From contig JAGNQV010000001.1 in the NCBI GenBank assembly GCA_017988885.1, positions 1-56,180 on the forward strand: a DNA stretch of 56,180 nt, read 5' to 3'. This document shows, piece after piece, positions 1-56,180 of this stretch. Within the stretch, counting starts at the first letter, position 1. Each line of letters opens with the position of its first letter. The notes below the pieces were generated by a model. The model ran no database searches, had not been told where the DNA came from, and saw nothing but the letters and a program-made list of their open reading frames with translations. Source of the DNA: Opitutaceae bacterium. GTDB taxonomy: Bacteria; Verrucomicrobiota; Verrucomicrobiia; Opitutales; Opitutaceae. A program made the position numbers and the translations under genes.

Positions 1-113
1 CCCCTTGAGTGACCCAGCCGACACATACTTTCAGCTCACCTTGAAGTGATCAATGACATGAACTGAGCGGCAAAAGCCGCACCTTCTACCTATACTTTTT
101 CGGACACGCCTCC

Positions 114-129
114 CCTAACGTCCGTTAGG
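114..129. repeat. 16-bp palindrome CCTAACG-TC-CGTTAGG
   Basis: Read directly: perfect 7-bp inverted arms separated by 2 nt, lying 14 nt upstream of the phased direct repeats. Confidence 0.8.
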
Positions 130-143
130 AAATCCTCATTACG

Positions 144-184
144 CCACTACTCGACCACTACTACGCCACTACTTTTTCACTACT
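144..184 (+). repeat. four direct repeats, CCACTACT x3 and TCACTACT x1, spaced exactly 11 bp apart; candidate iteron/centromere-like or operator array
   Basis: Repeat starts read at 144, 155, 166 and 177. The array lies about 70 nt upstream of the HTH-ParA operon start. Confidence 0.8.
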
Positions 185-209
185 CGCAGCGGACGCGGTG
201 TCATTATTT

Positions 210-237
210 TTGTCTTCCTCTATTCCCATATTATAAT
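210..237 (+). promoter_or_regulatory. sigma70-like promoter TTGTCT-N16-TATAAT
   Basis: -35-like TTGTCT at 210-215 and consensus TATAAT at 232-237 with a 16-nt spacer. The ATG at 253 follows 15 nt later. Confidence 0.45.
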
Positions 238-252
238 ACATTAGCCTGATTG

Positions 253-618
253 ATGGAAAACAACCCGCTGCACGCCCGTCTGATAGAGGATGCCCGCCGA
301 TACAACCCAGCGGAGCACACCGGCGGCCTGCTCGCTCCCTACCGGGACGTGTTACTGCTCTGGCGGGCCAAATACATGAGCTACGAGCAGATCGCCGCGA
401 CCTTGACCCGGCATGGGCTCAAGGTGTCGTCCGCGGCCGTCGGCATCTTCTGCCGGCGCACTTACACCAAAGGGGAGATTCTCCGGGAGCGGCAGCGGAC
501 AGAAAGCGGGGCCGGTCCCAAGCCGGTCACTGCCGCCACGATCCTCACTCTCACGCCAGCGACTATTCCCGCCGTCCCCGGCAAACGCGGGCCTAAGATC
601 GCACGAGACAACTACTGA
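253..618 (+). CDS. small helix-turn-helix DNA-binding protein (possible partition adaptor or regulator)
   Basis: ORF 250..618; the TTG at 250 is immediately followed by ATG at 253. HTH-like segment SYEQIAATLTRHGLKVSSAAVGIF. Stop lies 5 nt before the ParA-like gene. Confidence 0.6.
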   Translation: MENNPLHARLIEDARRYNPAEHTGGLLAPYRDVLLLWRAKYMSYEQIAATLTRHGLKVSSAAVGIFCRRTYTKGEILRERQRTESGAGPKPVTAATILTLTPATIPAVPGKRGPKIARDNY

Positions 619-623
619 AACCC

Positions 624-1331
624 ATGAACCCACCGACCAAACGCATCATTCTTTTTCCTCAGGACAAGGGCGGCATCGGCAAAAGCTTTGTCGCCACCCT
701 CCTTCATGACCACCTCATCGAGGAGGGAGTCACCGTCAAAGCCTTCGATCTGGATCACGCGAATTCTACGTTTCAAAGACTGGTCCCCGAAGCCGAGTTC
801 ATCGACACCGACGTGGACCCCAACAAATTAGGCACCCTCGACCGCATCATTCACGCCTTGAGCGAAGCGGACGTAGTCCTTGTGGACAATCGCGCTTCGG
901 GCGGCAGCAAGGTGCTCGCCTACATGGACGAAACTCAACTACCGGAACTGCAGGCCCAATTCGACTGCCTATTGGTATTTGTGGTGATCGCCACCGACGA
1001 CAAGGACGCCAACTCCCAGATCGCCGAGCTCCTCGATAGCCACGGCGAGCGTGTCCGCTGGCTGGTGGTCCGCAATTTCCGCGACGGTCCGAATCTGAAC
1101 CTCTTTGGTCAGAGCAATGCCCGAAAACGGCTGAGTGAGCTCAAAGCCGTCGAAATCGACCTGCCATGTCTCGCCGAAGTGACCCGCAATCAATTGCAGA
1201 CGGCAAACCTGACGGTCGGCAAGGGCCGCACTGCCACGCCGCTTCACCTGCTGGACCGCTCGCGGTGTATCCGCTTCCACACGCACATGGCAGGGGAACT
1301 CGCGAAAGCGCGGGAATTGCTCGTCGCATGA
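624..1331 (+). CDS. ParA/MinD-family ATPase (VirC1/partition-like)
   Basis: Deviant Walker A FPQDKGGIGKS near the N-terminus, size 235 aa, ATGA overlap with the next gene. Confidence 0.8.
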   Translation: MNPPTKRIILFPQDKGGIGKSFVATLLHDHLIEEGVTVKAFDLDHANSTFQRLVPEAEFIDTDVDPNKLGTLDRIIHALSEADVVLVDNRASGGSKVLAYMDETQLPELQAQFDCLLVFVVIATDDKDANSQIAELLDSHGERVRWLVVRNFRDGPNLNLFGQSNARKRLSELKAVEIDLPCLAEVTRNQLQTANLTVGKGRTATPLHLLDRSRCIRFHTHMAGELAKARELLVA

Positions 1332-1801
1332 AACCAGAGGAACTGCTCGACCCTGCGACGATGCCGGACGACCTGCAATGGGTGGTCACGCACTACCGCC
1401 TACAGCCCAATGACCCGGTATTCCTGCTCATTGCGTGGCACTGGAATCGGATGCAAGCGTGCGAGGACACCGTCAAGCTGGCCATCGTGGAGCTCAAAAG
1501 CGTCCTCGATGCCCGAGTTGAATCCTTGGCCGATGCGGCGGAAACCGTCACCGGAGTCAACGCAGTGCTAGCCGAGGTGCAGGCGGTATTGGAGGAAAAG
1601 CCCGCTCAATTGGCCCAACAGTTCGAAGCCGAGTTGAAACAACCCGTCGCCCATGCCGTCAGCCAGCTACAGGCCCTGGAAAAGTCGCTGGCACCGCTCG
1701 CGCGTAGTTTTCAAACGGCCCAGCGTCGGCAACTGCTCGCAGCGTTGTTAGTCGGCGTCGCGCTTGGCGTCCTGTCGGCGGTTATCGTGCTGCTGGCGTG
1801 A
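1328..1801 (+). CDS. coiled-coil protein with a C-terminal transmembrane anchor, function unknown
   Basis: ATG at 1328 overlaps the ParA stop (ATGA). Heptad-rich central region and hydrophobic tail LLAALLVGVALGVLSAVIVLLA. The 5' part of track ORF 1166..1801 overlaps ParA and is discounted. Confidence 0.55.
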   Translation: MKPEELLDPATMPDDLQWVVTHYRLQPNDPVFLLIAWHWNRMQACEDTVKLAIVELKSVLDARVESLADAAETVTGVNAVLAEVQAVLEEKPAQLAQQFEAELKQPVAHAVSQLQALEKSLAPLARSFQTAQRRQLLAALLVGVALGVLSAVIVLLA

Positions 1802-3270
1802 AGGCCCGCACGGTCAGCTTGGCCGGGACGTGCTTCGCCGGGGCTTTGCTGGCGAAGGTCGGCATCGCGGCTCCGGTGGGCTACTGGCTGTCTCTGGCGG
1901 CAGCATCGGTCGGAGTGTGGCTGGCGTATTGTGCGCTGGTCGAGGTCCTCGGAAATCAGACCGGCATCGTGCTCCGGCTATGGGGGCTGACATGGACTCG
2001 AGACGAGGCCTGTTGCCATTTCTTTATCACGGGGGCAACGGGCACGGGTAAAACCGCCCGGGCAGTCGTGCCGATTATCCACGGTTTGCGCTCAACTTTA
2101 CCGGATACGGGGATCCTCGCGATCGACTCCAAAGGTGCGCTCTGGAAGCCAATGGCCGCTATCGCACAAGCCCTTGGCCAAGAGGAAAACCTTCGGCTCA
2201 TCCGCGTGCGGCCGACGCATATCCCCCGCCCCAAATGGACCCCATCAATCCGGCTCAACGTTCTTGGTGACCTTACAGTCCCATGGAGCACGTATGCCAA
2301 AATCATCGTCGATACGGCCACCGCCGCCGGTCAGCGCGGCGGCCAAGCCTTTTTTAAGGAGACTGCCCGTGATACCATCACTCATGCGATGCATGCTTTG
2401 GAGGTAGCCGATCTGCCAGTGACCCTTTCCAATATTCACAACGTGATTTGCATTTCGTCGGACACGGCATTGCTGCTTGGGCGATTGGCCGAGACCAAAG
2501 GGGCCACAGCTGAAATTGAACGCCAGTATTTCAAGGACTTCGCTGCTCAACCACCGGAACAGAAAGGTGGCACCATCTCAACCGTCGCCAATTTCCTCCG
2601 CCCCTACACGCCTCCAGATATCAGTGACGTCTTCTGCTCTACGCAGCCAAATTTCACGCTCAGCGAGGTCGATGCCGGCCGACTCATCTGCCTGTCCATT
2701 CCCCAGACCTATCAAGTCGAGCGGCGATACTTAAACCTTCTCTGCAAGCAGCTGTTTTTCCTTCACGCCTTCCGTCGCTTCGATTTGGAACCAGCAGAAA
2801 TGCGGCAGCGTAACGTCATCGCCCTCGTGCTCGATGAGGGTCAGAAAACCACCCTCGTATCCGAGGATGGTTTTTCCGATCACGCCACGGTGGATGAACT
2901 ACGCGAAGCCGGCGTCTGCCTCATTTCGGCGACACAGACCCCCCTTTCACTCTACGCCTCCTTTGAAACCGAACGAAAGGCCGACGTATTCATGGCCAAT
3001 CTTCGCACGCAGATACACTTTCGAGCCGCCGACGAGAAAGGCGCCAAGATCATCTCCGATAAAATGGGCGGCCGCGAAATTCGTAAATACAGCGGAGGCG
3101 TCAGCCATGGTCGCACCTCGCGAAACTGGCAGTTAGCAGATGAACCGTGGTTCAAGTCGGCAGCGTTACTTTCAATGAAAGCAGGAAAAGCTGTGGTGAA
3201 ACATCCCCACAAAACCGGGCGACCATTTCTCAAGACGCTCTCATATACATGCTTTACTGGCGATCGGTAG
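1798..3270 (+). CDS. virD4: type IV coupling protein (VirD4/TraG/TraD family ATPase)
   Basis: N-terminal TM helices, Walker A FFITGATGTGKT, Walker B ALVLDEGQ, and the SATQTP...LRTQIHFRAAD motif block typical of T4CPs. GTG start overlaps the upstream stop (GTGA). Confidence 0.8.
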   Translation: MKARTVSLAGTCFAGALLAKVGIAAPVGYWLSLAAASVGVWLAYCALVEVLGNQTGIVLRLWGLTWTRDEACCHFFITGATGTGKTARAVVPIIHGLRSTLPDTGILAIDSKGALWKPMAAIAQALGQEENLRLIRVRPTHIPRPKWTPSIRLNVLGDLTVPWSTYAKIIVDTATAAGQRGGQAFFKETARDTITHAMHALEVADLPVTLSNIHNVICISSDTALLLGRLAETKGATAEIERQYFKDFAAQPPEQKGGTISTVANFLRPYTPPDISDVFCSTQPNFTLSEVDAGRLICLSIPQTYQVERRYLNLLCKQLFFLHAFRRFDLEPAEMRQRNVIALVLDEGQKTTLVSEDGFSDHATVDELREAGVCLISATQTPLSLYASFETERKADVFMANLRTQIHFRAADEKGAKIISDKMGGREIRKYSGGVSHGRTSRNWQLADEPWFKSAALLSMKAGKAVVKHPHKTGRPFLKTLSYTCFTGDR

Positions 3271-3342
3271 CGTCTCTGAGGTGCGGTAAGAATCACCAGA
3301 ATTCGCTTTCCGCATTCGCCGGAAACCACATCCTTCACGCTC

Positions 3343-4863
3343 GTGCCGACTTCCTCCACGCCCCGTCCGTTCGGGTCCGCCGCCGCCTTACGCCCGCCCG
3401 CCAAGCAGTATTCGTTGCACCCACTGGAACGCACCCTCGCCGGCATCGTCATCGCCTTGCTGGTGTTCCTGCCCTGGGCGCTGGGTGGGATGAGACTCTG
3501 GGGCCAGTGGATCGCCCTCGCCCTCGCCACCCTCGCCTTCGTCGTCGCACTCATTCCGAGAAACTACACCGAACGTCACCATGCCAGCGGCCACCTGCGG
3601 CTCTACATGTTTCCGAAATTATACAAGTTCCCGCTATTCTGGCTGGGGCTCATTTACTTCGCGCTGATCGTTTGCCAGATTCTCAACCCAGCGTGGACCT
3701 ATCGCTCGTCCAGCGCCGGTTGGTGGCTGGAAGCCATCGACTATATCAAATGGCTCCCGCACGGACTCGAAGGCACGCCCTTCAAAGTCATGAACGGCTG
3801 GCGCACCCTGATGATCCACGGCACCGCCTGGCTGATGGTCTGCGCCTTGTGGATCGGTATCACGCGACGACGCGCGCTTCTCGTCTTACTCATTACGCTG
3901 GCTTGCAATGCCGTGTTGCTCGGCTGTCTAGCCATCGCCCAGCGCGTAACTGGCACCGATGCCATTTTCTGGTCGGTTCCTTCGTCCAACATCATCTGGG
4001 GCACTTTCTTTTACCGGAACCACGCTGCCGCTTGGTTCAATTTAATGGTCCCCATCACCTGCGGCCTAGCCGCTTGGTTTCAGCTGCGTGCGTTGAAGAG
4101 TTTTGCCAAGTCGAGCCCGGCGGCAGTCCTCACCTTTCTAGCGCTGTTCCTGAGCGTAATCGTGGTTGGCAGTCATTCGCGTGGCGGCGTCATCTCACTT
4201 GTCGTGTTTATCGTGACCTTTTTTGTGGCGTATGTGATCCGCCATTTAACCCTGCCAGCATATCCCAGGCGCAGACTCGTCATAGGCGTGCTTGGCGTCC
4301 TTTTCTGCTTTTTTGCCGTCCAAGGCCTGCGCGAACTCAACGCCAAGGAAACGTGGTCGCGTTTCGACGATATCCTTAAAGGTAATGATGAATCTGTCTT
4401 ATCACGCCGGTTGGCGACCCGCGCCACATTCGACATGTGGCAGGACGATCCTTGGCTAGGCCATGGTGCTGGTGGCTATCGTTTCCTCTTCCCGCTCTAT
4501 CAACAGCAATATCCTGCGATCTGGGCGGAAAAACGATGGGACAACAAAACCAAGACTACAAAATATGATGGCCGGCGGCTTTTGTGGGAAAACGCCCATA
4601 ATGACCCGGTTCAAGCCCTTGCCGAACTGGGTATCTTGGGCGTGGGCTTGCTCACTGCTGGTGGCATTTGGTGGTTGGTTGCAGCAATCCAGCGCGGGGT
4701 CTTCACCAATCTCATGGGGCTCTCCCTGTCGTTCGGTCTCGCCGCCATTCTTGCCCATTCTTGGGGCGAATTCGTGTTCCACTGTCCTGCGATCCTGCTC
4801 ACTTGGCTCGCTCTGCTTACTATCACTCTCCTCTGGTGTGAACGTGACGGCGTCCGTCGCTAA
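3343..4863 (+). CDS. O-antigen ligase / polymerase family membrane protein (Wzy_C domain)
   Basis: Polytopic membrane protein with an SHSRGG motif and ENAHNDPVQALAELGILGVGLL (the Wzy_C signature H-N...E.G). GTG start at 3343 is uncertain. Confidence 0.7.
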   Translation: MPTSSTPRPFGSAAALRPPAKQYSLHPLERTLAGIVIALLVFLPWALGGMRLWGQWIALALATLAFVVALIPRNYTERHHASGHLRLYMFPKLYKFPLFWLGLIYFALIVCQILNPAWTYRSSSAGWWLEAIDYIKWLPHGLEGTPFKVMNGWRTLMIHGTAWLMVCALWIGITRRRALLVLLITLACNAVLLGCLAIAQRVTGTDAIFWSVPSSNIIWGTFFYRNHAAAWFNLMVPITCGLAAWFQLRALKSFAKSSPAAVLTFLALFLSVIVVGSHSRGGVISLVVFIVTFFVAYVIRHLTLPAYPRRRLVIGVLGVLFCFFAVQGLRELNAKETWSRFDDILKGNDESVLSRRLATRATFDMWQDDPWLGHGAGGYRFLFPLYQQQYPAIWAEKRWDNKTKTTKYDGRRLLWENAHNDPVQALAELGILGVGLLTAGGIWWLVAAIQRGVFTNLMGLSLSFGLAAILAHSWGEFVFHCPAILLTWLALLTITLLWCERDGVRR

Positions 4864-4878
4864 TCCCCCACCCTTCGC

Positions 4879-6744
4879 TCAATCGAGGAAGGGTGTATAT
4901 TCAGGAACGAAAGTCTTAATCATTTTTTTGACATCCATCGCTTCCATTTTGTAGAGACCTTGCTCGATGGTGGTTAGCGTGTCCTCCGAGAGTTCACTCT
5001 CATCACGCACCGTAAAACGCATAATGCGTGGGTGCGCGGTGAGGGTGTGCTTTTCCCCGTGATGCTGCAACTCTTCATAGAGTTTTTCGCCCGGTTTCAG
5101 TCCCGTGAACTGGATTTCAATATCCTCGCCGGCCTTCAAGCCGCTGAGCTCGATCATCTGCCGCGCCAGATCCACGATTTTCACCGACTGGCCCATATCG
5201 AGCACCAAGATATCCCCGCTCCGGCCCAACACCGCACTTTGTAGCACCAATCCCACCGCCTCAGGAATGGTCATGAAAAAGCGCGTGACCTCGGGATGCG
5301 TTACCGTAACCGGGCCACCGCGCTCGATCTGTTCTCGAAAAATCGGAATCACGCTACCCGAGGAACCCAGCACATTACCAAAGCGCACGGCTACAAACCG
5401 GGTCGACCCAGTTTGCCGGGCCGCGAGCCGCTGCAGTTCCAGTTCGGCCAATCGCTTTGAAGCGCCCATCACACTGGTCGGGTTGATCGCTTTGTCCGTG
5501 GAGATAAGCACAAAGGTCTGACTGCCAAAAGCCAGCGCCAGTTCTCCCAGCCGCCGAGTGCCCAACGCATTATTGTGCACGGCTTCGGCCGGTTGCCGCT
5601 CCATCATGAACACGTGCTTGTGCGCCGCCGCATGGAAAATGATCTCGGGGCGGTAACGCTCGAAAATCTGCCGCATGCGCGTTTCATCGAGAATATTAGC
5701 CACCAGCGGAATCGCGTTAGAGGCCGAGCCCAGATCCGCCAGTTGACGCTCCGCTAGGAAAAGACTGCCTTCCGATCGCTCAACCATCAGTAGCCGCTTG
5801 GGGTTGTTCGTGGCTATCTGCCGGCACAGTTCGCTGCCGATGCTGCCGCCGGCACCCGTGACCATGACCACCTTGTTTTCGACCAGTGCCCGGATTGCGG
5901 CCGAATCGAGCTCCACCTGTTCACGGCCCAACAAATCCTCAATTTGCACGGGGCGGATGCGATTTGCTTTCACGCGGCCGGACGCCAACTCCTCCAAAGA
6001 AGGCATGGTTTCCACCGGCAACCCCAAAGCCGTCATGTGTCGGACGATTTCTCGCACTCGCTTGCCCGACGCTGTCGGCATCGCGATGACGACTTTGCTG
6101 ATATTGAAACGTCCACGTAGTCCCTCCACTTCGTCCGGCCGACCCGCGACCATCACGCCATGGATAAGTTTACCTCGCTTATCCGGATCATCGTCAAGGA
6201 AGAGCACTGGGCGAAAGCCCCGGGCCGGAGACCCAAGAAAATCTCGGGCCAAGGCCGCACCGGCATCTCCCGCGCCAACAATAGCCAGATCGGCCTTCAC
6301 TTGCGCACCCATCCGTCTGGCCATGACAAAACGCTCGCGGTAGATACGAGCCCCAAGGCGCAGCAGACAAAGTCCGGCCACACTGAGCACAAAATCGATT
6401 AACAGCACCCCGCGTGGCACTAAAATCAGAGAACTGTCGATCGGCCTGATCAACATTAGCAGTGCCACCGCTATCGCCATAGCTAGCCCAATTCTACCGA
6501 GATCAGGCACACTAAAGTAAGTGACCATGGTATCCAGCTGCCGCATCCAAAGCAGCATCAGCAATTTAACCCCCACCACGACAACCAGCGCCAATATCCG
6601 GCCAGTTTGAAAATTCCCCGGCACGAGGAAGTCGAAGCGAAACTCATACGCCAGATACAGGCTCATGATCAGCACGACCGCATAAGCACCCGCTAGGGTG
6701 AGGATGCGGCGGAATTTACTGAGATCCCAAAATGCTGTTCCCAT
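4879..6744 (-). CDS. membrane-anchored UDP-sugar 4,6-dehydratase (CapD/WbpM/PglF family)
   Basis: Four N-terminal TM helices followed by Rossmann motifs IVGAGDAG and VTGAGGSIGSEL. 621 aa, typical of the family. Confidence 0.85.
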   Translation of the reverse strand: MGTAFWDLSKFRRILTLAGAYAVVLIMSLYLAYEFRFDFLVPGNFQTGRILALVVVVGVKLLMLLWMRQLDTMVTYFSVPDLGRIGLAMAIAVALLMLIRPIDSSLILVPRGVLLIDFVLSVAGLCLLRLGARIYRERFVMARRMGAQVKADLAIVGAGDAGAALARDFLGSPARGFRPVLFLDDDPDKRGKLIHGVMVAGRPDEVEGLRGRFNISKVVIAMPTASGKRVREIVRHMTALGLPVETMPSLEELASGRVKANRIRPVQIEDLLGREQVELDSAAIRALVENKVVMVTGAGGSIGSELCRQIATNNPKRLLMVERSEGSLFLAERQLADLGSASNAIPLVANILDETRMRQIFERYRPEIIFHAAAHKHVFMMERQPAEAVHNNALGTRRLGELALAFGSQTFVLISTDKAINPTSVMGASKRLAELELQRLAARQTGSTRFVAVRFGNVLGSSGSVIPIFREQIERGGPVTVTHPEVTRFFMTIPEAVGLVLQSAVLGRSGDILVLDMGQSVKIVDLARQMIELSGLKAGEDIEIQFTGLKPGEKLYEELQHHGEKHTLTAHPRIMRFTVRDESELSEDTLTTIEQGLYKMEAMDVKKMIKTFVPEYTPFLD

Positions 6745-6756
6745 GATATTAAGTCT

Positions 6757-7362
6757 CTAGGTCTTGGGCTGGAATTCCGGCATCGTGGCCTCACCTTGGG
6801 CGCTGATACCCTCGCGACGGAATACTTTCACCACTGTTTCAAAAAGTATGCCGCAGTCCATCTGCAAAGTTCTCGTTTCGATATAGCGCACATCCCAGTC
6901 AAATTTCTCCTCCCAGGTTAACGTATTGCGCCCTCGCACTTGGGCCAGACCCGTCAATCCCGGCGGCACTTCATGTCGGCGTGCCTGCCGCTTTGAATAG
7001 CGCGGCAAATACTCCACCAAGAGTGGTCTCGGCCCGACCAAGCTCATTTCTCCGCCCAAGATATTCAGCAACTCGGGCAATTCGTCGAGCGAGCTCGCGC
7101 GCAACCAACGCCCAAACGCCGTCAATCTCTCGCTATCGGGCAGTAATCGCCCATCTTCATCAGCCGCATTCCGCATCGTTCGAAATTTGATCAGTTCAAA
7201 AATTTCCCCGCGCAAACCCGGCCGACGTTGCCGAAAAAAAACCGGCCGGCCCAGATTGGCCCAGACCAGCAGCGCCACACCCAACAGCAAGGGCAGCCAC
7301 AGCGGCATCGTCAGGACCACCACAATGAAATCAAAGATACGTTTCAGGCGAAGGCTTCGCAT
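6757..7362 (-). CDS. undecaprenyl-phosphate sugar phosphotransferase (small PglC/WbaP-C-type initiating transferase)
   Basis: KRIFDFIVVVL...RPVFFRQRRPG..G..F...KFRTM and DELPQL-like DELPELLNIL..MSLVGPRP motifs. Confidence 0.85.
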   Translation of the reverse strand: MRSLRLKRIFDFIVVVLTMPLWLPLLLGVALLVWANLGRPVFFRQRRPGLRGEIFELIKFRTMRNAADEDGRLLPDSERLTAFGRWLRASSLDELPELLNILGGEMSLVGPRPLLVEYLPRYSKRQARRHEVPPGLTGLAQVRGRNTLTWEEKFDWDVRYIETRTLQMDCGILFETVVKVFRREGISAQGEATMPEFQPKT

Positions 7363-7389
7363 GGGATTACTTCAAAAATAGGTCGCGCA

Positions 7390-8517
7390 CTACCAGCAGC
7401 GCTTCACTACATCGACCACGCGTTCCCGATCAGCCGCAGTGAGATTCGACCCCGAAGGCAGGCAAAGTCCGCGCGCAAACAATTCCTCGGCAACCGCGCC
7501 GCCTACACGGTCATAAGCAGCAAAAATCGGTTGCAAATGCATGGGTTTCCAAACAGGCCGGGCTTCGATGTTTTCCGCCATCAGTTTCTCCCGAACACGT
7601 TCACGGTCCGTGCCGGCTAACAGCGGATCGATGGTGATACAAGTCAGCCACCGCGTGCACCGTCCCCACCCGGCTTCTGGCATAAAACTCAATCCCGGCA
7701 AACCCGCTAACGCTTTTTGATAAAACTCCGTGTTGGCTCGACGGGCGTTTACCCGCTCCGCGAGCACCCGCAACTGTCCACGGCCAATACCCGCAAGCAC
7801 ATTGCTCATTCGGTAATTGTAGCCAATCTCAGAGTGCTGGTAGTGCGGCGCCGGATCCCGTGCCTGCGTTGCCATGAATCGGGCTTTCTCGATCAGTTGG
7901 CCTTCCGCCGAAACCAGCATACCTCCTCCTGAGGTAGTGATGATCTTATTGCCGTTAAAAGAATATATCCCCATCCGGCCACGAGTTCCCGGTGCAATGC
8001 CCTTGTAGGACGCACCCAAGGCTTCAGCCGCATCCTCGATCAATGGCACTTCATACCGGTCACATAACGTCTGAATCGCATCAATGTCCGCACTTTGTCC
8101 ATATAGATGCACCAATACGACTGCTTTGGGCAATCGTCCTGCCCGCGCTCGTAACGCCAATACCTCAGAGAGACGGTTAGGGTCCATATTCCAAGATTGT
8201 CGTTCGCTGTCGATGAACACCGGTCGTGCCCCTTCGTAGAGTATCGGGTTCACACTTGCGCTGAACGTCAACGTCGATACCATTACTTCGTCATCTCGGC
8301 GTACGCCAATCAGCCGCATCGCCAAATGCAGTGCCGCCGTGCCGGAGGAAAGTGCCGCCGCATGCGCGATACCTACAGCCGATGAAAATTCGCCCTCAAA
8401 CGCGTCAACATGCGGCCCCAGCGGGGCAATCCAATTGGTAGCAAACGCTTCACGCACCAATTCGAACTCATCAGTGCCCATATGGGGTGACGACAGGTAG
8501 ATGCGCGGATGACTCAT
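7390..8517 (-). CDS. DegT/DnrJ/EryC1/StrS aminotransferase (PglE/WcfR-like 4-aminotransferase)
   Basis: SSGTAALHLA, EDAAEALGA and YSFNGNKIITTSGGGML (PLP-lysine region), plus GYNYRMSN. Start taken at MSHPRIYLSSPHM (8517); the track ORF extends to 8556. Confidence 0.8.
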   Translation of the reverse strand: MSHPRIYLSSPHMGTDEFELVREAFATNWIAPLGPHVDAFEGEFSSAVGIAHAAALSSGTAALHLAMRLIGVRRDDEVMVSTLTFSASVNPILYEGARPVFIDSERQSWNMDPNRLSEVLALRARAGRLPKAVVLVHLYGQSADIDAIQTLCDRYEVPLIEDAAEALGASYKGIAPGTRGRMGIYSFNGNKIITTSGGGMLVSAEGQLIEKARFMATQARDPAPHYQHSEIGYNYRMSNVLAGIGRGQLRVLAERVNARRANTEFYQKALAGLPGLSFMPEAGWGRCTRWLTCITIDPLLAGTDRERVREKLMAENIEARPVWKPMHLQPIFAAYDRVGGAVAEELFARGLCLPSGSNLTAADRERVVDVVKRCW

Positions 8518-8664
8518 GGAGCTTTCCACTATGCTTTGGACCATGATCTTAATCAAGGAACTTACACCCTATTGGGCGTTTTCTCCTGCAAACGATTCCG
8601 GTTCGTAATCACGCCCTAGTGAATCCCAATCACTGGGAGGAAGATCGCTCAGCAAACTTCATCT

Positions 8665-10836
8665 TTAATGTGCCGCCCGCAAAGTAAAATTCCGCAACTC
8701 TACCCAATCTGATTTCTCCTGATGCTGAATTCGCGCACCGATCCCTACCCACACAGCGCCTTTCGGGGGCTCGGCGGCCTGGATCAAAGTCTGCCATTGC
8801 GGCCATTCCCCTTCCGGCAATCGGACTACAGTCAAACCTAGATGTCGATGTTCGGCATCGAGCCAACCTAACGTCAATTTTACCACTCCACTATTCGAAA
8901 CATGGCCTCGCACGTCCACCGCCGCATTCATCGCTAGTGCCCCTCTAGGAATCTGAACCCATTGAAACAGAGTCGCGTCTTTCGTGCCGGCGATACGCAC
9001 GACCCCAAGGGTCAAGCTCATCATGTGATGTTCCGCCGGCTCTACTCGACTTTGCCAAGGCTCCGGCAACGAAAGACTATAGGTAAGGCCTGCAATTTTA
9101 CGGACCGGGTTTGGCAGACCTTGGAAATAACCGTTGATCTGATCATTATTCTCCTCCGCCACCAATTCGGTTTGCTGGACATGAAGCCGTGCACGAGCCA
9201 TCGCCACGGGATCGTCGGTCAAGTAATCTACAAAATAAACTGGTGCAACCAAGGTCGGCTGAGTCTGCTGCAAAGCCTTTGTATAGTTTTCGAATTCCTT
9301 CCGTGCTTCGGTGAATTTATCCACCTGCACCGACAACAATGGCGCTGCCGAGGTTGCTTCCAACGCTAGTCGCACAAGCTTGTCTCGCGCCTCCTGCATT
9401 GCCACGAAGCGCTCCGTCACCCCAAAAGCATCACTGACCTGCTTCACACGGCTTCGTACCAAATCCGATTTCGCCGTTTGCAACGCCGCACCCAAAAGAG
9501 CCCGAAGTTCTGCGCAAACAGCACTGGGGAAAATCGTCGCTTGGGATTCATTGCGGAAATGCTTGAGCCAGTACGCGGAGCCGGGCTGAGTAAGCCATTG
9601 CTCTTCGCAGCGCGAATAAAAATGCTTCATCAGAAAAGCCGTTTCTTTGAAATAGCGCCGGTAATATTCCGCCAAAAGCCTGTCCGCCGACTGCTCTGGA
9701 TCTTGCAAGAGCTGTGCCACCAACCATGGTTGCGGCCCATCGAGCCCCCAGTTGGGGTTCATTTCTGCAAAATAATCGGTGAAACCCAAGCGGCGCGCCT
9801 GCCGCAGATTATCAGCAATGAGATGAGGATGAAATCGTGGAATCAAAAACCCACGGCCGTAGAGGTAATCATAAAGTCCAAGGCGGGGCGAAATCCCGCT
9901 AGGATCAAATCCCTGACCGGCGTTCCTCTTCAAATCGCGCGGGCTCGGTCTCCCAGCGTTGAGCGTCGCAAGCTGCGTGTCTGAAAGTGAACCTTCGGTG
10001 CCGTGCCGTAAAGCCCATCGCACTTGCAAGGCGCGCTCTTCAGTTCGAAAAGCTGGATCATAACCCTGGGCACGATCAGCGGTCAGAAATGGAATCACTT
10101 GTGCATGAACCGGAAAATCCGGCGCGTTCTCCGTCCAATAGTAAGCGAGCGCGCCTAGATATTTGTTTGGCTTCGTCTTGCCGAAGTCCGCCGCCACGCG
10201 GTTCATGAACGTAAACACTAGATTAGTATAATCCGGACGTCCACGGAACCATCGCAAAGGCGTGACCAACGCCGTCGTCTCTGGCGATTCGCCGAAGATA
10301 AGCCCATCGTTCACACCCATAGCAAAGCCCATCTCATCGGGATGGGCATCGAAATACTCTCCTGCCTTCTCGGCTGCGTAAGCCGCTACGTCCTCTCGTC
10401 CCAAATCGGGATTCCACCACACCGATTTCTCCGGCGGTCGAAGTCTCCGCCCGCCTTCCATTGGAAAAAACTCAGGAGACTCGTCGAATAGCTTGGGCGG
10501 AAAAATCTCAGCTAGGTTATGAGAGAACTCCAAACGCGGCGTCAGCCGATTATGCCTTGCCCACTCCCCTCCATCGACGGGATTCGTCATCCCTAGTGCG
10601 CGGCTGGAAAAAGCCGCCGATCCAAGAGGCGACTGCCTCTGCCCCGACTCATAACCTGCATTACCGGGCATGAACCAACGTTCCTGCTCATTCACCCACT
10701 GTGATCCAATCCGGGAGTTATCTGTAAATATGACGGAAAGCGCCCACGCACTCACCAAAACCACGCCAGCGATTATCATGGTCCATGGGTTGGGCTGGGT
10801 TGACTTGGAATTCATTAAACAAAAAAGCAGGCACAT
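8665..10836 (-). CDS. large membrane-anchored or secreted protein, DUF4838-like (glycoside-hydrolase-like) by memory
   Basis: 723-aa ORF with an N-terminal hydrophobic segment MIIAGVVLVSAWALSV. Internal blocks (GALAYYWTE, NPNWGLDGPQPWLVAQLLQDP) resemble the DUF4838 family. Needs an HMM check. Confidence 0.4.
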   Translation of the reverse strand: MCLLFCLMNSKSTQPNPWTMIIAGVVLVSAWALSVIFTDNSRIGSQWVNEQERWFMPGNAGYESGQRQSPLGSAAFSSRALGMTNPVDGGEWARHNRLTPRLEFSHNLAEIFPPKLFDESPEFFPMEGGRRLRPPEKSVWWNPDLGREDVAAYAAEKAGEYFDAHPDEMGFAMGVNDGLIFGESPETTALVTPLRWFRGRPDYTNLVFTFMNRVAADFGKTKPNKYLGALAYYWTENAPDFPVHAQVIPFLTADRAQGYDPAFRTEERALQVRWALRHGTEGSLSDTQLATLNAGRPSPRDLKRNAGQGFDPSGISPRLGLYDYLYGRGFLIPRFHPHLIADNLRQARRLGFTDYFAEMNPNWGLDGPQPWLVAQLLQDPEQSADRLLAEYYRRYFKETAFLMKHFYSRCEEQWLTQPGSAYWLKHFRNESQATIFPSAVCAELRALLGAALQTAKSDLVRSRVKQVSDAFGVTERFVAMQEARDKLVRLALEATSAAPLLSVQVDKFTEARKEFENYTKALQQTQPTLVAPVYFVDYLTDDPVAMARARLHVQQTELVAEENNDQINGYFQGLPNPVRKIAGLTYSLSLPEPWQSRVEPAEHHMMSLTLGVVRIAGTKDATLFQWVQIPRGALAMNAAVDVRGHVSNSGVVKLTLGWLDAEHRHLGLTVVRLPEGEWPQWQTLIQAAEPPKGAVWVGIGARIQHQEKSDWVELRNFTLRAAH

Positions 10837-10873
10837 TGTGCCTGCTTTGCAAACCGCAACAACCGATCAGGCA

Positions 10874-11569
10874 TCAATCTGCCGGGTTTCCCTCTTGGTT
10901 TCCTGCCGTCAAACCAAGCTTGCCGAGCGCGCACAACACTTGTTGAAAGCCAGGATCCCCCTGCAGTTCCTCAAATGGTCGGTTACTACTCAGTCGGATG
11001 AAATATTGTTCCCGCGGATCCCGGAACATCTGTTTTATCACATCACGCCACCATTTAACCGGATGAGGCACCCGAGTAAAGCGATCACCATAATCATAAA
11101 GTTCATCGCCGATCACATGCCAGAAAATCACATGGCGACTTGAGATATTTGGCGTGGAAAATTCCCGCCATTCCCCGGGTTTTAGCTCCTCTAATATAAA
11201 TCTATGTCGCATCTCCATGCAATTCCATCCAGCGCTTGTCCAACACCGATCTGGTGTATGCGATGCAACCACTTGCACCGGCATTTTTCCAGGATCCCAA
11301 TACGCTACATACAAGCTCAGGTTTTTTTCCGCTGAGAAAAACTCACGGGAGTAAACGTCATCGAATTTAAGTATATTTTCCACGGCTTCTTCCGTGGCTT
11401 CGGTCGGACCCAACGGAACCTCACGTCCCGTCCAACCGGTTAATTGCTGAGGCAGAATTCCGTGTAAATGCCGACCTTTCCCAATCATCGCGCGGTTTCC
11501 AGAATTCACCTGCACGCCCAACGCGCCTATCAAAAGCAGCACACAGCCTATCATCATAAATCGGTTCAT
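10874..11569 (-). CDS. EpsI-family (exosortase-associated) protein
   Basis: N-terminal TM, then LTGWTGREVPL...LSLYVAYWDPGK...ASHTPDRCWTSAGW, matching the EpsI pattern (H.P..C.p..GW). Start at MNRF (11569) abuts the upstream stop; the track ORF extends to 11599. Confidence 0.6.
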   Translation of the reverse strand: MNRFMMIGCVLLLIGALGVQVNSGNRAMIGKGRHLHGILPQQLTGWTGREVPLGPTEATEEAVENILKFDDVYSREFFSAEKNLSLYVAYWDPGKMPVQVVASHTPDRCWTSAGWNCMEMRHRFILEELKPGEWREFSTPNISSRHVIFWHVIGDELYDYGDRFTRVPHPVKWWRDVIKQMFRDPREQYFIRLSSNRPFEELQGDPGFQQVLCALGKLGLTAGNQEGNPAD

Positions 11570-12270
11570 GGCACACTTTTTTGAAAACCAGTCAGCCATG
11601 TTTTCAATTCCGGCAAGGACGTAATTTCTAAGTCAATCAGTTCATTTTTTTTCGATTCGTGTCTCGTATATTCTCCCCTCTCTCGGCGTAGACGCACTGT
11701 GCGCCAGCCTAATTGTCTCGGTGCAATGAAATCTTTTTGAGGGTTGTCCGCCACATAAACATAGCCCGCTACTGCACCAGCAAACCGTGCCATAATACGC
11801 TCGAAGCCGATCCGATGAGGTTTCCAGAACTGACGCCCGATCTCATCGGTCACGATTATGCAATCAAACCAGCGCCGTAATTTCAGCGCTTCCAATTTTT
11901 GGCGTTGTGCGACGGCATAACCATCGGTCAACACGGCGAGATTAAATCTTGGCGCCGTCCAATCAAGAAATCGCGAAACAGCCGCATCAAGCGAGATCTC
12001 CGGAACATGGCTTCGATAAACTTCCACGAGTATCGTCACTCGTTCCGGCACAGCCACGACTCCTAGATCGTTCAACGCCGCATCGAAGATCTTGCCTCGC
12101 ATCCCTGTATTAAAGTGCCTCCGGGCATGCTCTAGGAAGCCTTTTACCCCCTCGTGAACTGAGAGCCAGTGATCCACCGCGCGAAACCCCGAGTCCACGA
12201 AGTCAGCTTCGGCGTAGAGAGTATCGTCCAAATCGAAGACGACAGTATGAACCGGTTCAGGATTAGGCAT
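11566..12270 (-). CDS. HAD-superfamily hydrolase/phosphatase
   Basis: Motif I VVFDLDDTLY, later LTDG and VADNPQKD motifs. Confidence 0.75.
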   Translation of the reverse strand: MPNPEPVHTVVFDLDDTLYAEADFVDSGFRAVDHWLSVHEGVKGFLEHARRHFNTGMRGKIFDAALNDLGVVAVPERVTILVEVYRSHVPEISLDAAVSRFLDWTAPRFNLAVLTDGYAVAQRQKLEALKLRRWFDCIIVTDEIGRQFWKPHRIGFERIMARFAGAVAGYVYVADNPQKDFIAPRQLGWRTVRLRRERGEYTRHESKKNELIDLEITSLPELKTWLTGFQKSVP

Positions 12271-13228
12271 TCAGATAAACCGCCGAATCGTAGCGCAACA
12301 TTGTAAGACCATTCGTCCAGTTATTGTGGGCGGATAATTCACGCCCCAAATGCTCTTCGAGCAACCACTGGGTAAATGGGGCGCCTGCTTCATGCGCCAG
12401 CGGATATCCTCCGCCAAATCTTGCATTGATTTCGAATACGCAAAACACGCCATCCTGTTGCACAATCGCTTGAAAACAAAGAGGTCCACGTGCGCCCGAC
12501 AAAGCGTTCCCTAGTTTTTCGGCGACTTGCATCAATTGAGGCACCCGGTCCGTGCGCCCTTTTGAAACCTCTCCGCTCCGCACCTCCAATCGTCGGTGAG
12601 GTACCATGCAGCGCAATATGCCCTGCCGGTCGAAGAACATATTTACGGTATACTCAACTCCCTGCCACATCTCTTGCACGATGTAATTCGACTCTGAAAG
12701 CCCGGCCAGATTCGCTAGGGTTTGAGGGCGGACAATTCCCACCGAAGCACTCCCCGTATTGGGCTTGGCAATCACCGCTCCAACTAGACTCTCTGGATTG
12801 GCGCGGTATTCGGCTAGGGTGACTGTCTTCGGCGTGGGTATCCCGGCATTCGCAAGTCTCACAGATGTGAGCCATTTGTCGTTTCCCAACGCAACCACGG
12901 CAGGCGAGGAAATGACGATACGCGTGCCGATACTCGCAAAATCATCGATATGCCTGCTAAGTATGGCCAACTCCGGGTCGATTGTTGGTACCAGCACATG
13001 AACCTGCTGCCGCCGACACAAATCGAGCAGCGCGGGAATATAATCCACTGAGGTGCAGCGCGGCACATGAAACGAGACATCCGCCTGCTGGCAGGCTGGA
13101 CTCAGTTCAGGTTGCAGATCTGCGGCAAGCACCCGCAGTTGCACGTTCAGTGTTCGGGCGCTGTCGCGAAAACACTGGAGCAGCTGATTACGGCGGCCAG
13201 CGGAAGTAACAAGAAGGCAGGAACTCAT
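12263..13228 (-). CDS. ATP-grasp domain enzyme (carbamoyl-phosphate-synthase-like ligase)
   Basis: LLVTSAGRR start, KP..GSAS.G, and FEINARFGGGYPL, typical of ATP-grasp ligases found in capsule loci. Confidence 0.7.
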   Translation of the reverse strand: MSSCLLVTSAGRRNQLLQCFRDSARTLNVQLRVLAADLQPELSPACQQADVSFHVPRCTSVDYIPALLDLCRRQQVHVLVPTIDPELAILSRHIDDFASIGTRIVISSPAVVALGNDKWLTSVRLANAGIPTPKTVTLAEYRANPESLVGAVIAKPNTGSASVGIVRPQTLANLAGLSESNYIVQEMWQGVEYTVNMFFDRQGILRCMVPHRRLEVRSGEVSKGRTDRVPQLMQVAEKLGNALSGARGPLCFQAIVQQDGVFCVFEINARFGGGYPLAHEAGAPFTQWLLEEHLGRELSAHNNWTNGLTMLRYDSAVYLNA

Positions 13229-14403
13229 GTATTTGCGCGTTTCAGCAATAGATCACGTGTGCGCTGAAAATACCCCCACGGAAGAGTCCAGCGGTTACGG
13301 ACCTGATAGTGGCGGTGCATCCATTCGTAATCCGGGAAAATAGCCAGCAAGATTCCCGCCGTCCTGTCGTAAAGCAATAGATTGAACACAATGTAGCCGA
13401 GTTTGCCCCACTTCCTTTCCTTCGGTCCGAAAAGCCCAACCCGTAAGAGCCATGTGAGCAGGAACCGGTGCTTTCGCGGAGAAAAATCTAACCGCGCCAG
13501 CACCCAAGGCGGCACCGGCGTGCTCAACAGTATGCTGGGAATGTGGAGCGAAAGAAATACCGCCGTTCGCACCCCGATAGCCTCCACTCGCACACAGAAT
13601 TCATTCCACTCAATCGGGCAGTGGCGCACGATCCGGTCCACATCGGTATGCAGGCGGAAGCCCGGCGCCCGCACATACGAGTGCTTGGCCGTGTGCAGGC
13701 AGACCTGCAGCAAGTTGTCTTCTGGGGCGAGCAGCCGAGCCGTCGTGCCCGGAATTGCGACCGCGCGGGCCAGCAACTCATCGGCGGGCGGCTCCTGGTC
13801 GGGCCGAATCCAGCGTCCCGCCACCGGACGCCATTGCAGCTCAAACCACAGCACGCTGCCATCCGCGAGCAGGCCGGTGTATTCCGCGCCGCCATGTCGC
13901 TCAGCTTGCTCGATGTCGGCCATTTCAAACGGACTGCGGTTCCCGAGCTCGAAACCCAACGATTTCATGATCGCATGCGCCCGGCGGAAACCCCGCGGCG
14001 ATACGAGCGTGTCGACGTCGCCCATCGGGCATCCCGCGAGATCGCGATGCAAGGCGCGGGCGATGCCGGCATTTTTCAGCGCAACCAAGGCAATCCCTTC
14101 GCGGTGCAGGGCAGCCGCCACGCGGTCCAGTTCCGCCAGGTAGAGTTCCAACGTGCGGCGGGTCGCTTGCGCTGCCGTCCGCCAGCGCTCGGCAGTGCCC
14201 GTGGGCCCGAGGGCCGCTTCCAAGCCGCCGGCCACAATGCTCGCGGAGCCTTCGCGCTGCGCAAAGGCCCACAGCACCTCGTCCCCCACTACCGCATGCA
14301 GGCGCCGCACCTCCGTCACTTGAGCCGCTGCACCGGCGCTGATCGTCAGGCAGAACAATTGCTCGACGACAGTAAGGGAGGACAGGTTGATTTCTCGTTT
14401 CAT
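13225..14403 (-). CDS. uncharacterised nucleotidyltransferase family protein (NTP_transf_5-like)
   Basis: LKNAGIARALH...CPMGDVDTLV motif (the family signature is G/R..D.D.LV), size about 390 aa, 4-nt overlaps on both sides. Confidence 0.6.
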   Translation of the reverse strand: MKREINLSSLTVVEQLFCLTISAGAAAQVTEVRRLHAVVGDEVLWAFAQREGSASIVAGGLEAALGPTGTAERWRTAAQATRRTLELYLAELDRVAAALHREGIALVALKNAGIARALHRDLAGCPMGDVDTLVSPRGFRRAHAIMKSLGFELGNRSPFEMADIEQAERHGGAEYTGLLADGSVLWFELQWRPVAGRWIRPDQEPPADELLARAVAIPGTTARLLAPEDNLLQVCLHTAKHSYVRAPGFRLHTDVDRIVRHCPIEWNEFCVRVEAIGVRTAVFLSLHIPSILLSTPVPPWVLARLDFSPRKHRFLLTWLLRVGLFGPKERKWGKLGYIVFNLLLYDRTAGILLAIFPDYEWMHRHYQVRNRWTLPWGYFQRTRDLLLKRANT

Positions 14404-15557
14404 GTCTGCAAAAGTTTTTCCAGGCGATCGACGATGACCGGCCAGGTGTGCTCCGTCATCACCAGGCGCCGTGCCGCGGCTCCCTGACGCGCCCGAGCGG
14501 TCGGATCCATCATCGCGCGCATGGCGCCCACGACGGATTCCGCTTCCGGGGCAACTACGAGGCCGCAGTCGTAGCGGGCAACCTGGCGGTGCAGCCCGGC
14601 GCGATCGCTGAGCACGACCGGCAGGCCGGAGGCCATCGCCTCAAGCAGCGCGATGCTCAGCCCTTCATAACGGGAGGGCATCAGGAAAACGTCCGCGTCG
14701 CGCAGCAGGGCGAGTTTCTCCGGCCCGGTCACCAAGCCCAGGAACCTGACCTTGTCGCCGAGGCCGCGCTCCGCCACGAGCCGGCGCACTTCCGCGCTGT
14801 CCGCCCCTTCCGAGGGTCCGGCGAGCAGCAGCATGGCCTCGGGCCGCTCTACCGCCAGGCGGGCAAAGGCCTCGACGATCACGTCCACCGCTTTCTGCTG
14901 GATATCGATGCGGCCCAAAAAAACAAACAGCACCCGGTCGCCCAACCCGGGATGTTGGCGGCGGTATTCTCCGCGTTCCGGCAGCGTAACGAAATCGGCC
15001 GGGGCGATGCCGTTGGGTAGGACCAGGCCCCGGTGCGCGAACAGCGAGTCCGCCATTTCCTCCTCGGCATTGAACGCGATATGCCGGGCCTGGTTCAGGT
15101 TGGCGCGCTCGAGGAGCATCAGGTAAAGCCGCTTGGCCAAACCGCTGCTGGCGCGCAGCGAGTCGCGCTTCAAGCTGCCGTGGGCGAAAATCAGGTAGGG
15201 CTTGCCCGCCAACCGCGCCGCGCGCGCCCCGGCCCAACCCGCGTATTGGAAATGGCTGTGCACGATGACCGCATCCGCCTCCTTGATCAGCAGGGCCGTA
15301 CGCCGGCCCAGCGCGGGCGAGTAACCCCAGCGCCGCCAACGCGGCACGGACTCGTAGTAGACCGAGACGCCGTCGACTGGCACCGGCGCATCCAGCGGCA
15401 CCGCCAAATCCGTCCATTCATCGGCCTGGTTGGTGCAGCAGACCGAAACTTGGTGCTCGCGCTGCGCCAGCTCGCGGCCAAGCGCATGCGCCACCTGCAA
15501 GGGTCCGCCAAACCGGAAGGCAGGCACGTAATGCGAGATGACCTGGACGATCTTCAT
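14400..15557 (-). CDS. glycosyltransferase family 4 (GT-B)
   Basis: MKIVQVISHY..FGGP N-terminus and the E..G.S..LEAMASGLPVV C-terminal motif. Confidence 0.8.
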   Translation of the reverse strand: MKIVQVISHYVPAFRFGGPLQVAHALGRELAQREHQVSVCCTNQADEWTDLAVPLDAPVPVDGVSVYYESVPRWRRWGYSPALGRRTALLIKEADAVIVHSHFQYAGWAGARAARLAGKPYLIFAHGSLKRDSLRASSGLAKRLYLMLLERANLNQARHIAFNAEEEMADSLFAHRGLVLPNGIAPADFVTLPERGEYRRQHPGLGDRVLFVFLGRIDIQQKAVDVIVEAFARLAVERPEAMLLLAGPSEGADSAEVRRLVAERGLGDKVRFLGLVTGPEKLALLRDADVFLMPSRYEGLSIALLEAMASGLPVVLSDRAGLHRQVARYDCGLVVAPEAESVVGAMRAMMDPTARARQGAAARRLVMTEHTWPVIVDRLEKLLQT

Positions 15558-16738
15558 GTGAGATTCCCGAGCAATGTCCGCAAAGCCTCGATGTAATGCG
15601 TGCTGTTGCGACGCGAATAATTCCGCACCGCCACCTCACGGGCGCGGCGACGGCAGGCCGCCAAGCGTTCTGGATCGTCGAGCAGCCGCTCGATAGCTGC
15701 CACCGCGGCCGCTGCATCGGCTGCGTCAACTCGGATACCGCAATCTTCGCGCGCGATTAGGTCGGCTACTTCACACTGCGCCGGCACCAAGGCCAATAAT
15801 GCCGAACCCGCCGCGAGATAATAATAGGTCTTACTCGGCACCATGTAGCCGCCGAGCGCCTCTTCCATCGCCACTACCGCGATATCACCCGCCGGCAGAG
15901 TCTGCGGGAGCAGACGCTCCGGCTGGAACGGCAGCAGTCGCACGTTATCCAACCGCCGCGTGGCAATTGCGCTCTCCAATTCGCTCCATCGGGCGCCTGC
16001 GCCGATGATCAGGAAGCCCAAGTCCGACCGGTTGCGGAGTTTCTCCGCCGCTTGCAGCAGTCCGTCCAAGTTGTGGGTGTTGCCGAGGTTGCCCGAATAA
16101 AGCACGATCGTGCGGCCGGCCCAGCCCAGCGACTGGCGGAACGGGTTCTGCGCAGCAGACAACGGCTTTACGAGATCCACGTCTGCCCAGTTCGGCACGA
16201 CCCGGACTTCGAGGTTTTTCAGTCCGACACCTTCCCGGCGAATATTTGCCGCCAGATCTTCGCCAATCGTAAACACGAGCGCTGCGCGTGCCCAGACCAA
16301 GCGATTGAACCAACGCCACAACACGGCCACCGGCCCGCGATCAGAAATCTGACCCAAACGAACAAGCACTCCAGGATAAAGATCATAGACCAAGACGCAG
16401 TAGCGCTGGCGGCGCATTACCCAGGCAAACCAGCCGAGCAGCGGAAGGAACGGCGGATTCGAAACGATAAAGAGCACTTGGCGGCTATCAGAAACTGCCA
16501 CCTTCCGGCACGCCGTGGCAAAATAACGGAGCCAGGAAAAGGCACGCCTCGGCAGGCTCCGTCGGTCATAGTCCGGCGCCGGCAACACCGTGAGTGCCGC
16601 ATTCAGCGGTCGGACAATGTCCGCAGTGTGTCCGGTCAGCAGTTCCGCCGAACCGAGGGCGCTCGCCACGTCTTCCGCCAGTTCGCGGAACAATGGGCCG
16701 GCCACTTGGTTGAGGAATAGAATGCGAGGACCGCTCAT
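15554..16738 (-). CDS. glycosyltransferase family 4 (WcaI-like)
   Basis: ILFLNQV..P N-terminus, YSGNLGNTHNLD, and PSKTYYYLAAGSALLAL, typical of the WcaI-type GT-B fold. Confidence 0.7.
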   Translation of the reverse strand: MSGPRILFLNQVAGPLFRELAEDVASALGSAELLTGHTADIVRPLNAALTVLPAPDYDRRSLPRRAFSWLRYFATACRKVAVSDSRQVLFIVSNPPFLPLLGWFAWVMRRQRYCVLVYDLYPGVLVRLGQISDRGPVAVLWRWFNRLVWARAALVFTIGEDLAANIRREGVGLKNLEVRVVPNWADVDLVKPLSAAQNPFRQSLGWAGRTIVLYSGNLGNTHNLDGLLQAAEKLRNRSDLGFLIIGAGARWSELESAIATRRLDNVRLLPFQPERLLPQTLPAGDIAVVAMEEALGGYMVPSKTYYYLAAGSALLALVPAQCEVADLIAREDCGIRVDAADAAAAVAAIERLLDDPERLAACRRRAREVAVRNYSRRNSTHYIEALRTLLGNLT

Positions 16739-17913
16739 GATTCAAAACGGGAAAGAAAGACCAATGCCTCCCCTAGCCCTTGTTTAACCGCGACGTCCGC
16801 GCCCGCTCCGCGATTGAGTTCGTGAAATGCTGCGCGCGCTTCTTCTAGCCGGAGTAGCGATTCTTCTAACCACCAAGCGGCGGCATGCGCCATACGTATG
16901 GCCCGGTTTTCCACCGGCACTAACAGCGCAGGCATATTCGTCTCCGCAATTAACCACCGCGTCACTTCGGCGCGCCACGCGGCGCCCGCATCGCCGGCCA
17001 GCCGCAATCCCGAAGCATGCGTCGCAAGGTCATAAAGTTGAGTGCGCTCCGCGGCCGTCTCCCAATCGATCACGCGCAACCGGTCGCCAGCGACGAGGAT
17101 GTTTGCATCTTGAAAATCACCGTGACTGAGCGCCAGGCCAACTGGCGCGTGGCCGGCAAGTTGCGCAGCCCAAGCCGCAAGGGCGCGAGCCTCGACTGCG
17201 AGGCCCGGAGCCAGCGTGGCGCAGGCTGCCTCGAGCGCACCGAGATGCTCTGCAAGGATTGCCACCCGCAGTGTCGGCTGATGTACTTCCGCGACCAAAC
17301 GCGACCGCGCTTCAGCGCGCACCTGTGCCTCACGGGCGGGTGGCAGCCGATTCGCCGGTGTGCCGGCAAAATATTCCTCGGCGAATGCGCCGCCGCCGGC
17401 CTCAACGCCATCGAACCGCGGGGCCAGCGCCGCCGCCGCCCCTTGGCGGGCCGCTACTTCACGATCGAACGACTGGCGGCTGAAATGCGCCTTTGGAATA
17501 ACGATGCTGCGCCCCGCAGATGGGTGGATAATTCTCAGCCGCCGGTTGCCGCCGATCACCAGTTGGCCAGCCGCCGCAGGCACTGGTGACGAGACGTCAA
17601 AGCATACTTGTGAAAGCCAACCGCGCGTGGGCGGCGTCACCGCAGCTCGCACATAGGCGGCCTGCAGTCCGCGCCGCCAACGAGACCTCGCATAACTGAA
17701 CTCGCGCACGATCACGTCAAAACACGCAGGATCAACCTCCTCGATGCAGAAAAAATTCAGGTAAATGTTCCCATGCCATACTTGGTGACCGGGCGCCGGT
17801 TTCGCCCACCGGACCTGCACCGGCGTGGTGCGGCCGTGCGACCAATAACCAGAGAGAGTCTCCTCTAGGATCATGCCGAAAGGTTCCCGGCGGAGCAATA
17901 GACTCATTCTCAT
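16735..17913 (-). CDS. APH/choline-kinase-like phosphotransferase
   Basis: Catalytic loop LSHGDFQDANILV followed by VIDWE. Start set at the ATG 17913, which forms an ATGA overlap with the upstream stop; the track ORF extends to 17982. Confidence 0.7.
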   Translation of the reverse strand: MRMSLLLRREPFGMILEETLSGYWSHGRTTPVQVRWAKPAPGHQVWHGNIYLNFFCIEEVDPACFDVIVREFSYARSRWRRGLQAAYVRAAVTPPTRGWLSQVCFDVSSPVPAAAGQLVIGGNRRLRIIHPSAGRSIVIPKAHFSRQSFDREVAARQGAAAALAPRFDGVEAGGGAFAEEYFAGTPANRLPPAREAQVRAEARSRLVAEVHQPTLRVAILAEHLGALEAACATLAPGLAVEARALAAWAAQLAGHAPVGLALSHGDFQDANILVAGDRLRVIDWETAAERTQLYDLATHASGLRLAGDAGAAWRAEVTRWLIAETNMPALLVPVENRAIRMAHAAAWWLEESLLRLEEARAAFHELNRGAGADVAVKQGLGEALVFLSRFES

Positions 17914-18569
17914 ATTTTCACGACTCCACGAATTTCCCAGTGCACAGTTTCGATCGACTTCATACAGTCGATAATGTGCCATTTTCCCGTTCTAGCCATT
18001 TCTTGGTATTGCGCGTGACGCCAAGCCAGTGTCGCAAGCGAGTCCGGGTATGGATCGTGCTTCAAAATCGCCCGCCGTGCCGATTCCTCCGGGGGAACCA
18101 ACAATAGTAAGCGGTGATCTGGCCGCGCGCATACCTTTGCCAATATCCGCCAGAGAAACCATGTTCCAACCCGTTCTTGTGGAAACCTGAGTCGGAAGTC
18201 CAAAAGAGTGTCTTCAATATATCGGTCGCACAGCACCACGCACCCGCTCCACCTTAATAGCCGGAGCCAGACGCCATAACATAAAACGAGGTCCCCGATT
18301 GCTAACAGCAGCCAAACCCGACGGACGCGCGAAGAGGCAAATTTCCGTTCCCGTTCACGCGACATTCCGGGATTGGGCAGAGCGCCAATCTGCATGCGAC
18401 GCATGGCTCTCTTCGAAAGAGAAAACAGCGGCGTGTAGCCGCCACGCGCCCAAAAATAGGCAGTGCGCCTGCCCTGCTCTCTAAGGCTTGTCTCCAGCAA
18501 GGATATCTGGGTGGACTTGCCCGCCCCGTCGGTGCCACTGAATACGATCATCTTCACGTGTCGACTCAT
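17910..18569 (-). CDS. thymidylate-kinase-like P-loop NTPase with a hydrophobic insertion
   Basis: MIVFSGTDGAGKSTQ P-loop and a DRY-like CDRYIEDT motif. Hydrophobic stretch VWLLLAIGDLVLCYGVWLRLL. Start at MSRHV (18569) abuts the upstream stop; the track ORF extends to 18641. Confidence 0.6.
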   Translation of the reverse strand: MSRHVKMIVFSGTDGAGKSTQISLLETSLREQGRRTAYFWARGGYTPLFSLSKRAMRRMQIGALPNPGMSRERERKFASSRVRRVWLLLAIGDLVLCYGVWLRLLRWSGCVVLCDRYIEDTLLDFRLRFPQERVGTWFLWRILAKVCARPDHRLLLLVPPEESARRAILKHDPYPDSLATLAWRHAQYQEMARTGKWHIIDCMKSIETVHWEIRGVVKI

Positions 18570-19348
18570 TGCCGCCAGCCTGAATCTTGATTTCGTCCGC
18601 GGTTTGCACGGAGTAAAATGCTGTCGACGTTGGTGCCCCAACGATAAAGAGTCGAAGACGCACGTCCTAGCGCGACGGCGAAATCCGTGTCCTTCTCCCG
18701 CAGTTTCGCGCGAATCTTTTCACCCTCCGGCGCCATCAATGGGCGCAAGCGTTGTGACAGCTGAGAAGGCATTAGCCGGAATGCCGCAATACTTCGATTA
18801 TCGTATTTGCCAAATATTTCACTATTGATACAACAGCGGGAGAAAAAATCGTAGTCGGCAGAAAATCGAAACTGTGTATTGAACCCACCCATACGCTCGA
18901 AAACTTCCCGGCGAAATAGCGTTCCTTGCTGGGGAACCGGACAATAATGCTTCATGAGCCAGCGTAAATGTCGCGGCTGTGGAGACCGCCAGCTGAACAA
19001 AAACCGACCGCTGGTATCAATATGGTCGATGTTACCGTACACCACCCCCGCGCGTCCGTTATTTTTCGCCAAACTATCGATAATCGCATCGGCATAAAGC
19101 AAGTCGTCTCCATTGATATAGGTCACCCATTCACTTCGCGCCTCCGCCATGCCGACGTTGATCGCCGAATAAATATTCCCCCGTGGGAATGAAATAATCT
19201 CCGCACCGGCCGCCTCCGCTAACTCGATGGTTCCATCATCCGATCCACTGTCGACAATGATATGTCTTAGCCCGATGTCTTGGAGCGGAACAAGACTGGC
19301 CAGTGTGGCCGGCAGCGTGGCCGCACAATTTAAGGTAGGTGTCACCAC
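18566..19348 (-). CDS. glycosyltransferase family 2
   Basis: VTPTLN...IIVDSGSDDGT and INGDD motifs (GT-A DxD). Confidence 0.8.
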   Translation of the reverse strand: MVTPTLNCAATLPATLASLVPLQDIGLRHIIVDSGSDDGTIELAEAAGAEIISFPRGNIYSAINVGMAEARSEWVTYINGDDLLYADAIIDSLAKNNGRAGVVYGNIDHIDTSGRFLFSWRSPQPRHLRWLMKHYCPVPQQGTLFRREVFERMGGFNTQFRFSADYDFFSRCCINSEIFGKYDNRSIAAFRLMPSQLSQRLRPLMAPEGEKIRAKLREKDTDFAVALGRASSTLYRWGTNVDSILLRANRGRNQDSGWRQ

Positions 19349-19368
19349 CGTAAGCAGCGGGTTCGTTG

Positions 19369-20529
19369 TCAGGCGGAAATTTCCTTCTGTATGGTTTGGA
19401 TGATCTTAGGCAGATATTTTTCCGACGCAAACTCGCCATGAAAGCATCTACGCGCCGCGTCAGCATATCCGCTGTAGTCCCTCCCTATTTCATTTAAAGC
19501 CGATCCAACCTCCGCGGTCGTTTTCACTACGCGACCGCAACGCCACTTATCAACATAATGCGCGACGCCACCAATTTGGTTACAAATAACCGGCAGACCC
19601 GCTTGCAAATAGGAGCTGAACTTCCCCGAAGATTTGCCTGCTAGGACTAGGTTGCGTCCAAATGTTACGTGTCCTTCACGTGTCGCGTAAAAGACTAAGC
19701 CGACATCGGCTCCGCTGAGTAATTCCAGTAAATCTGGAGCACTAAGCGCGACCGGTAGAAGCCTGACTCGCTCGGTGCTTGTGCATTGCCGTAATCGCTG
19801 CTCATAGGCGCCCTCCCCGATCGGAAATCGGCTTTGAACCACCATAATCCAGTCGTCAGGCCAGAATCGCACAGCGTCAGCTAATTCTGCCACCATAGTC
19901 CATTCACTGATCGTCCCGGCATGCACCGCAATCTTCATTCGGGCTGGCAATGCCAGTGACTCGCGGAGTTTCGTCGATCTTGTCTTACGCACAGGGCCCG
20001 GCCACGCATTGGGGAGTTGAATGAAATTCAACTCCCGCATTCCCCAGCTCCGTCGAAGCGCATTCGCTCGTTGTTCATCCTGAATGATCGTCCATTTCGC
20101 CCGGCGCCCTTGGAAAGTCTCCATAGCCTTCAAGGCCCAGATGGAGGCCGCGCGCAGTTCTCGCCAGAAAAGCATTTCCAGTGAAAAGTAAAATAATGGG
20201 ATAGAAAAGTCCTTGGCAACTGGCGCACCGATAACCAAGCCCATGGGATCCACACAAATAATTATAACAAATTTTTCGACTGACAGTTGTTCCTTCAGTG
20301 CCTGACGCCATTGCCGCGTCTCAGTTAAGCGGGCACGAATTCCCCGCCCACTAACGCGTTTCATACCGTGAATAGTGGCCCACGGTGACGATTCCAATAC
20401 AGACAGTTTCCCATAGTAAAACAAAGCCGGCCGCCAACCCGCTTGCGACACTGCCATGCCTAGTGCCACCAACGTCGGTATCGAGTCGTAATAATCATAG
20501 GGATGGACGACGGCGATGCGCATATGCAT
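19369..20529 (-). CDS. GT-B-fold glycosyltransferase-like protein
   Basis: MRIAVVHPYDY N-terminus and C-terminal KFSSYLQAGLPVICN block. Start chosen at MHMRIAV (20529), just after the upstream stop; the track ORF extends to 20628. Confidence 0.5.
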   Translation of the reverse strand: MHMRIAVVHPYDYYDSIPTLVALGMAVSQAGWRPALFYYGKLSVLESSPWATIHGMKRVSGRGIRARLTETRQWRQALKEQLSVEKFVIIICVDPMGLVIGAPVAKDFSIPLFYFSLEMLFWRELRAASIWALKAMETFQGRRAKWTIIQDEQRANALRRSWGMRELNFIQLPNAWPGPVRKTRSTKLRESLALPARMKIAVHAGTISEWTMVAELADAVRFWPDDWIMVVQSRFPIGEGAYEQRLRQCTSTERVRLLPVALSAPDLLELLSGADVGLVFYATREGHVTFGRNLVLAGKSSGKFSSYLQAGLPVICNQIGGVAHYVDKWRCGRVVKTTAEVGSALNEIGRDYSGYADAARRCFHGEFASEKYLPKIIQTIQKEISA

Positions 20530-20530
20530 A

Positions 20531-21889
20531 CTATGGGCGCCCGCAAGTGCTTTTCTGAAAGATGTGGTGACCTGAACCAGTTTTCGCTCCAGGAGACGTG
20601 GACCGTCCCAGTAAATGCAAACCCGCAAAACCTCCCATTAGATAGAACAAACAGTGGCCGGTCACGGCTTCACCTAGAAATTGATCCGATGAGAACGACA
20701 TGGACTCGATCACAAGTAGGAGGATGAGTCCACACCGCGCGGCCACTTTTTTTTCTCGCTCCGGGGAAAAAGCCGACCGAATGAAAAACCAACTTAGCGC
20801 GATCAAAAATATCAGGTGCCCCATGATTGCCCCGACGCCAGCGCCGTTCCCTAGCCAAAGCAGATACATCGATTCGTCGATTGAGTCCAAGGTCCAGGCG
20901 CGCCCGAATCCAATTCCGGTGATGCCCATGCGGCCCTGAGTCCATGAATAGGCCACCGCGTCGAGGCGATACTGCAGCGAGCCGTAATTCTGGCCGAAAT
21001 CCACAAATCGCTGCATGTGCGTCTCGATGTTTAGCAATTCGACTACGGTGCCCGTCTGGATCCCCCGATATAAACCAAAAGAGAAGAGTGTGATCGCGCA
21101 GAAGAATATCTTAGCCGAATGCCGGGAAAACGCCTCTTTCGCGAATGCAAGGATGCAAAGCACGGTAAACAACAACACCCCAATCGGTCCCGACTTCGCG
21201 CCCGATTGAAATGCGATGTAAACGCCAGCAAGATAAGCCCCGGCAGATATCCCTCGACGAATCCGCGAAGCATCATGAATAGTAGTAAAAAGCGAAAGCA
21301 CAGTGAGGAGAACACCAAATGCCGCCGTCCAGTTCGCCCAGATCGACATATCCATCGAACCGACGTTAATCACGTAAGCGAGAAAGCCCTTACTCTCGTG
21401 ATAGAGCGGATAAGCGGCACCAATTTTGGTCCACAGCCATATCGTAAGTGCCGAGATCAGTAAGCTGATGACCGCCGCCCATATCATGTCGCACATCTGC
21501 TTGTGCGAACGAGTCAATCCCACTCCAAGAATGAACAATGCCAAAGGCACCATTGCCGCCGTAATTGTCTCACGGGCTCCAACTCTTGTCACGAAATACG
21601 TCACCATGGATGCCAGGACGATAAGCGCCAAGCCGGCCATCGCGGTAGACAGCAACGCCGGTTGCGGCCGGTTTGTACTAAAACGGCCGCTCAACATTGC
21701 GGCGAAAAAAAAGCCGACGATAAGGAGCCGTTCGAGCGGAATTTGAAAGCGGCCAAATGTCAGCGGCTCCATAAGCAAAACAAAAACTAGCAAAACAAAA
21801 ACTGACGGTCGAAGCCATCGAAGTTTTTCTTCACCTAGCCGCTTAAGATTTAGTTCAGTGTGATTTTTCACTATACAGGAGCCTTTCAA
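20531..21889 (-). CDS. polytopic membrane protein, O-antigen polymerase (Wzy)-like
   Basis: More than 10 hydrophobic helices. Loop GITGIGFGRAWTLDSIDESMYLLWLGNGAGVGAIMG resembles a degenerate Wzy_C motif. Start uncertain: it overlaps the upstream gene by 35 nt. Confidence 0.55.
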   Translation of the reverse strand: MKGSCIVKNHTELNLKRLGEEKLRWLRPSVFVLLVFVLLMEPLTFGRFQIPLERLLIVGFFFAAMLSGRFSTNRPQPALLSTAMAGLALIVLASMVTYFVTRVGARETITAAMVPLALFILGVGLTRSHKQMCDMIWAAVISLLISALTIWLWTKIGAAYPLYHESKGFLAYVINVGSMDMSIWANWTAAFGVLLTVLSLFTTIHDASRIRRGISAGAYLAGVYIAFQSGAKSGPIGVLLFTVLCILAFAKEAFSRHSAKIFFCAITLFSFGLYRGIQTGTVVELLNIETHMQRFVDFGQNYGSLQYRLDAVAYSWTQGRMGITGIGFGRAWTLDSIDESMYLLWLGNGAGVGAIMGHLIFLIALSWFFIRSAFSPEREKKVAARCGLILLLVIESMSFSSDQFLGEAVTGHCLFYLMGGFAGLHLLGRSTSPGAKTGSGHHIFQKSTCGRP

Positions 21890-22970
21890 GATTATTTTGA
21901 TAAACCGACTTCAATGTTTGAATTTCCGCTCCCGTGGGCACCATTTCCCTTTCCTCAAAGTAGTCCGCGCGAGAAATCCATTCCATCATTAAGCCGAATT
22001 GATCCGCCGCTTGCCCATGAAGCTCCTTCCCGCAGACGAATGCGCGAGTCATTTTAGCTTGGATAATGTCTCGGGCATCTCCGGATGGAATCGCGACTCG
22101 CGCCATTGAGCTTTTAGCCAGTCTACCTAAGGCACCTGCAATCCGCTCCGGCAAACTGCGTCCTGAACGCGACGAAACCCCATGAGCCGGGCCCCAACCT
22201 GCACGGCCTCTGATTTCGGCATACGATTGCTCAATTCCAAAAATAAACTCTCTGGTGATAAAATAGTCTACGGACAGCCGGTTCCGAGTCATGCAGTGAT
22301 TGACCCCCAACGCCGGCGTATACAAGGCCTTCCCACCACTGTGCCTTATCTTAATAGACAATCCGGACTCGCCCAAACCACAAAGAAACATCAATTGATC
22401 AGGCATATAATCCGGCAATGTGCCGCGCAAATCCATGTAGGCGGACTTGCGCACGCAATAGTTGCATCCCCATATCCATTCCGGCTCGATGAAGCGTTCA
22501 GCGGTCCCAAAATCTATGAGGCTGAGATGATTAAGATATCGTCCCTCTGGGCAAGTTTTCCACATCATTTCCACCCATGCAGGTGGCGGATCATCATAAA
22601 AAGGACTGATCGGTCCGCCCGCCAAGACGAGATCCCGATTGCAAAAACGCTCCTCCAGCGCCACCAGCCAATCCGGCTTAATAAGGGTGTCGTCGTCAAT
22701 GAAACATAAAATCTCTCCTTTGGCTGACATCGCCCCGGCATGCCTTGCTGCCATCAAGCCCCGCGGCTCGGTTCGAACGATGTTGATAAACTTTCTCACC
22801 GCATGGCTAGCGTTTACACAAAAGGCTTTTCCCGGATCAGAATTATCCACGATCAATATTTCGAACAAACTCTTTGGTAAATGTGCCGCGCTGATCGCTT
22901 CGACGCATCGACTGAGCATAGCTGCGTTGTTGCGGGTCGGGATGATAACCGAAAAAAACACCTTGTTCAT
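21855..22970 (-). CDS. glycosyltransferase family 2
   Basis: FFSVIIPTRNN...IVDNSD and FIDDD motifs. Confidence 0.8.
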   Translation of the reverse strand: MNKVFFSVIIPTRNNAAMLSRCVEAISAAHLPKSLFEILIVDNSDPGKAFCVNASHAVRKFINIVRTEPRGLMAARHAGAMSAKGEILCFIDDDTLIKPDWLVALEERFCNRDLVLAGGPISPFYDDPPPAWVEMMWKTCPEGRYLNHLSLIDFGTAERFIEPEWIWGCNYCVRKSAYMDLRGTLPDYMPDQLMFLCGLGESGLSIKIRHSGGKALYTPALGVNHCMTRNRLSVDYFITREFIFGIEQSYAEIRGRAGWGPAHGVSSRSGRSLPERIAGALGRLAKSSMARVAIPSGDARDIIQAKMTRAFVCGKELHGQAADQFGLMMEWISRADYFEEREMVPTGAEIQTLKSVYQNNLERLLYSEKSH

Positions 22971-22990
22971 GATTCGACTCGTGGGGTCCG

Positions 22991-24493
22991 CTATTGTGAT
23001 TGCCGTGAACGACGTTTAGCAAAAATAGAATACAAAGATTGGATATCTGCCCTGTGATAGCGAAGGACGATTAAGGCCAAGGCAGCCCCCATAAGAACCA
23101 TTCCCAGAGTTAAGGAAAACAACCCCTTCCCGTTGGCAGCTTCGACCCATTGCATGCCAAGTCCAATCACGGCCACGGGCAAGGCTAGGCGCAATCCCTC
23201 GCCACAGGCGCGCAATACCTCGCCAATGCGCAGACCCAAGCAACGTGTGACAAAAGGCGTGAACAACAAGCCAGTGGCCCACGCCATGACCGCGTGTGCA
23301 AATGCCAGATGGTAAATACTCTGCGAGGCCGCCCAGATAAATGGAAGAATCACCATTGCCACACGAGCCAATCCTAATTTTGTGGCGACATCAGCCCGGC
23401 CAATGGCCTTTAGCACTTCACCATTCAGGCCCATAATACACGAGATGCTGTTGAGCAGCGCATAAATCGATACGATGGCGCCTGCCTCGGCCCATTTCGG
23501 CCCCAAAATGAAACCTACATACCGGAAGAAAAACGCCGCGAGGAACACATTCAAGGGCAAACTGAATATCGAGAGCATGCGAATGGCTCTTAGATAAGCC
23601 TGCCCAGCTTGCACGGAATCAAGCCGCGCGAACCACGGCAGAGTAATCGCGCTAAATGGTCCCGCGACAATTTCCCAGCCGATCGTGCCGAGTTGCATTC
23701 CTGTCCGCAACAAACCCACGTTTGTTGCAGACTGAAACCGCACTACGATCAACTGGTCTGCAAAGTTGCCCAACCATGCGAGCACATTCTGTAGCGTAAC
23801 ATGCCCGCCGAACGACAGAGCCTCCTTGAGGAGATGGCCATTGAACTTGGGAGGCTCCGGCCGCCAACGCACCAGCAACATAACCGTAACGGATGTAGCA
23901 AGCGCGGCAACCACCGACGCGACTGCCAGAGCCCACACTCCGAAACCTTGGGCAGCCATGACAATCGAGACCAAGGGAGCAGAAAACGCCGGGATAGCCT
24001 GTCGGTAGAATGCCGACCGGAAATCGAGCTGCTTCAGCATGAGATTGAGCGGCGCATCCCCAAAAGGCCAGATCACGAAAAGTAGACTCATCAAGCGCAA
24101 TATAGGGGCGATCTCGGAATTCCCGAGCCCGGATGCGATAAGATCCGCCGACAAAAGCAGCAATCCCGTCAAGAAGGCCCCCACCCCTAACTGCACCCAA
24201 AAGGTCAAGTTTAACATCGCGGCCGTGTCCCCTCGCGATCGAATGAAAGCCTGGCCGACACCAATATCCTTCAGCAGCTTCAACGCCTCGATGACGATCA
24301 TCGCGGTCGCCATCACTCCGTAGTCACTCGGAGAGAGGAGACGGGCCAAAACCAATAAAGATAGTGGACGCAGCGCCTTAGTCGAAAGACTTCCCGCCGT
24401 GGTCCAGAAAATCCCCGATCCGAGCACGTGAGCGTCGTTCAGGTCTTCACCTTTTGACAAAGCGGATGGCTGCGCAGAGTTAGACAATTTCAT
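22991..24493 (-). CDS. wzx: Wzx-type oligosaccharide flippase (MOP superfamily polysaccharide biosynthesis protein)
   Basis: 500 aa with about 12-14 TM helices. The N-terminal pattern LARLLSPSDYGV...GQAFI is typical of Wzx/RfbX proteins. Confidence 0.75.
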   Translation of the reverse strand: MKLSNSAQPSALSKGEDLNDAHVLGSGIFWTTAGSLSTKALRPLSLLVLARLLSPSDYGVMATAMIVIEALKLLKDIGVGQAFIRSRGDTAAMLNLTFWVQLGVGAFLTGLLLLSADLIASGLGNSEIAPILRLMSLLFVIWPFGDAPLNLMLKQLDFRSAFYRQAIPAFSAPLVSIVMAAQGFGVWALAVASVVAALATSVTVMLLVRWRPEPPKFNGHLLKEALSFGGHVTLQNVLAWLGNFADQLIVVRFQSATNVGLLRTGMQLGTIGWEIVAGPFSAITLPWFARLDSVQAGQAYLRAIRMLSIFSLPLNVFLAAFFFRYVGFILGPKWAEAGAIVSIYALLNSISCIMGLNGEVLKAIGRADVATKLGLARVAMVILPFIWAASQSIYHLAFAHAVMAWATGLLFTPFVTRCLGLRIGEVLRACGEGLRLALPVAVIGLGMQWVEAANGKGLFSLTLGMVLMGAALALIVLRYHRADIQSLYSIFAKRRSRQSQ

Positions 24494-25772
24494 GTTCCCG
24501 GCCCACTAGATGGCTAGCGACTTTTTCCGAAGCCTGCCCGCTGTAATCGCCCCAATAGAGGGAGCGATAGGCCATCTCTAAACCGGATGATCGTCTTGGC
24601 TCAGCCAAGGCGCGCAGCATTTCTTCGAATGAGTTAACCACTTCGCCCTTCATGGCTTCTGCATATGGAAAATGAAGACCCCGACATTTTTCGACATATC
24701 CATTGAGATCGAAAGGAAAAAGAATCACGCGCTTATCCGACATCATGATGTAGTCGTAATAAATCGACGAATAGTCAGTGATTAATGCGGTAGTGGCGGG
24801 CAACAATGGGTAAACATCCGTTGTCGACGATAGGAAAATGATCCGGTCCAACGCAGGATCATCGCCAAAAGGCTTCGGCTCATTCATGTGTAGCTTAATA
24901 ACGAAGACCGCATTAGTCCTCTGCAACAGCTGGTTCAGACGCGGCAGATCGAACCCCGCAGCGGCCAGCACGCCGATCCCGTCGTCGCGAAAAGTAGGTA
25001 AGTAGATGTATGCTCGCTCCGCCTGTGTAATTCTGCGGTGTGTGTGGCGTTCTGCCTCTGTTGCATAACGCTCAAAATAGACTTGGCGTTCCTCTGCAGA
25101 CCATAAAAGGACATCGCAACGCGGATAGCCAAACTCTAGGCAAGCCTCTTTACCCACGCGAAATGAACTAGTGAAGAAATAGTCCGTCACGAAACGTGAC
25201 GTCGATAGGACTATGTCCGGGCGTCGGAATTGCCACGGGGCGCGCACGTAATTAGCAAGCGTAGCAACCCGCAAGTGGCTTTCCGGCGATTGCGTGTCGT
25301 TAAACTCGATCTTCTTAAGCCCAATCCCATGCCAGAGATTACACAATATCGCTCCGCCAGACGCGGCGAAATTTACGTCGGTCGGATAGAAGGAGTAGAT
25401 GTGCATATGAGCTGTCAGGCACTCATACAGCCCAGTCCATGATCGCTTGTATACAGCCGGCAGGTTTCGTTCCGAGAAATAGTCTAGCTGCTCTTTTTTC
25501 CAACATACCCAGGTTGCCTTGACCTCCGGATGTCGCTGGACGACGTGTAAGAACAGATACTTCGAGTTGTCGACAAATGCACCACAATAGGAGCCAAACA
25601 CCCATTTCATGCGCGTGCGTGGCATGCAAAACGAGATGCCGTAAAGCGAGAGTTCGGCCACCTTGACAATACCGTCCCGAATCAAGCGCAAGGTAGCGGA
25701 TCGCCTCAAAAAAATTTGGGCTAATTTACGCAAATCAGTCTTTGACGTCTTGATGCCGTCGAGTTGCACCAC
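24480..25772 (-). CDS. CDP-glycerol glycerophosphotransferase (TagB/TagF family)
   Basis: FVDNSKYLF, LWHGIGLKKIEF and YLPTFRDD motifs. Start uncertain (alternatives at 25625 or 25610). Confidence 0.7.
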   Translation of the reverse strand: MVQLDGIKTSKTDLRKLAQIFLRRSATLRLIRDGIVKVAELSLYGISFCMPRTRMKWVFGSYCGAFVDNSKYLFLHVVQRHPEVKATWVCWKKEQLDYFSERNLPAVYKRSWTGLYECLTAHMHIYSFYPTDVNFAASGGAILCNLWHGIGLKKIEFNDTQSPESHLRVATLANYVRAPWQFRRPDIVLSTSRFVTDYFFTSSFRVGKEACLEFGYPRCDVLLWSAEERQVYFERYATEAERHTHRRITQAERAYIYLPTFRDDGIGVLAAAGFDLPRLNQLLQRTNAVFVIKLHMNEPKPFGDDPALDRIIFLSSTTDVYPLLPATTALITDYSSIYYDYIMMSDKRVILFPFDLNGYVEKCRGLHFPYAEAMKGEVVNSFEEMLRALAEPRRSSGLEMAYRSLYWGDYSGQASEKVASHLVGREHEIV

Positions 25773-26562
25773 CTAGCTGCCTATCGTGCGGACCACTCAG
25801 CCGGCCGACCACCCAGCCATACCAATGTCCTTCGGTCAGCGATTCCACTGAGTTCCATGCCCCTGAAGCAAGTAACTCCAATCCAGCCCACCGGAAAAGA
25901 TCATGCAGTTCAGGGAGGAACAGATAGCGCAACGGATGCGCTTCACGAATTTCTGAGATCGTATTAGTGCGTTTGTCTTTCAGAAAAAGATCATAATTCA
26001 CGATCACTTGATGGCATTCCGCACGGTGATCGGGCTCGGCCAGCCGCGTGACATGCAAGTCATCATCTTCCAATCGCCTAATCCTCACCGTCGGTAAGTC
26101 TCGAAGAACCCCAAGGCCATGCCAGAAATCAAACATGAATATGCCGCCGGGCTTGAGATGATGGACCGCCGTCCGGAATGCGGCACGGAGATCCTCATCA
26201 GAAGTCTGGTAGCTCATAACATGAAACAGAGAAACCACGGTGTCGTATTTTTCTTCGACGCGGACCGAACGAACATCGCCGACTTGAAACCGGAGGGATC
26301 GCCACTCGTTCTCTGGCAACACGCTGGCCCGCGCCTCGGCCAGAGCCACCATCCCCGGGCTTAGATCCACTCCAGTGACGCGATAACCCAGCCGGCCTAA
26401 TTCGATGGCATGTCGCCCCGTGCCGCAGCCCAGTTCGAGCAATGTGCCGACCGTGCCGCCCTGCCGAACGATTTGGTCATGCACAAACCGCGCTTCCCCG
26501 GCATAATCCTTGTCGCGATAAAGCAAGTCGTAGTAGCGGGCGTATCTGTCGAAGACACTCAT
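25735..26562 (-). CDS. class I SAM-dependent methyltransferase
   Basis: Motif I LLELGCGTGRH, then DLS.GM and VVSLFHV. Confidence 0.8.
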   Translation of the reverse strand: MSVFDRYARYYDLLYRDKDYAGEARFVHDQIVRQGGTVGTLLELGCGTGRHAIELGRLGYRVTGVDLSPGMVALAEARASVLPENEWRSLRFQVGDVRSVRVEEKYDTVVSLFHVMSYQTSDEDLRAAFRTAVHHLKPGGIFMFDFWHGLGVLRDLPTVRIRRLEDDDLHVTRLAEPDHRAECHQVIVNYDLFLKDKRTNTISEIREAHPLRYLFLPELHDLFRWAGLELLASGAWNSVESLTEGHWYGWVVGRLSGPHDRQLGGATRRHQDVKD

Positions 26563-26852
26563 GGTTTCAGGCTAATCGCTGGCAGTGCCTCCGGCTGCTC
26601 TTCGTTGCGCACTAAAATGAAATTGAAACCATAGGCGTTGGTGCCCATCATGAATAACCCTTCTACCGCCCAATTTGGGCACGAGCTATCATCTGCCAGT
26701 TGTGCATAAAAAGCGGTTACTGACCCGCCTTTAAACTGGGGCTCACGCCACGCGAGCATTGAAGGATTCGCCCAGACGAAAACCGATCTAGCACTTTCCA
26801 GACAGATTTCTTTTAGCACTGTCATATGTTTACTATGCAAACGGAGCGTCAC
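26559..26852 (-). CDS. small hypothetical protein, translationally coupled to the methyltransferase
   Basis: ORF with an ATGA overlap to the downstream gene. An internal ATG at 26825 is the more likely start. No recognisable motif. Confidence 0.35.
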   Translation of the reverse strand: MTLRLHSKHMTVLKEICLESARSVFVWANPSMLAWREPQFKGGSVTAFYAQLADDSSCPNWAVEGLFMMGTNAYGFNFILVRNEEQPEALPAISLKP

Positions 26853-26926
26853 TCGCTATATATAAATGAACCGGCTTCCGGGTTGATTAATGCGCTTGGT
26901 CAAGCGCCAATTAGTTTCATTCACAC

Positions 26927-27724
26927 TTACCACTTGGCGCTTTTCCTAAACTCGCCTTCGGCCTGCACAAAAACCAGATCCAATTGGCCTAACGCATTGT
27001 CACTCGGCCGGTGCAAGAAACCGACAACATCGTATAGTTCATAACCACGATCACCCATGAACATGATGATGTCGCGCGCGAGCGGCATGTCAGGCATGAA
27101 GCGATAGAGAGAAATCTCTACGATGAACATCTGGGTCCGGCCATATAGGGCACTCGCTCCGCGTAAAGCTTCCAATTCGAATCCTTGTATATCTAATTTA
27201 ACCAAGTCGGGAACGAAAGAGGGATGCAGATCCGTCACTAAATGATCAATCGTCACTATGGTTGTCTGCCGCTGTTTGTGTGCGGCAACCTTCTCTTTAT
27301 CTATGGCAGGAAGGAAGGAGGACCCCGCTAGATCATCGAAAATCGTTTGCGTCAACTCACCATTCTCGCGACCTGCTCCCGCCTTCACGTAGATGCAATT
27401 ACCCAGCTTGGCTGAAACCTGCTCGAGTGGCTTCTCCATTTCATCTTGAGGTTCGATTAGAATGATGGCCGCCGCGGGGAACACCTCGCGGGCAAATGTT
27501 GCCCAACCTCCCCTGTTCGCGCCTACATCAATGATGCCTTGAGGCTGAAACCCTCTGTTTCTCAAGTAGGCTAGAAATTCCCTCGACTCGCCCAGCGGAC
27601 GCAGCGCGGCTGCATTGGACTCATCGCGGTATAGTTCCCAGCCCAGCAGACGGAATCCCGGCATCCGGCTGTGCTTCAAATAGAGCTTGAATTTGGCCAG
27701 TACCCTTTTGATGAATTTCTTCAT
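26927..27724 (-). CDS. FkbM-family methyltransferase
   Basis: IIDVGANRGGWA motif, followed by the KLDIQGFELEAL block characteristic of FkbM. Confidence 0.75.
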   Translation of the reverse strand: MKKFIKRVLAKFKLYLKHSRMPGFRLLGWELYRDESNAAALRPLGESREFLAYLRNRGFQPQGIIDVGANRGGWATFAREVFPAAAIILIEPQDEMEKPLEQVSAKLGNCIYVKAGAGRENGELTQTIFDDLAGSSFLPAIDKEKVAAHKQRQTTIVTIDHLVTDLHPSFVPDLVKLDIQGFELEALRGASALYGRTQMFIVEISLYRFMPDMPLARDIIMFMGDRGYELYDVVGFLHRPSDNALGQLDLVFVQAEGEFRKSAKW

Positions 27725-27760
27725 GCTGTTAAATGTGGTCTAAATAACGTTAAGTGCTGT

Positions 27761-28885
27761 TCACCGCCCACACAAAACCGCCTTAACTTTGTCTGCGACC
27801 ACGACCTGTTCATCGGCTGTCAGCCCCAAGCCACTTGGCACATAAAAACCGCGCCGGGCCAGTCGTTCAGCGACCGGACAGTGCGCGCCCGTGAACAGCC
27901 CCATCTTCTGGAATGCGGGCTGCTCATGCATCGGCCAGAAGAAGGGTCTCGTCCCTATCTTCTCCACGCCGAGACGAAGCATGACTTCGTCCGCATCGAA
28001 CGGATAGGAATCGCCCAGCACCAAACCGTAGACCCAATAGATGTTATCCGCATAGTCTGTGCGGACCAGCGGCAGTTGCATATCAGGTAAACCAAGGAAA
28101 AATTCGTTGTAACGCTGACCGTTCGCTCGCTTCTTCACCACGTGGGCGTCCAGTGTCTCCAATTGTGCAACTCCAAGCGCGGCCTGCAAGTTGGTCATCC
28201 GCAAGTTCCAGCCGAGTGCCTCGTGCACAAAACGTTTTTTCGCCTGGAAGCACAAGTTGCGGAGCGACCGGCACTTCTCCGCCAGGTCCGGGTCGTCCGT
28301 CACAATCATCCCGCCTTCGCCCGTCGTAATATGTTTGTTTGGATAAAAACTGAATGTGGAGATATCACCAAAGCTACCGCAGGGACGGCCCTTGTAAGTC
28401 TGTCCGTGCATTTGCGCTGCATCTTCGATGATCTTGAGATTATATTGGGATGCCAATTCCAGAATCGGATCCATGTCCACCGGCAATCCATAGATATGCA
28501 CTACCATGATGGCCTTAGTGCGGGACGTGATTGCTACCGTCACTTGCGACACATCCATATTCCATGTGTTAGGATCAGAATCCACCACGACCGGTACCGC
28601 CCCGGCGCGCACGATAGCGGCAGCACAGGAGATGATAGTGAAAGACGGCAAAATGACCTCGTCACCCGGCCCCAAGCCCAGAGCTACAACAGCAGCATCA
28701 AGGGCGACAGAGCCATTGCTGACCGCCACGCCGTATTTTCGGCCCACTTTCGCGCTGAATTGATCCTCGAATTTTTTGATGAAAGGTCCCTCGGAGGAAA
28801 TCCACCCTGTATCGAGGCACTCGAGTAGGTATTTGCGCTCGTTGCCATCTAGCAAAGGGGTGTTGACGGGAATATTGTGATTCAT
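27761..28885 (-). CDS. DegT-family aminotransferase, GDP-perosamine-synthase (Per/RfbE)-like
   Basis: ECLDTGWISSEG, VSNGSVALD, FGDISTFSFYPNKHITTGEGGMIVTDD and GTRPFFWPMH closely match my recollection of Per/RfbE sequences. Confidence 0.7.
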   Translation of the reverse strand: MNHNIPVNTPLLDGNERKYLLECLDTGWISSEGPFIKKFEDQFSAKVGRKYGVAVSNGSVALDAAVVALGLGPGDEVILPSFTIISCAAAIVRAGAVPVVVDSDPNTWNMDVSQVTVAITSRTKAIMVVHIYGLPVDMDPILELASQYNLKIIEDAAQMHGQTYKGRPCGSFGDISTFSFYPNKHITTGEGGMIVTDDPDLAEKCRSLRNLCFQAKKRFVHEALGWNLRMTNLQAALGVAQLETLDAHVVKKRANGQRYNEFFLGLPDMQLPLVRTDYADNIYWVYGLVLGDSYPFDADEVMLRLGVEKIGTRPFFWPMHEQPAFQKMGLFTGAHCPVAERLARRGFYVPSGLGLTADEQVVVADKVKAVLCGR

Positions 28886-28920
28886 AATGCCGTGTTATAC
28901 AATTCGCCAAGGCGTTAACT

Positions 28921-29352
28921 TCAAAGCTTCTTAATCTTTGCCATCTTTCGTTTAAGCGCCGTTGTCGATATTCCCGTAGTGCGCGGCAAGTAGACAACTT
29001 GGCAATATTTTCTTAGGTGGTCAAATTTCCCGGCCCAATCATCACCAATGACGAAAATATCTATGTCGTGCTTCTTGATATCATGAATCTTCTGTTCCCA
29101 CGAGTTCTCGCGAGTAACTAGGTCCACTTGCCGCAAGCTTTTTAAGATCAGTTCACGATCCCTATAGCAAAATACACTAGTCTTCCCTTTGCTCTGGTTA
29201 AATGAGTCGGAGGACAGACCGACAACTAAATAGTCACCTAGAGCACGTGCACGAGTTAGCAGCCGAATGTGCCCGCGGTGCAACACGTCGAAAGTTCCAT
29301 AGGTTAACACCCGCGTTATAATACGATTTTCTTGGGTTGGCTTATTTTTCAT
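28921..29352 (-). CDS. tagD: glycerol-3-phosphate cytidylyltransferase
   Basis: TYGTFDVLHRGHIRLL (HxGH), followed by DIFVIGDDW and RTTGISTT motifs. 143 aa. Markedly low GC (about 37% in line 29041-29100). Confidence 0.85.
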   Translation of the reverse strand: MKNKPTQENRIITRVLTYGTFDVLHRGHIRLLTRARALGDYLVVGLSSDSFNQSKGKTSVFCYRDRELILKSLRQVDLVTRENSWEQKIHDIKKHDIDIFVIGDDWAGKFDHLRKYCQVVYLPRTTGISTTALKRKMAKIKKL

Positions 29353-29442
29353 GTGACCTCTAAATACTCCTTAATCTCAAGGCGAAAGGAAAACTTCCTA
29401 ACGAGATAGGCCGCGTGTATGGTGGTTGTCCTAGTCCTCATC

Positions 29443-30942
29443 TCACTCAATTTCCGAATTCGTATCGATAGATATTTCACGAAATGTGGCAAATAATCCT
29501 TTGACCCCCGCGTGTAAAAACGCGCCACGCGGCAGGGAATCGGCAGTCGCAAGGCATTCTTTGGTATCCGATCGGAAAATCAGGATCGTCGTTGGCAGGA
29601 CGTATACCTTGAACGATATCTCCTGCCCCATTTTGATCGCCCGCCCCTTGAGCGTTCCCAGCACTTTCCATGGCCATCCGCTGCCGTCGCTTCGATAAAT
29701 TGTCATCTGACCATCAACTGCCATCGTGAAAAAAAGTCCGCTGATAGTCCCTGGCACCCCAGGGTCTTTCTCAATTTTACGATCATCATCGGTCAGGGCA
29801 ATCCACGCGTAGCTGTTCGGCCTGAACGCAGCTTTAAAGCGCACACAGAAATCGATGGCTACGCGATCAACGGTGAAAGTCCCTCCAATTGGAGAAGCCC
29901 ACCCTTGCAGGGTACCGACCCAAATATCCTCCTTATGTACGTCGAACCCCCATTCGTCCGTTCCGTAAAACTCACCGCGCCCATTGTTGTTGCCGTAGTA
30001 ATTGTTTTCCAATTGTCCATTGAACGGAGCCTTCGCACGAAACGGTGAGCGCAGCATCCGTTGCTTTCCGCGCAGATAAATGGCGTCGTCCGAATAAACC
30101 GCATCACACCGAGACCGGACTTCGCTGAATTGCCAGAAACGGTTGACCGTGTATATAACCACGCGAATTCCACCGTTCCGCATCGCCTTTAGCCATGTCG
30201 GATCAGTATTCTTTTGCACACTTACCCAACTAATGCCTGCCGCCTTCAAGGCCTCGGGAGACGAGCTGCCAGATGTGGAAACCAAATTGAGACATGCCTC
30301 GTAACCCTGCTCTGTTACAGTGTGCAGGATGGCTGGCCAAAAACTACTGATCAGAACCATCTCCCGCTTGACCTTGTGTTTCTCAAGCAACTTCAGCAAC
30401 GCGAGAGCAGCAGCATTGTCGTTGTCCTTGATTTCGAGGCTAAGATACTGCCGATTGCCAAACTCGCTTATCAAATCCTCCGCCAGCGGCGGAGAGAGGT
30501 TGGGATACGCTTCTTGAAACTCTCGATCAACCTTAAGGCGGAGGCTGCGCCATGAGGCACTGTCGAAATTTTTCACCTGACCTGAAGACCTAGTGGTCCG
30601 ATCCACGGTTTCATCGTGGATCACTGCCAAATTGCCATCTTTCAGAAGGCGAACGTCCGCATCGACTACAAGAGCACCGGTCGCAACACTCGCCCGATAG
30701 GCTTCGATCGAATTTTCTGGGTAGACATTTATATTCCCACCATGATCCCAAATGGCAAATTCGCCCCCCGCGAAAGGATTATACGGTTCTTGTGTGTAAG
30801 CAGGTTCGACGGAAGTATTTAGCGCGAATGCCAGTGCTGGCGCAACAATCAGGCCACCCATGCCCATGTGCTGAAGCAGTATCCTCGTAGCGCGGAGCAT
30901 ATAGTTCATGAGACTGCTGGACTTGCTTCTAATGAGCTCCAC
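29443..30942 (-). CDS. secreted glycerophosphodiester phosphodiesterase (GDPD) with a C-terminal beta-rich (lectin/jelly-roll-like) extension
   Basis: Signal-like GGLIVAPALAFA, then HGGNINVYPENSIEAY...DADVRLLKDGNLAVIHDETVDRTT (GDPD catalytic block). The extra ~200 aa have no known motif. Confidence 0.7.
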   Translation of the reverse strand: MELIRSKSSSLMNYMLRATRILLQHMGMGGLIVAPALAFALNTSVEPAYTQEPYNPFAGGEFAIWDHGGNINVYPENSIEAYRASVATGALVVDADVRLLKDGNLAVIHDETVDRTTRSSGQVKNFDSASWRSLRLKVDREFQEAYPNLSPPLAEDLISEFGNRQYLSLEIKDNDNAAALALLKLLEKHKVKREMVLISSFWPAILHTVTEQGYEACLNLVSTSGSSSPEALKAAGISWVSVQKNTDPTWLKAMRNGGIRVVIYTVNRFWQFSEVRSRCDAVYSDDAIYLRGKQRMLRSPFRAKAPFNGQLENNYYGNNNGRGEFYGTDEWGFDVHKEDIWVGTLQGWASPIGGTFTVDRVAIDFCVRFKAAFRPNSYAWIALTDDDRKIEKDPGVPGTISGLFFTMAVDGQMTIYRSDGSGWPWKVLGTLKGRAIKMGQEISFKVYVLPTTILIFRSDTKECLATADSLPRGAFLHAGVKGLFATFREISIDTNSEIE

Positions 30943-31373
30943 TAGGCTGTGATTTTAGCATGCGCACCAGCGATGCCCCCAAATCTGGTCTTGTCTCGGT
31001 CTCCTGCGTAAGGGCCTTGCTTGACTTCGATCATTTCCAACTCCTCCAAAACCTCGAACCCGTGACCGCCGGTGGCTAGCAGTATGACATCACCGGCTTC
31101 TAACACTCGGCTTTCCAAATAAGCTTGGCTGTTGTCGTAAAAATCAACCCGTAGTTTACCGCGCTTGATGAACAACACCTCAAGTGTATATTCCACTGAC
31201 CTAGCCACGGGATTATGCACGTGCGGCGCAATGAGCTTGCCAGCTGGATGTTGCATGTAGGCCAGTTGCTGCGAGAACTCGTTAGGGGTGAAAAAATGTA
31301 TACCCGGCTGATTAAATTGATGGGGGACGATCAAAGCGAGTAATTCGCCTTGGTGACGGATTTCGGTAATCAT
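30942..31373 (-). CDS. cupin-fold protein (possible sugar-nucleotide isomerase/epimerase, WxcM/WbuC-like)
   Basis: 143 aa. HVHNP...E.L....G.L.V.F...GD....GGHGFE pattern of a single cupin barrel. Overlaps gmd by 4 nt. Confidence 0.45.
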
Positions 31374-32386
31374 GATTTATCCTCCAAAGTTTTCAGATGG
31401 GCTTCACGCTTAGCCACGGCACTATCGGCCTCAAGCATGAGTTTCACTAACTCCTTAAACTTCACTTTCGGCTGCCATTGGAGCTTTACCTTCGCTTTAG
31501 TCGCATCTCCGATCAGCAAGTCCACTTCTGTCGGTCGCAGGTAATCGTCGTCTATAACGAGATGTTTACGCCAATCCAATCCAGCAAGTCCAAAGGTCTC
31601 CTCAACGAACTCCCGGACTGAGTGAGCCTCCCCGGTGGCAACAACGAAATCCTCCGGAGCATCCAACTGAAGCATCCTCCACATCGCTTCGCAATACTCT
31701 GGCGCGTAACCCCAGTCTCGCTTGGCATCAAGATTACCTAGGACAAGTTTGTCCTGAAGCCCATGCAGGATGCGAGCGACCCCCAGCGTAATCTTACGCG
31801 TCACGAAGGACTCGCCGCGTCGAGGCGATTCATGATTAAATAGGATGCCGTTGCACGCATACATTCCGTAGGCTTCGCGGTAGTTTTTAACGATCCAGAA
31901 GCCATAGAGCTTTGCGACTCCATAGGGACTGCGCGGATAAAATGGAGTGGTCTCGACCTGTGGAATCGCCTGCACCTTGCCATATAGTTCGCTTGTCGAC
32001 GCTTGGTAGAAACGCGTTGCCAGCTTTTTCTGTCGGATCGCCTCCAAGAAGTTCAACGTGCCCAAGGCATCAACAGTTGCGGTGTAGTGCGGAACATCAA
32101 ACGACACCTTCACGTGGCTCTGCGCCGCTAGATTGTAGATCTCATCCGGCCGCGTCGATTCGACGATATTTGCCACCGAACTAGCATCGGTAATGTCACC
32201 GTAGTGAAGGAAAAAACGCTTTTCCTTGTTGGCGGCATTATTGAAATACAGGTGATCGATACGTCCCGTGTTGAATGTGCTGCTTCGCCGAACCATTCCA
32301 TGCACTTCGTAACCCTTCGCTAGTAGTATCTCGGCCAGATACGAGCCATCTTGCCCGGTTATTCCAGCGATAAGTGCACGTTTCAT
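31370..32386 (-). CDS. gmd: GDP-mannose 4,6-dehydratase (copy 1)
   Basis: [49 protein letters not shown] and [19 protein letters not shown]. Confidence 0.9.
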
Positions 32387-32438
32387 AATGGTATCTAGGG
32401 GAAGAATGCTAGGTTAGAAAACAACTGAATTGACGCGG

Positions 32439-33377
32439 TCATAATCCGCGCAACTGACCAGCTTTCTCTTCCTGAGCAAAGGCCGCGTAAGTTTGGGCTA
32501 CTCCTTGCGCCAAGGAAACCTGGGCACGCCACCCAAGCGCAGTAAGTTGAGAAATATCCATGAGCTTTCGCTGCGTGCCATCAGGCTTGCTCGTATCCCA
32601 ACGGATTTCACCCACGTAACCCGTGACCGCAGCGACGATCCCAGCCAGCTCCCTGATCGTAATGTCCGCGCCTGTGCCTACGTTGACCCAGTCTGGCGGG
32701 GACGGCAATTTCTGCAAGAAGGCGCAAGCATCAGCGAGATCGTTCACATGCATGAATTCGCGGCGGACCAGTCCAGTGCCCCATGCGATAACGGCCGGCA
32801 GCCGGCGGGTCTTGGCATCATGGAACCTCCGTATCAGGGCTGGCAACACATGCGAATTCTGCGGATGGTAATTATCTCCCTGCCCATATAGATTTGTCGG
32901 CATCGCCGAGTGATAGGTCACCCCATATTGCTTCCGATAATATTGACATAACTTCATCCCCGCGATCTTCGCAATGGCGTAAGCTTCGTTGGTCGGCTCA
33001 AGTGAGCCGGTCAACAGACAATTCTCGGACATCGGCTGCGGCGCATGCTTCGGATAGATGCACGAACTGCCTAAAAATAGCAGACGTTGCACACCAGCGC
33101 GATGCGCACCATGAATAGAATTCAATGCAATGGCGAGATTATCATGGAGAAACTCGGCCGGATAAGTCGCATTGGCATGGATGCCGCCCACCTTCGCCGC
33201 GGCCACGATCACGGCGTCGGGCTTCTCCGCAGTATAGAAGGCTTCGACCTCCTCCCCGTTAGTCAGATCCAGTTCTTGGCGCGTGCGAAGCACAAGCGTG
33301 ACCCCCGGCTCCGCAGCATATCGCCGCACCAGTGCGCGGCCTACCATTCCATTATGTCCCGCAATGAAGAGTTTCAT
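32439..33377 (-). CDS. fcl: GDP-L-fucose synthase (GDP-4-keto-6-deoxymannose 3,5-epimerase/4-reductase)
   Basis: [35 protein letters not shown] and [21 protein letters not shown]. Confidence 0.85.
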
Positions 33378-33416
33378 GATAGTGGCAGCTATTTTTCCCA
33401 GTTCGCAGGATACTGC

Positions 33417-34439
33417 TCACACCTTCGGCAGCTGCGCGATCTGGGCCTCGCGTTTGGCCTGATCAAGATCGGCATCGATCATGATTTTCACAAGCTCCTT
33501 GAAACGCACCTTCGGTTCCCAACCCAGTTGCTTCTTAGCCTTAATGGGATTGCCGATGAGAAGCTCAACCTCCGCAGGACGCTCGTAACGCGCATCATAT
33601 TTCACGTATTTCCTCCAGTCTAGATCCAGCAGCCCAAAGCTTTCCTCGATGAACTCTTTAACCGTGTGCGTCTCGTTTGTAGCGACTACATAGTCGTCGG
33701 GCTGGTCCTGTTGAAGCATGACCCACATCATCTCAACGTATTCTTTGGCGTAGCCCCAGTCACGCTTGGCCTCAAGGTTGCCCATATAGAGGCCTTCTTG
33801 CAGCCCCAGTTTGATGCGAGTGGCGGCGCGTGTGATTTTGCGCGTAACAAAAGTCTCACCGCGGCGCGGGCTCTCGTGATTAAAGAGTATACCTGAAGAG
33901 GCGTGGAGATTATAGCTCTCGCGATAGTTCACCGTCAGCCAGTGCGCATACATCTTGGCGCAACCATACGGCGAGCGGGGCCAGAAAGGCGTGGTTTCGA
34001 CCTGCGGTACTTCCTGTACCTTCCCAAACATCTCGGAAGACGAGGCTTGGTAGTAGCGGCATTTCTTTACGAGCCCGGCCTCGCGAATTGCTTCCAAAAT
34101 GCGGACGGCGCCCAAACCTGTGACATCCCCCGTATACTCCGGAATATCGAATGACACGCGCACATGCGACTGCGCGGCGAGATTGTAGATTTCGTCAGGC
34201 TGAAGGCTGTAGAGCAGCTTCACCATTTGCACTGAATCGGCAAGATCACCGTAGTGCAGGAAGAGCTTCACGCCATTGACATGCGGATCACGGTATAGGT
34301 GATCGATGCGACCAGTGTTGAAAGTCGAGGCTCGACGAATGACCCCGTGAACTTCGTAACCCTTGGCGAGGAGAAACTCGGCAAGGTAGGAACCATCCTG
34401 ACCGGTTATTCCGGTGATCAGAGCTTTTTTTAAAATCAT
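33417..34439 (-). CDS. gmd: GDP-mannose 4,6-dehydratase (copy 2, divergent paralog)
   Basis: [42 protein letters not shown] and [19 protein letters not shown]. Roughly two-thirds identical to copy 1 by eye. Confidence 0.9.
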
Positions 34440-34576
34440 AGTGCCTTAAGCAAAAATGCCTGTGCTGCGACCAATACCATCACGGCTTCGCCCCGTCGCT
34501 TCTTATATTGGAGCAATTGAGGTGGATCTTAATTTTTTGCCGCATATGCAGTCACCGGCGCTGCACCAGTAACCTG

Positions 34577-36352
34577 TCAAATCTTGGTCAGCTTCAAAAA
34601 AGTTTTCGCCACCGGCATTAGCGCGATTGCTCGATCATGCCAGCGTTGAAGTTTTTGCAGTCGCTCAGTGATCAACTTTTGATCACTGCCAGTCAATACG
34701 CCTAAAGACTTCATCAAATTGCCCAATCGGTTTTTCCCCTGCTTCAGCTGGGTATCTAGCCGCTGCTCCAGAAATCGCTGAATAAGCCGGCGCATCTCAA
34801 GATCAGGCGAGAAAAGTTCAGTGCGGTCTTTTTCGGTCGAAACCTCCGTAATCGCACCAATCTCACGCAAGGCTCGCAACCCCTGGCTGATTGAACCCTT
34901 GGAAAAATCCAGTCGTGACTCAATATCTGAAAAACTGAGTGGCTCTGGCGAGGCGAAGACGATGCCATAAATCGCGGCGACTGACTTTGGCACCCCAAGC
35001 AACTCCGCCGCGTCGACAAAAAACGCGACCATCTGAGTCTCGAAAAGCACAATACCCGACGGACGGTCACCAGCGATGACCAACGAATCCGGAGGTATTT
35101 GAAGTGAGGCGCCAGATGGCATTCCTGAAGACCGAACAGGAAATTTCTTTAATTTCAATTGAAAATGAACCTGTTTTTTATTTTCAGGACCCAGCGCACC
35201 CCGCCGCACTTGGTCTGGCGTGAGTGAAAAATATTCGCGCGACGTCAACAGACTCGCCCATTGCGTGTAGCGCAGCCGCAGAAATCGCTCCGTCAAACCA
35301 CATTCATCAGCGGCCAACGCCAAATCTGAACCCGCCATGGCCAGTCGATACGCGAGGTAGGATCGACGCGGCATCGCGTTCGAACGCGGTCGCCTCGTTT
35401 CGGGGCTCACCCGCCCTTGCGCAATCAGTCGAATATAACGCGATCCCATGACCAGCTTCTCGACCCGACGAAACTTCTGCCAGTGATTGGGTGGGTGGAA
35501 TGGCAACGCACGTTGCTTAATCCACTTTAGCCAGGCACGCAGCACCGGCAGAATCCGGATTACCCGACGACCGGTTGGCGCAAGTTCACGGTCCAACGTT
35601 ATCTCCCCACGCCGTAGGTCGATCTGACTCCATGGCACCGGATGGGCTTGCAGTCGTTCTGTCTCGTAAGTGCGTAAACCACCGAACAGGGCGAGAACCC
35701 AATAACCAATTTGATCAGTATGCATCGTCTCCTGGAGGATCCACCGCACTTCCTCCGGGGTGTAGATCAGCATCGACTTGGTGGGCCGCACCGGTCGCTT
35801 GATGGTATTCACTAGTAGATTTTCTTGAATATACCCTACCCGAACCAGCCAGTTAAAGTACGCCATTACGGTCTCCCAGTGGGACAACAAGGTATGCGCC
35901 TTCGACCAACGTTTGAAATACGTCGTCATGTCGCTCCCTTGCAGCGTAGTGACCGGTCGGGAGCCAAATACTGTGACGAAGGTATCCAATCGCTGGCGAT
36001 AAACCTGCAGCGTCCTCGGCGAGCGATTTTGGCCGCGCTTAAACTCAAGGAAGGCAGCCGCACTCTCCCCCACGGTCAGCTCATGATGAGTGGCCTGCTC
36101 GGCCATTACCTCTGCAATCGAGCGGATCTCGTGTCTTTTCGCCAAGATCGTAATGGCCTTGTCCGCTGGAGTAGCTTCGCTGACCGTTGTCACCCCTGAC
36201 GGGACCAAGGGTTCCACCAGTGCAGTCTGGAGCAAATTCTCCAGTTCCGCATCAACAGGTTCTCGTCCGGTCATCGCGACCAGCGCTCGTTTCAGGAGAC
36301 TGCGGGCATGACTCCGCATCCACGGGGGTTCGGCTGGCGGAAGCTTCGACAT
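34577..36352 (-). CDS. tyrosine-recombinase-like protein fused to a C-terminal GbsR/MarR-type winged-helix domain (paralog 3)
   Basis: aa ~100-378 align by eye with the two upstream integrase-like paralogs (GYWVLALFGGLRTYETERL; AMPRRSYLAY; RLRY). aa ~441-591 (nt 34577-35032) carry LLGVPKSVAAIYGIVFASPEPLSFSDIESRLDFSKGSISQGLRALREIGAI, typical of GbsR-family wHTH proteins. Confidence 0.65.
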   Translation of the reverse strand: MSKLPPAEPPWMRSHARSLLKRALVAMTGREPVDAELENLLQTALVEPLVPSGVTTVSEATPADKAITILAKRHEIRSIAEVMAEQATHHELTVGESAAAFLEFKRGQNRSPRTLQVYRQRLDTFVTVFGSRPVTTLQGSDMTTYFKRWSKAHTLLSHWETVMAYFNWLVRVGYIQENLLVNTIKRPVRPTKSMLIYTPEEVRWILQETMHTDQIGYWVLALFGGLRTYETERLQAHPVPWSQIDLRRGEITLDRELAPTGRRVIRILPVLRAWLKWIKQRALPFHPPNHWQKFRRVEKLVMGSRYIRLIAQGRVSPETRRPRSNAMPRRSYLAYRLAMAGSDLALAADECGLTERFLRLRYTQWASLLTSREYFSLTPDQVRRGALGPENKKQVHFQLKLKKFPVRSSGMPSGASLQIPPDSLVIAGDRPSGIVLFETQMVAFFVDAAELLGVPKSVAAIYGIVFASPEPLSFSDIESRLDFSKGSISQGLRALREIGAITEVSTEKDRTELFSPDLEMRRLIQRFLEQRLDTQLKQGKNRLGNLMKSLGVLTGSDQKLITERLQKLQRWHDRAIALMPVAKTFLKLTKI

Positions 36353-36369
36353 AAATCTTAGAGCGAACC

Positions 36370-37467
36370 CTAGATACGATTGGGGATTAGGTAAAAATAC
36401 TCCCGCGCCTGCTGCTTGGTCACCGGCCGCCGATAGTATTTCCGAACCATGCTTTCCGAAGTGCCCGCCCGTTGGGCAATCTCCTGATAACTCGCTCCCG
36501 GCAACTTGAGCGCGTGGGAAATAAAGGCCCGCCGGGCCATGTTGAAGTAGCCCAAGCGATTGTATCGCTTAGGCACAATCGCCACCTTCACTCCTAAGCG
36601 TCTTGCCACGACTTGCCTTCGCAGGCCTCGAACGCCCTTCAGTAAATTCTGGGGCCGAAACGGCCGCTCACTTTGCCTCATCCATTGCAGCCATGCCGTC
36701 AGCACGGGATGCATCGCCGCCCGGCGAGCGCGCATCTTGCCGGCACATGCAGGTATGTCGATAATTCCATCCTCTACGCGAAACCATCGCCACGGCTCGG
36801 CCTCCCGCTGTAGCCGCCGAATTTCAACTATTCTCATCCCAGAAAATAGCGCCAACACCCAAAAGCCGATTTCGTCCGTGTCCATCGTCTGCCGTAGAAT
36901 AAACCGCGCTTCCTTAGCAGTAAAATAGCACCCTCCCCCTCCCGTAGGCACCGGCCTGGGCATGGCTCGTGACACCGGATTGCTCTGCCTATAGCCCATC
37001 GCCGCCGTCCAACCAAAAAAATGGAAGGCCAATCGCCAATAGCTGCATAGCGTATTCGGCTGCCGCCACTGAGCCAGGAACGAGGCCATCTCAGATGGCA
37101 AAATTAGATCGATTCGCCGGTCTCCGAAATCACGGGCGAGAATCCCCAGCAATTTACGGTAACCGCTCACTGTCTCGCGACTCGACCCGTCCCGTGCCTT
37201 GCTCCGCAGGAACGTGTCAATGCCTTGGGTCAAAATCAGCACCCGACGCCCTCCCTCATCAGCCGTATGGCGCTGGAGTGCCGTCATAACGTTGGGCAAG
37301 CCCAACGCCAAGGCAACCCCTCTAGCTTCCTCCACCTGCTCCCAATCGACGGCGCTCAACTCACTTGAACGGGGCAACGGGGCCGGCGTTGTCTGCAAAA
37401 CGTGCCTGATCGCGATCCGACACAGTCTAACCGCCAACGAATCACTAGGCGCCTTCCCTTGACTCAT
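36370..37467 (-). CDS. tyrosine-recombinase-like protein (paralog 2)
   Basis: GFWVLALFSGMRIVEIRRL (box I Arg), NMARRAFISHAL (box II Arg) and SESMVRKYYRR (candidate nucleophile Tyr). ATGA overlap with paralog 1. Confidence 0.7.
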   Translation of the reverse strand: MSQGKAPSDSLAVRLCRIAIRHVLQTTPAPLPRSSELSAVDWEQVEEARGVALALGLPNVMTALQRHTADEGGRRVLILTQGIDTFLRSKARDGSSRETVSGYRKLLGILARDFGDRRIDLILPSEMASFLAQWRQPNTLCSYWRLAFHFFGWTAAMGYRQSNPVSRAMPRPVPTGGGGCYFTAKEARFILRQTMDTDEIGFWVLALFSGMRIVEIRRLQREAEPWRWFRVEDGIIDIPACAGKMRARRAAMHPVLTAWLQWMRQSERPFRPQNLLKGVRGLRRQVVARRLGVKVAIVPKRYNRLGYFNMARRAFISHALKLPGASYQEIAQRAGTSESMVRKYYRRPVTKQQAREYFYLIPNRI

Positions 37468-38687
37468 CGCTCCTCCGGAAATAGCTCGAAATACCTCAAG
37501 GCATCACATTCAGAAACCTTCCGATGGTAGTGCTTCCTGATCACTTCCTCGCTGTTACCGGCCGAGAGGGAAACCTCCGCAAAACTCGCCTGTGGCTGGG
37601 CCAGTCGGTATGAAATGTATGATCGGCGAGCGATGTTTACGGCCCAGCGGCTCGATCCCGTCGTTTTGTGACCTCCGGACAACTCGCGCGGCATATGCGA
37701 AGTCAAAGCAGCATCCCGCACCTGCCTGCACCGATTATGGAAATTTCGGGGATAGAACAATAAGTCGCGGCGTTTGATCAATTCCAACCAAGCCCGCAGA
37801 ACTGGTAATACTGGCACTGTCCGCGGCCATGTTTTGGTGATCTGGCTACGTAAATCGATTACTCCTGCATCTAATTTTATCACCTGCCAAGGATCCGCCA
37901 GCGCTTCCAGTCTTTGAACCTCCGCGGTGCGCAAACCCGCAAACATAGCCAAAACCCAAAATCCGAGCGATCCATTCTCATTCGCTTTACGTAGCACAGC
38001 TCTGGCTTCCTCGACCGTCATGACCCTCCGCTCCGGCCATTGCGTCCGCGGCTTTCGCATCGCCCGCACCACCGGATTGTCCACGGCATAGTGCATTCGC
38101 ATGGCCCAGGTATAGAAAGTAGCTAGCGTCTGCCAGCGGTGCGCCCGGGTATATGGATTATTCCACCGCAAGATGAAATCCGCTATCTCCTGCGGGGTGA
38201 TCGAGGTCATCACTCGCCCAGGATATGCCGCCATGAAATCGTTGAAGTGCAGTCGGTAAACCTTGAGCGAAATCGGGCTAACTCCTTCACAACGCTTGGC
38301 GACCTGAAATTCCTCTATCCCCTGATCGAGCATCCGTTCGTGATCAAACAGGCGATTCTGCACAAACCAGATGACCGGCGTGGTCAGCGATTTAATGCCG
38401 TGTTCCCTCGCCAGGACCATTGCTCGCTCGGCATCTTCTTGTTGCGCGGCTGACAGCCAGGTCGGACCTCGTTTCTCATCCGCAATGAGCGAGGGCGTGG
38501 CGACCTTGGGGTCGATGCCGTCGGCCATTACCGCCGCCGAGAGACTGCTCAATTCTTCATCTGTCGGCCAACGATTTTGCGCATGAAAAAAGGCTTGGCG
38601 GAATCGCTCCTGAGGATCGAATTTTGCAGGGCTTGTCATACTGGCTGGCGTTCGGAGCAGAAAAATTAGCCAACTATAGAGGGTCAA
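37464..38687 (-). CDS. tyrosine-recombinase-like protein (paralog 1)
   Basis: GFWVLAMFAGLRTAEVQRL, NIARRSYISYRL and SEEVIRKHYHR. The track start at 38687 is TTG; ATG at 38639 (MTSPAKFDP) is the more likely start. Confidence 0.7.
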   Translation of the reverse strand: MTLYSWLIFLLRTPASMTSPAKFDPQERFRQAFFHAQNRWPTDEELSSLSAAVMADGIDPKVATPSLIADEKRGPTWLSAAQQEDAERAMVLAREHGIKSLTTPVIWFVQNRLFDHERMLDQGIEEFQVAKRCEGVSPISLKVYRLHFNDFMAAYPGRVMTSITPQEIADFILRWNNPYTRAHRWQTLATFYTWAMRMHYAVDNPVVRAMRKPRTQWPERRVMTVEEARAVLRKANENGSLGFWVLAMFAGLRTAEVQRLEALADPWQVIKLDAGVIDLRSQITKTWPRTVPVLPVLRAWLELIKRRDLLFYPRNFHNRCRQVRDAALTSHMPRELSGGHKTTGSSRWAVNIARRSYISYRLAQPQASFAEVSLSAGNSEEVIRKHYHRKVSECDALRYFELFPEER

Positions 38688-38705
38688 TAAAAATACACTC
38701 TATAG
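38674..38705. promoter_or_regulatory. perfect 8-bp inverted repeat CTATAGAG-N16-CTCTATAG in the divergent integrase/XRE intergenic region (candidate operator)
   Basis: Read directly. AT-rich 16-nt spacer GGTCAATAAAAATACA. Lies between the likely integrase ATG (38639) and the likely XRE GTG (38744). Confidence 0.5.
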
Positions 38706-38743
38706 ATGGTAGATGTTCACCCATCGCCCCGCTAGTCTGGGCC

Positions 38744-38971
38744 GTGCATAGCGCCACCAAGCTTCAGCGCCTCCTAGGCGATACCTTTCGGACCGGCCGC
38801 AAAGAGCAAGGTCTCAGCCAAGAATCACTTGCGGAAGCCGCAGGCTTGAGCCGTAATTACTATGGCAGCCTTGAGCGCGGGGAAAAAATGCCCTCTGCCT
38901 TGACCGTTATCCAGATTGCCGGGGCCTTGAAACTGAGCGGCGCTGAACTGCTTGCTCGGGCCAAAGTCTGA
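38744..38971 (+). CDS. XRE-family helix-turn-helix transcriptional regulator
   Basis: GLSQESLAEAAGLSRNYYGSLERGEKMPSALTVIQIAGAL is a canonical Cro/C1 HTH. The track ORF starts at 38624 (TTG) and would overlap the integrase; an in-frame GTG at 38744 gives a 75-aa protein. Confidence 0.75.
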   Translation: MHSATKLQRLLGDTFRTGRKEQGLSQESLAEAAGLSRNYYGSLERGEKMPSALTVIQIAGALKLSGAELLARAKV

Positions 38972-39556
38972 TTTCGATCGTCCACCCCACCAGCGCAGGT
39001 AACTGATTTTGGCCATCTACGAATTTTAGCCGGCGCCTCGGCGACACAGCGCTGATCAACCAGAATGCCGTGGCCCACACCGCCTGAGGCGGGGTCTGCC
39101 CTGACGATGGCGATTCAGCGTGCGCTTCTCCGGCGACTGCTCAGCGAAACTACCCGGCCGGCCTTCATTGGCCAACCCACCGCGTCGAGATACTCGTCGG
39201 CCAGCCCGGTGGCGTCACGCCCCCTGAGATTATGTTGGATTAGGCCAATCATATCAGGGGCCTTCGAGCCCATGATGCGAACGAGGATGCGGCCAGCGGC
39301 CAGAAACACGCGATAGTCTCTAGCCGGGAGGGGTATCTTTAATATTAAGAAACAGGAGGAGGTGTGCATGGATCATGACCATAAGATTCACCGCCTAGCC
39401 GTTAGCATTCAGGCTCGCGCCGGGCGGAAGTTTGGGGTGGATACGTGGATTCGGAGTGAACCCACGGCAGGTTTTACGGTCTCCATGATAACATACCCCA
39501 ACGCGGTTCGTATCGGCACGAAGCGCACCACATTCGGCGATTCGCGCTCACCCATC

Positions 39557-40573
39557 CTATGGGCGGATATCACTCGGCAGACGGTCACTGACTCGACGAA
39601 ACCATCGCCCCATCATCGTGTCGTCCGAGAACCCACACTCTTGCGCAATTTCAAGGGTCCGTATGCTCGTGGTTTCCAGTAGCTCCTGCGCCTTCGCAAC
39701 CCTGCGCCGCATCACATAATTATGCGGCGTTAGACTGAAACTCCGTTTGAATAACCGGCCAAAGTAGCTCGTGCTTTGATAGCCGGCTGCTTTTGCCAAA
39801 GTCCCCAATCGCAGCGAATCGGCAAGATGCTCGTCAATATGGCGACTCACCCGCCTTAGCGCCCAATCCGGCAACCCGCCGGCCAGATCTGCCCGGGCGC
39901 CCGAAGCATATATCGCCTGGAGGATGTGGGCACCCAAAACCGTGCCCATCGCCTCGATGTAGAGCTGACTGGTCTTTTCCCGCCCACCGCAAATCCGCCG
40001 GAAGGCTTTCGATAGCTGTCCAATGACTTCGTCCCGGCTCGTCAATTGCGACAGCGGCATCATTTCAAACTCCAGGATATCTTGTTCAATCGTCTCCCGA
40101 ACAAAGGCCCGCTCCGCGTAGAGTGTGATCATATCCGCTTCCTTCGGACAAATGAGCGCATGAGGTCTGCCGGCCGGAATCACCCACACTGTTGGCCCCG
40201 ATACGTGAGCCTCAGCCCACTCTCCATAGGCATCCTTAACCCGAATCGTGCACTCGACGTCATCCAGCAAGCCGACCACCTGATCCTGCACGTGCCAGTG
40301 TTCACCCCATTCGTTCGGCGGATGGCGGTCACAGTATACGCTGACACCGCGTCCAGGATTGAGGCTGCGGCGGTAGCCATTGGCTGCCGGAGGCAAGAGA
40401 GAGGGATTGGGTTCGAGTAAAGCGAACCCTCCTTCGGGGTGAGCGTCGGTCATTAAGTTAGGAAATGCCCGCGCAGCCCGGCACGGGGACATTCCGCATC
40501 GTAACAACAAACCATTCGCTTGAATCGGCAGAATGCGCGTATGTTTCGGCAAAACGCGCTGCGCGTTACTCAA
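39557..40573 (-). CDS. AraC-family transcriptional regulator (N-terminal cupin, C-terminal double HTH)
   Basis: C-terminus LGTLAKAAGYQSTSYFGRLFKRSFSLTPHNYV...IAQECGFSDDTMMGRWFRR. Start uncertain: TTG 40573, ATG 40492 or ATG 40453. Confidence 0.8.
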   Translation of the reverse strand: MSNAQRVLPKHTRILPIQANGLLLRCGMSPCRAARAFPNLMTDAHPEGGFALLEPNPSLLPPAANGYRRSLNPGRGVSVYCDRHPPNEWGEHWHVQDQVVGLLDDVECTIRVKDAYGEWAEAHVSGPTVWVIPAGRPHALICPKEADMITLYAERAFVRETIEQDILEFEMMPLSQLTSRDEVIGQLSKAFRRICGGREKTSQLYIEAMGTVLGAHILQAIYASGARADLAGGLPDWALRRVSRHIDEHLADSLRLGTLAKAAGYQSTSYFGRLFKRSFSLTPHNYVMRRRVAKAQELLETTSIRTLEIAQECGFSDDTMMGRWFRRVSDRLPSDIRP

Positions 40574-41000
40574 CGCGATTGCACTGACCCAGTGGCAATG
40601 TTTCCCCTAAAGGATGAATCGAAGCCAAGGGCGATGGGTTACCCGCAATCAAGCCAAAGGCTGAAAGTCTCAAATTGTCGGTGAAAACCTATCACGCCCA
40701 CCACTCACTCATCTATTCGTTAACGTTAGCAAAGATGCCCAGACCTAAAATACGACTCATCCAACCGGGCCCACCTCATAGGTATCACCGGCCACCGCCA
40801 ACACCGACTTGAAGGATTCTGCGGGTCGCGTTCCGGCAGGCCGTGGTAGAGGGCATCTTCAAACTGCCGGTTTTCAAGTAAGACCCTCAACGAGGAAGGC
40901 AAAGCCTTCCTCGTCACACCTGCCAGCAGGCGGGGTGCGGCACCGCGTAGGTCTGGCCCTCCAGTCGGTCAAGAATGAAAGCTTGCCAGCGGCCTATCCC

Positions 41001-41030
41001 TGTAAGAAATAGTGCCCTGTTTTTCTTACA
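41001..41030. promoter_or_regulatory. 9-bp inverted repeat TGTAAGAAA-N12-TTTCTTACA immediately upstream of the AbiEi ATG (candidate autoregulatory operator)
   Basis: Read directly. It ends 8 nt before the ATG at 41039. Confidence 0.5.
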
Positions 41031-41038
41031 AGAATGCT

Positions 41039-41659
41039 ATGGCCAATCTGTCACAAAGTATCGAGCAATCAGTGACTAGCCGGATTTACGGTAGAGGTAG
41101 GGGTTGCGTGTTCACCCCGAATGACTTTCTGGACCTCGGAAGTCGAGGCTCCATCGACCTTTCCCTGCATCGTCTGACCGATGCCGGCACCATCCGCCGT
41201 ATCGCCCGCGGCCTCTATCATTACCCGGAAAGCCACGCCCTGCTGGGCGAAGTGGGCCCTTCCATTGAGGCGATGGCCAAGGCCTTGGCGGCCAGTGAAC
41301 AGGTCAAATTGCAGCCCTCCGGGGCCTACGCGGCCAATCTCTTGGGGCTTTCCGAACAGGTGCCGGCCAAGGTCGTGTTCCTCACCAGCGGTCGGGCCCG
41401 CAAGGTGAAGCTCGGCAAGCTCATCATCGAGTTGCGGCCCACGACACCGCGCAAAGTGGCGGCGGCGGGCCGCACGAGCGGGCTCGTGTTGGCCGCGTTG
41501 CGGTATTTGGGGAAAAATCACATTGCCTCGGATCGAATCGCCCATTTGCGGAAAACGCTGTCCACCGAGGACCGGCGACAGTTGCTCACAGATTTGCCAA
41601 GTGCTCCCGCTTGGTTGCATCCCCATCTGCGGGCCATCGCCGCGAAGGCATCGCCATGA
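41039..41659 (+). CDS. AbiEi-type (DUF6088-like) type IV toxin-antitoxin antitoxin
   Basis: RIYGRGRGCVFTPNDFLDLGSRGSIDLSLHRLTDAGTIRRIARGLYHYP N-terminal wHTH pattern. ATGA overlap with the downstream AbiEii-like frame. The track ORF starts at GTG 41012; ATG 41039 is preferred. Confidence 0.7.
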   Translation: MANLSQSIEQSVTSRIYGRGRGCVFTPNDFLDLGSRGSIDLSLHRLTDAGTIRRIARGLYHYPESHALLGEVGPSIEAMAKALAASEQVKLQPSGAYAANLLGLSEQVPAKVVFLTSGRARKVKLGKLIIELRPTTPRKVAAAGRTSGLVLAALRYLGKNHIASDRIAHLRKTLSTEDRRQLLTDLPSAPAWLHPHLRAIAAKASP

Positions 41660-42680
41660 GCACGTTTGCAACCCTGACCGCGAAAGAGCGCGAACTGTTC
41701 TTCCGCCAGTATCAGGGAAAACGCGGCGTCGATCCCGTCATTGCGGAAAAGGATTTCTGGGTTTGCTGGTTGCTCGGCCGGATCTTCGAACAACCCCAAC
41801 TCACGGACGCGTGCGTGTTCAAAGGCGGCACCTCCCTTTCAAAAGTGTTCGGGGCCATCGAACGATTCTCCGAAGACCTCGACCTTGCCATCATTCCCGC
41901 CTCGCTCGGATGGAAAGAGTCCGACCTCGACCAAGCACCCTCACGCACCAAGCGGGAGGAGCGCATGGCCGAGTTGGAGGCGGCCTGTGCCGCTGCCGTG
42001 GAGGCGACGTGGCAGCCACAGCTGGAGGAATCCGTCCATGCGGTGCTTGGCGCGCCAACCGATCGCGCCCACTGATTGACGTATCGCTTCGACGAGGCCG
42101 CCCGCTCTCCGGTCATCTTCTTCGCGTATCCCGGCGCCCTGCCTCGCGGCGTCGCCTACATTGCCCGCGAGGTGAAGATCGAATTCGGATCCCTGACGGA
42201 CCAGCGTCCCATCGGACGCCATCCGATTCAGGCCTTCGTCGCCGAACTCGCCCCGGGAGCCTTCACCGACTTTCAAGCGGAGGTCGTCGCCTTGGAACTG
42301 GAGCGCACGTTTTGAGAGAAGGCCACGATCCTGCACGCCGAATTTCATCGCCCGGCCGACCGCCAGATGAGGGACCGGCATGCCCGGCACTATGCGGACT
42401 TCGTGGCGTTGTGGCGGCACGCACCGGCTCAGGCTGCGCGCAGTCGCCTCGATTTGTTGGAGCGGGTGCGCCTCCACAAATCCCGTTTCTTTCCTCCAGC
42501 TGGGCTAACTACGCTACTGCGGTCCCCGGTTCGCTACGCCTAGTGCCGCCCGCAGCACGGATCGACGCTCTGCGCGAAGATTACGAGGCGATGCAGCAGA
42601 TGTTCCTCGGCGAACGCATGCCGTTCGAAACGGTGCTCGCTGTTCTGCAGGAAGCCGAGGCCACGTTGAATCACTCCTGA
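41656..42680 (+). pseudogene. AbiEii/AbiGii nucleotidyltransferase toxin, disrupted (two in-frame TGA codons and one frameshift)
   Basis: KDFWVCWLLGRIF...VFKGGTSLSKVFGAIERFSEDLDL, then in-frame TGA at 42073-42075. IFFAYPG...VKIEFGS...LERTF, then in-frame TGA at 42313-42315. EKATILH...RHYADFVALW...HKSRFF, then the frame changes near 42484-42500 to SSWANYATAVPGSLRLVPP...LNHS, ending at 42680. Confidence 0.75.
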
Positions 42681-42729
42681 GATTGCAGCGGTGCCGAGGA
42701 GCGCTGACAGCTGACTGGTTGTTACTTGC

Positions 42730-43656
42730 TTAGTCCGATTGGGCGATCATGAGGCCCGATCCACTGGCGTCCCGCACCACCATGCCACAACCAGAGCCGG
42801 AGGCATAGAGCCTCCGGACCACAGCACCCTGCAACTGGCGCTCCACCATCTTGCGCAGAGGACGTGCACCCAGTTGGGGGTGAAAACCCTCGCGCACTAG
42901 GAACTCCATCGCCTCGCGACTTATCTCCAAATCATAACCAACGCCGCACAGGCGGGATGTTTCCCGCCGCACTTCCAATTCACAGATTCGCCGCTGCGCA
43001 TCGGAAGTAAGTTTCTGGAAAACCAACACTTCATCCAACCGTCCGAATAACTCCGGGCGCAGACATTCCCGCAGCCGACGCAATACCGCCTGTTCAACTC
43101 GGGTGGCGCTAGAATGCGCCATCCGCATCGCCTCGGCGCCGCCAATGTTTGTCGCGAAACCGACGTAGTAATTGCCAAAATGAAACGTCTGTCCGGTCGC
43201 GACAGTCACCCGTCCATCCCACAGAATTTGCAAAAACACATCCAGAAGCGAAACCCAGGCTTTATCCATTTCGTCGAAGAACAAGGCCCCATCGGGATGG
43301 GCGATGAGTGCGCGGCCTAAAAGCCCGGGATCGTCGCGGCCTTGGCCGAGCAGCCGGTGCACCGCCAACTCGTCCTGATACTCCGACATATCGAAGGCCA
43401 CAAGTTTACCCGGTCCCAATGCGTATTCCACCGCACACTTAAAGGTTTCGGACTTACCGGAACCGGTGGGACCGGCAAACAGTAACGAGCCTCGCGGGCG
43501 CGCAGGATCAACGATGCCACATTCGCCACTACCAAAGACAGCCGCCACACGAGGCAGCAGGTGATCCTGCCCAATAATGCGGGAACGCAAGTGCGCCTCG
43601 AGACCGCGCAGCTGCTCGATACGTGCGGGATCAATCACGTTGCTTTTGCCTTCCAA
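42730..43656 (-). CDS. stand-alone AAA+ ATPase of the ClpA/ClpB second-nucleotide-binding-domain (AAA_2 + D2-small) type
   Basis: IIGQDHL...PRGSLLFAGPTGSGKSE (Walker A), AFDMSEY, ALFFDEMDKA (Walker B), LQILWDGRVT, and GARPLRKMVERQL (sensor-2 / D2-small). No N-domain, NBD1 or middle domain. Confidence 0.75.
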   Translation of the reverse strand: MEGKSNVIDPARIEQLRGLEAHLRSRIIGQDHLLPRVAAVFGSGECGIVDPARPRGSLLFAGPTGSGKSETFKCAVEYALGPGKLVAFDMSEYQDELAVHRLLGQGRDDPGLLGRALIAHPDGALFFDEMDKAWVSLLDVFLQILWDGRVTVATGQTFHFGNYYVGFATNIGGAEAMRMAHSSATRVEQAVLRRLRECLRPELFGRLDEVLVFQKLTSDAQRRICELEVRRETSRLCGVGYDLEISREAMEFLVREGFHPQLGARPLRKMVERQLQGAVVRRLYASGSGCGMVVRDASGSGLMIAQSD

Positions 43657-44102
43657 GTGCCGGCGACCTGCCAGCCGCGTGCCTTCGGCGGAAATTTATC
43701 CAAGAACGCCTGCACCTCGGACCCGATGGCTCCGCCGTTGCGGAGCGCCCGTAAAATCGCCCGCACCACAAACGCGCGCGTCGCAATCACACCGGCGTCC
43801 GCCAAGGCCACCACAACCGCGTCCAGCTTCCTGACCTGATCGCGTGGCAGATCGAGCGTCGGGTGACCAGTTATATTCCCGGACTCGCGGGGACCGTCCT
43901 TCTTTTCATAGGCCGCGTGAAGGAGAAGGGCATGCGCCTGCATTTCCACCGGCGAGGTCAGGTAAATCAGAGCGCGTAAAAAAGTGCCGGCGCGCACCTC
44001 GACCCCTGCCCGCTTCAATTCTGCGTTCCGCGCCTTCAAGGCAGTCATGTCCTCAGCGTAAAAGGAGAAACTCACCTTGATCGGTTTTGCACCTGAATTC
44101 AT
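43635..44102 (-). CDS. hypothetical DNA-binding protein with two ribbon-helix-helix-like units
   Basis: Two segments with an RHH beta-strand plus helix pattern (KVSFSFYAEDMTALKAR... and TLDLPRDQVRKLDAVVVALAD...). Divergent from the T4SS operon. Overlaps the AAA+ gene by 22 nt. Confidence 0.4.
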   Translation of the reverse strand: MNSGAKPIKVSFSFYAEDMTALKARNAELKRAGVEVRAGTFLRALIYLTSPVEMQAHALLLHAAYEKKDGPRESGNITGHPTLDLPRDQVRKLDAVVVALADAGVIATRAFVVRAILRALRNGGAIGSEVQAFLDKFPPKARGWQVAGTWKAKAT

Positions 44103-44117
44103 GGCGTTACCTCTATT

Positions 44118-44159
44118 CCCATACGTTTAGTTTTGACAAGGGTATATTTTTCGTATGGG
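44118..44159. promoter_or_regulatory. 8-bp inverted repeat CCCATACG-N26-CGTATGGG bracketing a consensus -35 TTGACA (44133-44138); candidate promoter/operator of the T4SS operon
   Basis: Read directly in the 66-nt divergent intergenic region. The -10 is weak (TATGGG at 44154, 15-nt spacing). Confidence 0.4.
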
Positions 44160-44168
44160 TTTTGAGAA

Positions 44169-44477
44169 ATGATGATTTTCCCCCTGCTTCCTGCCCTCCG
44201 GGTCAAGGCCGCGATGCTGACCAAGGGCACGACCGTCCTGGCCCAGCTTCAGCAGCTGCGCGAAGGCTTCGGCAGTGCCCTCGTGCTGATCTTCATGGTC
44301 GGGTTTTTCTGGGGGATCATCAAAATCTGGTCCGGGGCCAACGCCATCAGCAAGGGCGATAGCGAAGGCAAGGGCGGGATCCTCGCCGGGATCATCATTG
44401 CGGCAGCTGCATCCATCATGGGAGCGCTCTTCGCCATCTTCGGCATGCAGGATGCGGTCGTAACCCCGCGGTTTTGA
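44169..44477 (+). CDS. TrbC/VirB2-like pilin candidate
   Basis: About 100 aa with two hydrophobic helices (ALVLIFMVGFFWGIIKIW and GILAGIIIAAAASIMGALFAIFG) separated by a short charged loop. First gene of the T4SS operon. Start could be an internal Met. Confidence 0.55.
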   Translation: MMIFPLLPALRVKAAMLTKGTTVLAQLQQLREGFGSALVLIFMVGFFWGIIKIWSGANAISKGDSEGKGGILAGIIIAAAASIMGALFAIFGMQDAVVTPRF

Positions 44478-44485
44478 GGAAAACC

Positions 44486-47401
44486 ATGAACGAACTGCGC
44501 TTCACCGACACCAACGCGGCCGATGACTCATCCGGCCGGGTTTTTGGCCTCGACGGTAATCTCTATCTGCCGCTGGTGATCGGGGCCGTGACGGCGATCG
44601 GGCTGTTTGCCGGTCTGGCGTTTCTCGGCGCAGGATATGGGACCGCAGCCTGGGGCGGAATTGCTCCCTTGGCCGGACTTTCCGTATGGGTTTTGGGATT
44701 CAGGCACGGCAAGCCACGCGGGTATGACCGCGACCGCTTAGATATGCTCATGGGCGGGAGTAACGGGTCGCCCGCTTCCGTTTCCGAGACGCACGGCAAG
44801 ACCCATGACGGACCACCCGATGGCCGATTCGTCCATGGCTTCATTCTTTTCGGGTCGCCCGAACGAGGCGGAGTCGCGGCCAAGGGCTTCAGGTTGGAAC
44901 CGCCGGACCTGCGTGGCGCGAGCATCACCCGGCTAAACGCCTTTCAGGATCAGGTGCGCGCACTGCTCGCCTTGGTCGGGCCGGGGCGGCGGGTGCAGTT
45001 CCAATGGTCTTGTGATTCGGACTACCGGGATGAATTGCTCCGCTACCATGAGCACACCCAGACGGCGTCCAATCCTGAGGTCCGGCGGGTGCGGAACGAA
45101 CGGTTCACCCGCTACTGGCAGCGCATGGCGGCACGGCAGCTGCGGCGCGAACGACTGACCCTGTTTCTCTCCATCGAAATCACCACCTACGCCGGCAACC
45201 TCCGCCTCCGCGACGGGCTCGAAGGCCACTACGAAATCCTGTTCCGCGAACTGGCGGCCCAATTCGAGGAATTCGCGACCACGCTGCGGAGCGTGTTCGG
45301 GTCCGAGACGGCCGTCACCCCGCTCGACGCGGCCGGGCATTGTGCCTGTCTGAGGCGATTCCTCAATCCGGGGCTCGCGGCGCAGACTCAGCATGATCGC
45401 GCTGACCAGTTCGACCCGAGCATGAGTGTGCAGGAGAACTGCTGGCACAGCGAAAGCCTCGGCCAAGCTGACGGTGGGTTTCATCTGGACGGCCACTATC
45501 ACGCGGTCCTCGCGCTGTCCCGCTGGCCGCAGCGGACTCGGCCCGGAATCGTCACGCATCTGACCGGCCTTCCGTTCTTGGACTACAGCCTCTCAGTCAA
45601 CGTCACCCCCGTCGCCACGCGGACCGAAATCGGCCGCGAGGAACGCGCGGCCGAACGCCTGCGCGGTGAATACTCCGAAAAGCCCCGCGCTTCCCTGCTC
45701 GTGGCACTCAGAAAAAAGGAGCGCAAAGTTGAGCAGTTGTCCGGCGGGTTCGCCCGGCCGTTTCATGTCACGTATCTGCTGCGGATGTGGGCGCCAACCA
45801 AGGAAGCGTTGCGCGAAAAAGTCGCAGCCGTGCAGGCCGCAATTCATGCGATGGACGGAGCGCAATACCTCGAATGTTCGTTGCCGACGACGGCACAGAA
45901 GTTGTTCTTCGCCTCATGGCCGGGCTGGACGCATTCCTCCTACCGGCACCGCGAGCTTTACGCCGAGGATGCGTATCTGGCGGACATGCTCCCGTTCTCG
46001 GCGACCTTCACCGGGGCGCTGACCGAGGCCGAGGCGCTTTACGATGGCAGCCACGGCAACCTGGTCGGCGTTTCAACGCAGGCCGGCGGTTCGCCGCAAC
46101 ATGCGGTGCTCTTTGGCATGACCGGCGCCGGCAAGTCCGCCTTCGTCGAGGATCTGCTTTGGCAGACTGCGGCGGACTTCGACTACACGTTGATTGCGGA
46201 GGAGGGATTTTCTTACAAACGGTTCACGGAGAGCATGGGTGAAACTCCGATCATCGTTCATCCCGATGCGGCCCTCACCCTTAACTATCTCGATACCCAG
46301 CGGCTGCCACTTTCGCAGCTCCATCTAGCAACGGCGGTCGCGTTGCTCGCCCGGATGGCGGGGCAACCGGATCGAGCCGAACAACTGGCCCTGCGACAGG
46401 CCCAGCTCACCCAATATCTCCACCAACTCTACCGTGATACCTATGTGGATTGGTCGCGGCGTCGGCCCGAAGCGGCCGAGCAGGCCCGGCGGCTCGCGTG
46501 TGCCACACACCAGTGGCGGAGCAAACTTCCGGCGGGAGCCACGCCGCTGGATATATATTGCGACCTGCGCGACCGGTTGGCTCGCAACGAGGATGAAGCA
46601 TCCGGTTTTGTCGCCGGATTATCCGAGGAAACCATCACGCGGTTCGCCCAGGCACCGGAGACGGAACGGCTCGTGGCCCATACCGCATGCGCCTTTTTCG
46701 CCCCGGAGGATTATCCGACGCACAGTGCATTGGTCGAACTGCTGGCCTACGGCCGGTTTCCAGAGCACAGCAAGGACGAGATCGACCGGCTCGCAACCTT
46801 GCTCCGCGCCTGGAGCGTCGAGGGCCAATACGGTCGGCTGTTCGACGGCGTGACCAACATTGCCCTGAACCGGCGGATTGCTCACTTCGAGTTGGGCTCA
46901 ATTCCCGAGCAGGCCGTCGAACTCAAGGCCGCCGTCGGGCTCCTCATCAGCGGGCTGGGCCGGCAGCACATCCTCGCCCTCCCCCGTGCTAGCAGAAAAC
47001 GCATCCTCTTCGAAGAACTGTCACGCTTCCTCGATACCCCGGGCGGCGAACAGATCGTGGCGGAAGGTTACGCCCAGTTGCGGAAACACAACTGCTGGTG
47101 CGCCTCGATCATCCAGCAGTATTCACGGTTCAAGACCTCGCGTATCCGCAGTGCGGTGATCGGCAACGCGAAGCAGTTCTTCTTCATGCGGCAGGCCGAC
47201 CGGGCTGATCTGGCCGACCTCGCCACGGATCTGCCGCTGCCAGAAACCGCGCTCGATGCCATCCAGCGGTATCCGTTGCCCGAGCAATTGCCCGACAATG
47301 GCCGGTATTCCTCGCTTTGTTATTTTGCGCCTACGACGCAACCGCCGCAATGCGGCACGATTCGCCACATCCAGCAAAAAAAGGAACGCCATGCGGCCTA
47401 G
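44486..47401 (+). CDS. virB4: VirB3-VirB4 (TrbD-TrbE) fusion, conjugal transfer ATPase
   Basis: GAGGA 5 nt before ATG 44486. N-terminal ~90 aa with two TM helices (VirB3-like). Walker A LFGMTGAGKS and Walker-B-like RILFEELSRFLD. About 970 aa. Confidence 0.8.
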   Translation: MNELRFTDTNAADDSSGRVFGLDGNLYLPLVIGAVTAIGLFAGLAFLGAGYGTAAWGGIAPLAGLSVWVLGFRHGKPRGYDRDRLDMLMGGSNGSPASVSETHGKTHDGPPDGRFVHGFILFGSPERGGVAAKGFRLEPPDLRGASITRLNAFQDQVRALLALVGPGRRVQFQWSCDSDYRDELLRYHEHTQTASNPEVRRVRNERFTRYWQRMAARQLRRERLTLFLSIEITTYAGNLRLRDGLEGHYEILFRELAAQFEEFATTLRSVFGSETAVTPLDAAGHCACLRRFLNPGLAAQTQHDRADQFDPSMSVQENCWHSESLGQADGGFHLDGHYHAVLALSRWPQRTRPGIVTHLTGLPFLDYSLSVNVTPVATRTEIGREERAAERLRGEYSEKPRASLLVALRKKERKVEQLSGGFARPFHVTYLLRMWAPTKEALREKVAAVQAAIHAMDGAQYLECSLPTTAQKLFFASWPGWTHSSYRHRELYAEDAYLADMLPFSATFTGALTEAEALYDGSHGNLVGVSTQAGGSPQHAVLFGMTGAGKSAFVEDLLWQTAADFDYTLIAEEGFSYKRFTESMGETPIIVHPDAALTLNYLDTQRLPLSQLHLATAVALLARMAGQPDRAEQLALRQAQLTQYLHQLYRDTYVDWSRRRPEAAEQARRLACATHQWRSKLPAGATPLDIYCDLRDRLARNEDEASGFVAGLSEETITRFAQAPETERLVAHTACAFFAPEDYPTHSALVELLAYGRFPEHSKDEIDRLATLLRAWSVEGQYGRLFDGVTNIALNRRIAHFELGSIPEQAVELKAAVGLLISGLGRQHILALPRASRKRILFEELSRFLDTPGGEQIVAEGYAQLRKHNCWCASIIQQYSRFKTSRIRSAVIGNAKQFFFMRQADRADLADLATDLPLPETALDAIQRYPLPEQLPDNGRYSSLCYFAPTTQPPQCGTIRHIQQKKERHAA

Positions 47402-47576
47402 CCTCCTCTTTTGCGCGCTGTTTTTGCTGGCCGGCTGTGCATCGCAAAAACGCGAACCGGATGCCGAGGCCCGCGCCTACGAGCGCGGCTACCGGCAGGC
47501 CCTGAAGGAGCAATACTGGATCATCCAAAACCAGCAGCGGACCGCCACGGCCGCGCCCAACCCGAAAACCCCATGA
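47391..47576 (+). CDS. small lipoprotein (VirB7-like candidate)
   Basis: MRPSLLFCALFLLAGC lipobox, 61 aa. Overlaps the VirB4 end. ATGA overlap with the next gene. Confidence 0.55.
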   Translation: MRPSLLFCALFLLAGCASQKREPDAEARAYERGYRQALKEQYWIIQNQQRTATAAPNPKTP

Positions 47577-48382
47577 AACACTTTATCCTATTTCTCCTGC
47601 TGTCCGTCCCGTTGTGCGCTCAACTCATCGTCAGCGATCCCATCAACACCGCGGTCAACTCCGCCGTGCAAGCCGGTCAGGCCGCCAACCACCTTGAAGT
47701 TCTCCGGCAGTGGTCCGCGCAGCTTGAAAACTTACACCGGCAGCTTCGTCAACTTGAGGAGCAGCTGGCCGTGCAGCGGCGCATCCGGGATGTCATTGGC
47801 GATCCCCAATCCGCCGGTGCGCAAATCCTGCTCCACGATTTGGGCATGGACAATCTCGCCCGCACGTATGGCGAGACGCTCCAATCCGCCCGCCAGTTGG
47901 CCAGCGCCATCGAGTCGCTCCGACGCACTTCCGATGGAATCTACCGGGAAATCGACGACCGCACCGTGCTGGGCCGCGAGTTCGCGCGCAATGAACCTCT
48001 CTACCGGCGTTATGCCGTGGTGGAACGACAGGCAGACAATCTGGCCGACGTGCACGCCGCGACCGCAACGCGCACCCAAGCCTTGCAGGCCGACCTTGCG
48101 CGCACGCTCGAACGGCTGCGGGCTGCAACCACCCAAGCCGAGACCGACAAATTGAATGCGACCATCGCCGCCCTCAACGGCCAGCTGGCCCACCTGGATG
48201 CGCAGCGGCGTAGCGAAACCGATAAACTCTGGGCCGCACATATCCTCAATGAAAACCAGGCTGCCAAGGAGCAGCAGGATTTGCTGGAGAAACAACAGGC
48301 CGAGGAGCGCGACTCCCTGGGCGCGTTCAATGCGTGGCAGCGTTCACTCGCCCTCACGCCCACCGACTACACCCGGCCATGA
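47573..48382 (+). CDS. TrbJ/VirB5-like protein
   Basis: Signal peptide MKHFILFLLLSVPLCAQ, then IVSDPINTAVNSAVQAGQAANHLEVLRQW..QLENL..QL.QLEEQL, the TrbJ/VirB5 N-terminal motif. Coiled-coil rich. Confidence 0.65.
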   Translation: MKHFILFLLLSVPLCAQLIVSDPINTAVNSAVQAGQAANHLEVLRQWSAQLENLHRQLRQLEEQLAVQRRIRDVIGDPQSAGAQILLHDLGMDNLARTYGETLQSARQLASAIESLRRTSDGIYREIDDRTVLGREFARNEPLYRRYAVVERQADNLADVHAATATRTQALQADLARTLERLRAATTQAETDKLNATIAALNGQLAHLDAQRRSETDKLWAAHILNENQAAKEQQDLLEKQQAEERDSLGAFNAWQRSLALTPTDYTRP

Positions 48383-48645
48383 GGCATCGGCGCATGTTTT
48401 CTCTTTTGCTCATCGCCGGGCTCGCCGTCTGCGGCTTGCTCGTTCGCCGCCACGTGGTGCGCCACGCTGTGCCCGCTCCACTGGAAGACACCGAAGCCCG
48501 CCAGTTACGGGCCATCAATGATTGGCAGCGCGGTCTTCGGCTCGATTCGCGCACCGACTATGGAAGGAAACCCGCCGATCTCGTCCCAATGGATAAACTG
48601 CAGAGGGAAGAACGCCGGCAGCGGCCGGAGGAGCAAAGAAACTGA
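48379..48645 (+). CDS. small membrane-anchored protein in the TrbK (entry-exclusion) position
   Basis: ATG 48379 with ATGA overlap. MFSLLLIAGLAVCGLLV hydrophobic N-terminus, 88 aa. Assignment is positional only. Confidence 0.4.
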   Translation: MRHRRMFSLLLIAGLAVCGLLVRRHVVRHAVPAPLEDTEARQLRAINDWQRGLRLDSRTDYGRKPADLVPMDKLQREERRQRPEEQRN

Positions 48646-49700
48646 TGGAAAACTTTGCCCCAGGTCTGCGCGAGGCCGTCCTCGGTCTCACCAACTCGCT
48701 CCGTGTGATCGTGTTTTTCGTCTGCGTGCTCGGCTTGATGCTGCACCTCCAGCAGGCGCGCGGTGACATCGAGAGCCTCACTCGGCCGCTGTTGCGCGCT
48801 ACCGTGATCGTAGCGTTGCTCGCCACCCTGCCGCATTGGTTCGGATTCACGGAACGAATCTTCCTGTCGATCGCCGATACGGTGCACGCGGGTTACACTC
48901 AGCATCCGATGGAGACCGCCGCAAAAATGCGGGCTGCGGTCGCCGACGGCGGGAGCGACTTCAGCCTGCGGCGGGTCGGGGAATCAGTCTATCAGGCGCT
49001 GTTGTGGGCAGCGGCCAAGCTCATCGTCCTGAACGCGAGCCTGCTGCAACTGCCGTTCCTGTTGCTCCAGTTCATCCTGAAACTGCTCTGCTACCTGTTC
49101 CTGCCCGTGGCGCTGGGTCTCTTCATGATTCCCGCACTGAGCCAATTAGCCACCCGCTACATCCAGCAGACGCTCGCCGTGCTGGCGTGGCCGGTCGGCT
49201 TCGCCGTGACCGAGTTGGTCGCCTATCACCTGCTCACCGCCTACCTGCAAAACCAAGCCGTCCTTTACGGGCTGCAACCGGGTGAAATCAACGCGGCCTC
49301 CTTTGCCAGCGTATTGGGCGCCTTGCTCGCCTCGCTGTGGCTTATCATCGGCACCATCGGAACACCGTTCCTCATGCAGGGATTGATCTGCTCGGGCGCA
49401 CCGATGTCGGGCGGCGGGCAGACGGCGATGCAGCAGCTCTACGCGGTTCAGCAAATCGCGTTCATGCTCAAATCCCTCAAGACCGCGGGGGCCGCTGCGC
49501 CGGTCATGGCCGCCCAAGCCACCTCGAAGGCGGGTGGTTCGATGCCACCACCCCCTCCACCTTCGCAGGCGTCTCCGCCGCCGCCGGGACCAGCCACTCC
49601 ACCTGCTGCACCAGCCGGCCACGCCGACCCAACCGGCGATCACACCGCCGCCGTCGCCATCTCCTCCTTCCAACTGCCCGTCGCCCAAAGGGGCATTTGA
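48645..49700 (+). CDS. TrbL/VirB6-like polytopic membrane protein with a proline-rich tail
   Basis: 5-6 TM helices, position after the TrbJ/K-like genes, C-terminal MPPPPPPSQASPPPPGPATPPAAPAG. Confidence 0.65.
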   Translation: MENFAPGLREAVLGLTNSLRVIVFFVCVLGLMLHLQQARGDIESLTRPLLRATVIVALLATLPHWFGFTERIFLSIADTVHAGYTQHPMETAAKMRAAVADGGSDFSLRRVGESVYQALLWAAAKLIVLNASLLQLPFLLLQFILKLLCYLFLPVALGLFMIPALSQLATRYIQQTLAVLAWPVGFAVTELVAYHLLTAYLQNQAVLYGLQPGEINAASFASVLGALLASLWLIIGTIGTPFLMQGLICSGAPMSGGGQTAMQQLYAVQQIAFMLKSLKTAGAAAPVMAAQATSKAGGSMPPPPPPSQASPPPPGPATPPAAPAGHADPTGDHTAAVAISSFQLPVAQRGI

Positions 49701-49711
49701 TCAGCCCAGCT

Positions 49712-50368
49712 ATGACGACTCTCCGTGAATCCTCCGTGCCGCATGCACGGCCAACACCAAGCCAGCGCGCGCGCCGGGCCTGGCACCCATTCGAATTCTT
49801 TGCCGACCACGCCTTGGCCGCGCGGTTGTGGTGTCTCGTTGCAGTGGTCGCCGTTGGGTTCTGCGCCGTGCAGCCCTTCCTCATCATCCGGGCCTACCGG
49901 ACGAAGGAACGGGTGGTCATTCTCGACGCGGCCGGAACGTTCCATGTCAGCCCACTCCTCGGTTTCGAGGAAGCGGCCAAACTGCACGAGCAACACGCCC
50001 TCCTCGCGTGTCTCGCGCTCTTCCAGCGCAATCCGGCAGGTTTCGATTTTCCCGAACTGCTCGACAAACTCTTTCTGCCGGAGGCGGCGCGCCAGGCTCG
50101 CGCCGGGGCCGCCACTGAGGCGGAGGAGTTCTCGGCCAAGGCGCTCCACCAGAAACCCGAAATCCTGAAACTGACCGTCTTGGAAACCCGCGAGCAGCTC
50201 GTGCTCGTGCAGGCCGAGGGTCAGCTGATCCGCACCGGGATCGTCAACGGGCAGACTTTTACCGAGGCCCCCGCCTTCACCGCGCGACTCACGTTCGCGC
50301 GCAACCCCAACCTGGCCGGCAGCGGCCGTTTTCCTCTCGCCGTATGGACCTACGAATTATCGCAATGA
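49712..50368 (+). CDS. TrbF/VirB8-like bitopic protein
   Basis: ATG 49712 in the frame of track ORF 49337..50368. One TM (LWCLVAVVAVGFCAVQPFLII) followed by a ~150-aa periplasmic domain. Synteny between the B6-like and B9-like genes. Confidence 0.55.
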   Translation: MTTLRESSVPHARPTPSQRARRAWHPFEFFADHALAARLWCLVAVVAVGFCAVQPFLIIRAYRTKERVVILDAAGTFHVSPLLGFEEAAKLHEQHALLACLALFQRNPAGFDFPELLDKLFLPEAARQARAGAATEAEEFSAKALHQKPEILKLTVLETREQLVLVQAEGQLIRTGIVNGQTFTEAPAFTARLTFARNPNLAGSGRFPLAVWTYELSQ

Positions 50369-51153
50369 TCATGCTGCAGGCGTTGCTGATCGCTGGGGTC
50401 GATGCCTCGCAGATCCGGGCCTATCCGCTCGACGATCGCAGCGTTTACACCATCCGGCTCGGCAAGGATGAGCCGACCACCTGTGTTTTTCCGGCCGCAA
50501 TCAAGGCGATGGTCGGCGCCAATGTTTCAACCAAGGCGGACGATGCCCCGGGCATCCTGTTGTCCCACGAACCGGGCACGGAATATTTTTCGTTACGGGC
50601 GCTCAAGGCGGACGCCACCGGAGCATTGAATGTGGTGCACCGGGGCCGGGTCTACGCCCTCGTGTTTATCACGGGCGACAATCCCGACCAGGCCGTCATA
50701 TTCCTGAACGAGCCGCTGGTCGGAGCCACCCGCGAACTGCCGGCCGCTGACACCTTGCGCGCCCTGCTGGAACGGGCGAAGCAACTGGACCGGTTGCAAA
50801 ATCAGTATCCCGGCATGGCCTCGAAGATTGATCGGGCGCAGCCCGGCACGGTCACTTACTACCGCGCCTTCACCGCCACGGTTGAGGACGTTGTGAGATT
50901 CGATGCCGAGGACGTGCTCGTGCTCCGCGTGCGGTTGGCAAACACGCTCGATGTGCCGGTGCCTTACGATCCGCAGGCGCTGGCCGTGCGCGTCGGCCAC
51001 GACGTTTACACCGCCGCGCTGACCGAAGCCTCGGGCTCAATTCCGCCGCAGTCGGCGACCCAGCTCTATCTGGTCATCGCGGGAATCCCCGGACGCGGAC
51101 GCGCCAACCTCTCCGTGCGTGAAATTTTTAACGTCATCGTGCCGCACCCATGA
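50344..51153 (+). CDS. TrbG/VirB9-like protein
   Basis: Signal peptide, then VYTIRLGKDEPTTCVFPAAIKAM...YFSLRALKADATGALNVV..GRVYALVF pattern of the VirB9/CagX N-domain. An alternative ATG at 50365 forms an ATGA overlap. Confidence 0.6.
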   Translation: MDLRIIAMIMLQALLIAGVDASQIRAYPLDDRSVYTIRLGKDEPTTCVFPAAIKAMVGANVSTKADDAPGILLSHEPGTEYFSLRALKADATGALNVVHRGRVYALVFITGDNPDQAVIFLNEPLVGATRELPAADTLRALLERAKQLDRLQNQYPGMASKIDRAQPGTVTYYRAFTATVEDVVRFDAEDVLVLRVRLANTLDVPVPYDPQALAVRVGHDVYTAALTEASGSIPPQSATQLYLVIAGIPGRGRANLSVREIFNVIVPHP

Positions 51154-52142
51154 CTTTCAACCGCGATTTTTTCACATCCCACACCGGACAGGTCGTGCTC
51201 GTGGCCGCCGTGCTGCTGCTCGGGATTCTCGCCGTGCGCTGGCAGAATGAAAAACGCACCCCTGTCCCGCTGCCGGCAGCGAAATCAGCGCCTTCGGTCG
51301 CCTTGCCCAAGACCCTCACGCGCGAGATAACGCGTTACAAGACCCCACCGCCAGTCCCGGCAAAAGCAGCCGCGCACGGAGTCACGTCCAGCCCACCGGC
51401 GGTCGCGACCATTCCTGCCACGCAAGCGCTGCCGCTGGCACTCTTAACCGCTGGCGCAGAGTCTTCGCCCGTGGCACCTCGCCCGCCGGTCGCACCCTTC
51501 GGTCGCTTGATCCCCTGCGAAACCGTGATCGCCTTGGAATCGAACCGACTGGAAACACCCGTCATCGGCCTAGTGACCCAAGATGTCTGGCATGATGGCC
51601 GCCTCATCATCCCGGCGGGAGCGGAAGTTCACGCCCGGGCCGCGCTCGACCGCACCCGGGAAAGGCTCGCCGTGCAGGGTCCGTGGAAAATTGTGTGGCG
51701 AACACCCGATGCCGATAATGGCGCGGAGCTTTCCGTCGATGGACTCGCCCTCGACCGTGACTATGCGGCTGACACGGGCACCTGGGGACCGAACGACGGT
51801 TCGGCCGGGTTGCGTGGGCAGATCGTCAAGGCGGACGACGACCGCGAATTAAAACTCTTGGCCGCCACGTTTCTCGGCTCGGCCACAGCCGCTTTGCAAG
51901 ACACCCGCCTGACGACCGGCCTTTTGGGCGAAGCCTCTCTGCCGACCGCCAGCGCCCGCAACGCGGCGCTCTCCGGCACGAGTGCCGTGCTGCGCGAGTA
52001 TGCCCAAGCCATGCGCGACTCAATTGCCCGTGACGGATTCTTCCTCCGCGTGCCCGCCGGCAAACCTTTTTACCTCTACGTGACGCAAACCCTCGATCTA
52101 GCCCAAGCCAGCCGGCCCGGCACCGCATCCTCCCGCCTATGA
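51150..52142 (+). CDS. virB10: TrbI/VirB10-like protein
   Basis: N-terminal TM, Pro-rich linker, and C-terminal block LIPCETVIALESNRLETPVIGLVTQDVW.DGRLIIPAGAEVHA...GLRGQI, typical of VirB10. ATGA overlaps on both sides. Confidence 0.7.
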   Translation: MTFNRDFFTSHTGQVVLVAAVLLLGILAVRWQNEKRTPVPLPAAKSAPSVALPKTLTREITRYKTPPPVPAKAAAHGVTSSPPAVATIPATQALPLALLTAGAESSPVAPRPPVAPFGRLIPCETVIALESNRLETPVIGLVTQDVWHDGRLIIPAGAEVHARAALDRTRERLAVQGPWKIVWRTPDADNGAELSVDGLALDRDYAADTGTWGPNDGSAGLRGQIVKADDDRELKLLAATFLGSATAALQDTRLTTGLLGEASLPTASARNAALSGTSAVLREYAQAMRDSIARDGFFLRVPAGKPFYLYVTQTLDLAQASRPGTASSRL

Positions 52143-52807
52143 AATTACTGCTCCCAGTTTTTATACTCGTGCTGTGCGGCTGTCGCACCGCCGCTCCGGT
52201 TGCACCGCTGCCGGTGCCGGCTTCGGTCAAGGCGATTCAACCACAACCGGTTCCGCCAAGCGTCCCTGCCGTGCCCACGCCGGTGACATCTACCTCACCC
52301 GACCCAAAGAGCCGCCAGCAGGCTCAGTTGATCGAGGCACTCATCAACCAAAACGATGCGCTCACCGCCCGACTGACTGCCTTGCGCGCAGCTCCCGCAA
52401 CAGCACCCGTCGCATCAGAAACGACGTCCGTCAAAATTCCGCCGTCGCCAGTAGTTCTCTTGACGGCCCCGGCCTTCACTGACGCCACGATCACACCCAA
52501 CGCGGACGGCGTGATCGATCTTGTCGCCGTGAAACAGGCCGGCGCGGTCGACGAGCCGGTGAATCCTTTCGCTGTGCGTGCAACCCACAGCGAAAGCGCC
52601 CGGGAGGTGTCGCTCGTGGTTGGCGGCATCATCATGGGCGCCGCTCCCTGCGCGATGGTGAACGAGCGACTCGTGCAAGTTGGCGACCCCATCGAACGCT
52701 TCGTCGTCGAGCAAATCGACGTGAGCGCCGTGATCGTCCGGTTCGGCGTGCACCGTCTCCGGCTGCCGGTCTCCACCGTGCCCACGCGGGTAAAACTGCT
52801 CCTCTGA
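52139..52807 (+). CDS. lipoprotein with a proline-rich linker and a GspB/PilP/GspC-HR-like C-terminal domain
   Basis: Lipobox LVLCGC. C-terminus NPF...SLVVGGIIMGAAPCAMVNERLVQVGDPIERFVVEQIDVSAVIVRFGVHRLRL matches the l.G.i....A.iN...v..GD.i.gf.V..I....V pattern of T2SS/T4P inner-membrane accessory proteins. Confidence 0.45.
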   Translation: MKLLLPVFILVLCGCRTAAPVAPLPVPASVKAIQPQPVPPSVPAVPTPVTSTSPDPKSRQQAQLIEALINQNDALTARLTALRAAPATAPVASETTSVKIPPSPVVLLTAPAFTDATITPNADGVIDLVAVKQAGAVDEPVNPFAVRATHSESAREVSLVVGGIIMGAAPCAMVNERLVQVGDPIERFVVEQIDVSAVIVRFGVHRLRLPVSTVPTRVKLLL

Positions 52808-52808
52808 C

Positions 52809-54011
52809 ATGCCTGAATTCGCCATCACGATTATTGACGGAGCAGGCCAGCGCCGTGCCCTGCGCGAATCCGCCGCGGACGAACCGGCCGTGCGGGCGCG
52901 GCTGCGGGCGCAGGGCTTTTGGCCAGTCAACGTCCAGCCCGCCCGGTCCAGTTCCAAGCTGTCACGCTTGAAAATTCCGATGCCGGAATTCCTGGCGTTC
53001 CTCCACCAATTGGAACTGCAACTGCGGGCGGGAGTGACGGCGGATGCCGCCATAGCGCAGCTCGCCGAGGACGTTCCGACCGGACCCATGCGCACGATGC
53101 TCGGGAAAATCCATGAAGACATCGCGCAAGGAATTCCCATCCATGCCGCTTGCCGGTTCTTCTCCCGCCAATTCCCACCGCACCTGGCGGCGGTGATCGC
53201 GGCCGGCGAAGCATCAGCCCGGTTACCCGAATCGCTAAAGGCCCTGGCGGCAAACCTGTCGAGTGCTGCCGAACTGAAGCGCACGGCGCGACGGGCCCTC
53301 ATTTATCCAGGCATCGTGCTCATCGCCACCACTGGACTCATCATCTTCCTGCTTGGCGGAGTCGTCCCACAATTTGCGGCCATCTTCGAGTCGCTGCACC
53401 TGCCGCTGCCCGGTCTTACCCTAGCTCTCATTCACGCCAGCGAAGCCGTGCGCGCCGGCTGGCCTGTCATGTTGGCCGGGATCTTCGCCGCTGGCATCGG
53501 GCTCTGGGTTGCAGCGCACACGCCGCGCCTCCGCTACTTTCGCGATGCGGCCCTCCTGCGGGTGCCCGTGATCGGTGAAACCATCCGGTGCATTGCGACC
53601 GCGCGTTTTGCCGCCCACTGCCGGCTCTTGCACGAAGCCGGCATCCCGATGCTGGAAGCACTTGAGACCGGCGCGGAATTGTCGAACCACGCCGTGCTTG
53701 CCCGGCAGTTGCTCGCCGCCCGTGAAGGAGTCGCCGCCGGCAAACCGCTCTACGCCGCGCTGCCGCACGGTCATGCCTTTCCGGGTTTCATCGTGCCCGC
53801 GCTTAAGGCCGGCGAGACCACCGGACAACTCGGCGCCGCCCTCCATCACATCGAGGACTATGCAGGCGAACGCGCCCGGGAACGGCTGGCCACCGCCCTG
53901 GCCCTGCTGGAGCCACTGCTCCTCGCCACCCTGACCGCAATTGTAGGCGGCATCGCCCTCTCCTTCTTCCTGCCGATTTTTTCGCTCCTCGGCGGCGCCA
54001 ACCACCACTGA
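52809..54011 (+). CDS. gspF: type II secretion / type IV pilus platform protein (GspF/PilC family, two T2SSF domains)
   Basis: N-terminal F.I...D..G......A.......L...G domain. The two T2SSF repeats end in AAGEASARLPESL and KAGETTGQLGAAL. C-terminal LLEPLLLATLTAIVGGIALSFFLPIFSL. Confidence 0.8.
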   Translation: MPEFAITIIDGAGQRRALRESAADEPAVRARLRAQGFWPVNVQPARSSSKLSRLKIPMPEFLAFLHQLELQLRAGVTADAAIAQLAEDVPTGPMRTMLGKIHEDIAQGIPIHAACRFFSRQFPPHLAAVIAAGEASARLPESLKALAANLSSAAELKRTARRALIYPGIVLIATTGLIIFLLGGVVPQFAAIFESLHLPLPGLTLALIHASEAVRAGWPVMLAGIFAAGIGLWVAAHTPRLRYFRDAALLRVPVIGETIRCIATARFAAHCRLLHEAGIPMLEALETGAELSNHAVLARQLLAAREGVAAGKPLYAALPHGHAFPGFIVPALKAGETTGQLGAALHHIEDYAGERARERLATALALLEPLLLATLTAIVGGIALSFFLPIFSLLGGANHH

Positions 54012-54014
54012 GCC

Positions 54015-54968
54015 ATGATTCTTTACCCTTTACTGCATCGCCCACGACTCCTGCGCGCCAATTTCGTCCGCGTGATGCACGGCTTCTCCCTCCTCGAAGT
54101 CGTGTTGGTCTTATTTGTCCTCGGCCTGCTGGCCACCGCTCTCGCCCCTTCTGTGCGCGACATCATCGAACGCGGCCGGCGCGAGGCGGAAGCCAGGTCG
54201 CTCGACGAACTGACCGCAAATATCACGGCGTCTTTCGAGCAGGCCGATCTGACGAACCTAAATCTTGCCGCACTCCCCGGCACGATTGGCCCAGGAGACA
54301 CGGCGACGGTATTCTCCACGTCCACCAGTGCCGGCTATGCGATCACCAATACGACCGACTGGTTTGCGAAGCTCGGACGGATGCGCGGAGTTACCCCGCA
54401 GATCGGCGCTGCACCCACGCCGACCATCCAGCCCGAACTGGCCCGGATTGCATTCAATGGACTCGGCAACCCGCGGCTCTTGATTGCCGGCCCAACCGAA
54501 TCCGGCCGGCAGCGCTTCCTACTCGTGAGCCTCATGGCCCGGAGCGACCAGCTTGTGCTGCCCGCCTACGAGAGCGGCGCGGCTTGGTTCGAGGCCCTTT
54601 GGCAAAATGATTGGGACAGCCGCACCGCGGTTCCTCCCACTTATTGGTCGGGTCGGCTCACCCTTGCTCAACTGGCGGCTTGGTCGGCCGGCTCCGCCGG
54701 AATGACGCAGGTCAGCCGGCTCGGTGTGCGCCGCATCGTTCTGCCCAAGTTTCGGCTGACGATAAACAACAACCATCCGTCAGAGGCCGCCTTCGCCACG
54801 TTCAACAACACGCCGAATGCGTTCAGCGCCCCGGCCAATTCCGGCGCCAACGTTTCACCCGAAATCCTCGGCGGCCGGCTCATCATCATTAACCGCGGAG
54901 CGGCTTGGCCCGGCGTCGAAGCCCTCCGGTTCGCCCTCCGCGAAAATCCCACCATCACCCTCCAATGA
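54015..54968 (+). CDS. prepilin-type N-terminal cleavage/methylation domain protein (large pseudopilin or minor-pilin-like)
   Basis: G|FSLLEVVLVLFVLGLLATALAP class III signal with Glu at +5. 317 aa, with no other recognisable domain. Confidence 0.75.
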   Translation: MILYPLLHRPRLLRANFVRVMHGFSLLEVVLVLFVLGLLATALAPSVRDIIERGRREAEARSLDELTANITASFEQADLTNLNLAALPGTIGPGDTATVFSTSTSAGYAITNTTDWFAKLGRMRGVTPQIGAAPTPTIQPELARIAFNGLGNPRLLIAGPTESGRQRFLLVSLMARSDQLVLPAYESGAAWFEALWQNDWDSRTAVPPTYWSGRLTLAQLAAWSAGSAGMTQVSRLGVRRIVLPKFRLTINNNHPSEAAFATFNNTPNAFSAPANSGANVSPEILGGRLIIINRGAAWPGVEALRFALRENPTITLQ

Positions 54969-56180
54969 AAATCCTCCTACCCTGCCTCCTTTTTTTCCTA
55001 GGCCTCGTCACTACGCGCGCGCAGATCACCGCCAGCTCCTACACCACGCAGACGGTCACGCTACCCGGCGACAGCTACACCCTCTATTTCGGAACCTTTT
55101 GGACCTGCACGGACTTTCCCGTCTCCAGCTCGCCGGGCCGAGTCGAACTGATCAACAGCCAAGGCAATCTAGTCGGCTGGGCCGAAGGCCACGTCGCTCA
55201 ATCCGGGGCCACCGGCCAAACCAACCTGGGTTCCGTCAGCGTCACAGCCAGCTCCATGAGCATCATGACCCCCGCGCTGACGGTCGCGGATGGATCGTTT
55301 TCTGGAATATGGAATATCACCGGAGTTTCACCCGGCACTTACACCCTCCGGTTTTGGGATTTCGAGAACCAGCCGGGTATGGTGTTCGTCGCCACCGTTT
55401 GGACGCGCACCTTGTTCCAAGGTGGATATGCTCCGCCGCCATTACAATACACGCTCACGACGAGTGCCGGAAGCGGGGGCAGCGTGTCGCCGGGCGGGGT
55501 CTTCAATCCCGGCACCACCGTCGCGGTCACCGCCACGCCGGATGCGCTGCATGATTTTGCGGGCTGGAACGGCGATGCCGGCGGCTCCACTAATCCGATC
55601 AGTGTTATGATCGATCGGGACAAGGCCGTGCAGGCGCTCTTTTCCCTAAAAAACTTCACCCTCACCACGAGCGCCAGCGGTGGCAGCGTAACGTCCGGTG
55701 GCACATACCCCTATGGGACCACGCTCACGCTTTCTGCCACGCCTGATTCGACCCATCGCTTCGTCGGCTGGACCGGCGATGCCAGCGGTTCCGCCCCTTC
55801 GGTCTCAATCACCATGAACAGCGCGAAGTCGGTGCAGGCCGTGTTCGTCGCCAAAAGCGCGCAGGCCATCACCTTTGACGCCCCAGCGACCCAGAATGTC
55901 GGCGCCAGTTTTCCACTCGTCGCCACCGCGTCCTCCGGTCTGCCCATCACCTTCACGGTGGTCAGCGGCCCCGCCACATTTAGCGGCGGCACTCTCACGA
56001 TCACCGGTCCCGGCATCGTCACGTTGGAGGCCTCCCAGCCGGGCGATGGATTCTACCTCGCGGCTCCACCGGTGACCCGGGCGCTCAGCGCCGCCGCTCC
56101 CGCCCTCCTCAAATACACGGCCGGCGCGCGGACCCTGCTCCAGACCGGCCGCACCCCGGAATCCATCCCCTACGTCATCC
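54965..56180 (+). CDS. secreted repeat protein (partial, runs off the window): two tandem InlB-B-repeat-like domains plus an Ig-like domain
   Basis: Not in the supplied track. I translated from ATG 54965 (ATGA overlap with the pseudopilin stop) and found 405 codons with no stop to the window end. Signal peptide MKILLPCLLFFLGLVTTRAQ. Repeats YTLTTSAGSGGSVSPGG...FAGWNGDAGG... and FTLTTSASGGSVTSGG...FVGWTGDASG.... Confidence 0.75.
   Translation, partial: MKILLPCLLFFLGLVTTRAQITASSYTTQTVTLPGDSYTLYFGTFWTCTDFPVSSSPGRVELINSQGNLVGWAEGHVAQSGATGQTNLGSVSVTASSMSIMTPALTVADGSFSGIWNITGVSPGTYTLRFWDFENQPGMVFVATVWTRTLFQGGYAPPPLQYTLTTSAGSGGSVSPGGVFNPGTTVAVTATPDALHDFAGWNGDAGGSTNPISVMIDRDKAVQALFSLKNFTLTTSASGGSVTSGGTYPYGTTLTLSATPDSTHRFVGWTGDASGSAPSVSITMNSAKSVQAVFVAKSAQAITFDAPATQNVGASFPLVATASSGLPITFTVVSGPATFSGGTLTITGPGIVTLEASQPGDGFYLAAPPVTRALSAAAPALLKYTAGARTLLQTGRTPESIPYVI
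55448..55855 (+). repeat. tandem duplication of a ~68-aa InlB-B-repeat-like module (aa 162-229 and 231-297 of the partial ORF)
   Basis: By-eye alignment of the two translated segments: shared TLTTSA.GGSV..GG....GTT..L.ATPD..H.F.GW.GDA.GS......M...K.VQA.F. Confidence 0.7.

Follow-up and report, generated by a model that had tools for sequence, protein, structure and literature searches.

A surface-glycan island probably carried as nested cargo by an integrative and conjugative element of Opitutaceae

Introduction

The window analyzed here is an entire contig of 56,180 bp from a wastewater Opitutaceae bacterium (Verrucomicrobiota). Two conjugation modules lie on its + strand and a large surface-glycan locus stands between them, which raises the question of whether the glycan genes are cargo of a single integrative and conjugative element (ICE) or an island that inserted into, and possibly inactivated, an older one. 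An earlier sequence-only reading, whose observed layout, gene calls and coordinates were confirmed, had proposed these as alternatives. Our comparisons support the view that both are true, one nested within the other, and we put the probability of one ICE with a nested GInt-like glycan island as cargo at about 75%.

Results

The left module (250-3270, + strand) was found with the coordinates and gene calls given previously. It begins with a 122-aa backbone protein (250..618), which is conserved in 65 loci. The label "HTH" that this protein had received is unproven, since it has no match in Pfam or another family. A ParA/MipZ-type ATPase (624..1331; MipZ 5e-6; 63 loci) is followed by p157 (1328..1801), a conserved 157-aa protein with a C-terminal transmembrane (TM) segment, earlier called a coiled-coil protein. 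A 211-aa ORF from 1166 was considered as the p157 gene and rejected, as the relatives have 157 aa, with the start at 1328. The module ends with a coupling protein (T4CP) of the VirD4/TraD class (1798..3270; TrwB_AAD_bind 1.5e-10) with two N-terminal TM segments.

The first eight codons of a relaxase gene (MCRLGHSR; 1..26, - strand) are present at the contig edge and match the N-terminus of the TrwC call in the related locus L005, although the real start codon may be left of position 1. TrwC is found upstream on the - strand in 52 of the 56 relatives with enough flank. Because the gene starts at the edge, the full relaxase of this element is predicted from synteny. The earlier reading would have been contradicted by the lack of a relaxase; the predicted start of one is here, and its body lies off the contig. 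The divergent intergenic region between the relaxase and the small + strand gene (27..249) contains a 7-bp inverted repeat that is perfect (112-127) and, at 143-185, the iteron CACTACT in four copies spaced 11 bp apart (family D13). CACTAC repeats occur at the matching place in about 30 of 60 relatives, and the region is a candidate oriT or regulatory/partition site.

The right module is a VirB4-type transfer (mating-pair) operon (44169..56180, + strand). It had been taken to end at 52142 but runs to the contig end, which cuts its last gene. A 102-aa protein with two TM segments (from 44169) is followed by a VirB4/TraC-type ATPase (44474-47401), a 61-aa protein (47391-47576), a 269-aa protein (47573-48382), a small ORF (~48379-48645), a TrbL/VirB6-like protein (48645-49700), a 218-aa protein (49712-50368), a 262-aa TIGR03749-like protein (50365-51153; a sub-threshold match), TrbI/VirB10 (51150-52142), a 222-aa protein (52139-52807), T2SSF (52809-54011), a prepilin-like protein (54015-54968) and the cut Flg_new_2-like gene (54965-56180+). 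A secretin comes next in the relatives, past the cut point, and no VirB11 was seen in the window. The previous label of this module as Trb-like is loose: the system is not canonical Trb, and the TrbE, TraC and VirB4 NCBIfam matches are all far under their cut-offs. Two backbone genes on the - strand, for a ClpB-like AAA_2 protein (42730-43656) and the 155-aa protein p155 (43635-44102), are divergent from the operon.

The T4CP and the transfer operon are 40.9 kb apart, in agreement with the earlier estimate of about 41 kb. The conserved backbone was found in 78 GTDB loci, mostly Opitutaceae MAGs and genomes, and by these comparisons marks a family of elements that has not been described so far and is common among Opitutaceae. 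Its order is an SNF2-like helicase, two small genes and the TrwC relaxase (- strand); the small protein, ParA, p157 and T4CP (+ strand); a variable slot; a small ORF and an AraC gene; a second variable slot; ClpB-like and p155 (- strand); and the VirB4-type transfer operon with its type IV pilus-like extension. This synteny holds in L002-L007 as well as in the 78 loci. Among the 51 relatives whose flanks are long enough, 15 have T4CP and VirB4 2.1-8.5 kb apart; on contig CAZUQB010000002.1 the distance is 34 kb, with unrelated cargo in between. The same gene order thus recurs with a short gap or with other cargo, so the glycan locus reads as cargo of one element, as the sequence-only reading had proposed, and the two modules are supported as halves of one conserved ICE backbone.

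That the modules instead come from two decayed elements, or that a chimeric assembly surrounds a chromosomal glycan locus, has a negligible probability. GC content does differ between backbone (60-64%) and island (50-57%), and the window departs from L001, an independent NCBI contig, in its leftmost 1.7 kb. However, both modules are contiguous in the same order and orientation in many relatives, which contradicts separate origins. The island junctions are not chimeric: Logan contigs from run X1 cross 3118-3474 at the left and 37974-40528 at the right, one from run X4 crosses the left junction (3137-3467), and read depth is even over backbone and cargo. L001 is identical to the window over ~1700-7811, with the glycan locus attached to the T4CP; a glycan locus at this position without conjugation genes was not seen among the relatives. 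Since only the HTH-ParA-p157 segment differs, the extreme left of the window or of L001 may be recombinant or a metagenomic hybrid.

It is also very improbable that the contig belongs to a conjugative plasmid. Opitutaceae plasmids exist, a ParA gene and iterons adjoin the relaxase, and the contig has no backbone integrase and no chromosomal flank. Nevertheless, chromosomes of 3.8-8.9 Mb harbor close members of the family, frequently as multiple copies; members in chromosomes or large contigs include an 8.86-Mb chromosome (two copies), Termitidicoccus mucosus CP109796.1 and a 3.77-Mb Oleiharenicola lentus contig. The VirB4 homologs of the TAV5 and Termitidicoccus plasmids are only ~30% identical and thus belong to a different system.

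Within this probable ICE, the limits of the island were found by comparison with its closest empty-slot relatives, L005 and L010, in which the T4CP is joined directly to the small ORF and AraC. Window 1-3155 corresponds to L005 8199-11358, and window 39126-40561 to L005 11706-13142. The island (3259..39125; 35.8 kb) is absent from both, with breakpoints at ~3258 (T4CP 3' end) and at ~39126-39166. The GC content, 60-64% in the backbone, falls to 50-57% within it, which also speaks for an insertion. It holds a Wzy_C gene, a 29.6-kb glycan operon, a recombinase trio and an XRE gene. The block from Wzy_C to XRE is thus one insertion into a backbone that also occurs without it. On its right are p118 (39115..39369, - strand), a small conserved backbone gene found in 35 loci of which only residues 1-68 are homologous here, and an AraC-family regulator (39557..40573, - strand; 68% to L005 and 70% to L010). 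A second, small cargo insert, an AbiE-type pair (41012..42640, + strand), is absent between AraC and ClpB-like in L010. Its AbiEi/DUF6088 antitoxin gene (41012-41659) is intact; the AbiEii toxin gene (from 41656) is a pseudogene with two in-frame stops and frame loss.

Compared with L005, the insertion exchanged about 240 bp of sequence, truncating the T4CP and p118 genes. Entry of the island was not a clean site-specific event, and the replacement might impair transfer. Neither the island edges nor the rest of the window showed att-like direct repeats, for which the earlier reading had suggested a search, or terminal inverted repeats, and no AT-rich island end was seen. A tRNA target had also been suggested; the 56,180-bp window contains no tRNA genes or Rfam matches and, being the whole contig, has no flanks.

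These truncations bear on whether the ICE is a dead remnant, its transfer disabled by insertion or decay, with the glycan locus as a fixed genomic island. The window T4CP ends in FTGDR* where the family has FTxxN and a variable tail, so it is short by its last ~10-13 residues, including the nearly invariant Asn, and the convergent p118 gene has lost ~31 codons at its replaced 3' end. The AbiEii pseudogene points the same way. No relaxase body, ICE integrase or element end was seen here, which fits a remnant and also counts against the main reading. Against a dead remnant, every backbone ORF of the window, over 20 in all, is intact and reaches full length when compared with relatives, the T4CP tail past FTxxN varies in length and sequence with some relatives stopping almost as early, and the slot is where the family normally varies and takes up cargo. 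The window sequence was detected in about 20 runs from 12 studies; together with more than 6 kb of identity to a second assembly, this suggests recent spread. We consider a dead remnant unlikely. The earlier alternative of a recombinase-bearing island inserted into an ICE is borne out by L005, L010 and the trio at one island end, while its "possibly inactivated" finds little support.

The glycan genes begin 72 nt behind the T4CP, as described before, with a Wzy_C-family membrane protein of the O-antigen ligase or polymerase class (3343..4863, + strand; Wzy_C 2.2e-21; 11 predicted TM segments). The Wzx/Wzy-type glycan operon (4879..34439, - strand; 29.6 kb) holds as previously outlined, with six ATGA overlaps. 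It encodes a PglF/PseB-like 4,6-dehydratase, a small phosphoglycosyl transferase, two DegT/LegC-type aminotransferases, DUF4838, EpsI-like, HAD, ATP-grasp, NTP_transf_5 and kinase-like proteins, two GT4 and two GT2 glycosyltransferases, a Wzy candidate with nine TM segments (20531-21889, - strand), a MOP flippase (22991-24493, - strand), a TarF-like glycerophosphotransferase, two methyltransferases, a glycerol-3-P cytidylyltransferase, GDPD, two gmd genes and fcl. The product may be a glycan with a di-N-acetylated 6-deoxy-amino sugar, fucose/perosamine-type sugars and glycerol phosphate. The locus had been called complete; candidates for unit synthesis, flipping and polymerization or ligation are present, but export genes (Wza, Wzc, Wzz) were not found in it. 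Glycan cargo recurs in this slot: the family member L021 has a different glycan locus (DUF4838, Wzy_C, PMM, GlmS, Polysacc_synt_2) directly after its T4CP, and Termitidicoccus has a Wzy_C gene in the T4CP-adjacent slot.

The three recombinase-like genes reported earlier were found upstream of the operon (34577-38687, - strand), with one more 4-nt ATGA overlap among them. The first paralog (37464..38687) is a 407-aa ORF (391 aa as called), the second (36370..37467) has 365 aa and the third (34577..36352) has 591 aa with a fused C-terminal winged-helix domain (wHTH; MarR/GbsR-like; 1ku9, 1e-9). None has a Pfam match. The first paralog matches a tyrosine integrase profile (5vfz, 4e-6), all top matches to its predicted fold, a low-confidence model, are tyrosine recombinases, and remote homologs of the trio carry PF00589. 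The catalytic residues (R, K, R, Y) are conserved, aligning in the second paralog; the third keeps R, R and Y without the Lys. Both conserved His are Asn, and Tyr is kept in all three. A divergent XRE-type HTH regulator (38624..38971, + strand; HTH_3 3.5e-15) stands beside the trio, a pairing also seen in L087-L090. In L087, L089, L091 and L095 the wHTH has a gene of its own. Homologous XRE-trio-wHTH modules stand ahead of glycan loci in L087 and L089, a linkage that supports the main reading. L087 has a 170-bp relic of the window's ICE backbone beside its trio module, and L089 has the same AbiE pair (70% DNA identity).

Another possible explanation is that the trio, XRE and wHTH regulate or rearrange the glycan operon in phase or antigenic variation, and that the locus entered the ICE by other recombination. 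In the window, L087 and L089, the module immediately precedes a glycan operon and points the same way, and both the missing att repeats and the ~240-bp replacement would fit. Yet neither a promoter nor any other segment in the window is bounded by inverted repeats, the trio homologs in L094 and L098 have no glycan genes around them (which counts against the main reading too), and position at an island end with co-transcription into cargo is the exact GInt layout. This explanation is therefore improbable.

Discussion

The contig would thus be a large part of one ICE, into which a tri-recombinase module would have inserted the glycan island. Having no transfer genes of its own, the island would ride on the ICE, and a recipient of putative conjugation could acquire at once the genes for making, flipping and polymerizing or ligating a new surface glycan. 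As the cargo slot holds a complete-looking surface-sugar locus, cell-surface type could pass between bacteria in one piece if the locus moved whole.

The transfer genes resemble MOBF (TrwC)/VirB4-type systems such as R388 and F in the relatives' TrwC-family relaxase, the VirD4-class T4CP, the VirB4/TraC ATPase and the VirB6- and VirB10-like proteins. Unlike in those systems, all matches are far below family cut-offs, VirB11 was not seen in the window, and the operon goes on with genes for a T2SSF platform protein, prepilin-like and Flg_new_2 proteins and, in relatives, a secretin.

RIT (recombinase in trio) elements are compact trios between long inverted repeats. PMC10214605 lists them as a group apart. 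The window trio likewise has three tyrosine recombinase genes side by side, with a 4-nt overlap, but lacks long inverted repeats and is linked to a wHTH and large cargo.

GInts are islands defined by ginABCD (Bardaji et al. 2017; PMC5385486), with a median size of 34.9 kb and one reported in Opitutus terrae (PMC5385486). The window island differs in that its trio has no Pfam match and two His-to-Asn changes, all three paralogs keep Tyr in contrast to descriptions of GinC, the fourth component (wHTH) is fused to the third recombinase, a divergent XRE gene is added, flanking repeats and an AT-rich end were not found, and the host site is another mobile element. It is alike in having three tyrosine-recombinase-like genes and a small DNA-binding protein at one end, cargo that begins co-oriented right behind the fourth component, a size close to the median, insertion at a gene end and no transfer genes. 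By layout, the island has a GInt-like architecture and is probably nested in an ICE.

The transfer machinery of SPI-7 comes with type IV pilus genes. Glycan cargo on an ICE already has precedent in SPI-7 of Salmonella Typhi (SPI-7/pKLC102/PAPI-1 family ICEs), which carries the Vi capsule operon (PMC3864950). The window element belongs to another phylum and has another backbone, with only sub-threshold TIGR03749 and SXT_TraD matches and a TrwC-type relaxase in relatives; its locus is of Wzx/Wzy type without export genes, inside a nested tri-recombinase island. Like SPI-7, it appears to be an ICE-type element with a whole surface-polysaccharide locus as cargo and pilus-like genes near its transfer genes.

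The ICE backbone and its relatives

The two conjugation modules that the sequence-only reading placed on either side of a glycan locus are real, as the open reading frame listing and the Pfam and NCBIfam scans agree with that map. The left module, on the + strand, contains a 122-aa protein with no family match in Pfam or NCBIfam (250-618), a ParA/MipZ ATPase (624-1331), a 157-aa protein, p157, with the same length as in relatives (1328-1801), and a VirD4-class coupling protein, T4CP, with two N-terminal TM segments (1798-3270; TrwB_AAD_bind, 1.5e-10). A 211-aa open reading frame was rejected as the p157 gene, since the relatives have 157 aa instead. The right part includes an AraC gene (39557-40573, - strand), which is 68-70% identical to the AraC genes of L005 and L010, the closest relatives with an empty slot. 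Two conserved backbone genes on the - strand follow, encoding a 308-aa ClpB-like AAA_2/D2-small protein and its 155-aa partner, p155 (42730-44102). This pair is divergent from the transfer operon, which occupies the + strand from 44169 to the contig end at 56180 (TraC-F-type, 1.9e-27; TrbI, 1.2e-15; TrbL, weak at 5.6e-4).

The transfer operon encodes a VirB4/TraC-type ATPase, a TrbL-like protein, TrbI/VirB10, a T2SSF platform protein, a prepilin-like protein, and a Flg_new_2-like gene that is interrupted by the contig end. The mating-pair module had been drawn as ending at 52142; it goes on instead to the T2SSF, prepilin-like, and Flg_new_2-like genes. The VirB4-type operon passes directly into these type IV pilus/T2SS-like genes both in the window (52809-56180) and in L006, another backbone relative (18286-22916). 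The Flg_new_2-like gene of the window lacks about 215 central residues compared to that of L006. The label "Trb-like" did not hold either. A Trb (MPF_T, IncP/Ti-type) system was ruled out because the TrbE models gave only 16-31 bits against family cut-offs of 810-1322 and VirB11 is absent from the window; T2SSF and prepilin genes also come next in the operon. The best family match of the VirB4-type ATPase was F-type TraC. A coupling protein, a VirB4-class ATPase, and mating-pair genes, as expected of an ICE, are present.

Homologs of the T4CP were found in the hundreds at 70-89% identity, mostly in Opitutaceae and other Verrucomicrobiota. A scan of GTDB species genomes provided 78 further loci, and all loci were compared by tblastn and by reading the gene neighborhoods. 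The relatives start on the - strand with an SNF2-like helicase, two small genes, and a TrwC relaxase. Divergent from TrwC are the 122-aa protein, ParA, p157, and the T4CP, followed on the - strand by a small open reading frame and AraC and then by the ClpB-like AAA protein and p155. A 102-aa protein with two TM segments, VirB4, and the remaining transfer operon come next, and the operon goes on through T2SSF, a pilin-like gene, Flg_new_2, and a secretin. The window shares 58-91% amino acid identity with L005, L006, L007, and L010, with gene order and strands unchanged. VirB4 starts 2.1-8.5 kb after the T4CP in 15 of the 51 loci with enough downstream flank, and eleven loci showed no backbone marker within 10 kb. 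The modules are 34 kb apart on contig CAZUQB010000002.1, where they are separated by unrelated cargo (a DEAD helicase, RecA, and TonB-receptor/FecR/sigma genes).

Chromosomal members of the family include two copies on OZ257259.1 (8.86 Mb), one in Termitidicoccus mucosus (CP109796.1), and one on a 3.77-Mb Oleiharenicola lentus contig. A genome often carries several copies. Two or three were seen in several genomes (L030/L037, L021/L052, and other loci), and CAYYGV010000004.1 carries two copies separated by about 7 kb, the helicase end of one facing that of the other. The conserved order, chromosomal location, and multiple copies suggest an ICE family with variable slots between the T4CP and the ClpB-like gene. 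Another explanation for the layout of the window was that the two modules come from different, decayed elements. This is contradicted by the single gene order found across the relatives, by which both conjugation modules are assigned to one backbone. No backbone integrase was seen within the 10-kb flanks of the relatives. On Opitutaceae plasmids, VirB4 had only homologs of about 30% identity. A literature search returned no description of ICEs in Opitutaceae.

The relaxase end and the intergenic region

A relaxase had been proposed as a check on whether the window represents one element, and the answer was partial. TrwC lies directly upstream in 52 of the 56 relatives with enough upstream flank, and the window itself holds only the first eight codons. 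Positions 1-26 on the - strand encode MCRLGHSR, which is the start of the gene called TrwC in L005, and window 1-3155 aligns with L005 8199-11358. The contig therefore stops at the beginning of the relaxase gene, although the true start codon may be slightly further left. A relaxase is strongly expected beyond the contig edge and not on the contig itself.

The divergent region that separates the relaxase start from the first + strand gene is 220 bp long. It contains a perfect 7-bp inverted repeat at 112-127 (CCTAACG tc CGTTAGG) and four CACTACT iterons with 11-bp spacing at 143-185. CACTAC repeats occur at the equivalent position in about half of the relatives. The region is a candidate oriT or regulatory site.

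The glycan island as an insertion at the 3' end of the T4CP gene

Both L005 (T4CP identity 85%) and L010 (82%) carry the small open reading frame and AraC within about 150 bp after the T4CP, and VirB4 is reached after 3.9 kb in L010. Compared to these two loci, the window has an insertion of 35.8 kb, from about 3259 to about 39125, which contains a Wzy_C gene, the glycan operon, three recombinase-like genes, and an XRE gene. The left breakpoint lies four codons before the T4CP stop, where the tail reads FTGDR* in the window versus FTxxN and a variable tail in the family. The right breakpoint falls in the small convergent gene (39115-39369), within its 3' end, and homology is left in residues 1-68 only. 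About 240 bp of L005-type sequence was replaced, not duplicated, at the insertion.

The sequence-only reading had offered two possibilities, that the glycan locus is cargo of a single ICE or that a recombinase-borne glycan island had inserted into an older one. The two are nested rather than exclusive, and both were borne out: the order of the backbone is conserved around a 35.8-kb insertion, and the recombinases and the XRE gene lie inside that insertion. The comparative data thus suggest that the earlier picture of one ICE with glycan cargo brought by a recombinase-bearing island was essentially right. Inactivation of the ICE, which had also been raised, is not indicated but may have occurred. 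The T4CP and its neighbor lost their extreme 3' ends, and the relaxase body, the integrase, and the ends of the element are off the contig.

Attachment-site direct repeats and a tRNA target had been listed as further features to look for, and the search of the window turned up neither. No direct or inverted repeats beyond chance were found at the island edges or across the whole window, and the 56,180-bp contig, which the window covers in full, contains no tRNA gene and no Rfam family. No word longer than 9 nt was common to both edges, and the one of that length falls within the XRE gene. With an identity of just 69-81% to the nearest empty site, the comparison may have overlooked short repeats. 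Islands that target gene ends leave a displaced 3' piece of the gene behind; no such piece of the T4CP was found beside the XRE end.

The GC content is 60-64% in the backbone and 50-57% in the island, with 54-56% at its distal end. A block of 61-66% GC at about 13200-17900, which comprises NTP_transf_5, two GT4, and a kinase-like gene, interrupts an operon that otherwise has 50-53% GC. By these values, the backbone carries a foreign glycan locus that is also a mosaic.

A second small insert, an AbiE pair, lies between AraC and the ClpB-like gene (41012-42640). Its AbiEi/DUF6088 gene is intact. The AbiEii toxin gene is decayed: its frame is interrupted by stops at about 42070 and about 42313 and is lost near 42500. 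The open reading frame at 41523-42680 was rejected as a gene since it is an out-of-frame reading of the decayed AbiEii.

Integrity of the assembly and spread in public runs

Sequencing runs were examined as assembled Logan contigs. The right junction region was detected in wastewater, activated sludge, and freshwater data, in about 20 public runs that belong to 12 studies. The left junction is bridged by Logan contigs from the single runs X1 (3118-3474) and X4 (3137-3467), and a contig of X1 bridges the right junction (37974-40528) with no mismatch. Depth was similar across backbone and cargo. L001, an independent NCBI metagenome contig, is identical to the window from about 1700 to 7811. Since single-run contigs and the identical L001 cross it, the junction between the T4CP and the island is solid.

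Further left, in the genes for the 122-aa protein, ParA, and p157 (129-1700), L001 and the window differ at 10-25% of nucleotides, and an X1 contig has a matching switch at 1564-1672. The extreme left segment is either a recombinant between co-occurring family members or a hybrid in one assembly. L001 was discarded as a test of purifying selection because it has 100% identity to the window in the common part and looks recombinant or hybrid where it differs. The loose Logan contig ends at 142 and at 175 correspond in sequence to other family members that co-occur in the samples. No match to an empty-site or circular form was found among the loose contig ends near the junctions. At window 38511, contigs in runs X1, X2, and X4 match the window rightwards and share the same unrelated GC-rich sequence leftwards; that GC-rich sequence was absent from both the window and the compared loci.

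The glycan locus

The Wzy_C protein, with 11 predicted TM segments, is encoded 72 nt after the T4CP (3343-4863). The glycan operon (4879-34439, - strand) is tightly packed, with six ATGA overlaps. It encodes an initiating small phosphoglycosyl transferase (Bac_transf, 3e-58), a MOP flippase (Polysacc_synt_3, 4e-60), two GT4 and two GT2 glycosyltransferases, and one protein with a weak likeness to GT1. A candidate for the Wzy polymerase is a 9-TM protein (20531-21889) that matched no family. The phosphoglycosyl transferase, together with a PglF/PseB-like 4,6-dehydratase and a LegC/PseC-type aminotransferase, points to a di-N-acetyl-6-deoxy-amino sugar as the primer. Two gmd genes, fcl, and a second DegT aminotransferase, with gmd and fcl above or near their equivalog cut-offs, point to GDP-fucose or perosamine-type sugars. 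The two GDP-mannose 4,6-dehydratase paralogs (31370-32386 and 33417-34439) flank fcl, are both above the equivalog cut-off, and account for the one repeat of notable size in the window (143 nt at 74%). A TarF-like glycerophosphotransferase, a glycerol-3-P cytidylyltransferase, and a GDPD protein are also encoded, as are two methyltransferases, a HAD protein, an ATP-grasp protein, NTP_transf_5, a kinase-like protein, DUF4838, and an EpsI-like protein.

Judging by these families, the operon and the Wzy_C gene amount to a predicted Wzx/Wzy-type pathway. The claim that the locus is complete stood for synthesis, flipping, and polymerase/ligase candidates. It did not stand for export, as no Wzz, Wzc, or Wza family of Pfam was found in any scanned open reading frame of the window.

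The recombinase trio

Three recombinase-like genes of 407, 365, and 591 aa lie on the - strand at 34577-38687, with one ATGA overlap, next to the XRE gene (38624-38971; HTH_3, 3.5e-15). None of the three proteins had a Pfam match at E <= 0.001, and NCBIfam gave weak XerD and XerA matches. The paralogs share 29-30% identity with each other. A search of 5.8 billion proteins detected only 36 homologs of the 407-aa protein; the best of them is 45% identical, and the remote ones carry PF00589. When the homologs and the three paralogs were aligned, Arg, Arg, and Tyr were invariant and Lys was nearly invariant at the tyrosine-recombinase active-site positions. The trio family has Asn in place of both active-site His residues, and the Lys is missing from the 591-aa paralog. 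Among known structures, the family profile matched that of the Brujita integrase (4e-6). The AlphaFold model of the 407-aa protein is of low confidence (pLDDT 62.6); its top fold matches were exclusively tyrosine recombinases, with the core-binding domain superposing at about 2 Å, and these matches are only supportive.

The 591-aa protein ends in a winged-helix domain (1ku9, 1e-9). In the homologous loci L087, L089, L091, and L095, this domain is encoded by a gene of its own downstream of the trio. No homolog of the 407-aa protein was found by tblastn against the PLSDB plasmids, and a metagenome scan with a narrow trio alignment found 12 loci, mostly short.

Similar modules and cargo at other loci

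L087 has a divergent XRE gene, a response-regulator-like gene, three paralogs, small wHTH-like genes, and a co-oriented polysaccharide locus (epimerase, UDP-sugar dehydrogenase, flippase, GT, and NeuB/CMP-sugar genes). Beside its XRE end, at 6393-6592, is a 170-bp relic of the ICE backbone with 69% DNA identity, consisting of the last 40 codons of VirB4 and the start of the next gene; no other backbone genes were found near it. L089 carries an XRE gene, four paralog-like open reading frames, a wHTH gene, and an ABC-transporter-type O-antigen locus with a Wzt_C domain. An AbiE pair like that of the window (70% DNA identity) flanks L089. In L094 and L098 the trio occurs without the wHTH and without glycan genes, and FRG, PD-(D/E)XK, Fur, and LigD are found instead. 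The ICE-family locus L021, on a closed chromosome, has DUF4838, Wzy_C, PMM, GlmS, and Polysacc_synt_2 directly after the T4CP, and these are 39-58% identical to their counterparts in the window. Termitidicoccus has a Wzy_C gene at the same position after the T4CP.

Significance and comparison with known systems

RIT elements are recombinase trios bounded by long terminal inverted repeats. This identity was rejected for the trio because no inverted repeats flank 34577-38687 and cargo is present. A closer likeness is to GInts, in which a ginABCD operon of three tyrosine-recombinase-like genes and a small helix protein lies at one end; the cargo is co-oriented and 2.5-70 kb long, the far end is short and AT-rich, the flanking repeats are imperfect and 10-17 nt long, and insertion occurs at gene ends (PMC5385486). 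A GInt has been reported in Opitutus terrae (PMC5385486). Set against this published description, the island is alike in architecture and size, and its left edge lies at a gene end, although about 240 bp was replaced at the insertion. It has an operon of three tyrosine-recombinase-like genes, with R, (K), R, and Y aligned, and its cargo, 29.6 kb of - strand genes, is co-oriented and begins 137 nt past the recombination module. A possible counterpart of the fourth protein, GinD, is in the island a wHTH domain fused to the third paralog. The flanking repeats and AT-rich end of GInts were not found in the island.

By these comparisons, the window is a member of an undescribed Opitutaceae ICE family that carries a putative, very divergent GInt-like glycan island. 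We also propose, tentatively and at a chance of about three in ten, that the rare module (XRE, three Asn-for-His tyrosine recombinases, and a winged-helix protein) is a dedicated shuttle of polysaccharide loci that prefers the cargo slot of one Opitutaceae ICE family, such that "plug-in" surface-glycan cassettes would be exchanged via two nested layers of mobile DNA.

Surface glycans govern phage susceptibility, grazing resistance, floc and biofilm behavior, and host interaction, and environmental Verrucomicrobiota are abundant in activated sludge and freshwater. Conjugative delivery of a locus for unit synthesis, flipping, and ligation would let these bacteria change their surface type in one transfer. 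An uncharacterized ICE family with a fixed cargo slot also emerges from the comparison. Its members occur in three cultured species (Termitidicoccus mucosus, Oleiharenicola lentus, and Geminisphaera colitermitum TAV2), and these carriers make conjugation in a poorly tractable phylum approachable by experiment. GInts are thought to be non-mobilizable (PMC10214605). The island ties this type to a conjugative vehicle, which would explain how such islands spread. Although its backbone is unrelated to the one described here at family thresholds, SPI-7 with its Vi capsule operon provides a precedent for glycan cargo on an ICE (PMC3864950).

Follow-up and report, generated by a model that had tools for sequence, protein, structure and literature searches.

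The window analysed here, i.e., the whole 56,180-nt stretch of Opitutaceae DNA (contig JAGNQV010000001.1), harbors three contiguous genes (g1, g2 and g3; Table 1) that encode tyrosine-recombinase-like proteins. As the earlier note had it, all three lie on the minus strand, the ATGA overlap between g1 and g2 is 4 nt long and 17 nt separate g2 from g3, and the ORF coordinates agree with each of these points. For g1, the ATG at 38639 is a likelier start than that of the longest ORF, because the database copy of the protein has 391 aa. Divergent to the trio lies a gene for an XRE-type regulator (Pfam HTH_3 at 3.5e-15), whose most likely extent follows from a 75-aa orthologue. Its orthologues are 80% (locus L001), 50% (L007) and 37% (L009) identical, and it adjoins the position-1 gene in the window as well as in L001, L007, L009 and L006; the divergent gene is part of the module in 4 of about 7 loci. 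The paired-palindrome architecture of the XRE/g1 region is the same in L001, and in L007 two 14-bp palindromes flank TTGAC; the palindromes are putative operators. The homology between the window and L001 stops at the XRE stop codon.

Table 1. Features of the insert that carries the trio, and of its flanks
Feature	Position	Strand	Remarks
Type IV coupling protein (T4CP), TraG/TrwB-like	1798..3270	+	Left flank; Pfam TrwB_AAD_bind, TraG-D_C, T4SS-DNA_transf
Cargo insert, ~35.7 kb (Wzy, glycan cluster, GbsR/trio, XRE)	3271..39100		Slot between T4CP and small ORF
Wzy_C gene (O-antigen ligase/polymerase-like)	3343..4863	+	Pfam Wzy_C 2.2e-21; far end of insert
Glycan-biosynthesis cluster	4879..34439	-	Co-directional with trio
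Polysacc_synt_2 gene	4879-6744	-	Last gene of glycan cluster (Pfam)
fcl	32439-33377	-	Second gene of glycan cluster
gmd	33417-34439	-	First gene of glycan cluster
g3, whole ORF	34577-36352	-	Recombinase-fold module, linker and winged helix
GbsR/MJ223-type MarR-like winged helix, long C-terminal helices	34577..35122	-	Start Met411 of g3
Conserved 16-nt motif TTCAWWTTSAATTGAA, core palindrome TTTCAATTGAAA	35154..35169	-	Within g3 linker
g3 recombinase-fold module, residues 1 to ~394	35171..36352	-	Degenerate member, R-P-A-R-L-Y
g2	36370..37467	-	Position-2 tyrosine recombinase, R-K-N-R-T-Y; complete except Thr at His-II
g1	37464..38639 (longest ORF to 38687)	-	Position-1 tyrosine recombinase; clade signature R-K-N-R-N-Y complete
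Paired palindromes CTATAGAG-N16-CTCTATAG flanking TTGAC	38674..38705		In 104-nt XRE/g1 intergenic region
XRE/Cro-C1-type HTH regulator, 75 aa	38744..38971	+	GTG start inferred from orthologue
Small backbone ORF, 84 aa	39115..39369	-	Right flank of insert
AraC	39557-40573	-	Pfam HTH_18; follows small backbone ORF

The insert and its conjugative backbone

The trio had been placed at the junction between a glycan cargo and the rest of the element, and this position was borne out by comparison with 80 related conjugative backbones, which share the order ParA-orf-T4CP-slot-smallORF(-)-AraC(-)-ClpB-like(-)-VirB4. The T4CP is 67-83% identical to its relatives, and the small ORF has tblastn matches in 51 related elements (48-76% identity). 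In many of these backbones the T4CP and AraC genes are about 0.6 kb apart, and positions 38994/39071-39590 of the window are collinear with this spacer. Each boundary of the insert could be placed to within about 70-140 nt. The XRE stop is no more than about 140 nt away from the boundary, which puts the XRE/trio module at the insert's very edge, and beyond the XRE gene the window holds no further part of another mobile element to which the trio could belong. In base composition, the trio (GC 0.55-0.58) resembles the glycan cargo (0.49-0.55), unlike the backbone (0.60-0.65).

Neither a trio nor a GbsR-like gene was found in any of the 80 related backbones, and their slot holds varied cargo without an integrase; hence, the insert need not owe its entry to trio activity. 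The earlier note had also called for a search for flanking inverted or direct repeats at the ends of the element. A search found no att-like direct or inverted repeats at the insert junctions, no terminal inverted or direct repeats at the ends of the XRE-trio unit and no AT-rich terminus. Likewise, no invertible promoter was detected, as inverted repeats are absent around the XRE/g1 promoter, the g3/gmd spacer and the 16-nt motif; all inverted-repeat pairs that were found fall within coding sequence and are short and imperfect.

In L007 and L016, as in the window, the trio precedes a GbsR-like gene and then a glycan cluster; its cargo is a glycan cluster in 3/3 checkable loci, and the same junction of trio and GbsR motif recurs in independent genomic contexts.

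Paralogy, fold and active sites

The three proteins were described as clear paralogues sharing the blocks GxWVLAxFxGxRxxExxRL and (E/R)YFxLxP. Both blocks are indeed common to all three, which are 29-31% identical to each other (BLASTP, E 2e-45 to 1e-52). In a neighbor-joining tree of 173 sequences, the trio members group with their orthologues in one clade of 61, as expected for true paralogues and not for three RIT-type subfamilies. All three match the PHROG integrase family phrog_1 (g1 at 7e-20, g2 at 4e-13). AlphaFold models of g1 and g3 (mean pLDDT 75 and 82) match lambda Int, Tn1549 Int, XerA and Cre; for g1 (AF2), the target-normalised TM to lambda Int 75-356 is 0.62-0.64, and for g3, where pLDDT is high over most of residues 90-390, Foldseek returned Brujita Int, XerA and Tn1549 Int. 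This structural check against known tyrosine recombinases thus indicates a genuine two-domain tyrosine-recombinase fold.

With respect to catalysis, g1, g2 and g3 all retain the box I Arg, the box II Arg and the Tyr. At the His-I position they have Asn, Asn and Ala, and at the His-II position Asn, Thr and Leu, respectively; the beta-hairpin Lys of g1 and g2 is missing from g3, whose module carries no Asn at either His position. The mapping therefore agrees with what had been read by eye, namely that both catalytic histidines are replaced (no canonical RHRH(Y) was found) and that the third copy lacks the Lys. The weight given to these replacements did not hold up, since the best 171 matches of an integrase clade of 1178 cluster representatives (E<=1e-30), many members of which pass PF00589, normally have R-K-N/D-R-N/H-Y. 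Judged by this signature, the loss of the histidines appears to be no sign of inactivation: R-K-N-R-N/T-Y in g1 and g2 would be the normal active site of the parental integrase clade, and we infer from this context that the Asn/Asn site is active. Distant members of the clade are single integrases in prophage-like and P4-like/satellite-like elements. Verrucomicrobial phage and satellite integrases, e.g., that of Akkermansia phage Chambord, belong here as well; the first catalytic His is replaced by Asn or Asp, as in the trio, and the signature of an Akkermansia phage member is R-K-D-R-H-Y. However, these genes occur singly, at the usual places for an integrase, without triplication or linkage to glycan loci, and are only ~22-27% identical to the trio.

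The trio was found in about 8 Opitutaceae loci, all genome matches (6/6) were from this family, and none was found in IMG/VR and the plasmid collection. In each complete trio, two members are catalytically complete and one is degenerate, in the window g1 and g2 versus g3. At position 1, R-K-N-R-N/S-Y is kept in all 12 loci despite ~40% identity, which argues for selection on catalysis. In the subgroup of the window (A), the order is catalytic-catalytic-degenerate-small DNA binder and all position-3 members lack the hairpin Lys, while in subgroup B (L007, L009, L011-13) it is catalytic-degenerate-catalytic-small DNA binder. Order, spacing and position-specific orthologues are conserved over deep divergence in the intact trios; in L006 the trio has decayed, with the position-1 gene truncated, the middle scrambled and the GbsR part still intact. 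Upstream of the trio lie toxin-antitoxin and M78 peptidase genes in L007 and an rve transposase in L015, and the L007 operon also holds a stand-alone receiver domain.

The winged helix joined to g3

The GbsR-like winged helix reported at the C-terminus of g3 stands, as this module matches NCBIfam CudC (GbsR family) at 2e-8 and PDB 1ku9 (MJ223) at 1.8e-15 by profile and 2.4e-5 by Foldseek. Its proposed internal start, Met441, does not: Met411 (ATG at 35122) is the residue that aligns with the starts of stand-alone orthologues, one of which (P0201) is 84% identical over all 181 residues. The module is also no invention of the g3 protein, since its counterpart is an abundant stand-alone gene that opens Opitutaceae glycan clusters, including loci without a trio. 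The window and L103 share the order GbsR-gmd(340 aa)-fcl(312 aa), and separate GbsR-like ORFs are found in L007, L015 and L016, the latter two with C-terminal GbsR fragments downstream. The comparison suggests that the winged helix of g3 was originally the stand-alone gene that led the glycan locus. While it shares the winged-helix core of the GbsR/MJ223 family, this Opitutaceae-wide subfamily heads polysaccharide clusters, not osmoprotectant genes, has its own upstream motif and, in both the window and L001, forms a single translated ORF with a recombinase-fold protein.

That upstream motif, TTCAWWTTSAATTGAA, is usually found outside coding sequence, just 5′ of GbsR-like genes; in g3 it codes for part of the linker (residues 395-410, predicted disordered, pLDDT <50 in the AF2 model). 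It occurs once in the window (0.03 expected by chance) and once each in 9 loci, each time just upstream of a GbsR-like gene; 97 other loci do not have it. The DNA homology between the window and L103 (76.6%) begins exactly at the motif. Thus, g3 has lost its stop codon and reads through the conserved motif into the leader gene. A sequencing artefact, raised earlier as a possible explanation, is ruled out by a second case of the fusion (P0002 in L001), which at 43% identity shows that it has been retained in two lineages.

Possible roles of the trio

Three known multi-recombinase systems offer themselves for comparison. GInt elements (Tn6571 family; ginABCD), which have been reported in Opitutus terrae, have RHRHY in GinA and GinB, an element-specific GinD that is needed for recombination, 10-17-nt imperfect direct repeats, an AT-rich end and diverse cargo (Bardaji et al. 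2017, PMC5385486). In both GInts and the trio, three tyrosine-recombinase-fold genes and a small DNA-binding protein lie at the 5′ edge of an island, with cargo directly after on the same strand (large biosynthetic clusters are among GInt cargo), both have two catalytic members and a degenerate one, and by its description the ginA-ginB-ginC-ginD order equals that of subgroup A (PMC5385486). In contrast, g1 and g2 carry Asn/Thr at the His positions, the trio locus has no counterpart of the repeats and AT-rich end, and the XRE gene sets the module apart. The "fourth protein" is a common stand-alone leader gene also in trio-less glycan loci instead of being element-specific, and the cargo is always a glycan cluster; both count against a GInt-like reading. 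Strand-biased circularizing integrative elements, called SEs and known from Gammaproteobacteria, have an intA-tfp-intB-srap core, an RHRY motif, one large recombinase and one recombinase-fold protein without catalytic residues (PMC10214605). A four-gene core with a catalytically deficient member is thus common to both, and the SE order, again by description, is mirrored by subgroup B. However, the trio proteins are all about 360-420 aa and close paralogues, and the gene order in the window is a different one. Like the trio, RIT elements have three neighboring tyrosine-recombinase genes in one orientation, closely spaced or overlapping, but these come from three distinct subfamilies, each with structural additions of its own, and are bounded by inverted repeats (Ricker et al. 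2013; PMC8138268). That the trio is a compact RitA/RitB/RitC transposon is very improbable and largely refuted: its members are mutually closest and form one clade, the models of g1 and g3 show a single core-binding domain and not the double one of RitA (PMC8138268), terminal inverted repeats were not found and the catalytic signature is non-canonical. The earlier view of a RIT-like layout that is nevertheless something different, possibly a lineage-specific multi-subunit recombinase, therefore stands, and genome hits were only to Opitutaceae.

The main rival, less likely than a recombinase and on the whole rather doubtful, is a regulator set derived from recombinases, in which domesticated, non-catalytic DNA-binders would assemble with the GbsR domain at the operon head and control glycan transcription by activation, anti-termination or silencing, with input from the XRE protein and, in L007, the receiver domain. 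The module always directly precedes the GbsR motif and a glycan cluster, at their 5′ side and in the same orientation, the GbsR-like protein is native to glycan loci, one paralogue is fused to it and stays fused, each trio has a degenerate member, and no recombination sites turned up; all this would fit. On the other hand, two of three paralogues keep all catalytic residues of the clade in all loci at ~40% identity, which a pure DNA-binding role does not predict, most glycan loci have no trio, and its nearest relatives are integrases of mobile elements. It is unlikely that the XRE-trio unit is the integration module, or a remnant, of another mobile element that is passively carried, with the fusion as tolerated read-through. 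The decayed L006 copy, the mobile-element-type genes upstream in L007 and L015 and the GbsR fragments in L015 and L016 speak for it; the deeply conserved intact trios, the repeated GbsR-motif junction and the lack of any further part of such an element past the XRE gene speak against it.

Tyrosine recombinases beside Bacteroides capsule loci provide a precedent for phase-variation switching, and recombinase genes that directly precede a surface-glycan operon in the same orientation bring this to mind. That the trio inverts a promoter or DNA segment and thereby turns the glycan operon on and off is nonetheless improbable, given that none of the three candidate regions has inverted repeats, that an invertase with three subunits would be unusual, and that the 16-nt spacing of the promoter palindromes suits operators, not an invertible segment.

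Taken together, the trio is most likely a multi-subunit recombinase of a new family, to be set beside Gin, SE and Rit by their descriptions, and not a set of dead enzymes. The retained fusion counts for this, while the missing repeats at the insert and XRE-trio ends and the absence from IMG/VR and the plasmid collection count against it. More specifically, and only tentatively, it may be a GInt/SE-like hetero-multimeric recombinase that is Opitutaceae-specific and tied to the glycan locus. Here, g1 and g2 would form a hetero-tetramer that carries out the strand exchanges, and g3 would be an architectural subunit whose GbsR domain tethers the complex to the operator-like motif heading glycan loci; translation from Met411 probably still yields free GbsR, and the XRE protein would repress the module. 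By integration and excision or by cassette replacement, the glycan cluster might thus be moved or swapped as a unit.

Three paralogous recombinase-fold genes and their catalytic residues

The three minus-strand genes of the trio (g1, g2 and g3, at positions 1, 2 and 3 in gene order) lie where the earlier note had placed them, with a 4-nt overlap between g1 and g2 and a gap of 17 nt between g2 and g3, and they are indeed the clear paralogues it had taken them for (29-31% identity, pairwise E values of 2e-45 to 1e-52). Its by-eye register of the catalytic residues was likewise borne out: all three retain the Tyr and the Arg of boxes I and II, both His positions are replaced (the first by N, N and A, the second by N, T and L in g1, g2 and g3, respectively), and g1 and g2 have the beta-hairpin Lys, which g3 lacks.

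Coordinates of features in the window and in the loci compared with it
Feature	Location	Strand	Remark
ParA	window 624-1331		conjugative backbone
Type IV coupling protein	window 1798-3270		conjugative backbone
GC-rich block	window 13000-18000		inside the glycan cluster
GDP-mannose-dehydratase-type genes	window 31370-32386, 33417-34439		paralogous pair
143-nt direct repeat	window 32247-32389, 34294-34436		5' ends of both dehydratase genes
g3	window 34577-36352	-	ORF with C-terminal winged helix; 591-aa fusion
g2	window 36370-37467	-	ORF
g1	window 37464-38687	-	longest ORF; start probably at ATG 38639
XRE	window 38744-38971		probable coordinates
Small ORF	window 39115-39369	-	84 aa, no family assignment
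AraC	window 39557-40573		conjugative backbone
ClpB-like AAA ATPase	window 42730-43656		conjugative backbone
VirB4/TraG-type ATPase	window 44474-47401		conjugative backbone
16-nt motif	window 35154-35169; L003 4986-5001; L006 7324-7339; L015 13371-13386; L016 13599-13614; L103 9954-9969; L105 1904-1919
Second GbsR copy or fragment	L016 15878-16137; L015 16055-16420; L007 12216-12788	same strand
Receiver domain	L007 7216-7539		107 aa, stand-alone
Decayed module	L006 5707-7931
Extended GbsR-like genes	L002 1375-2451; L003 5024-6142		stand-alone

Pfam did not report PF00589 for any of g1-g3 at its gathering score, and curated models gave weak SAM-like and partial XerD/XerA matches from the N-terminal domain through box I. 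The PHROG integrase family phrog_1 matched all three proteins at 4e-13 to 7e-20. Furthermore, Foldseek searches with the AF2 models of g1 and g3 (pLDDT 75 and 82) returned lambda Int 75-356 (target-normalised TM 0.62-0.64), Tn1549 Int, XerA, Cre and Brujita Int. On the strength of these models, we regard it as certain that the predicted fold is that of a tyrosine recombinase, with a SAM-like core-binding domain and a catalytic domain. The PADLOC defence models gave generic HTH and weak Csa3/CARF-type winged-helix matches and nothing else.

A word-indexed search had given the impression of an extremely rare family, which was overturned by an exhaustive search with the trio profile: 24,596 cluster representatives matched at E<=1e-3, and 1178 of these reached E<=1e-30. 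Among the best 171 hits, 164 carry R in box I, 140 carry K in the hairpin and 149 carry the nucleophilic Y, and R occupies box II in 161/161 aligned sequences. At the first His position, N is found in 129 of these hits, D in 17 and H in none; at the second, N is found in 118, H in 15 and T in 10. None of g1-g3 has the canonical set (R-K-H-R-H/W plus Tyr), but g1 and g2 both have the clade's own set. Ten clade members found with the trio profile were sampled, six of which pass the PF00589 gathering score. The contexts of two members were examined, and in both the integrase is a single gene in an ordinary mobile-element setting: the first setting is prophage-like, with HTH_3, Bro-N and ParB, and in the second the integrase accompanies an HTH_17 gene and a primase/DUF3987 gene. 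The closest annotated phage proteins are Akkermansia phage integrases, and that of Chambord reads R-K-D-R-H-Y. The IntBPP-1 and IntDes subgroups, too, deviate naturally at the first His (PMC8138268). Since His replacement is the norm in the clade and has this precedent, the substitutions are no argument against activity. The missing histidines are, as far as the sequences tell, a trait of the clade and not decay. A large clade in ordinary mobile-element contexts whose members have Asn at both catalytic His positions bears on annotation as well as on the inference of activity from catalytic residues.

Recurrence of the trio and its GbsR-like partner

All genome hits to the trio (6/6) are Opitutaceae MAGs; the plasmid collection gave no match to g1, and IMG/VR no trio relative. 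Three tandem copies are found wherever the locus has room (L001/L014, L007/L008, L009, L012, L013, L015 and L016), and they are adjacent and co-oriented in L001, L007, L009, L012, L015 and L016. In an NJ tree of 173 sequences, the trio members and the best-scoring representatives group together as one clade of 61, nested within a larger integrase clade and divided into position-specific subclades; this is a plain distance tree without support values, so that monophyly and subclades are provisional. With a single trio clade, the three genes would thus have arisen by duplication within one integrase lineage.

When the signatures are read in the order box I R, hairpin K, His-I position, box II R, His-II position and Tyr, the loci fall into two subgroups. 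In subgroup A (window, L001, L015, L016), positions 1 and 2 are complete and position 3 is degenerate (RPARLY, RSNRQY, RAARTY, RRGRLY). In subgroup B (L007, L009, L011-13), positions 1 and 3 are complete, and it is position 2 that is degenerate and has lost the Tyr (RGGRVH, RCNRLR, RGGRDH). Position 1 has the full catalytic set in 12/12 loci despite only about 40% identity. The trio is a conserved, lineage-specific unit that, by these signatures, has two complete subunits and one degenerate subunit. The intergenic region between g1 and the divergent regulator gene XRE contains paired palindromes around a TTGAC element, and L001 and L007 show the same architecture. The trio operon of L007 additionally has a stand-alone receiver domain between XRE and the position-1 gene. 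L006 carries a decayed module with an XRE-like gene and a position-1 gene truncated at 238 aa. It also has a 377-aa ORF that resembles out-of-frame sequence in its N-terminal half; the C-terminal half, behind the 16-nt motif described below, is an intact GbsR-like domain.

The GbsR-type winged helix that had been read into the C-terminus of g3 is supported by MJ223/GbsR homology in the last 180 residues (NCBIfam CudC 2e-8, PDB 1ku9 profile 1.8e-15, Foldseek 1ku9 2.4e-5). At least 825 clusters match a profile of this domain. Nearly all are stand-alone proteins of about 182 aa that are 55-84% identical to the window domain; they come from Opitutae/Lacunisphaera, and JGI names them GbsR (MarR family). 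P0003-P0005 match the GbsR-like domain only, which rules them out as single-copy recombinase relatives. In all readable contexts (L002, L003/4, L103, L105, L106), the stand-alone gene opens a polysaccharide cluster, with no trio upstream; L103, L105 and L106 are long chromosomal contigs. L103 has the same order as the window, GbsR-gmd(340 aa)-fcl(312 aa), and aligns to window 35170-32556 at 76.6% DNA identity. This homology starts exactly at a 16-nt motif, TTCAWWTTSAATTGAA, with the core palindrome TTTCAATTGAAA, which lies immediately upstream of the GbsR-like gene, and a stretch of 27 nt is identical between the window and L103. The motif is present in one copy per locus in nine loci and absent from the other 97 loci examined, and its single copy in the window compares with 0.03 expected by chance. 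It probably is the operator or promoter of the GbsR-like leader gene, and the two together appear to mark the 5' end of glycan loci in Opitutaceae generally. Some stand-alone GbsR-like proteins (L002, L003) have long low-complexity N-terminal extensions rich in Pro, Arg, Ser and Thr as well as large wing insertions, and P0004 has repeated 'ERPTSNI(E/Q)HPTSNG' units.

Position 3 is followed by the GbsR-like gene as an ORF of its own in L007, L015 and L016. The position-3 gene of the window and of L001 lacks a stop codon and reads through about 16 formerly intergenic codons, including the motif, into the ancestral start codon; the linker (residues 397-418) is disordered in the AF2 model of g3. 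A sequencing artefact is ruled out, since the same fusion occurs in P0002, the protein of L001, and the linker keeps the reading frame through the motif. The fusion is therefore real, and it has been kept in two lineages at 43% identity. On sequence grounds, it is best described as read-through into a pre-existing and widespread leader gene. The internal start that the earlier note had suggested stands in so far as an ancestral start codon lies inside g3; it is, however, Met411 (ATG 35122) and not Met441, and free GbsR can probably still be made from it. Those trio loci in which GbsR is a gene of its own have another GbsR copy or a C-terminal fragment 0.3-2.3 kb downstream on the same strand; neither the stand-alone loci L103, L105 and L106 nor the window have one. 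These copies and fragments may record earlier insertions or replacements at the head of the locus. For those in L015 and L016, a simple attL/attR reading was rejected, because there is no 5' fragment upstream.

Cargo slot of the conjugative element and searches for recombination sites

The backbone of the window (1-3270 and 39115-56180) is a conjugative element, with at least 80 related backbones in metagenomes, whose coupling proteins (T4CP) are 67-83% identical and whose common order is ParA-orf-T4CP-[slot]-small ORF(-)-AraC(-)-ClpB-like(-)-VirB4. The small ORF is conserved in 51 related elements at 48-76% identity, always between the cargo slot and AraC. In many relatives, just ~0.6 kb separates T4CP from AraC, and window 38994/39071-39590 is collinear with that spacer; therefore, the stretch from ~3271 to ~39100 is a 35.7-kb insert. 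It comprises Wzy, the glycan cluster, GbsR/trio and XRE, with the XRE/trio module at its very edge, and its GC lies below that of the backbone. Neither the trio nor the GbsR-like gene is found in any of the related backbones (0/80). Their T4CP/small-ORF junction holds from 0 to over 35 kb of varied, integrase-free cargo, including a hybrid kinase, methyltransferases, HsdM, AbiEii, an MFS transporter and a Fic protein. The slot thus is a general cargo hot spot that does not require trio-driven entry, and the case for trio-driven entry into the conjugative element is weakened. Within the glycan cluster, the two dehydratase genes share a direct repeat of 74% identity, and a block of 0.60-0.67 GC, in surroundings of 0.49-0.55, suggests a mosaic origin of the cluster.

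Searches for recombination sites came back empty. Between the junction zones 3240-3360 and 38950-39120, no direct or inverted att-like repeats were found; the direct-repeat search used length/mismatch settings of 12/1, 14/2 and 17/3, and the insert boundaries are known to about 100 nt, so that the search may have overlooked a repeat that is short or degenerate. No terminal repeats were found for the XRE-trio unit, and a comparison across loci revealed no conserved terminal sequence past the XRE stop. tRNA genes were absent from the window and from 8 loci examined, and the window matched no Rfam family. That the trio is a phase-variation invertase is improbable: a search for invertible-promoter inverted repeats in 33500-40600 and in the whole window yielded short, imperfect pairs inside genes only, and an invertible promoter or shufflon was rejected.

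Relation to known multi-recombinase modules and possible functions

GInts, of the Tn6571 family, have the core ginA-ginB-ginC-ginD, encoding two active and one inactive recombinase-fold protein and a small DNA-binding protein (PMC5385486), and the SE core intA-tfp-intB-srap has the same composition (PMC10214605). The trio likewise combines two subunits that look active, a third that has the recombinase fold but no working site, and a small DNA-binding protein. Compared by description, it appears closest to GInts in layout and subunit logic: the recombinase operon with its small DNA-binder lies 5' and the cargo directly downstream (window, L007, L015, L016), and two catalytic members are joined by a degenerate one, as seen from the signatures per locus and clade. 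However, GinA and GinB are RHRHY, whereas g1 and g2 have Asn or Thr at both His positions, and the imperfect 10-17-nt direct repeats with AT-rich 3' end of GInts are not seen in the window. Furthermore, the fourth small protein is element-specific in GInts, whereas the GbsR-like gene also heads the trio-less loci L002, L003, L103, L105 and L106, and GInt cargo is diverse, whereas 3/3 trio loci checked carry a glycan cluster. Features of its own relative to GInts are the three close paralogues, the XRE switch, the attachment to a conserved glycan-locus head and the fusion to a locus regulator. With respect to SEs, compared by gene order, the window differs in being complete-complete-degenerate-wHTH instead of intA-tfp(degenerate)-intB-srap; an SE-like order is found in subgroup B loci only, such that subgroups A and B together reproduce the two known gene orders.

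The three adjacent, co-oriented recombinase genes also resemble a RIT element, in which RitA, RitB and RitC are distinct subfamilies, RitA with two core-binding domains and RitC with an extra C-terminal helix (PMC8138268). The earlier note had seen a RIT layout but suspected something else, rightly so: according to the NJ tree, the pairwise E values (1e-45 to 1e-52) and the models, the trio is not made of three RIT subfamilies. It forms one clade in the tree and has one core-binding domain in the models, and terminal inverted repeats are absent at the ends of the XRE-trio unit and of the insert. That it is a RIT element is thus very improbable.

We tentatively favour, at somewhat less than even confidence, that the trio is a GInt/SE-like hetero-multimeric recombinase acting on the glycan locus, with the g3-GbsR fusion as its architectural and targeting subunit. 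What speaks for a working recombinase is the descent from mobile-element integrases, the strict retention, despite deep divergence, of full catalytic sets in two and only two of the three paralogues, the parallel to GInt and SE in composition and order, and the position of the module at the insert end together with a trio base composition that matches the cargo. The same ancestry and the two complete catalytic sets count against the proteins being non-catalytic regulators, which we consider unlikely, even though this reading would accommodate the empty site searches (no repeats, no terminal sequence), a 'fourth protein' that is a common glycan-locus regulator gene, the glycan-cluster cargo in 3/3 loci checked, the fusion of one subunit to the glycan-locus regulator and the receiver domain in the L007 operon. 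That the trio is a passively carried relic seems to us more doubtful still.

Multi-tyrosine-recombinase modules (GInt, SE, RIT, Tn554) are few and poorly understood, and they are known mainly from Proteobacteria and Firmicutes. If active, the trio would be an independent, sixth multi-recombinase group, in Verrucomicrobiota, and a triplication of one integrase lineage would have converged on two active subunits, a dead one and a DNA binder. That the dead subunit is naturally joined to a regulator specific to the locus hints at a way in which such complexes could locate their sites.

A more far-reaching proposal, which as a whole we think rather unlikely, is a device for swapping glycan loci, in which the three-subunit recombinase would move surface-polysaccharide clusters site-specifically with the locus regulator and its operator as the handle. 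The GbsR-like regulator on the dead subunit and the operator-like motif would then be the targeting and architectural element, and whole glycan clusters would be integrated, excised or exchanged at the head of the resident locus and carried between Opitutaceae on conjugative elements. If true, this would mean that serotypes switch by site-specific and not by homologous recombination. A conjugative element with a complete 31-kb glycan cluster bears on surface variation of freshwater Opitutaceae under phage pressure.

Follow-up and report, generated by a model that had tools for sequence, protein, structure and literature searches.

A type IV filament gene module coupled to the mating-pair-formation genes of a conjugative element in Verrucomicrobiota

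The 56,180-nucleotide stretch of Opitutaceae DNA analysed here (the window) ends with four genes that resemble parts of type II secretion systems (T2SSs) and type IV pili, and that follow directly on a type IV secretion system (T4SS) operon. They were originally read as a minimal platform, pseudopilin and adhesin set that could share parts of the T4SS envelope complex, which raises the questions of whether the coupling is real and what machine these genes belong to. All four ORFs lie where they had been placed, and profile matches in Pfam and TIGRFAM bear out the T2SSF, prepilin and InlB-repeat assignments. We find that the region from 52139 to 56180 covers the opening third of a complete type IV filament (TFF) gene module and that its coupling to the T4SS is real. 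Mobile Verrucomicrobia elements carry this pilus- or secretion-type machine in one tight gene string with their DNA-transfer apparatus. Judged from genomic context, the module is most likely a mating-pair adhesion or adhesin-export device.

The host element and its T4SS genes

Near the start of the window, the forward strand encodes a ParA/MipZ-like ATPase (624-1331; Pfam MipZ, 5e-6) and a VirD4/TraG-like type IV coupling protein (T4CP; 1798-3270), the latter recognized by TrwB_AAD_bind (1.5e-10), TraG-D_C and T4SS-DNA_transf. The ParA/MipZ-like gene and the ORF after it (1166-1801) are always upstream of the T4CP in about 28 metagenome loci, and a distance of 1.5-5 kb separates the T4CP gene from the T4SS operon in relatives. 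One relative (L024) encodes a MOBF-type TrwC relaxase-helicase (1.8e-73) beside the same ParA-T4CP block. The T4CP in the window and this relaxase mark the host as a conjugative element of Verrucomicrobiota. It is integrated in chromosomes, and a distant form occurs on a plasmid.

Divergent to the T4SS operon, on the reverse strand, is a gene for a stand-alone ClpB-D2-like AAA+ ATPase (42730-43656; AAA_2 5e-23, ClpB_D2-small 2e-12) that is found at every related locus. The adjoining reverse-strand ORF (43635-44102; 155 aa) is conserved in relatives and has no Pfam match. The operon itself, on the forward strand, begins with a small protein with two hydrophobic segments (44169-44477), which lacks a Pfam match and is possibly a VirB2-like pilin. 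Next is a VirB4-family ATPase with a VirB3-like N-terminal membrane extension (44474-47401); the subclade of strain TAV5 and locus L105 has a separate 107-113-aa gene followed by a VirB4 of 869-873 aa. The ATPase matches TIGR02746 (TraC-F; 1.9e-27) and TIGR00929 (VirB4; 4.7e-18), both far under cut-off. The description of the T4SS as Trb-type was not upheld, as TrbE models gave at most 31 bits and F-type TraC 95 bits, all far under their cut-offs.

A 61-aa lipoprotein (47391-47576), whose lipobox is seen in orthologue sequence, overlaps the VirB4 gene by 11 nt in six of seven measured loci and by 19 nt in L009, and may be VirB7-like. It is followed by a conserved 269-aa secreted coiled-coil component (47573-48382; 63-79% identity, no Pfam match), an 88-aa membrane protein of conserved position (48379-48645) and a polytopic VirB6/TrbL-like membrane protein (48645-49700) that matches Pfam TrbL below the cut-off (E 5.6e-4). 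The VirB6/TrbL-like assignment is also marked weak in L004. A 218-aa bitopic protein (49712-50368; mean column identity 87%) and a 262-aa secreted protein (50365-51153; weak match to TIGR03749, 9e-4) have no sequence match in PDB and are possibly VirB8-like and VirB9-like, respectively. The last T4SS gene encodes VirB10/TrbI (51150-52142; Pfam TrbI 1.2e-15; 58 bits, cut-off 35). As originally noted, this T4SS has no VirB11/TrbB homologue, which is normal outside MPF-T systems (PMC4027160).

A filament module that continues past the window

The first gene of the TFF module, lipoB (52139-52807, forward; 222 aa), has an ATG that overlaps the TrbI stop as ATGA. Its product carries a lipobox (LVLCGC) and a C-terminal T2SSB domain of the GspB/GspC-HR/PilP type. 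Pfam T2SSB detects this domain weakly in the window copy, at an E of 0.0076 that falls short of the cut-off. Six of seven orthologues match it too (best E 1.7e-7), and at family level the assignment holds. The top PDB matches, GspB (4wfw) and GspC-HR (3oss), are weak. One nucleotide past the lipoB stop begins the gene for a 400-aa GspF/PilC-type inner-membrane platform (52809-54011, forward), with two T2SSF domains (E 2e-42) and 249 bits on TIGR02120 (GspF), under the equivalog cut-off of 424. It has more than 400 homologues, the best 120 of which are 64-94% identical and nearly all 400 aa long.

The 317-aa prepilin-type protein (54015-54968, forward) has a 23-residue leader (G|FSLLEV). It passes TIGR02532 (19.7, cut-off 16.3), and on Pfam N_methyl it scores 20.1 in the window and 22.5 in L001 (cut-off 21.2). 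Position -1 is G in 54 and A in 9 of 63 homologues, with F+1 and E+5 invariant. An AlphaFold2 model (pLDDT 83) predicts a long pilin alpha1 helix (residues 26-73) and a head domain for which no fold match was found in PDB. The prepilin stop is overlapped, again as ATGA, by the start of a gene for a secreted InlB-B-repeat protein with a signal peptide (54965-56180, forward; Flg_new_2, E 6e-27). This ORF reaches the window end about 4 codons short, and its C-terminus aligns to the orthologues' ...TPESIPYVIQPNP before their stop. The protein has conserved ends and a modular, length-variable middle, ranges from ~409 to ~1518 aa across loci, and its gene is among the least conserved of the string.

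No T2SSE ATPase, secretin or A24 peptidase was found among the ~60 ORFs scanned in the window. We compared 10 independent related Verrucomicrobiota loci (GspF 54-94% identical), all of which have the full string. In all ten, a secretin (Secretin_N_2 plus Secretin, the latter 2.5e-41; top curated model MshL, 204 bits) lies directly after the InlB-repeat gene position, and is followed by a GspE/PilB-type assembly ATPase. This ATPase matches T2SSE (7.5e-112), scores 441 bits on TIGR02533 (GspE), 406 on PilB and just 43 on VirB11, and has the CxxC...CxxC motif of assembly ATPases. A second, 251-aa prepilin, which passes TIGR02532, is present in all nine loci read far enough (L100 stops within the ATPase gene). 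It is 93-98% identical where GspF is 86-93%, and few proteins of the string are as conserved as the two prepilins. Mostly next are two bitopic membrane proteins and two small ORFs. The bitopic proteins (401 and 237 aa), for which PDB profile searches were empty, are possibly equivalents of GspL/M or PilM/N/O, as suggested by predicted topology.

Because the last ORF of the window ends ~4 codons before its stop and the secretin is next in every relative, the missing ATPase and secretin are an artefact of truncation. Their reported absence therefore holds within the window and fails as a trait of the system; the idea of a minimal set borrowing the T4SS envelope fails with it. As the string continues with the secretin and ATPase in 10/10 related loci, and with the second prepilin in the nine read far enough, the machine lacks no part but a prepilin peptidase. 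Neither this peptidase nor a retraction ATPase was found at the related loci.

The module thus comprises the T2SSB-domain lipoprotein, GspF platform, large prepilin, InlB-repeat exoprotein, secretin, assembly ATPase, second prepilin and two bitopic proteins. With the VirB4...VirB6...VirB10 mating-pair-formation genes it forms one overlap-coupled string of ~20 genes, in which all junctions are between -25 and +40 nt and gaps never exceed 40 nt. The predicted tight coupling to trbI is conserved, with a junction of -4 nt in 7/7 loci measured and overlapping called genes in the four other relatives. Promoter- and terminator-like sites in the string are no more frequent than expected by chance, and the window sequence has no break in GC content at the trbI/lipoprotein junction. 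A complete, independently promoted operon continuing downstream had been named as the finding that would reduce the arrangement to simple adjacency. A complete TFF set is indeed present downstream, but neither spacing nor a promoter of its own sets it apart, and the arrangement is therefore more than simple adjacency.

The cultured Opitutaceae strain TAV5 has a chromosomal copy, which keeps the TFF genes and lacks the InlB-repeat gene, and a distant, rearranged copy on plasmid CP007054 (MOBF; identities VirB4 30%, GspE 41%, secretin 33%, GspF 24%). The plasmid retains the T4SS-TFF linkage: on one strand with its T4SS genes, and downstream of them, lie an InlB/PKD protein, secretin, GspE-like ATPase and pilin, along with a lipoB-like protein and, in last place, GspF. 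One MAG holds two copies of the module, and genes on the downstream side of the block vary between loci.

Relation to known filament systems

Among known systems, the conjugative type IVb pili of R64 (IncI1), TP114 (IncI2) and the PAPI-1 ICE (pilL-pilV clusters) come closest as analogues; there too, the conjugative element encodes its own TFF machine, with a secretin, PilB-type ATPase, PilC-type platform, lipoprotein and few pilins. These pili bind recipient surface structures and stabilize mating pairs through variable adhesins (PMC9045228, PMC5297154), and the module here similarly pairs two pilin-like genes with a variable adhesin-like protein. It belongs to a different, T2SS/MSH-like TFF lineage; the PilN model gives its secretin 104 bits (cut-off 288) and MshL 204, and the GspF matches listed in PLSDB are T2SS GspF or HofC. 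It also lacks the PilU peptidase, PilT transglycosylase and shufflon-bearing PilV of R64-type pili, and its variability resides instead in the non-pilin InlB-repeat protein. R64-type pili are encoded in a separate pil operon (PMC6232867) of Proteobacteria, whereas this module lies in the mating-pair-formation operon of Verrucomicrobiota.

MshL is the best-scoring secretin model, although its score of 204.5 is below the cut-off (250.2). The loci of MSH (mannose-sensitive hemagglutinin) pili are likewise reported to be single and to lack a prepilin peptidase (PMC6668835), and that survey did not report MSH from Verrucomicrobia. A fused PilM/N-like (MshI-like) protein is one possible identity for the 401-aa bitopic protein. 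MshM and MshN homologues were not seen at the module loci, which have far fewer pilins than MSH. In gene content the module also resembles, by description, the type IVb operons for TCP and CFA-III. In these operons, a soluble Sec-dependent protein (TcpF, CofJ) accompanies a major and one large minor pilin, and PilT is absent; the products are virulence pili, encoded outside conjugation operons. No sequence or fold similarity to them was detected, the 317-aa pilin head being without a PDB match.

Proposed function and alternatives

We consider it probable, on contextual grounds, that the module is co-expressed with the T4SS and that a pilus or pseudopilus, with the InlB-repeat protein, stabilizes mating pairs. 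After maturation by a host prepilin peptidase, the 251-aa pilin would assemble into a short pilus or pseudopilus, with the 317-aa pilin as its primer or tip. The structure would cross the module's own secretin and present or export the variable InlB-repeat protein, so that donors bind recipients. The signal peptide, conserved ends and modular middle of that protein support adhesin-like behavior, and conjugative type IV pili have the corresponding role (PMC9045228, PMC5297154), which would here be served by a different TFF lineage. The strong conservation of the prepilins would sit better with a buried T2SS pseudopilin and counts against an exposed pilus. The lack of a retraction ATPase and a prepilin peptidase at the locus was also counted against the proposed function.

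A dedicated T2SS-like exporter is unlikely. In such an exporter, a periplasmic pseudopilus would act as a piston and force the InlB-repeat protein, exported by Sec, or some other exoprotein of the element out through the secretin, and no surface fiber would be made. Among curated models, GspE and GspF score best, ahead of PilB and PilC, the nearest plasmid homologues among the matches listed are T2SS GspF (at most 33% identity), and the secretin, the secretin-associated T2SSB/GspC-HR-like lipoprotein domain, the highly conserved pilins, the embedded Sec-dependent exoprotein gene and the absence of a PilT-type ATPase all fit. Every Gsp score is nevertheless far under its equivalog cut-off. The two pilin-like genes do not amount to a GspH-K set, the 23-residue leader and 251- and 317-aa sizes are unlike GspG, and recognizable GspC/L/M and a peptidase are absent. 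The ATPase lacks the N1E domain, its alignment starting at GspE residue 104. The TAV5 chromosome retains the TFF genes without the InlB-repeat gene, so the machine must serve more than that protein alone, which counts against this reading and also against the proposed function.

It is highly improbable that TFF and T4SS parts form a physically chimeric trans-envelope apparatus, sharing a channel or energizing complex for DNA or protein transfer. Conserved translational coupling, parallel divergence of both halves on the TAV5 plasmid and several T4SS outer-membrane components unrecognizable by sequence would suit such a device. Its premise of a missing ATPase and secretin is false, however; the TFF set is self-sufficient bar the peptidase, a VirB10 and candidate VirB7- and VirB9-like proteins belong to the T4SS itself, and the TAV5 plasmid has the TFF genes in another order, with other genes between them and the T4SS genes. 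We give hardly any credence to an ordinary host T2SS or pilus operon that merely neighbors the T4SS and is functionally unlinked. Although its complete gene set could work alone, the junction occurs in all ten relatives, the genes downstream of the block differ between loci, and the T4CP/relaxase element brings the module with it into different genomes, twice within one MAG and on both chromosome and plasmid in TAV5.

Many bacteria take up DNA through TFF machines that have a secretin and a PilB-type ATPase. An element-borne pilus for DNA uptake (competence-type) or release is nonetheless the least credible reading, as the locus has no ComEA, ComEC or DprA genes or retraction ATPase, and the ComG models, which do match weakly, score well under the Gsp and Pil models.

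Filament genes within and beyond the window edge

The right edge of the window cuts through a co-directional string of about 20 genes that joins a T4SS to a type IV filament (TFF) module. In the window, the filament section follows a TrbI/VirB10 gene (51150-52142, plus strand; Pfam TrbI, 58 bits, above the cut-off) and consists of four plus-strand ORFs, which ORF calls and profile searches place where the original prediction had put them. The first encodes a 222-aa lipoprotein (52139-52807), and its ATG overlaps the TGA of TrbI. Starting 1 nt after it is a gene for a 400-aa GspF-like protein with two T2SSF domains (PF00482 twice, E 2.2e-42), which scores highest, among curated models, on GspF (249 bits, under the equivalog cut-off of 424). 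A 317-aa prepilin (pilin317; 54015-54968), with a 23-residue leader and the motif G|FSLLEV, begins 3 nt after the GspF-like gene, and its stop overlaps the start (ATGA) of a gene for an InlB-B-repeat protein with a signal peptide (Flg_new_2, E 6e-27). This last ORF runs to the window end, about 4 codons short of a stop, and its C-terminus (...TPESIPYVI) aligns with the ...TPESIPYVIQPNP that precedes the stop in orthologues.

For the lipoprotein, T2SSB is weakly matched by the copy in the window (E 0.0076) and matched again by six of seven orthologues (best E 1.7e-7). The two top hits of a PDB sequence search with this protein were GspB and the GspC HR domain, both non-significant, and its AF2 single-sequence model (pLDDT 45) was left unused. 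Both prepilins of the string score above the TIGR02532 cut-off in profile searches, and in 63 prepilin homologues the residue at -1 is either G or A, with F+1 and E+5 invariant. The predicted T2SSB and prepilin identities, the two weaker assignments, hold up once relatives are added. The AlphaFold (AF2) model of pilin317 (pLDDT 83) comprises a long alpha1 helix (residues 26-73) and a beta-rich globular head, which is modelled confidently (pLDDT ~90 across residues 110-260). Foldseek comparison of this model with the PDB returned no significant structural neighbour (best E 0.1), so the head is not classifiable as T4a, T4b or GspK-like; its fold may be new among pilin heads.

More than 400 homologues of the window GspF were found (E <= 0.001), the best 120 of which are 64-94% identical and almost all 400 aa long; named sources among these are Opitutaceae, Lacunisphaera, Pedosphaera and other Verrucomicrobiota. 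An exact-sequence look-up of the window GspF found no record. We read ten independent related loci (L001, L004, L005, L006, L008, L009, L100, L103, L104 and L105), and the co-directional string is common to all of them. Its T4SS section encodes, in order, a small hydrophobic protein, VirB4 (with a VirB3-like segment fused or preceding), a small lipoprotein, a 269-aa protein, a ~90-aa protein, a VirB6/TrbL-like protein, 218-aa and 262-aa proteins, and TrbI. The T2SSB-domain lipoprotein, GspF, ~317-aa pilin and InlB-repeat protein follow and, beyond the position of the window edge, a secretin, an ATPase, a ~251-aa pilin (pilin251), bitopic proteins of ~400 and ~237 aa, and two small ORFs. The final genes are different, or missing by the locus end, in some loci. 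A PDB profile search with the 401-aa protein gave no significant match, so a GspL/M role for it is only putative.

The original prediction held that the secretin and assembly ATPase were missing from the window, and saw in the four genes a minimal filament set that could share parts of the T4SS. In the relatives, however, both genes lie directly beyond the window end. The secretin, present in all ten loci, matches PF00263 (Secretin, E 2.5e-41) and PF07655 (Secretin_N_2) in L001, and its best curated model is MshL. A 399-aa GspE/PilB-family assembly ATPase is likewise encoded past the edge in 10/10 relatives; in L001 it matches T2SSE (7.5e-112) and TIGR02533 (441 bits) and has a tetracysteine motif. 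It aligns from GspE residue 104 and therefore lacks the N1 domain. The TFF set is therefore complete save for a prepilin peptidase, and the minimal, parts-sharing picture arose from the window edge. An A24 prepilin peptidase was found neither among the window ORFs scanned nor within 10 kb on either side in L001, L004, L100 and L103-L105, and presumably comes from the host.

The conjugative element carries a complete TFF gene set co-linear with, and coupled by overlaps to, its mating-pair formation (MPF) genes, and the clade conserves this layout. Across seven measured loci, each of the 19 string junctions falls within -25 to +40 nt. The junction between TrbI and the lipoprotein is -4 nt in every case, and the largest gap (~39 nt), located in the TFF part, separates the ATPase from the second pilin. 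GC content is unbroken across the TrbI/lipoprotein junction. A promoter and terminator scan gave results at chance level, which carry little weight because the model is calibrated on sigma-70.

The chromosome of the cultured Opitutaceae strain TAV5 (L100, CP007053, at about 5.19-5.22 Mb) has a close copy in the window gene order (VirB4 70% identical), without the InlB-repeat gene. Two diverged copies of the whole T4SS and TFF string occur in the Verrucomicrobiota MAG JBMOQY01, on contigs 24 and 45 (L005 and L103), with GspF 83% and 71% identical to that of the window. The 99.8-kb TAV5 plasmid, typed MOBF, encodes a VirB4 only 30% and a GspF only 24% identical to those of the window. Downstream of its T4SS genes, on the same strand, are genes for an InlB/PKD protein, an additional ATPase of the T2SSE family, a secretin with Secretin_N_2, GspE at full length and a pilin, with a lipoprotein resembling that of the window, and GspF, placed last. 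The T4SS-TFF linkage survives this deep divergence.

Also present in the plasmid copy (L098/L099, CP007054) are genes for an OMP beta-barrel protein and a MuF_C-domain protein, and its secretin and GspE ORFs are absent from the PLSDB gene table. A deletion variant in another locus (L023, 15544-18337) joins the string's first gene almost directly to the 401-aa protein, with VirB4 through the second pilin lost, and is probably a decaying copy.

Affinities of the filament module

Among the defining features of the TFF superfamily, the module has the platform, the assembly ATPase, subunits with class III signal peptides and the secretin, and lacks the A24 peptidase. As judged from sequence, its lineage is closest to the T2SS/MSH/T4aP side. 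Relative to a canonical T2SS, its proteins score under equivalog level (GspF 249 versus 424, GspE 441 versus 630, GspD 154 versus 351, GspG 24-29 versus 89), and it has only two pilin genes, whereas a canonical T2SS needs the minor pseudopilins GspH-K and GspC/L/M. The MSH pilus provides the best secretin model, MshL, yet at 204.5 against a cut-off of 250.2. Module and MSH have in common a single locus and the lack of a peptidase, MSH loci having been reported without one (PMC6668835). MshM and MshN were not found with Pfam or NCBIfam.

The distance to the R64/PAPI-1 T4bP pili is seen in the secretin, which scores 104 against a cut-off of 288 on the PilN model TIGR02520. The PilU-type peptidase, transglycosylase and shufflon of R64-type pili are all absent from the module, which has two large prepilins and a non-pilin repeat protein. 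Among the PLSDB matches listed for the GspF query, all are T2SS GspF or HofC and none exceeds 33% identity. The module genes lie inside the MPF operon, whereas R64-type pil genes form a separate operon (PMC6232867), a comparison based on published descriptions of IncI pil organisation. The hosts also differ, being Verrucomicrobiota here and Proteobacteria for R64-type conjugative pili.

To our knowledge, all conjugative type IV pili known so far belong to R64-type T4bP clusters of Proteobacteria, which form operons of their own, and conjugation in Verrucomicrobiota has hardly been studied. Full-text queries of the library searched yielded no account of a Verrucomicrobia T4SS and T4P/T2SS fusion. 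The T4SS-TFF arrangement is real, widespread and undescribed, is abundant in environmental Verrucomicrobiota, and is less radical than the minimal hybrid first proposed. It is of a known kind, that of conjugative elements encoding their own type IV pilus, and differs in lineage, composition, organisation and host phylum. It adds a second recruitment of a TFF machine by mobile elements, from a different lineage and fused into the MPF operon.

The nearest TFF relatives outside the Verrucomicrobiota clade, in a genome scan, are three Planctomycetota MAG loci (L010-L012) with adjacent genes for GspE (42% identical), GspF (27-29%) and a pilin251-like protein (25-26%). Two of them (L010 and L012) were checked and have no further string genes. 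These loci could represent the chromosomal source lineage of the module.

Proposed function and alternatives

We propose that the TFF module is transcribed together with the T4SS, that its prepilins are processed by a host peptidase, and that a filament built from the two prepilins would pass through the module's own secretin. The InlB-repeat protein would be presented or exported, allowing the donor to bind recipients. The precedent is provided by the type IV pili of TP114, R64 and PAPI-1, which bind recipients and stabilise mating pairs (PMC9045228, PMC5297154). The InlB-repeat protein has a Sec signal, conserved termini and a modular middle that yields lengths of ~409, 525, 621, 717-719, 980 and ~1518 aa, and its gene is among the least conserved of the string; these features support a putative adhesin role. 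It is an accessory and not the machine's raison d'etre, because the machine is retained on the TAV5 chromosome although this gene is missing there.

The module could instead be a T2SS-like exporter with a periplasmic pseudopilus only. GspE and GspF as best models, the absence of a PilT-type ATPase, and the conservation of pilin251, which is like that of the ATPase (93-98% identity where GspF has 86-93%), point in this direction, and we regard this main rival as rather unlikely. We give very little credence to the idea that the T4SS and TFF module form one integrated apparatus and not two co-expressed machines. The secretin might, for instance, be anchored to the VirB10 core by the T2SSB-domain lipoprotein, or T4SS-driven DNA transfer might use the pseudopilus and secretin as its outer-membrane passage or as a structure that penetrates the recipient. 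If real, such an apparatus would define a new type of conjugation machinery, confined to Verrucomicrobiota and possibly the wider PVC group. A chimeric, parts-sharing apparatus loses its main argument because neither half is without core parts.

If a filament that helps donors bind recipients were confirmed, it would be a second, independent example of pilus-assisted mating, and the modular InlB-repeat protein would offer a handle on recipient specificity. The system would then also be open to study in a tractable model, since TAV5 is cultured and has two versions of it.

The host element and its other genes

The window encodes a type IV coupling protein (T4CP) at 1798-3270, with a ParA-like gene upstream. 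This ParA-ORF-T4CP block recurs in ~28 metagenomic relatives. An AraC-type regulator usually lies a few kb downstream of it, followed, where the flank is long enough, by a divergent ClpB-D2-like AAA+ gene and the T4SS string. One relative (L024) has a TrwC relaxase-helicase (1.8e-73) ~600 bp upstream of the block; the relaxase of the window's own element lies outside the window. The T4CP/ParA block, this relaxase and the MOBF plasmid therefore identify the unit as a MOBF conjugative element, known both integrated in chromosomes and on a plasmid. Given its T4CP, relaxase and VirB4 context, a prophage or other element was rejected.

The VirB4-family ATPase best matches TIGR02746 (F-type TraC; 1.9e-27, 95 bits), followed by TIGR00929 (4.7e-18), far under the curated cut-offs, and therefore represents a divergent clade. 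The T4SS had been described as Trb-type, a label that does not fit: no TrbE model scores above 31 bits, where the cut-offs are 810-1322, and matches to the Trb set are limited to TrbI (VirB10), which is generic, and a weak one to TrbL (VirB6). The predicted lack of a VirB11/TrbB ATPase was confirmed by profile searches, and VirB11 is usually absent outside MPF-T (PMC4027160). The 399-aa ATPase was rejected as the missing VirB11, with 42-43 bits on VirB11/TrbB models versus 441 on GspE. Several T4SS components have no recognisable family in Pfam or PDB profile searches, and the accessory genes match no described family. PDB profile searches with the 262-aa and 218-aa proteins gave no significant match, so VirB9 and VirB8 roles, respectively, are only tentative. 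A VirB4 90% identical to that of the window (P0134) is labelled Nitrospira sp. in NCBI, and reflects either a mis-binned contig or transfer beyond Verrucomicrobiota.

Divergently upstream of the T4SS operon, in the window (42730-44102, minus strand) and in every related locus, is the gene for a stand-alone, 308-aa ClpB-D2-like AAA+ ATPase, usually adjoined by a conserved ~155-aa ORF. The ATPase could serve the transfer apparatus as a chaperone or unfoldase. The region 41012-42680 contains a DUF6088/AbiEi-antitoxin-like gene (E 9e-42) that overlaps an ORF of 385 aa without a family match; together they could form a toxin-antitoxin or abortive-infection pair carried by the element.

In the window, the T4CP is separated from the AraC/ClpB-D2/T4SS block by ~31 kb of polysaccharide/O-antigen-type biosynthesis genes (3343-36352), among them Wzy_C, flippases, glycosyltransferases, DegT aminotransferases, GDP-mannose dehydratases and a CDP-glycerol transferase; an integrase-like/HTH ORF of 591 aa comes after them. 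The GC content of this stretch is mostly 50-57% (61-66% at 14-18 kb), against 57-65% in the transfer genes from 36 kb on. As the T4CP and T4SS blocks are only 1.5-5 kb apart in relatives, the polysaccharide genes look like cargo inserted within the transfer region.
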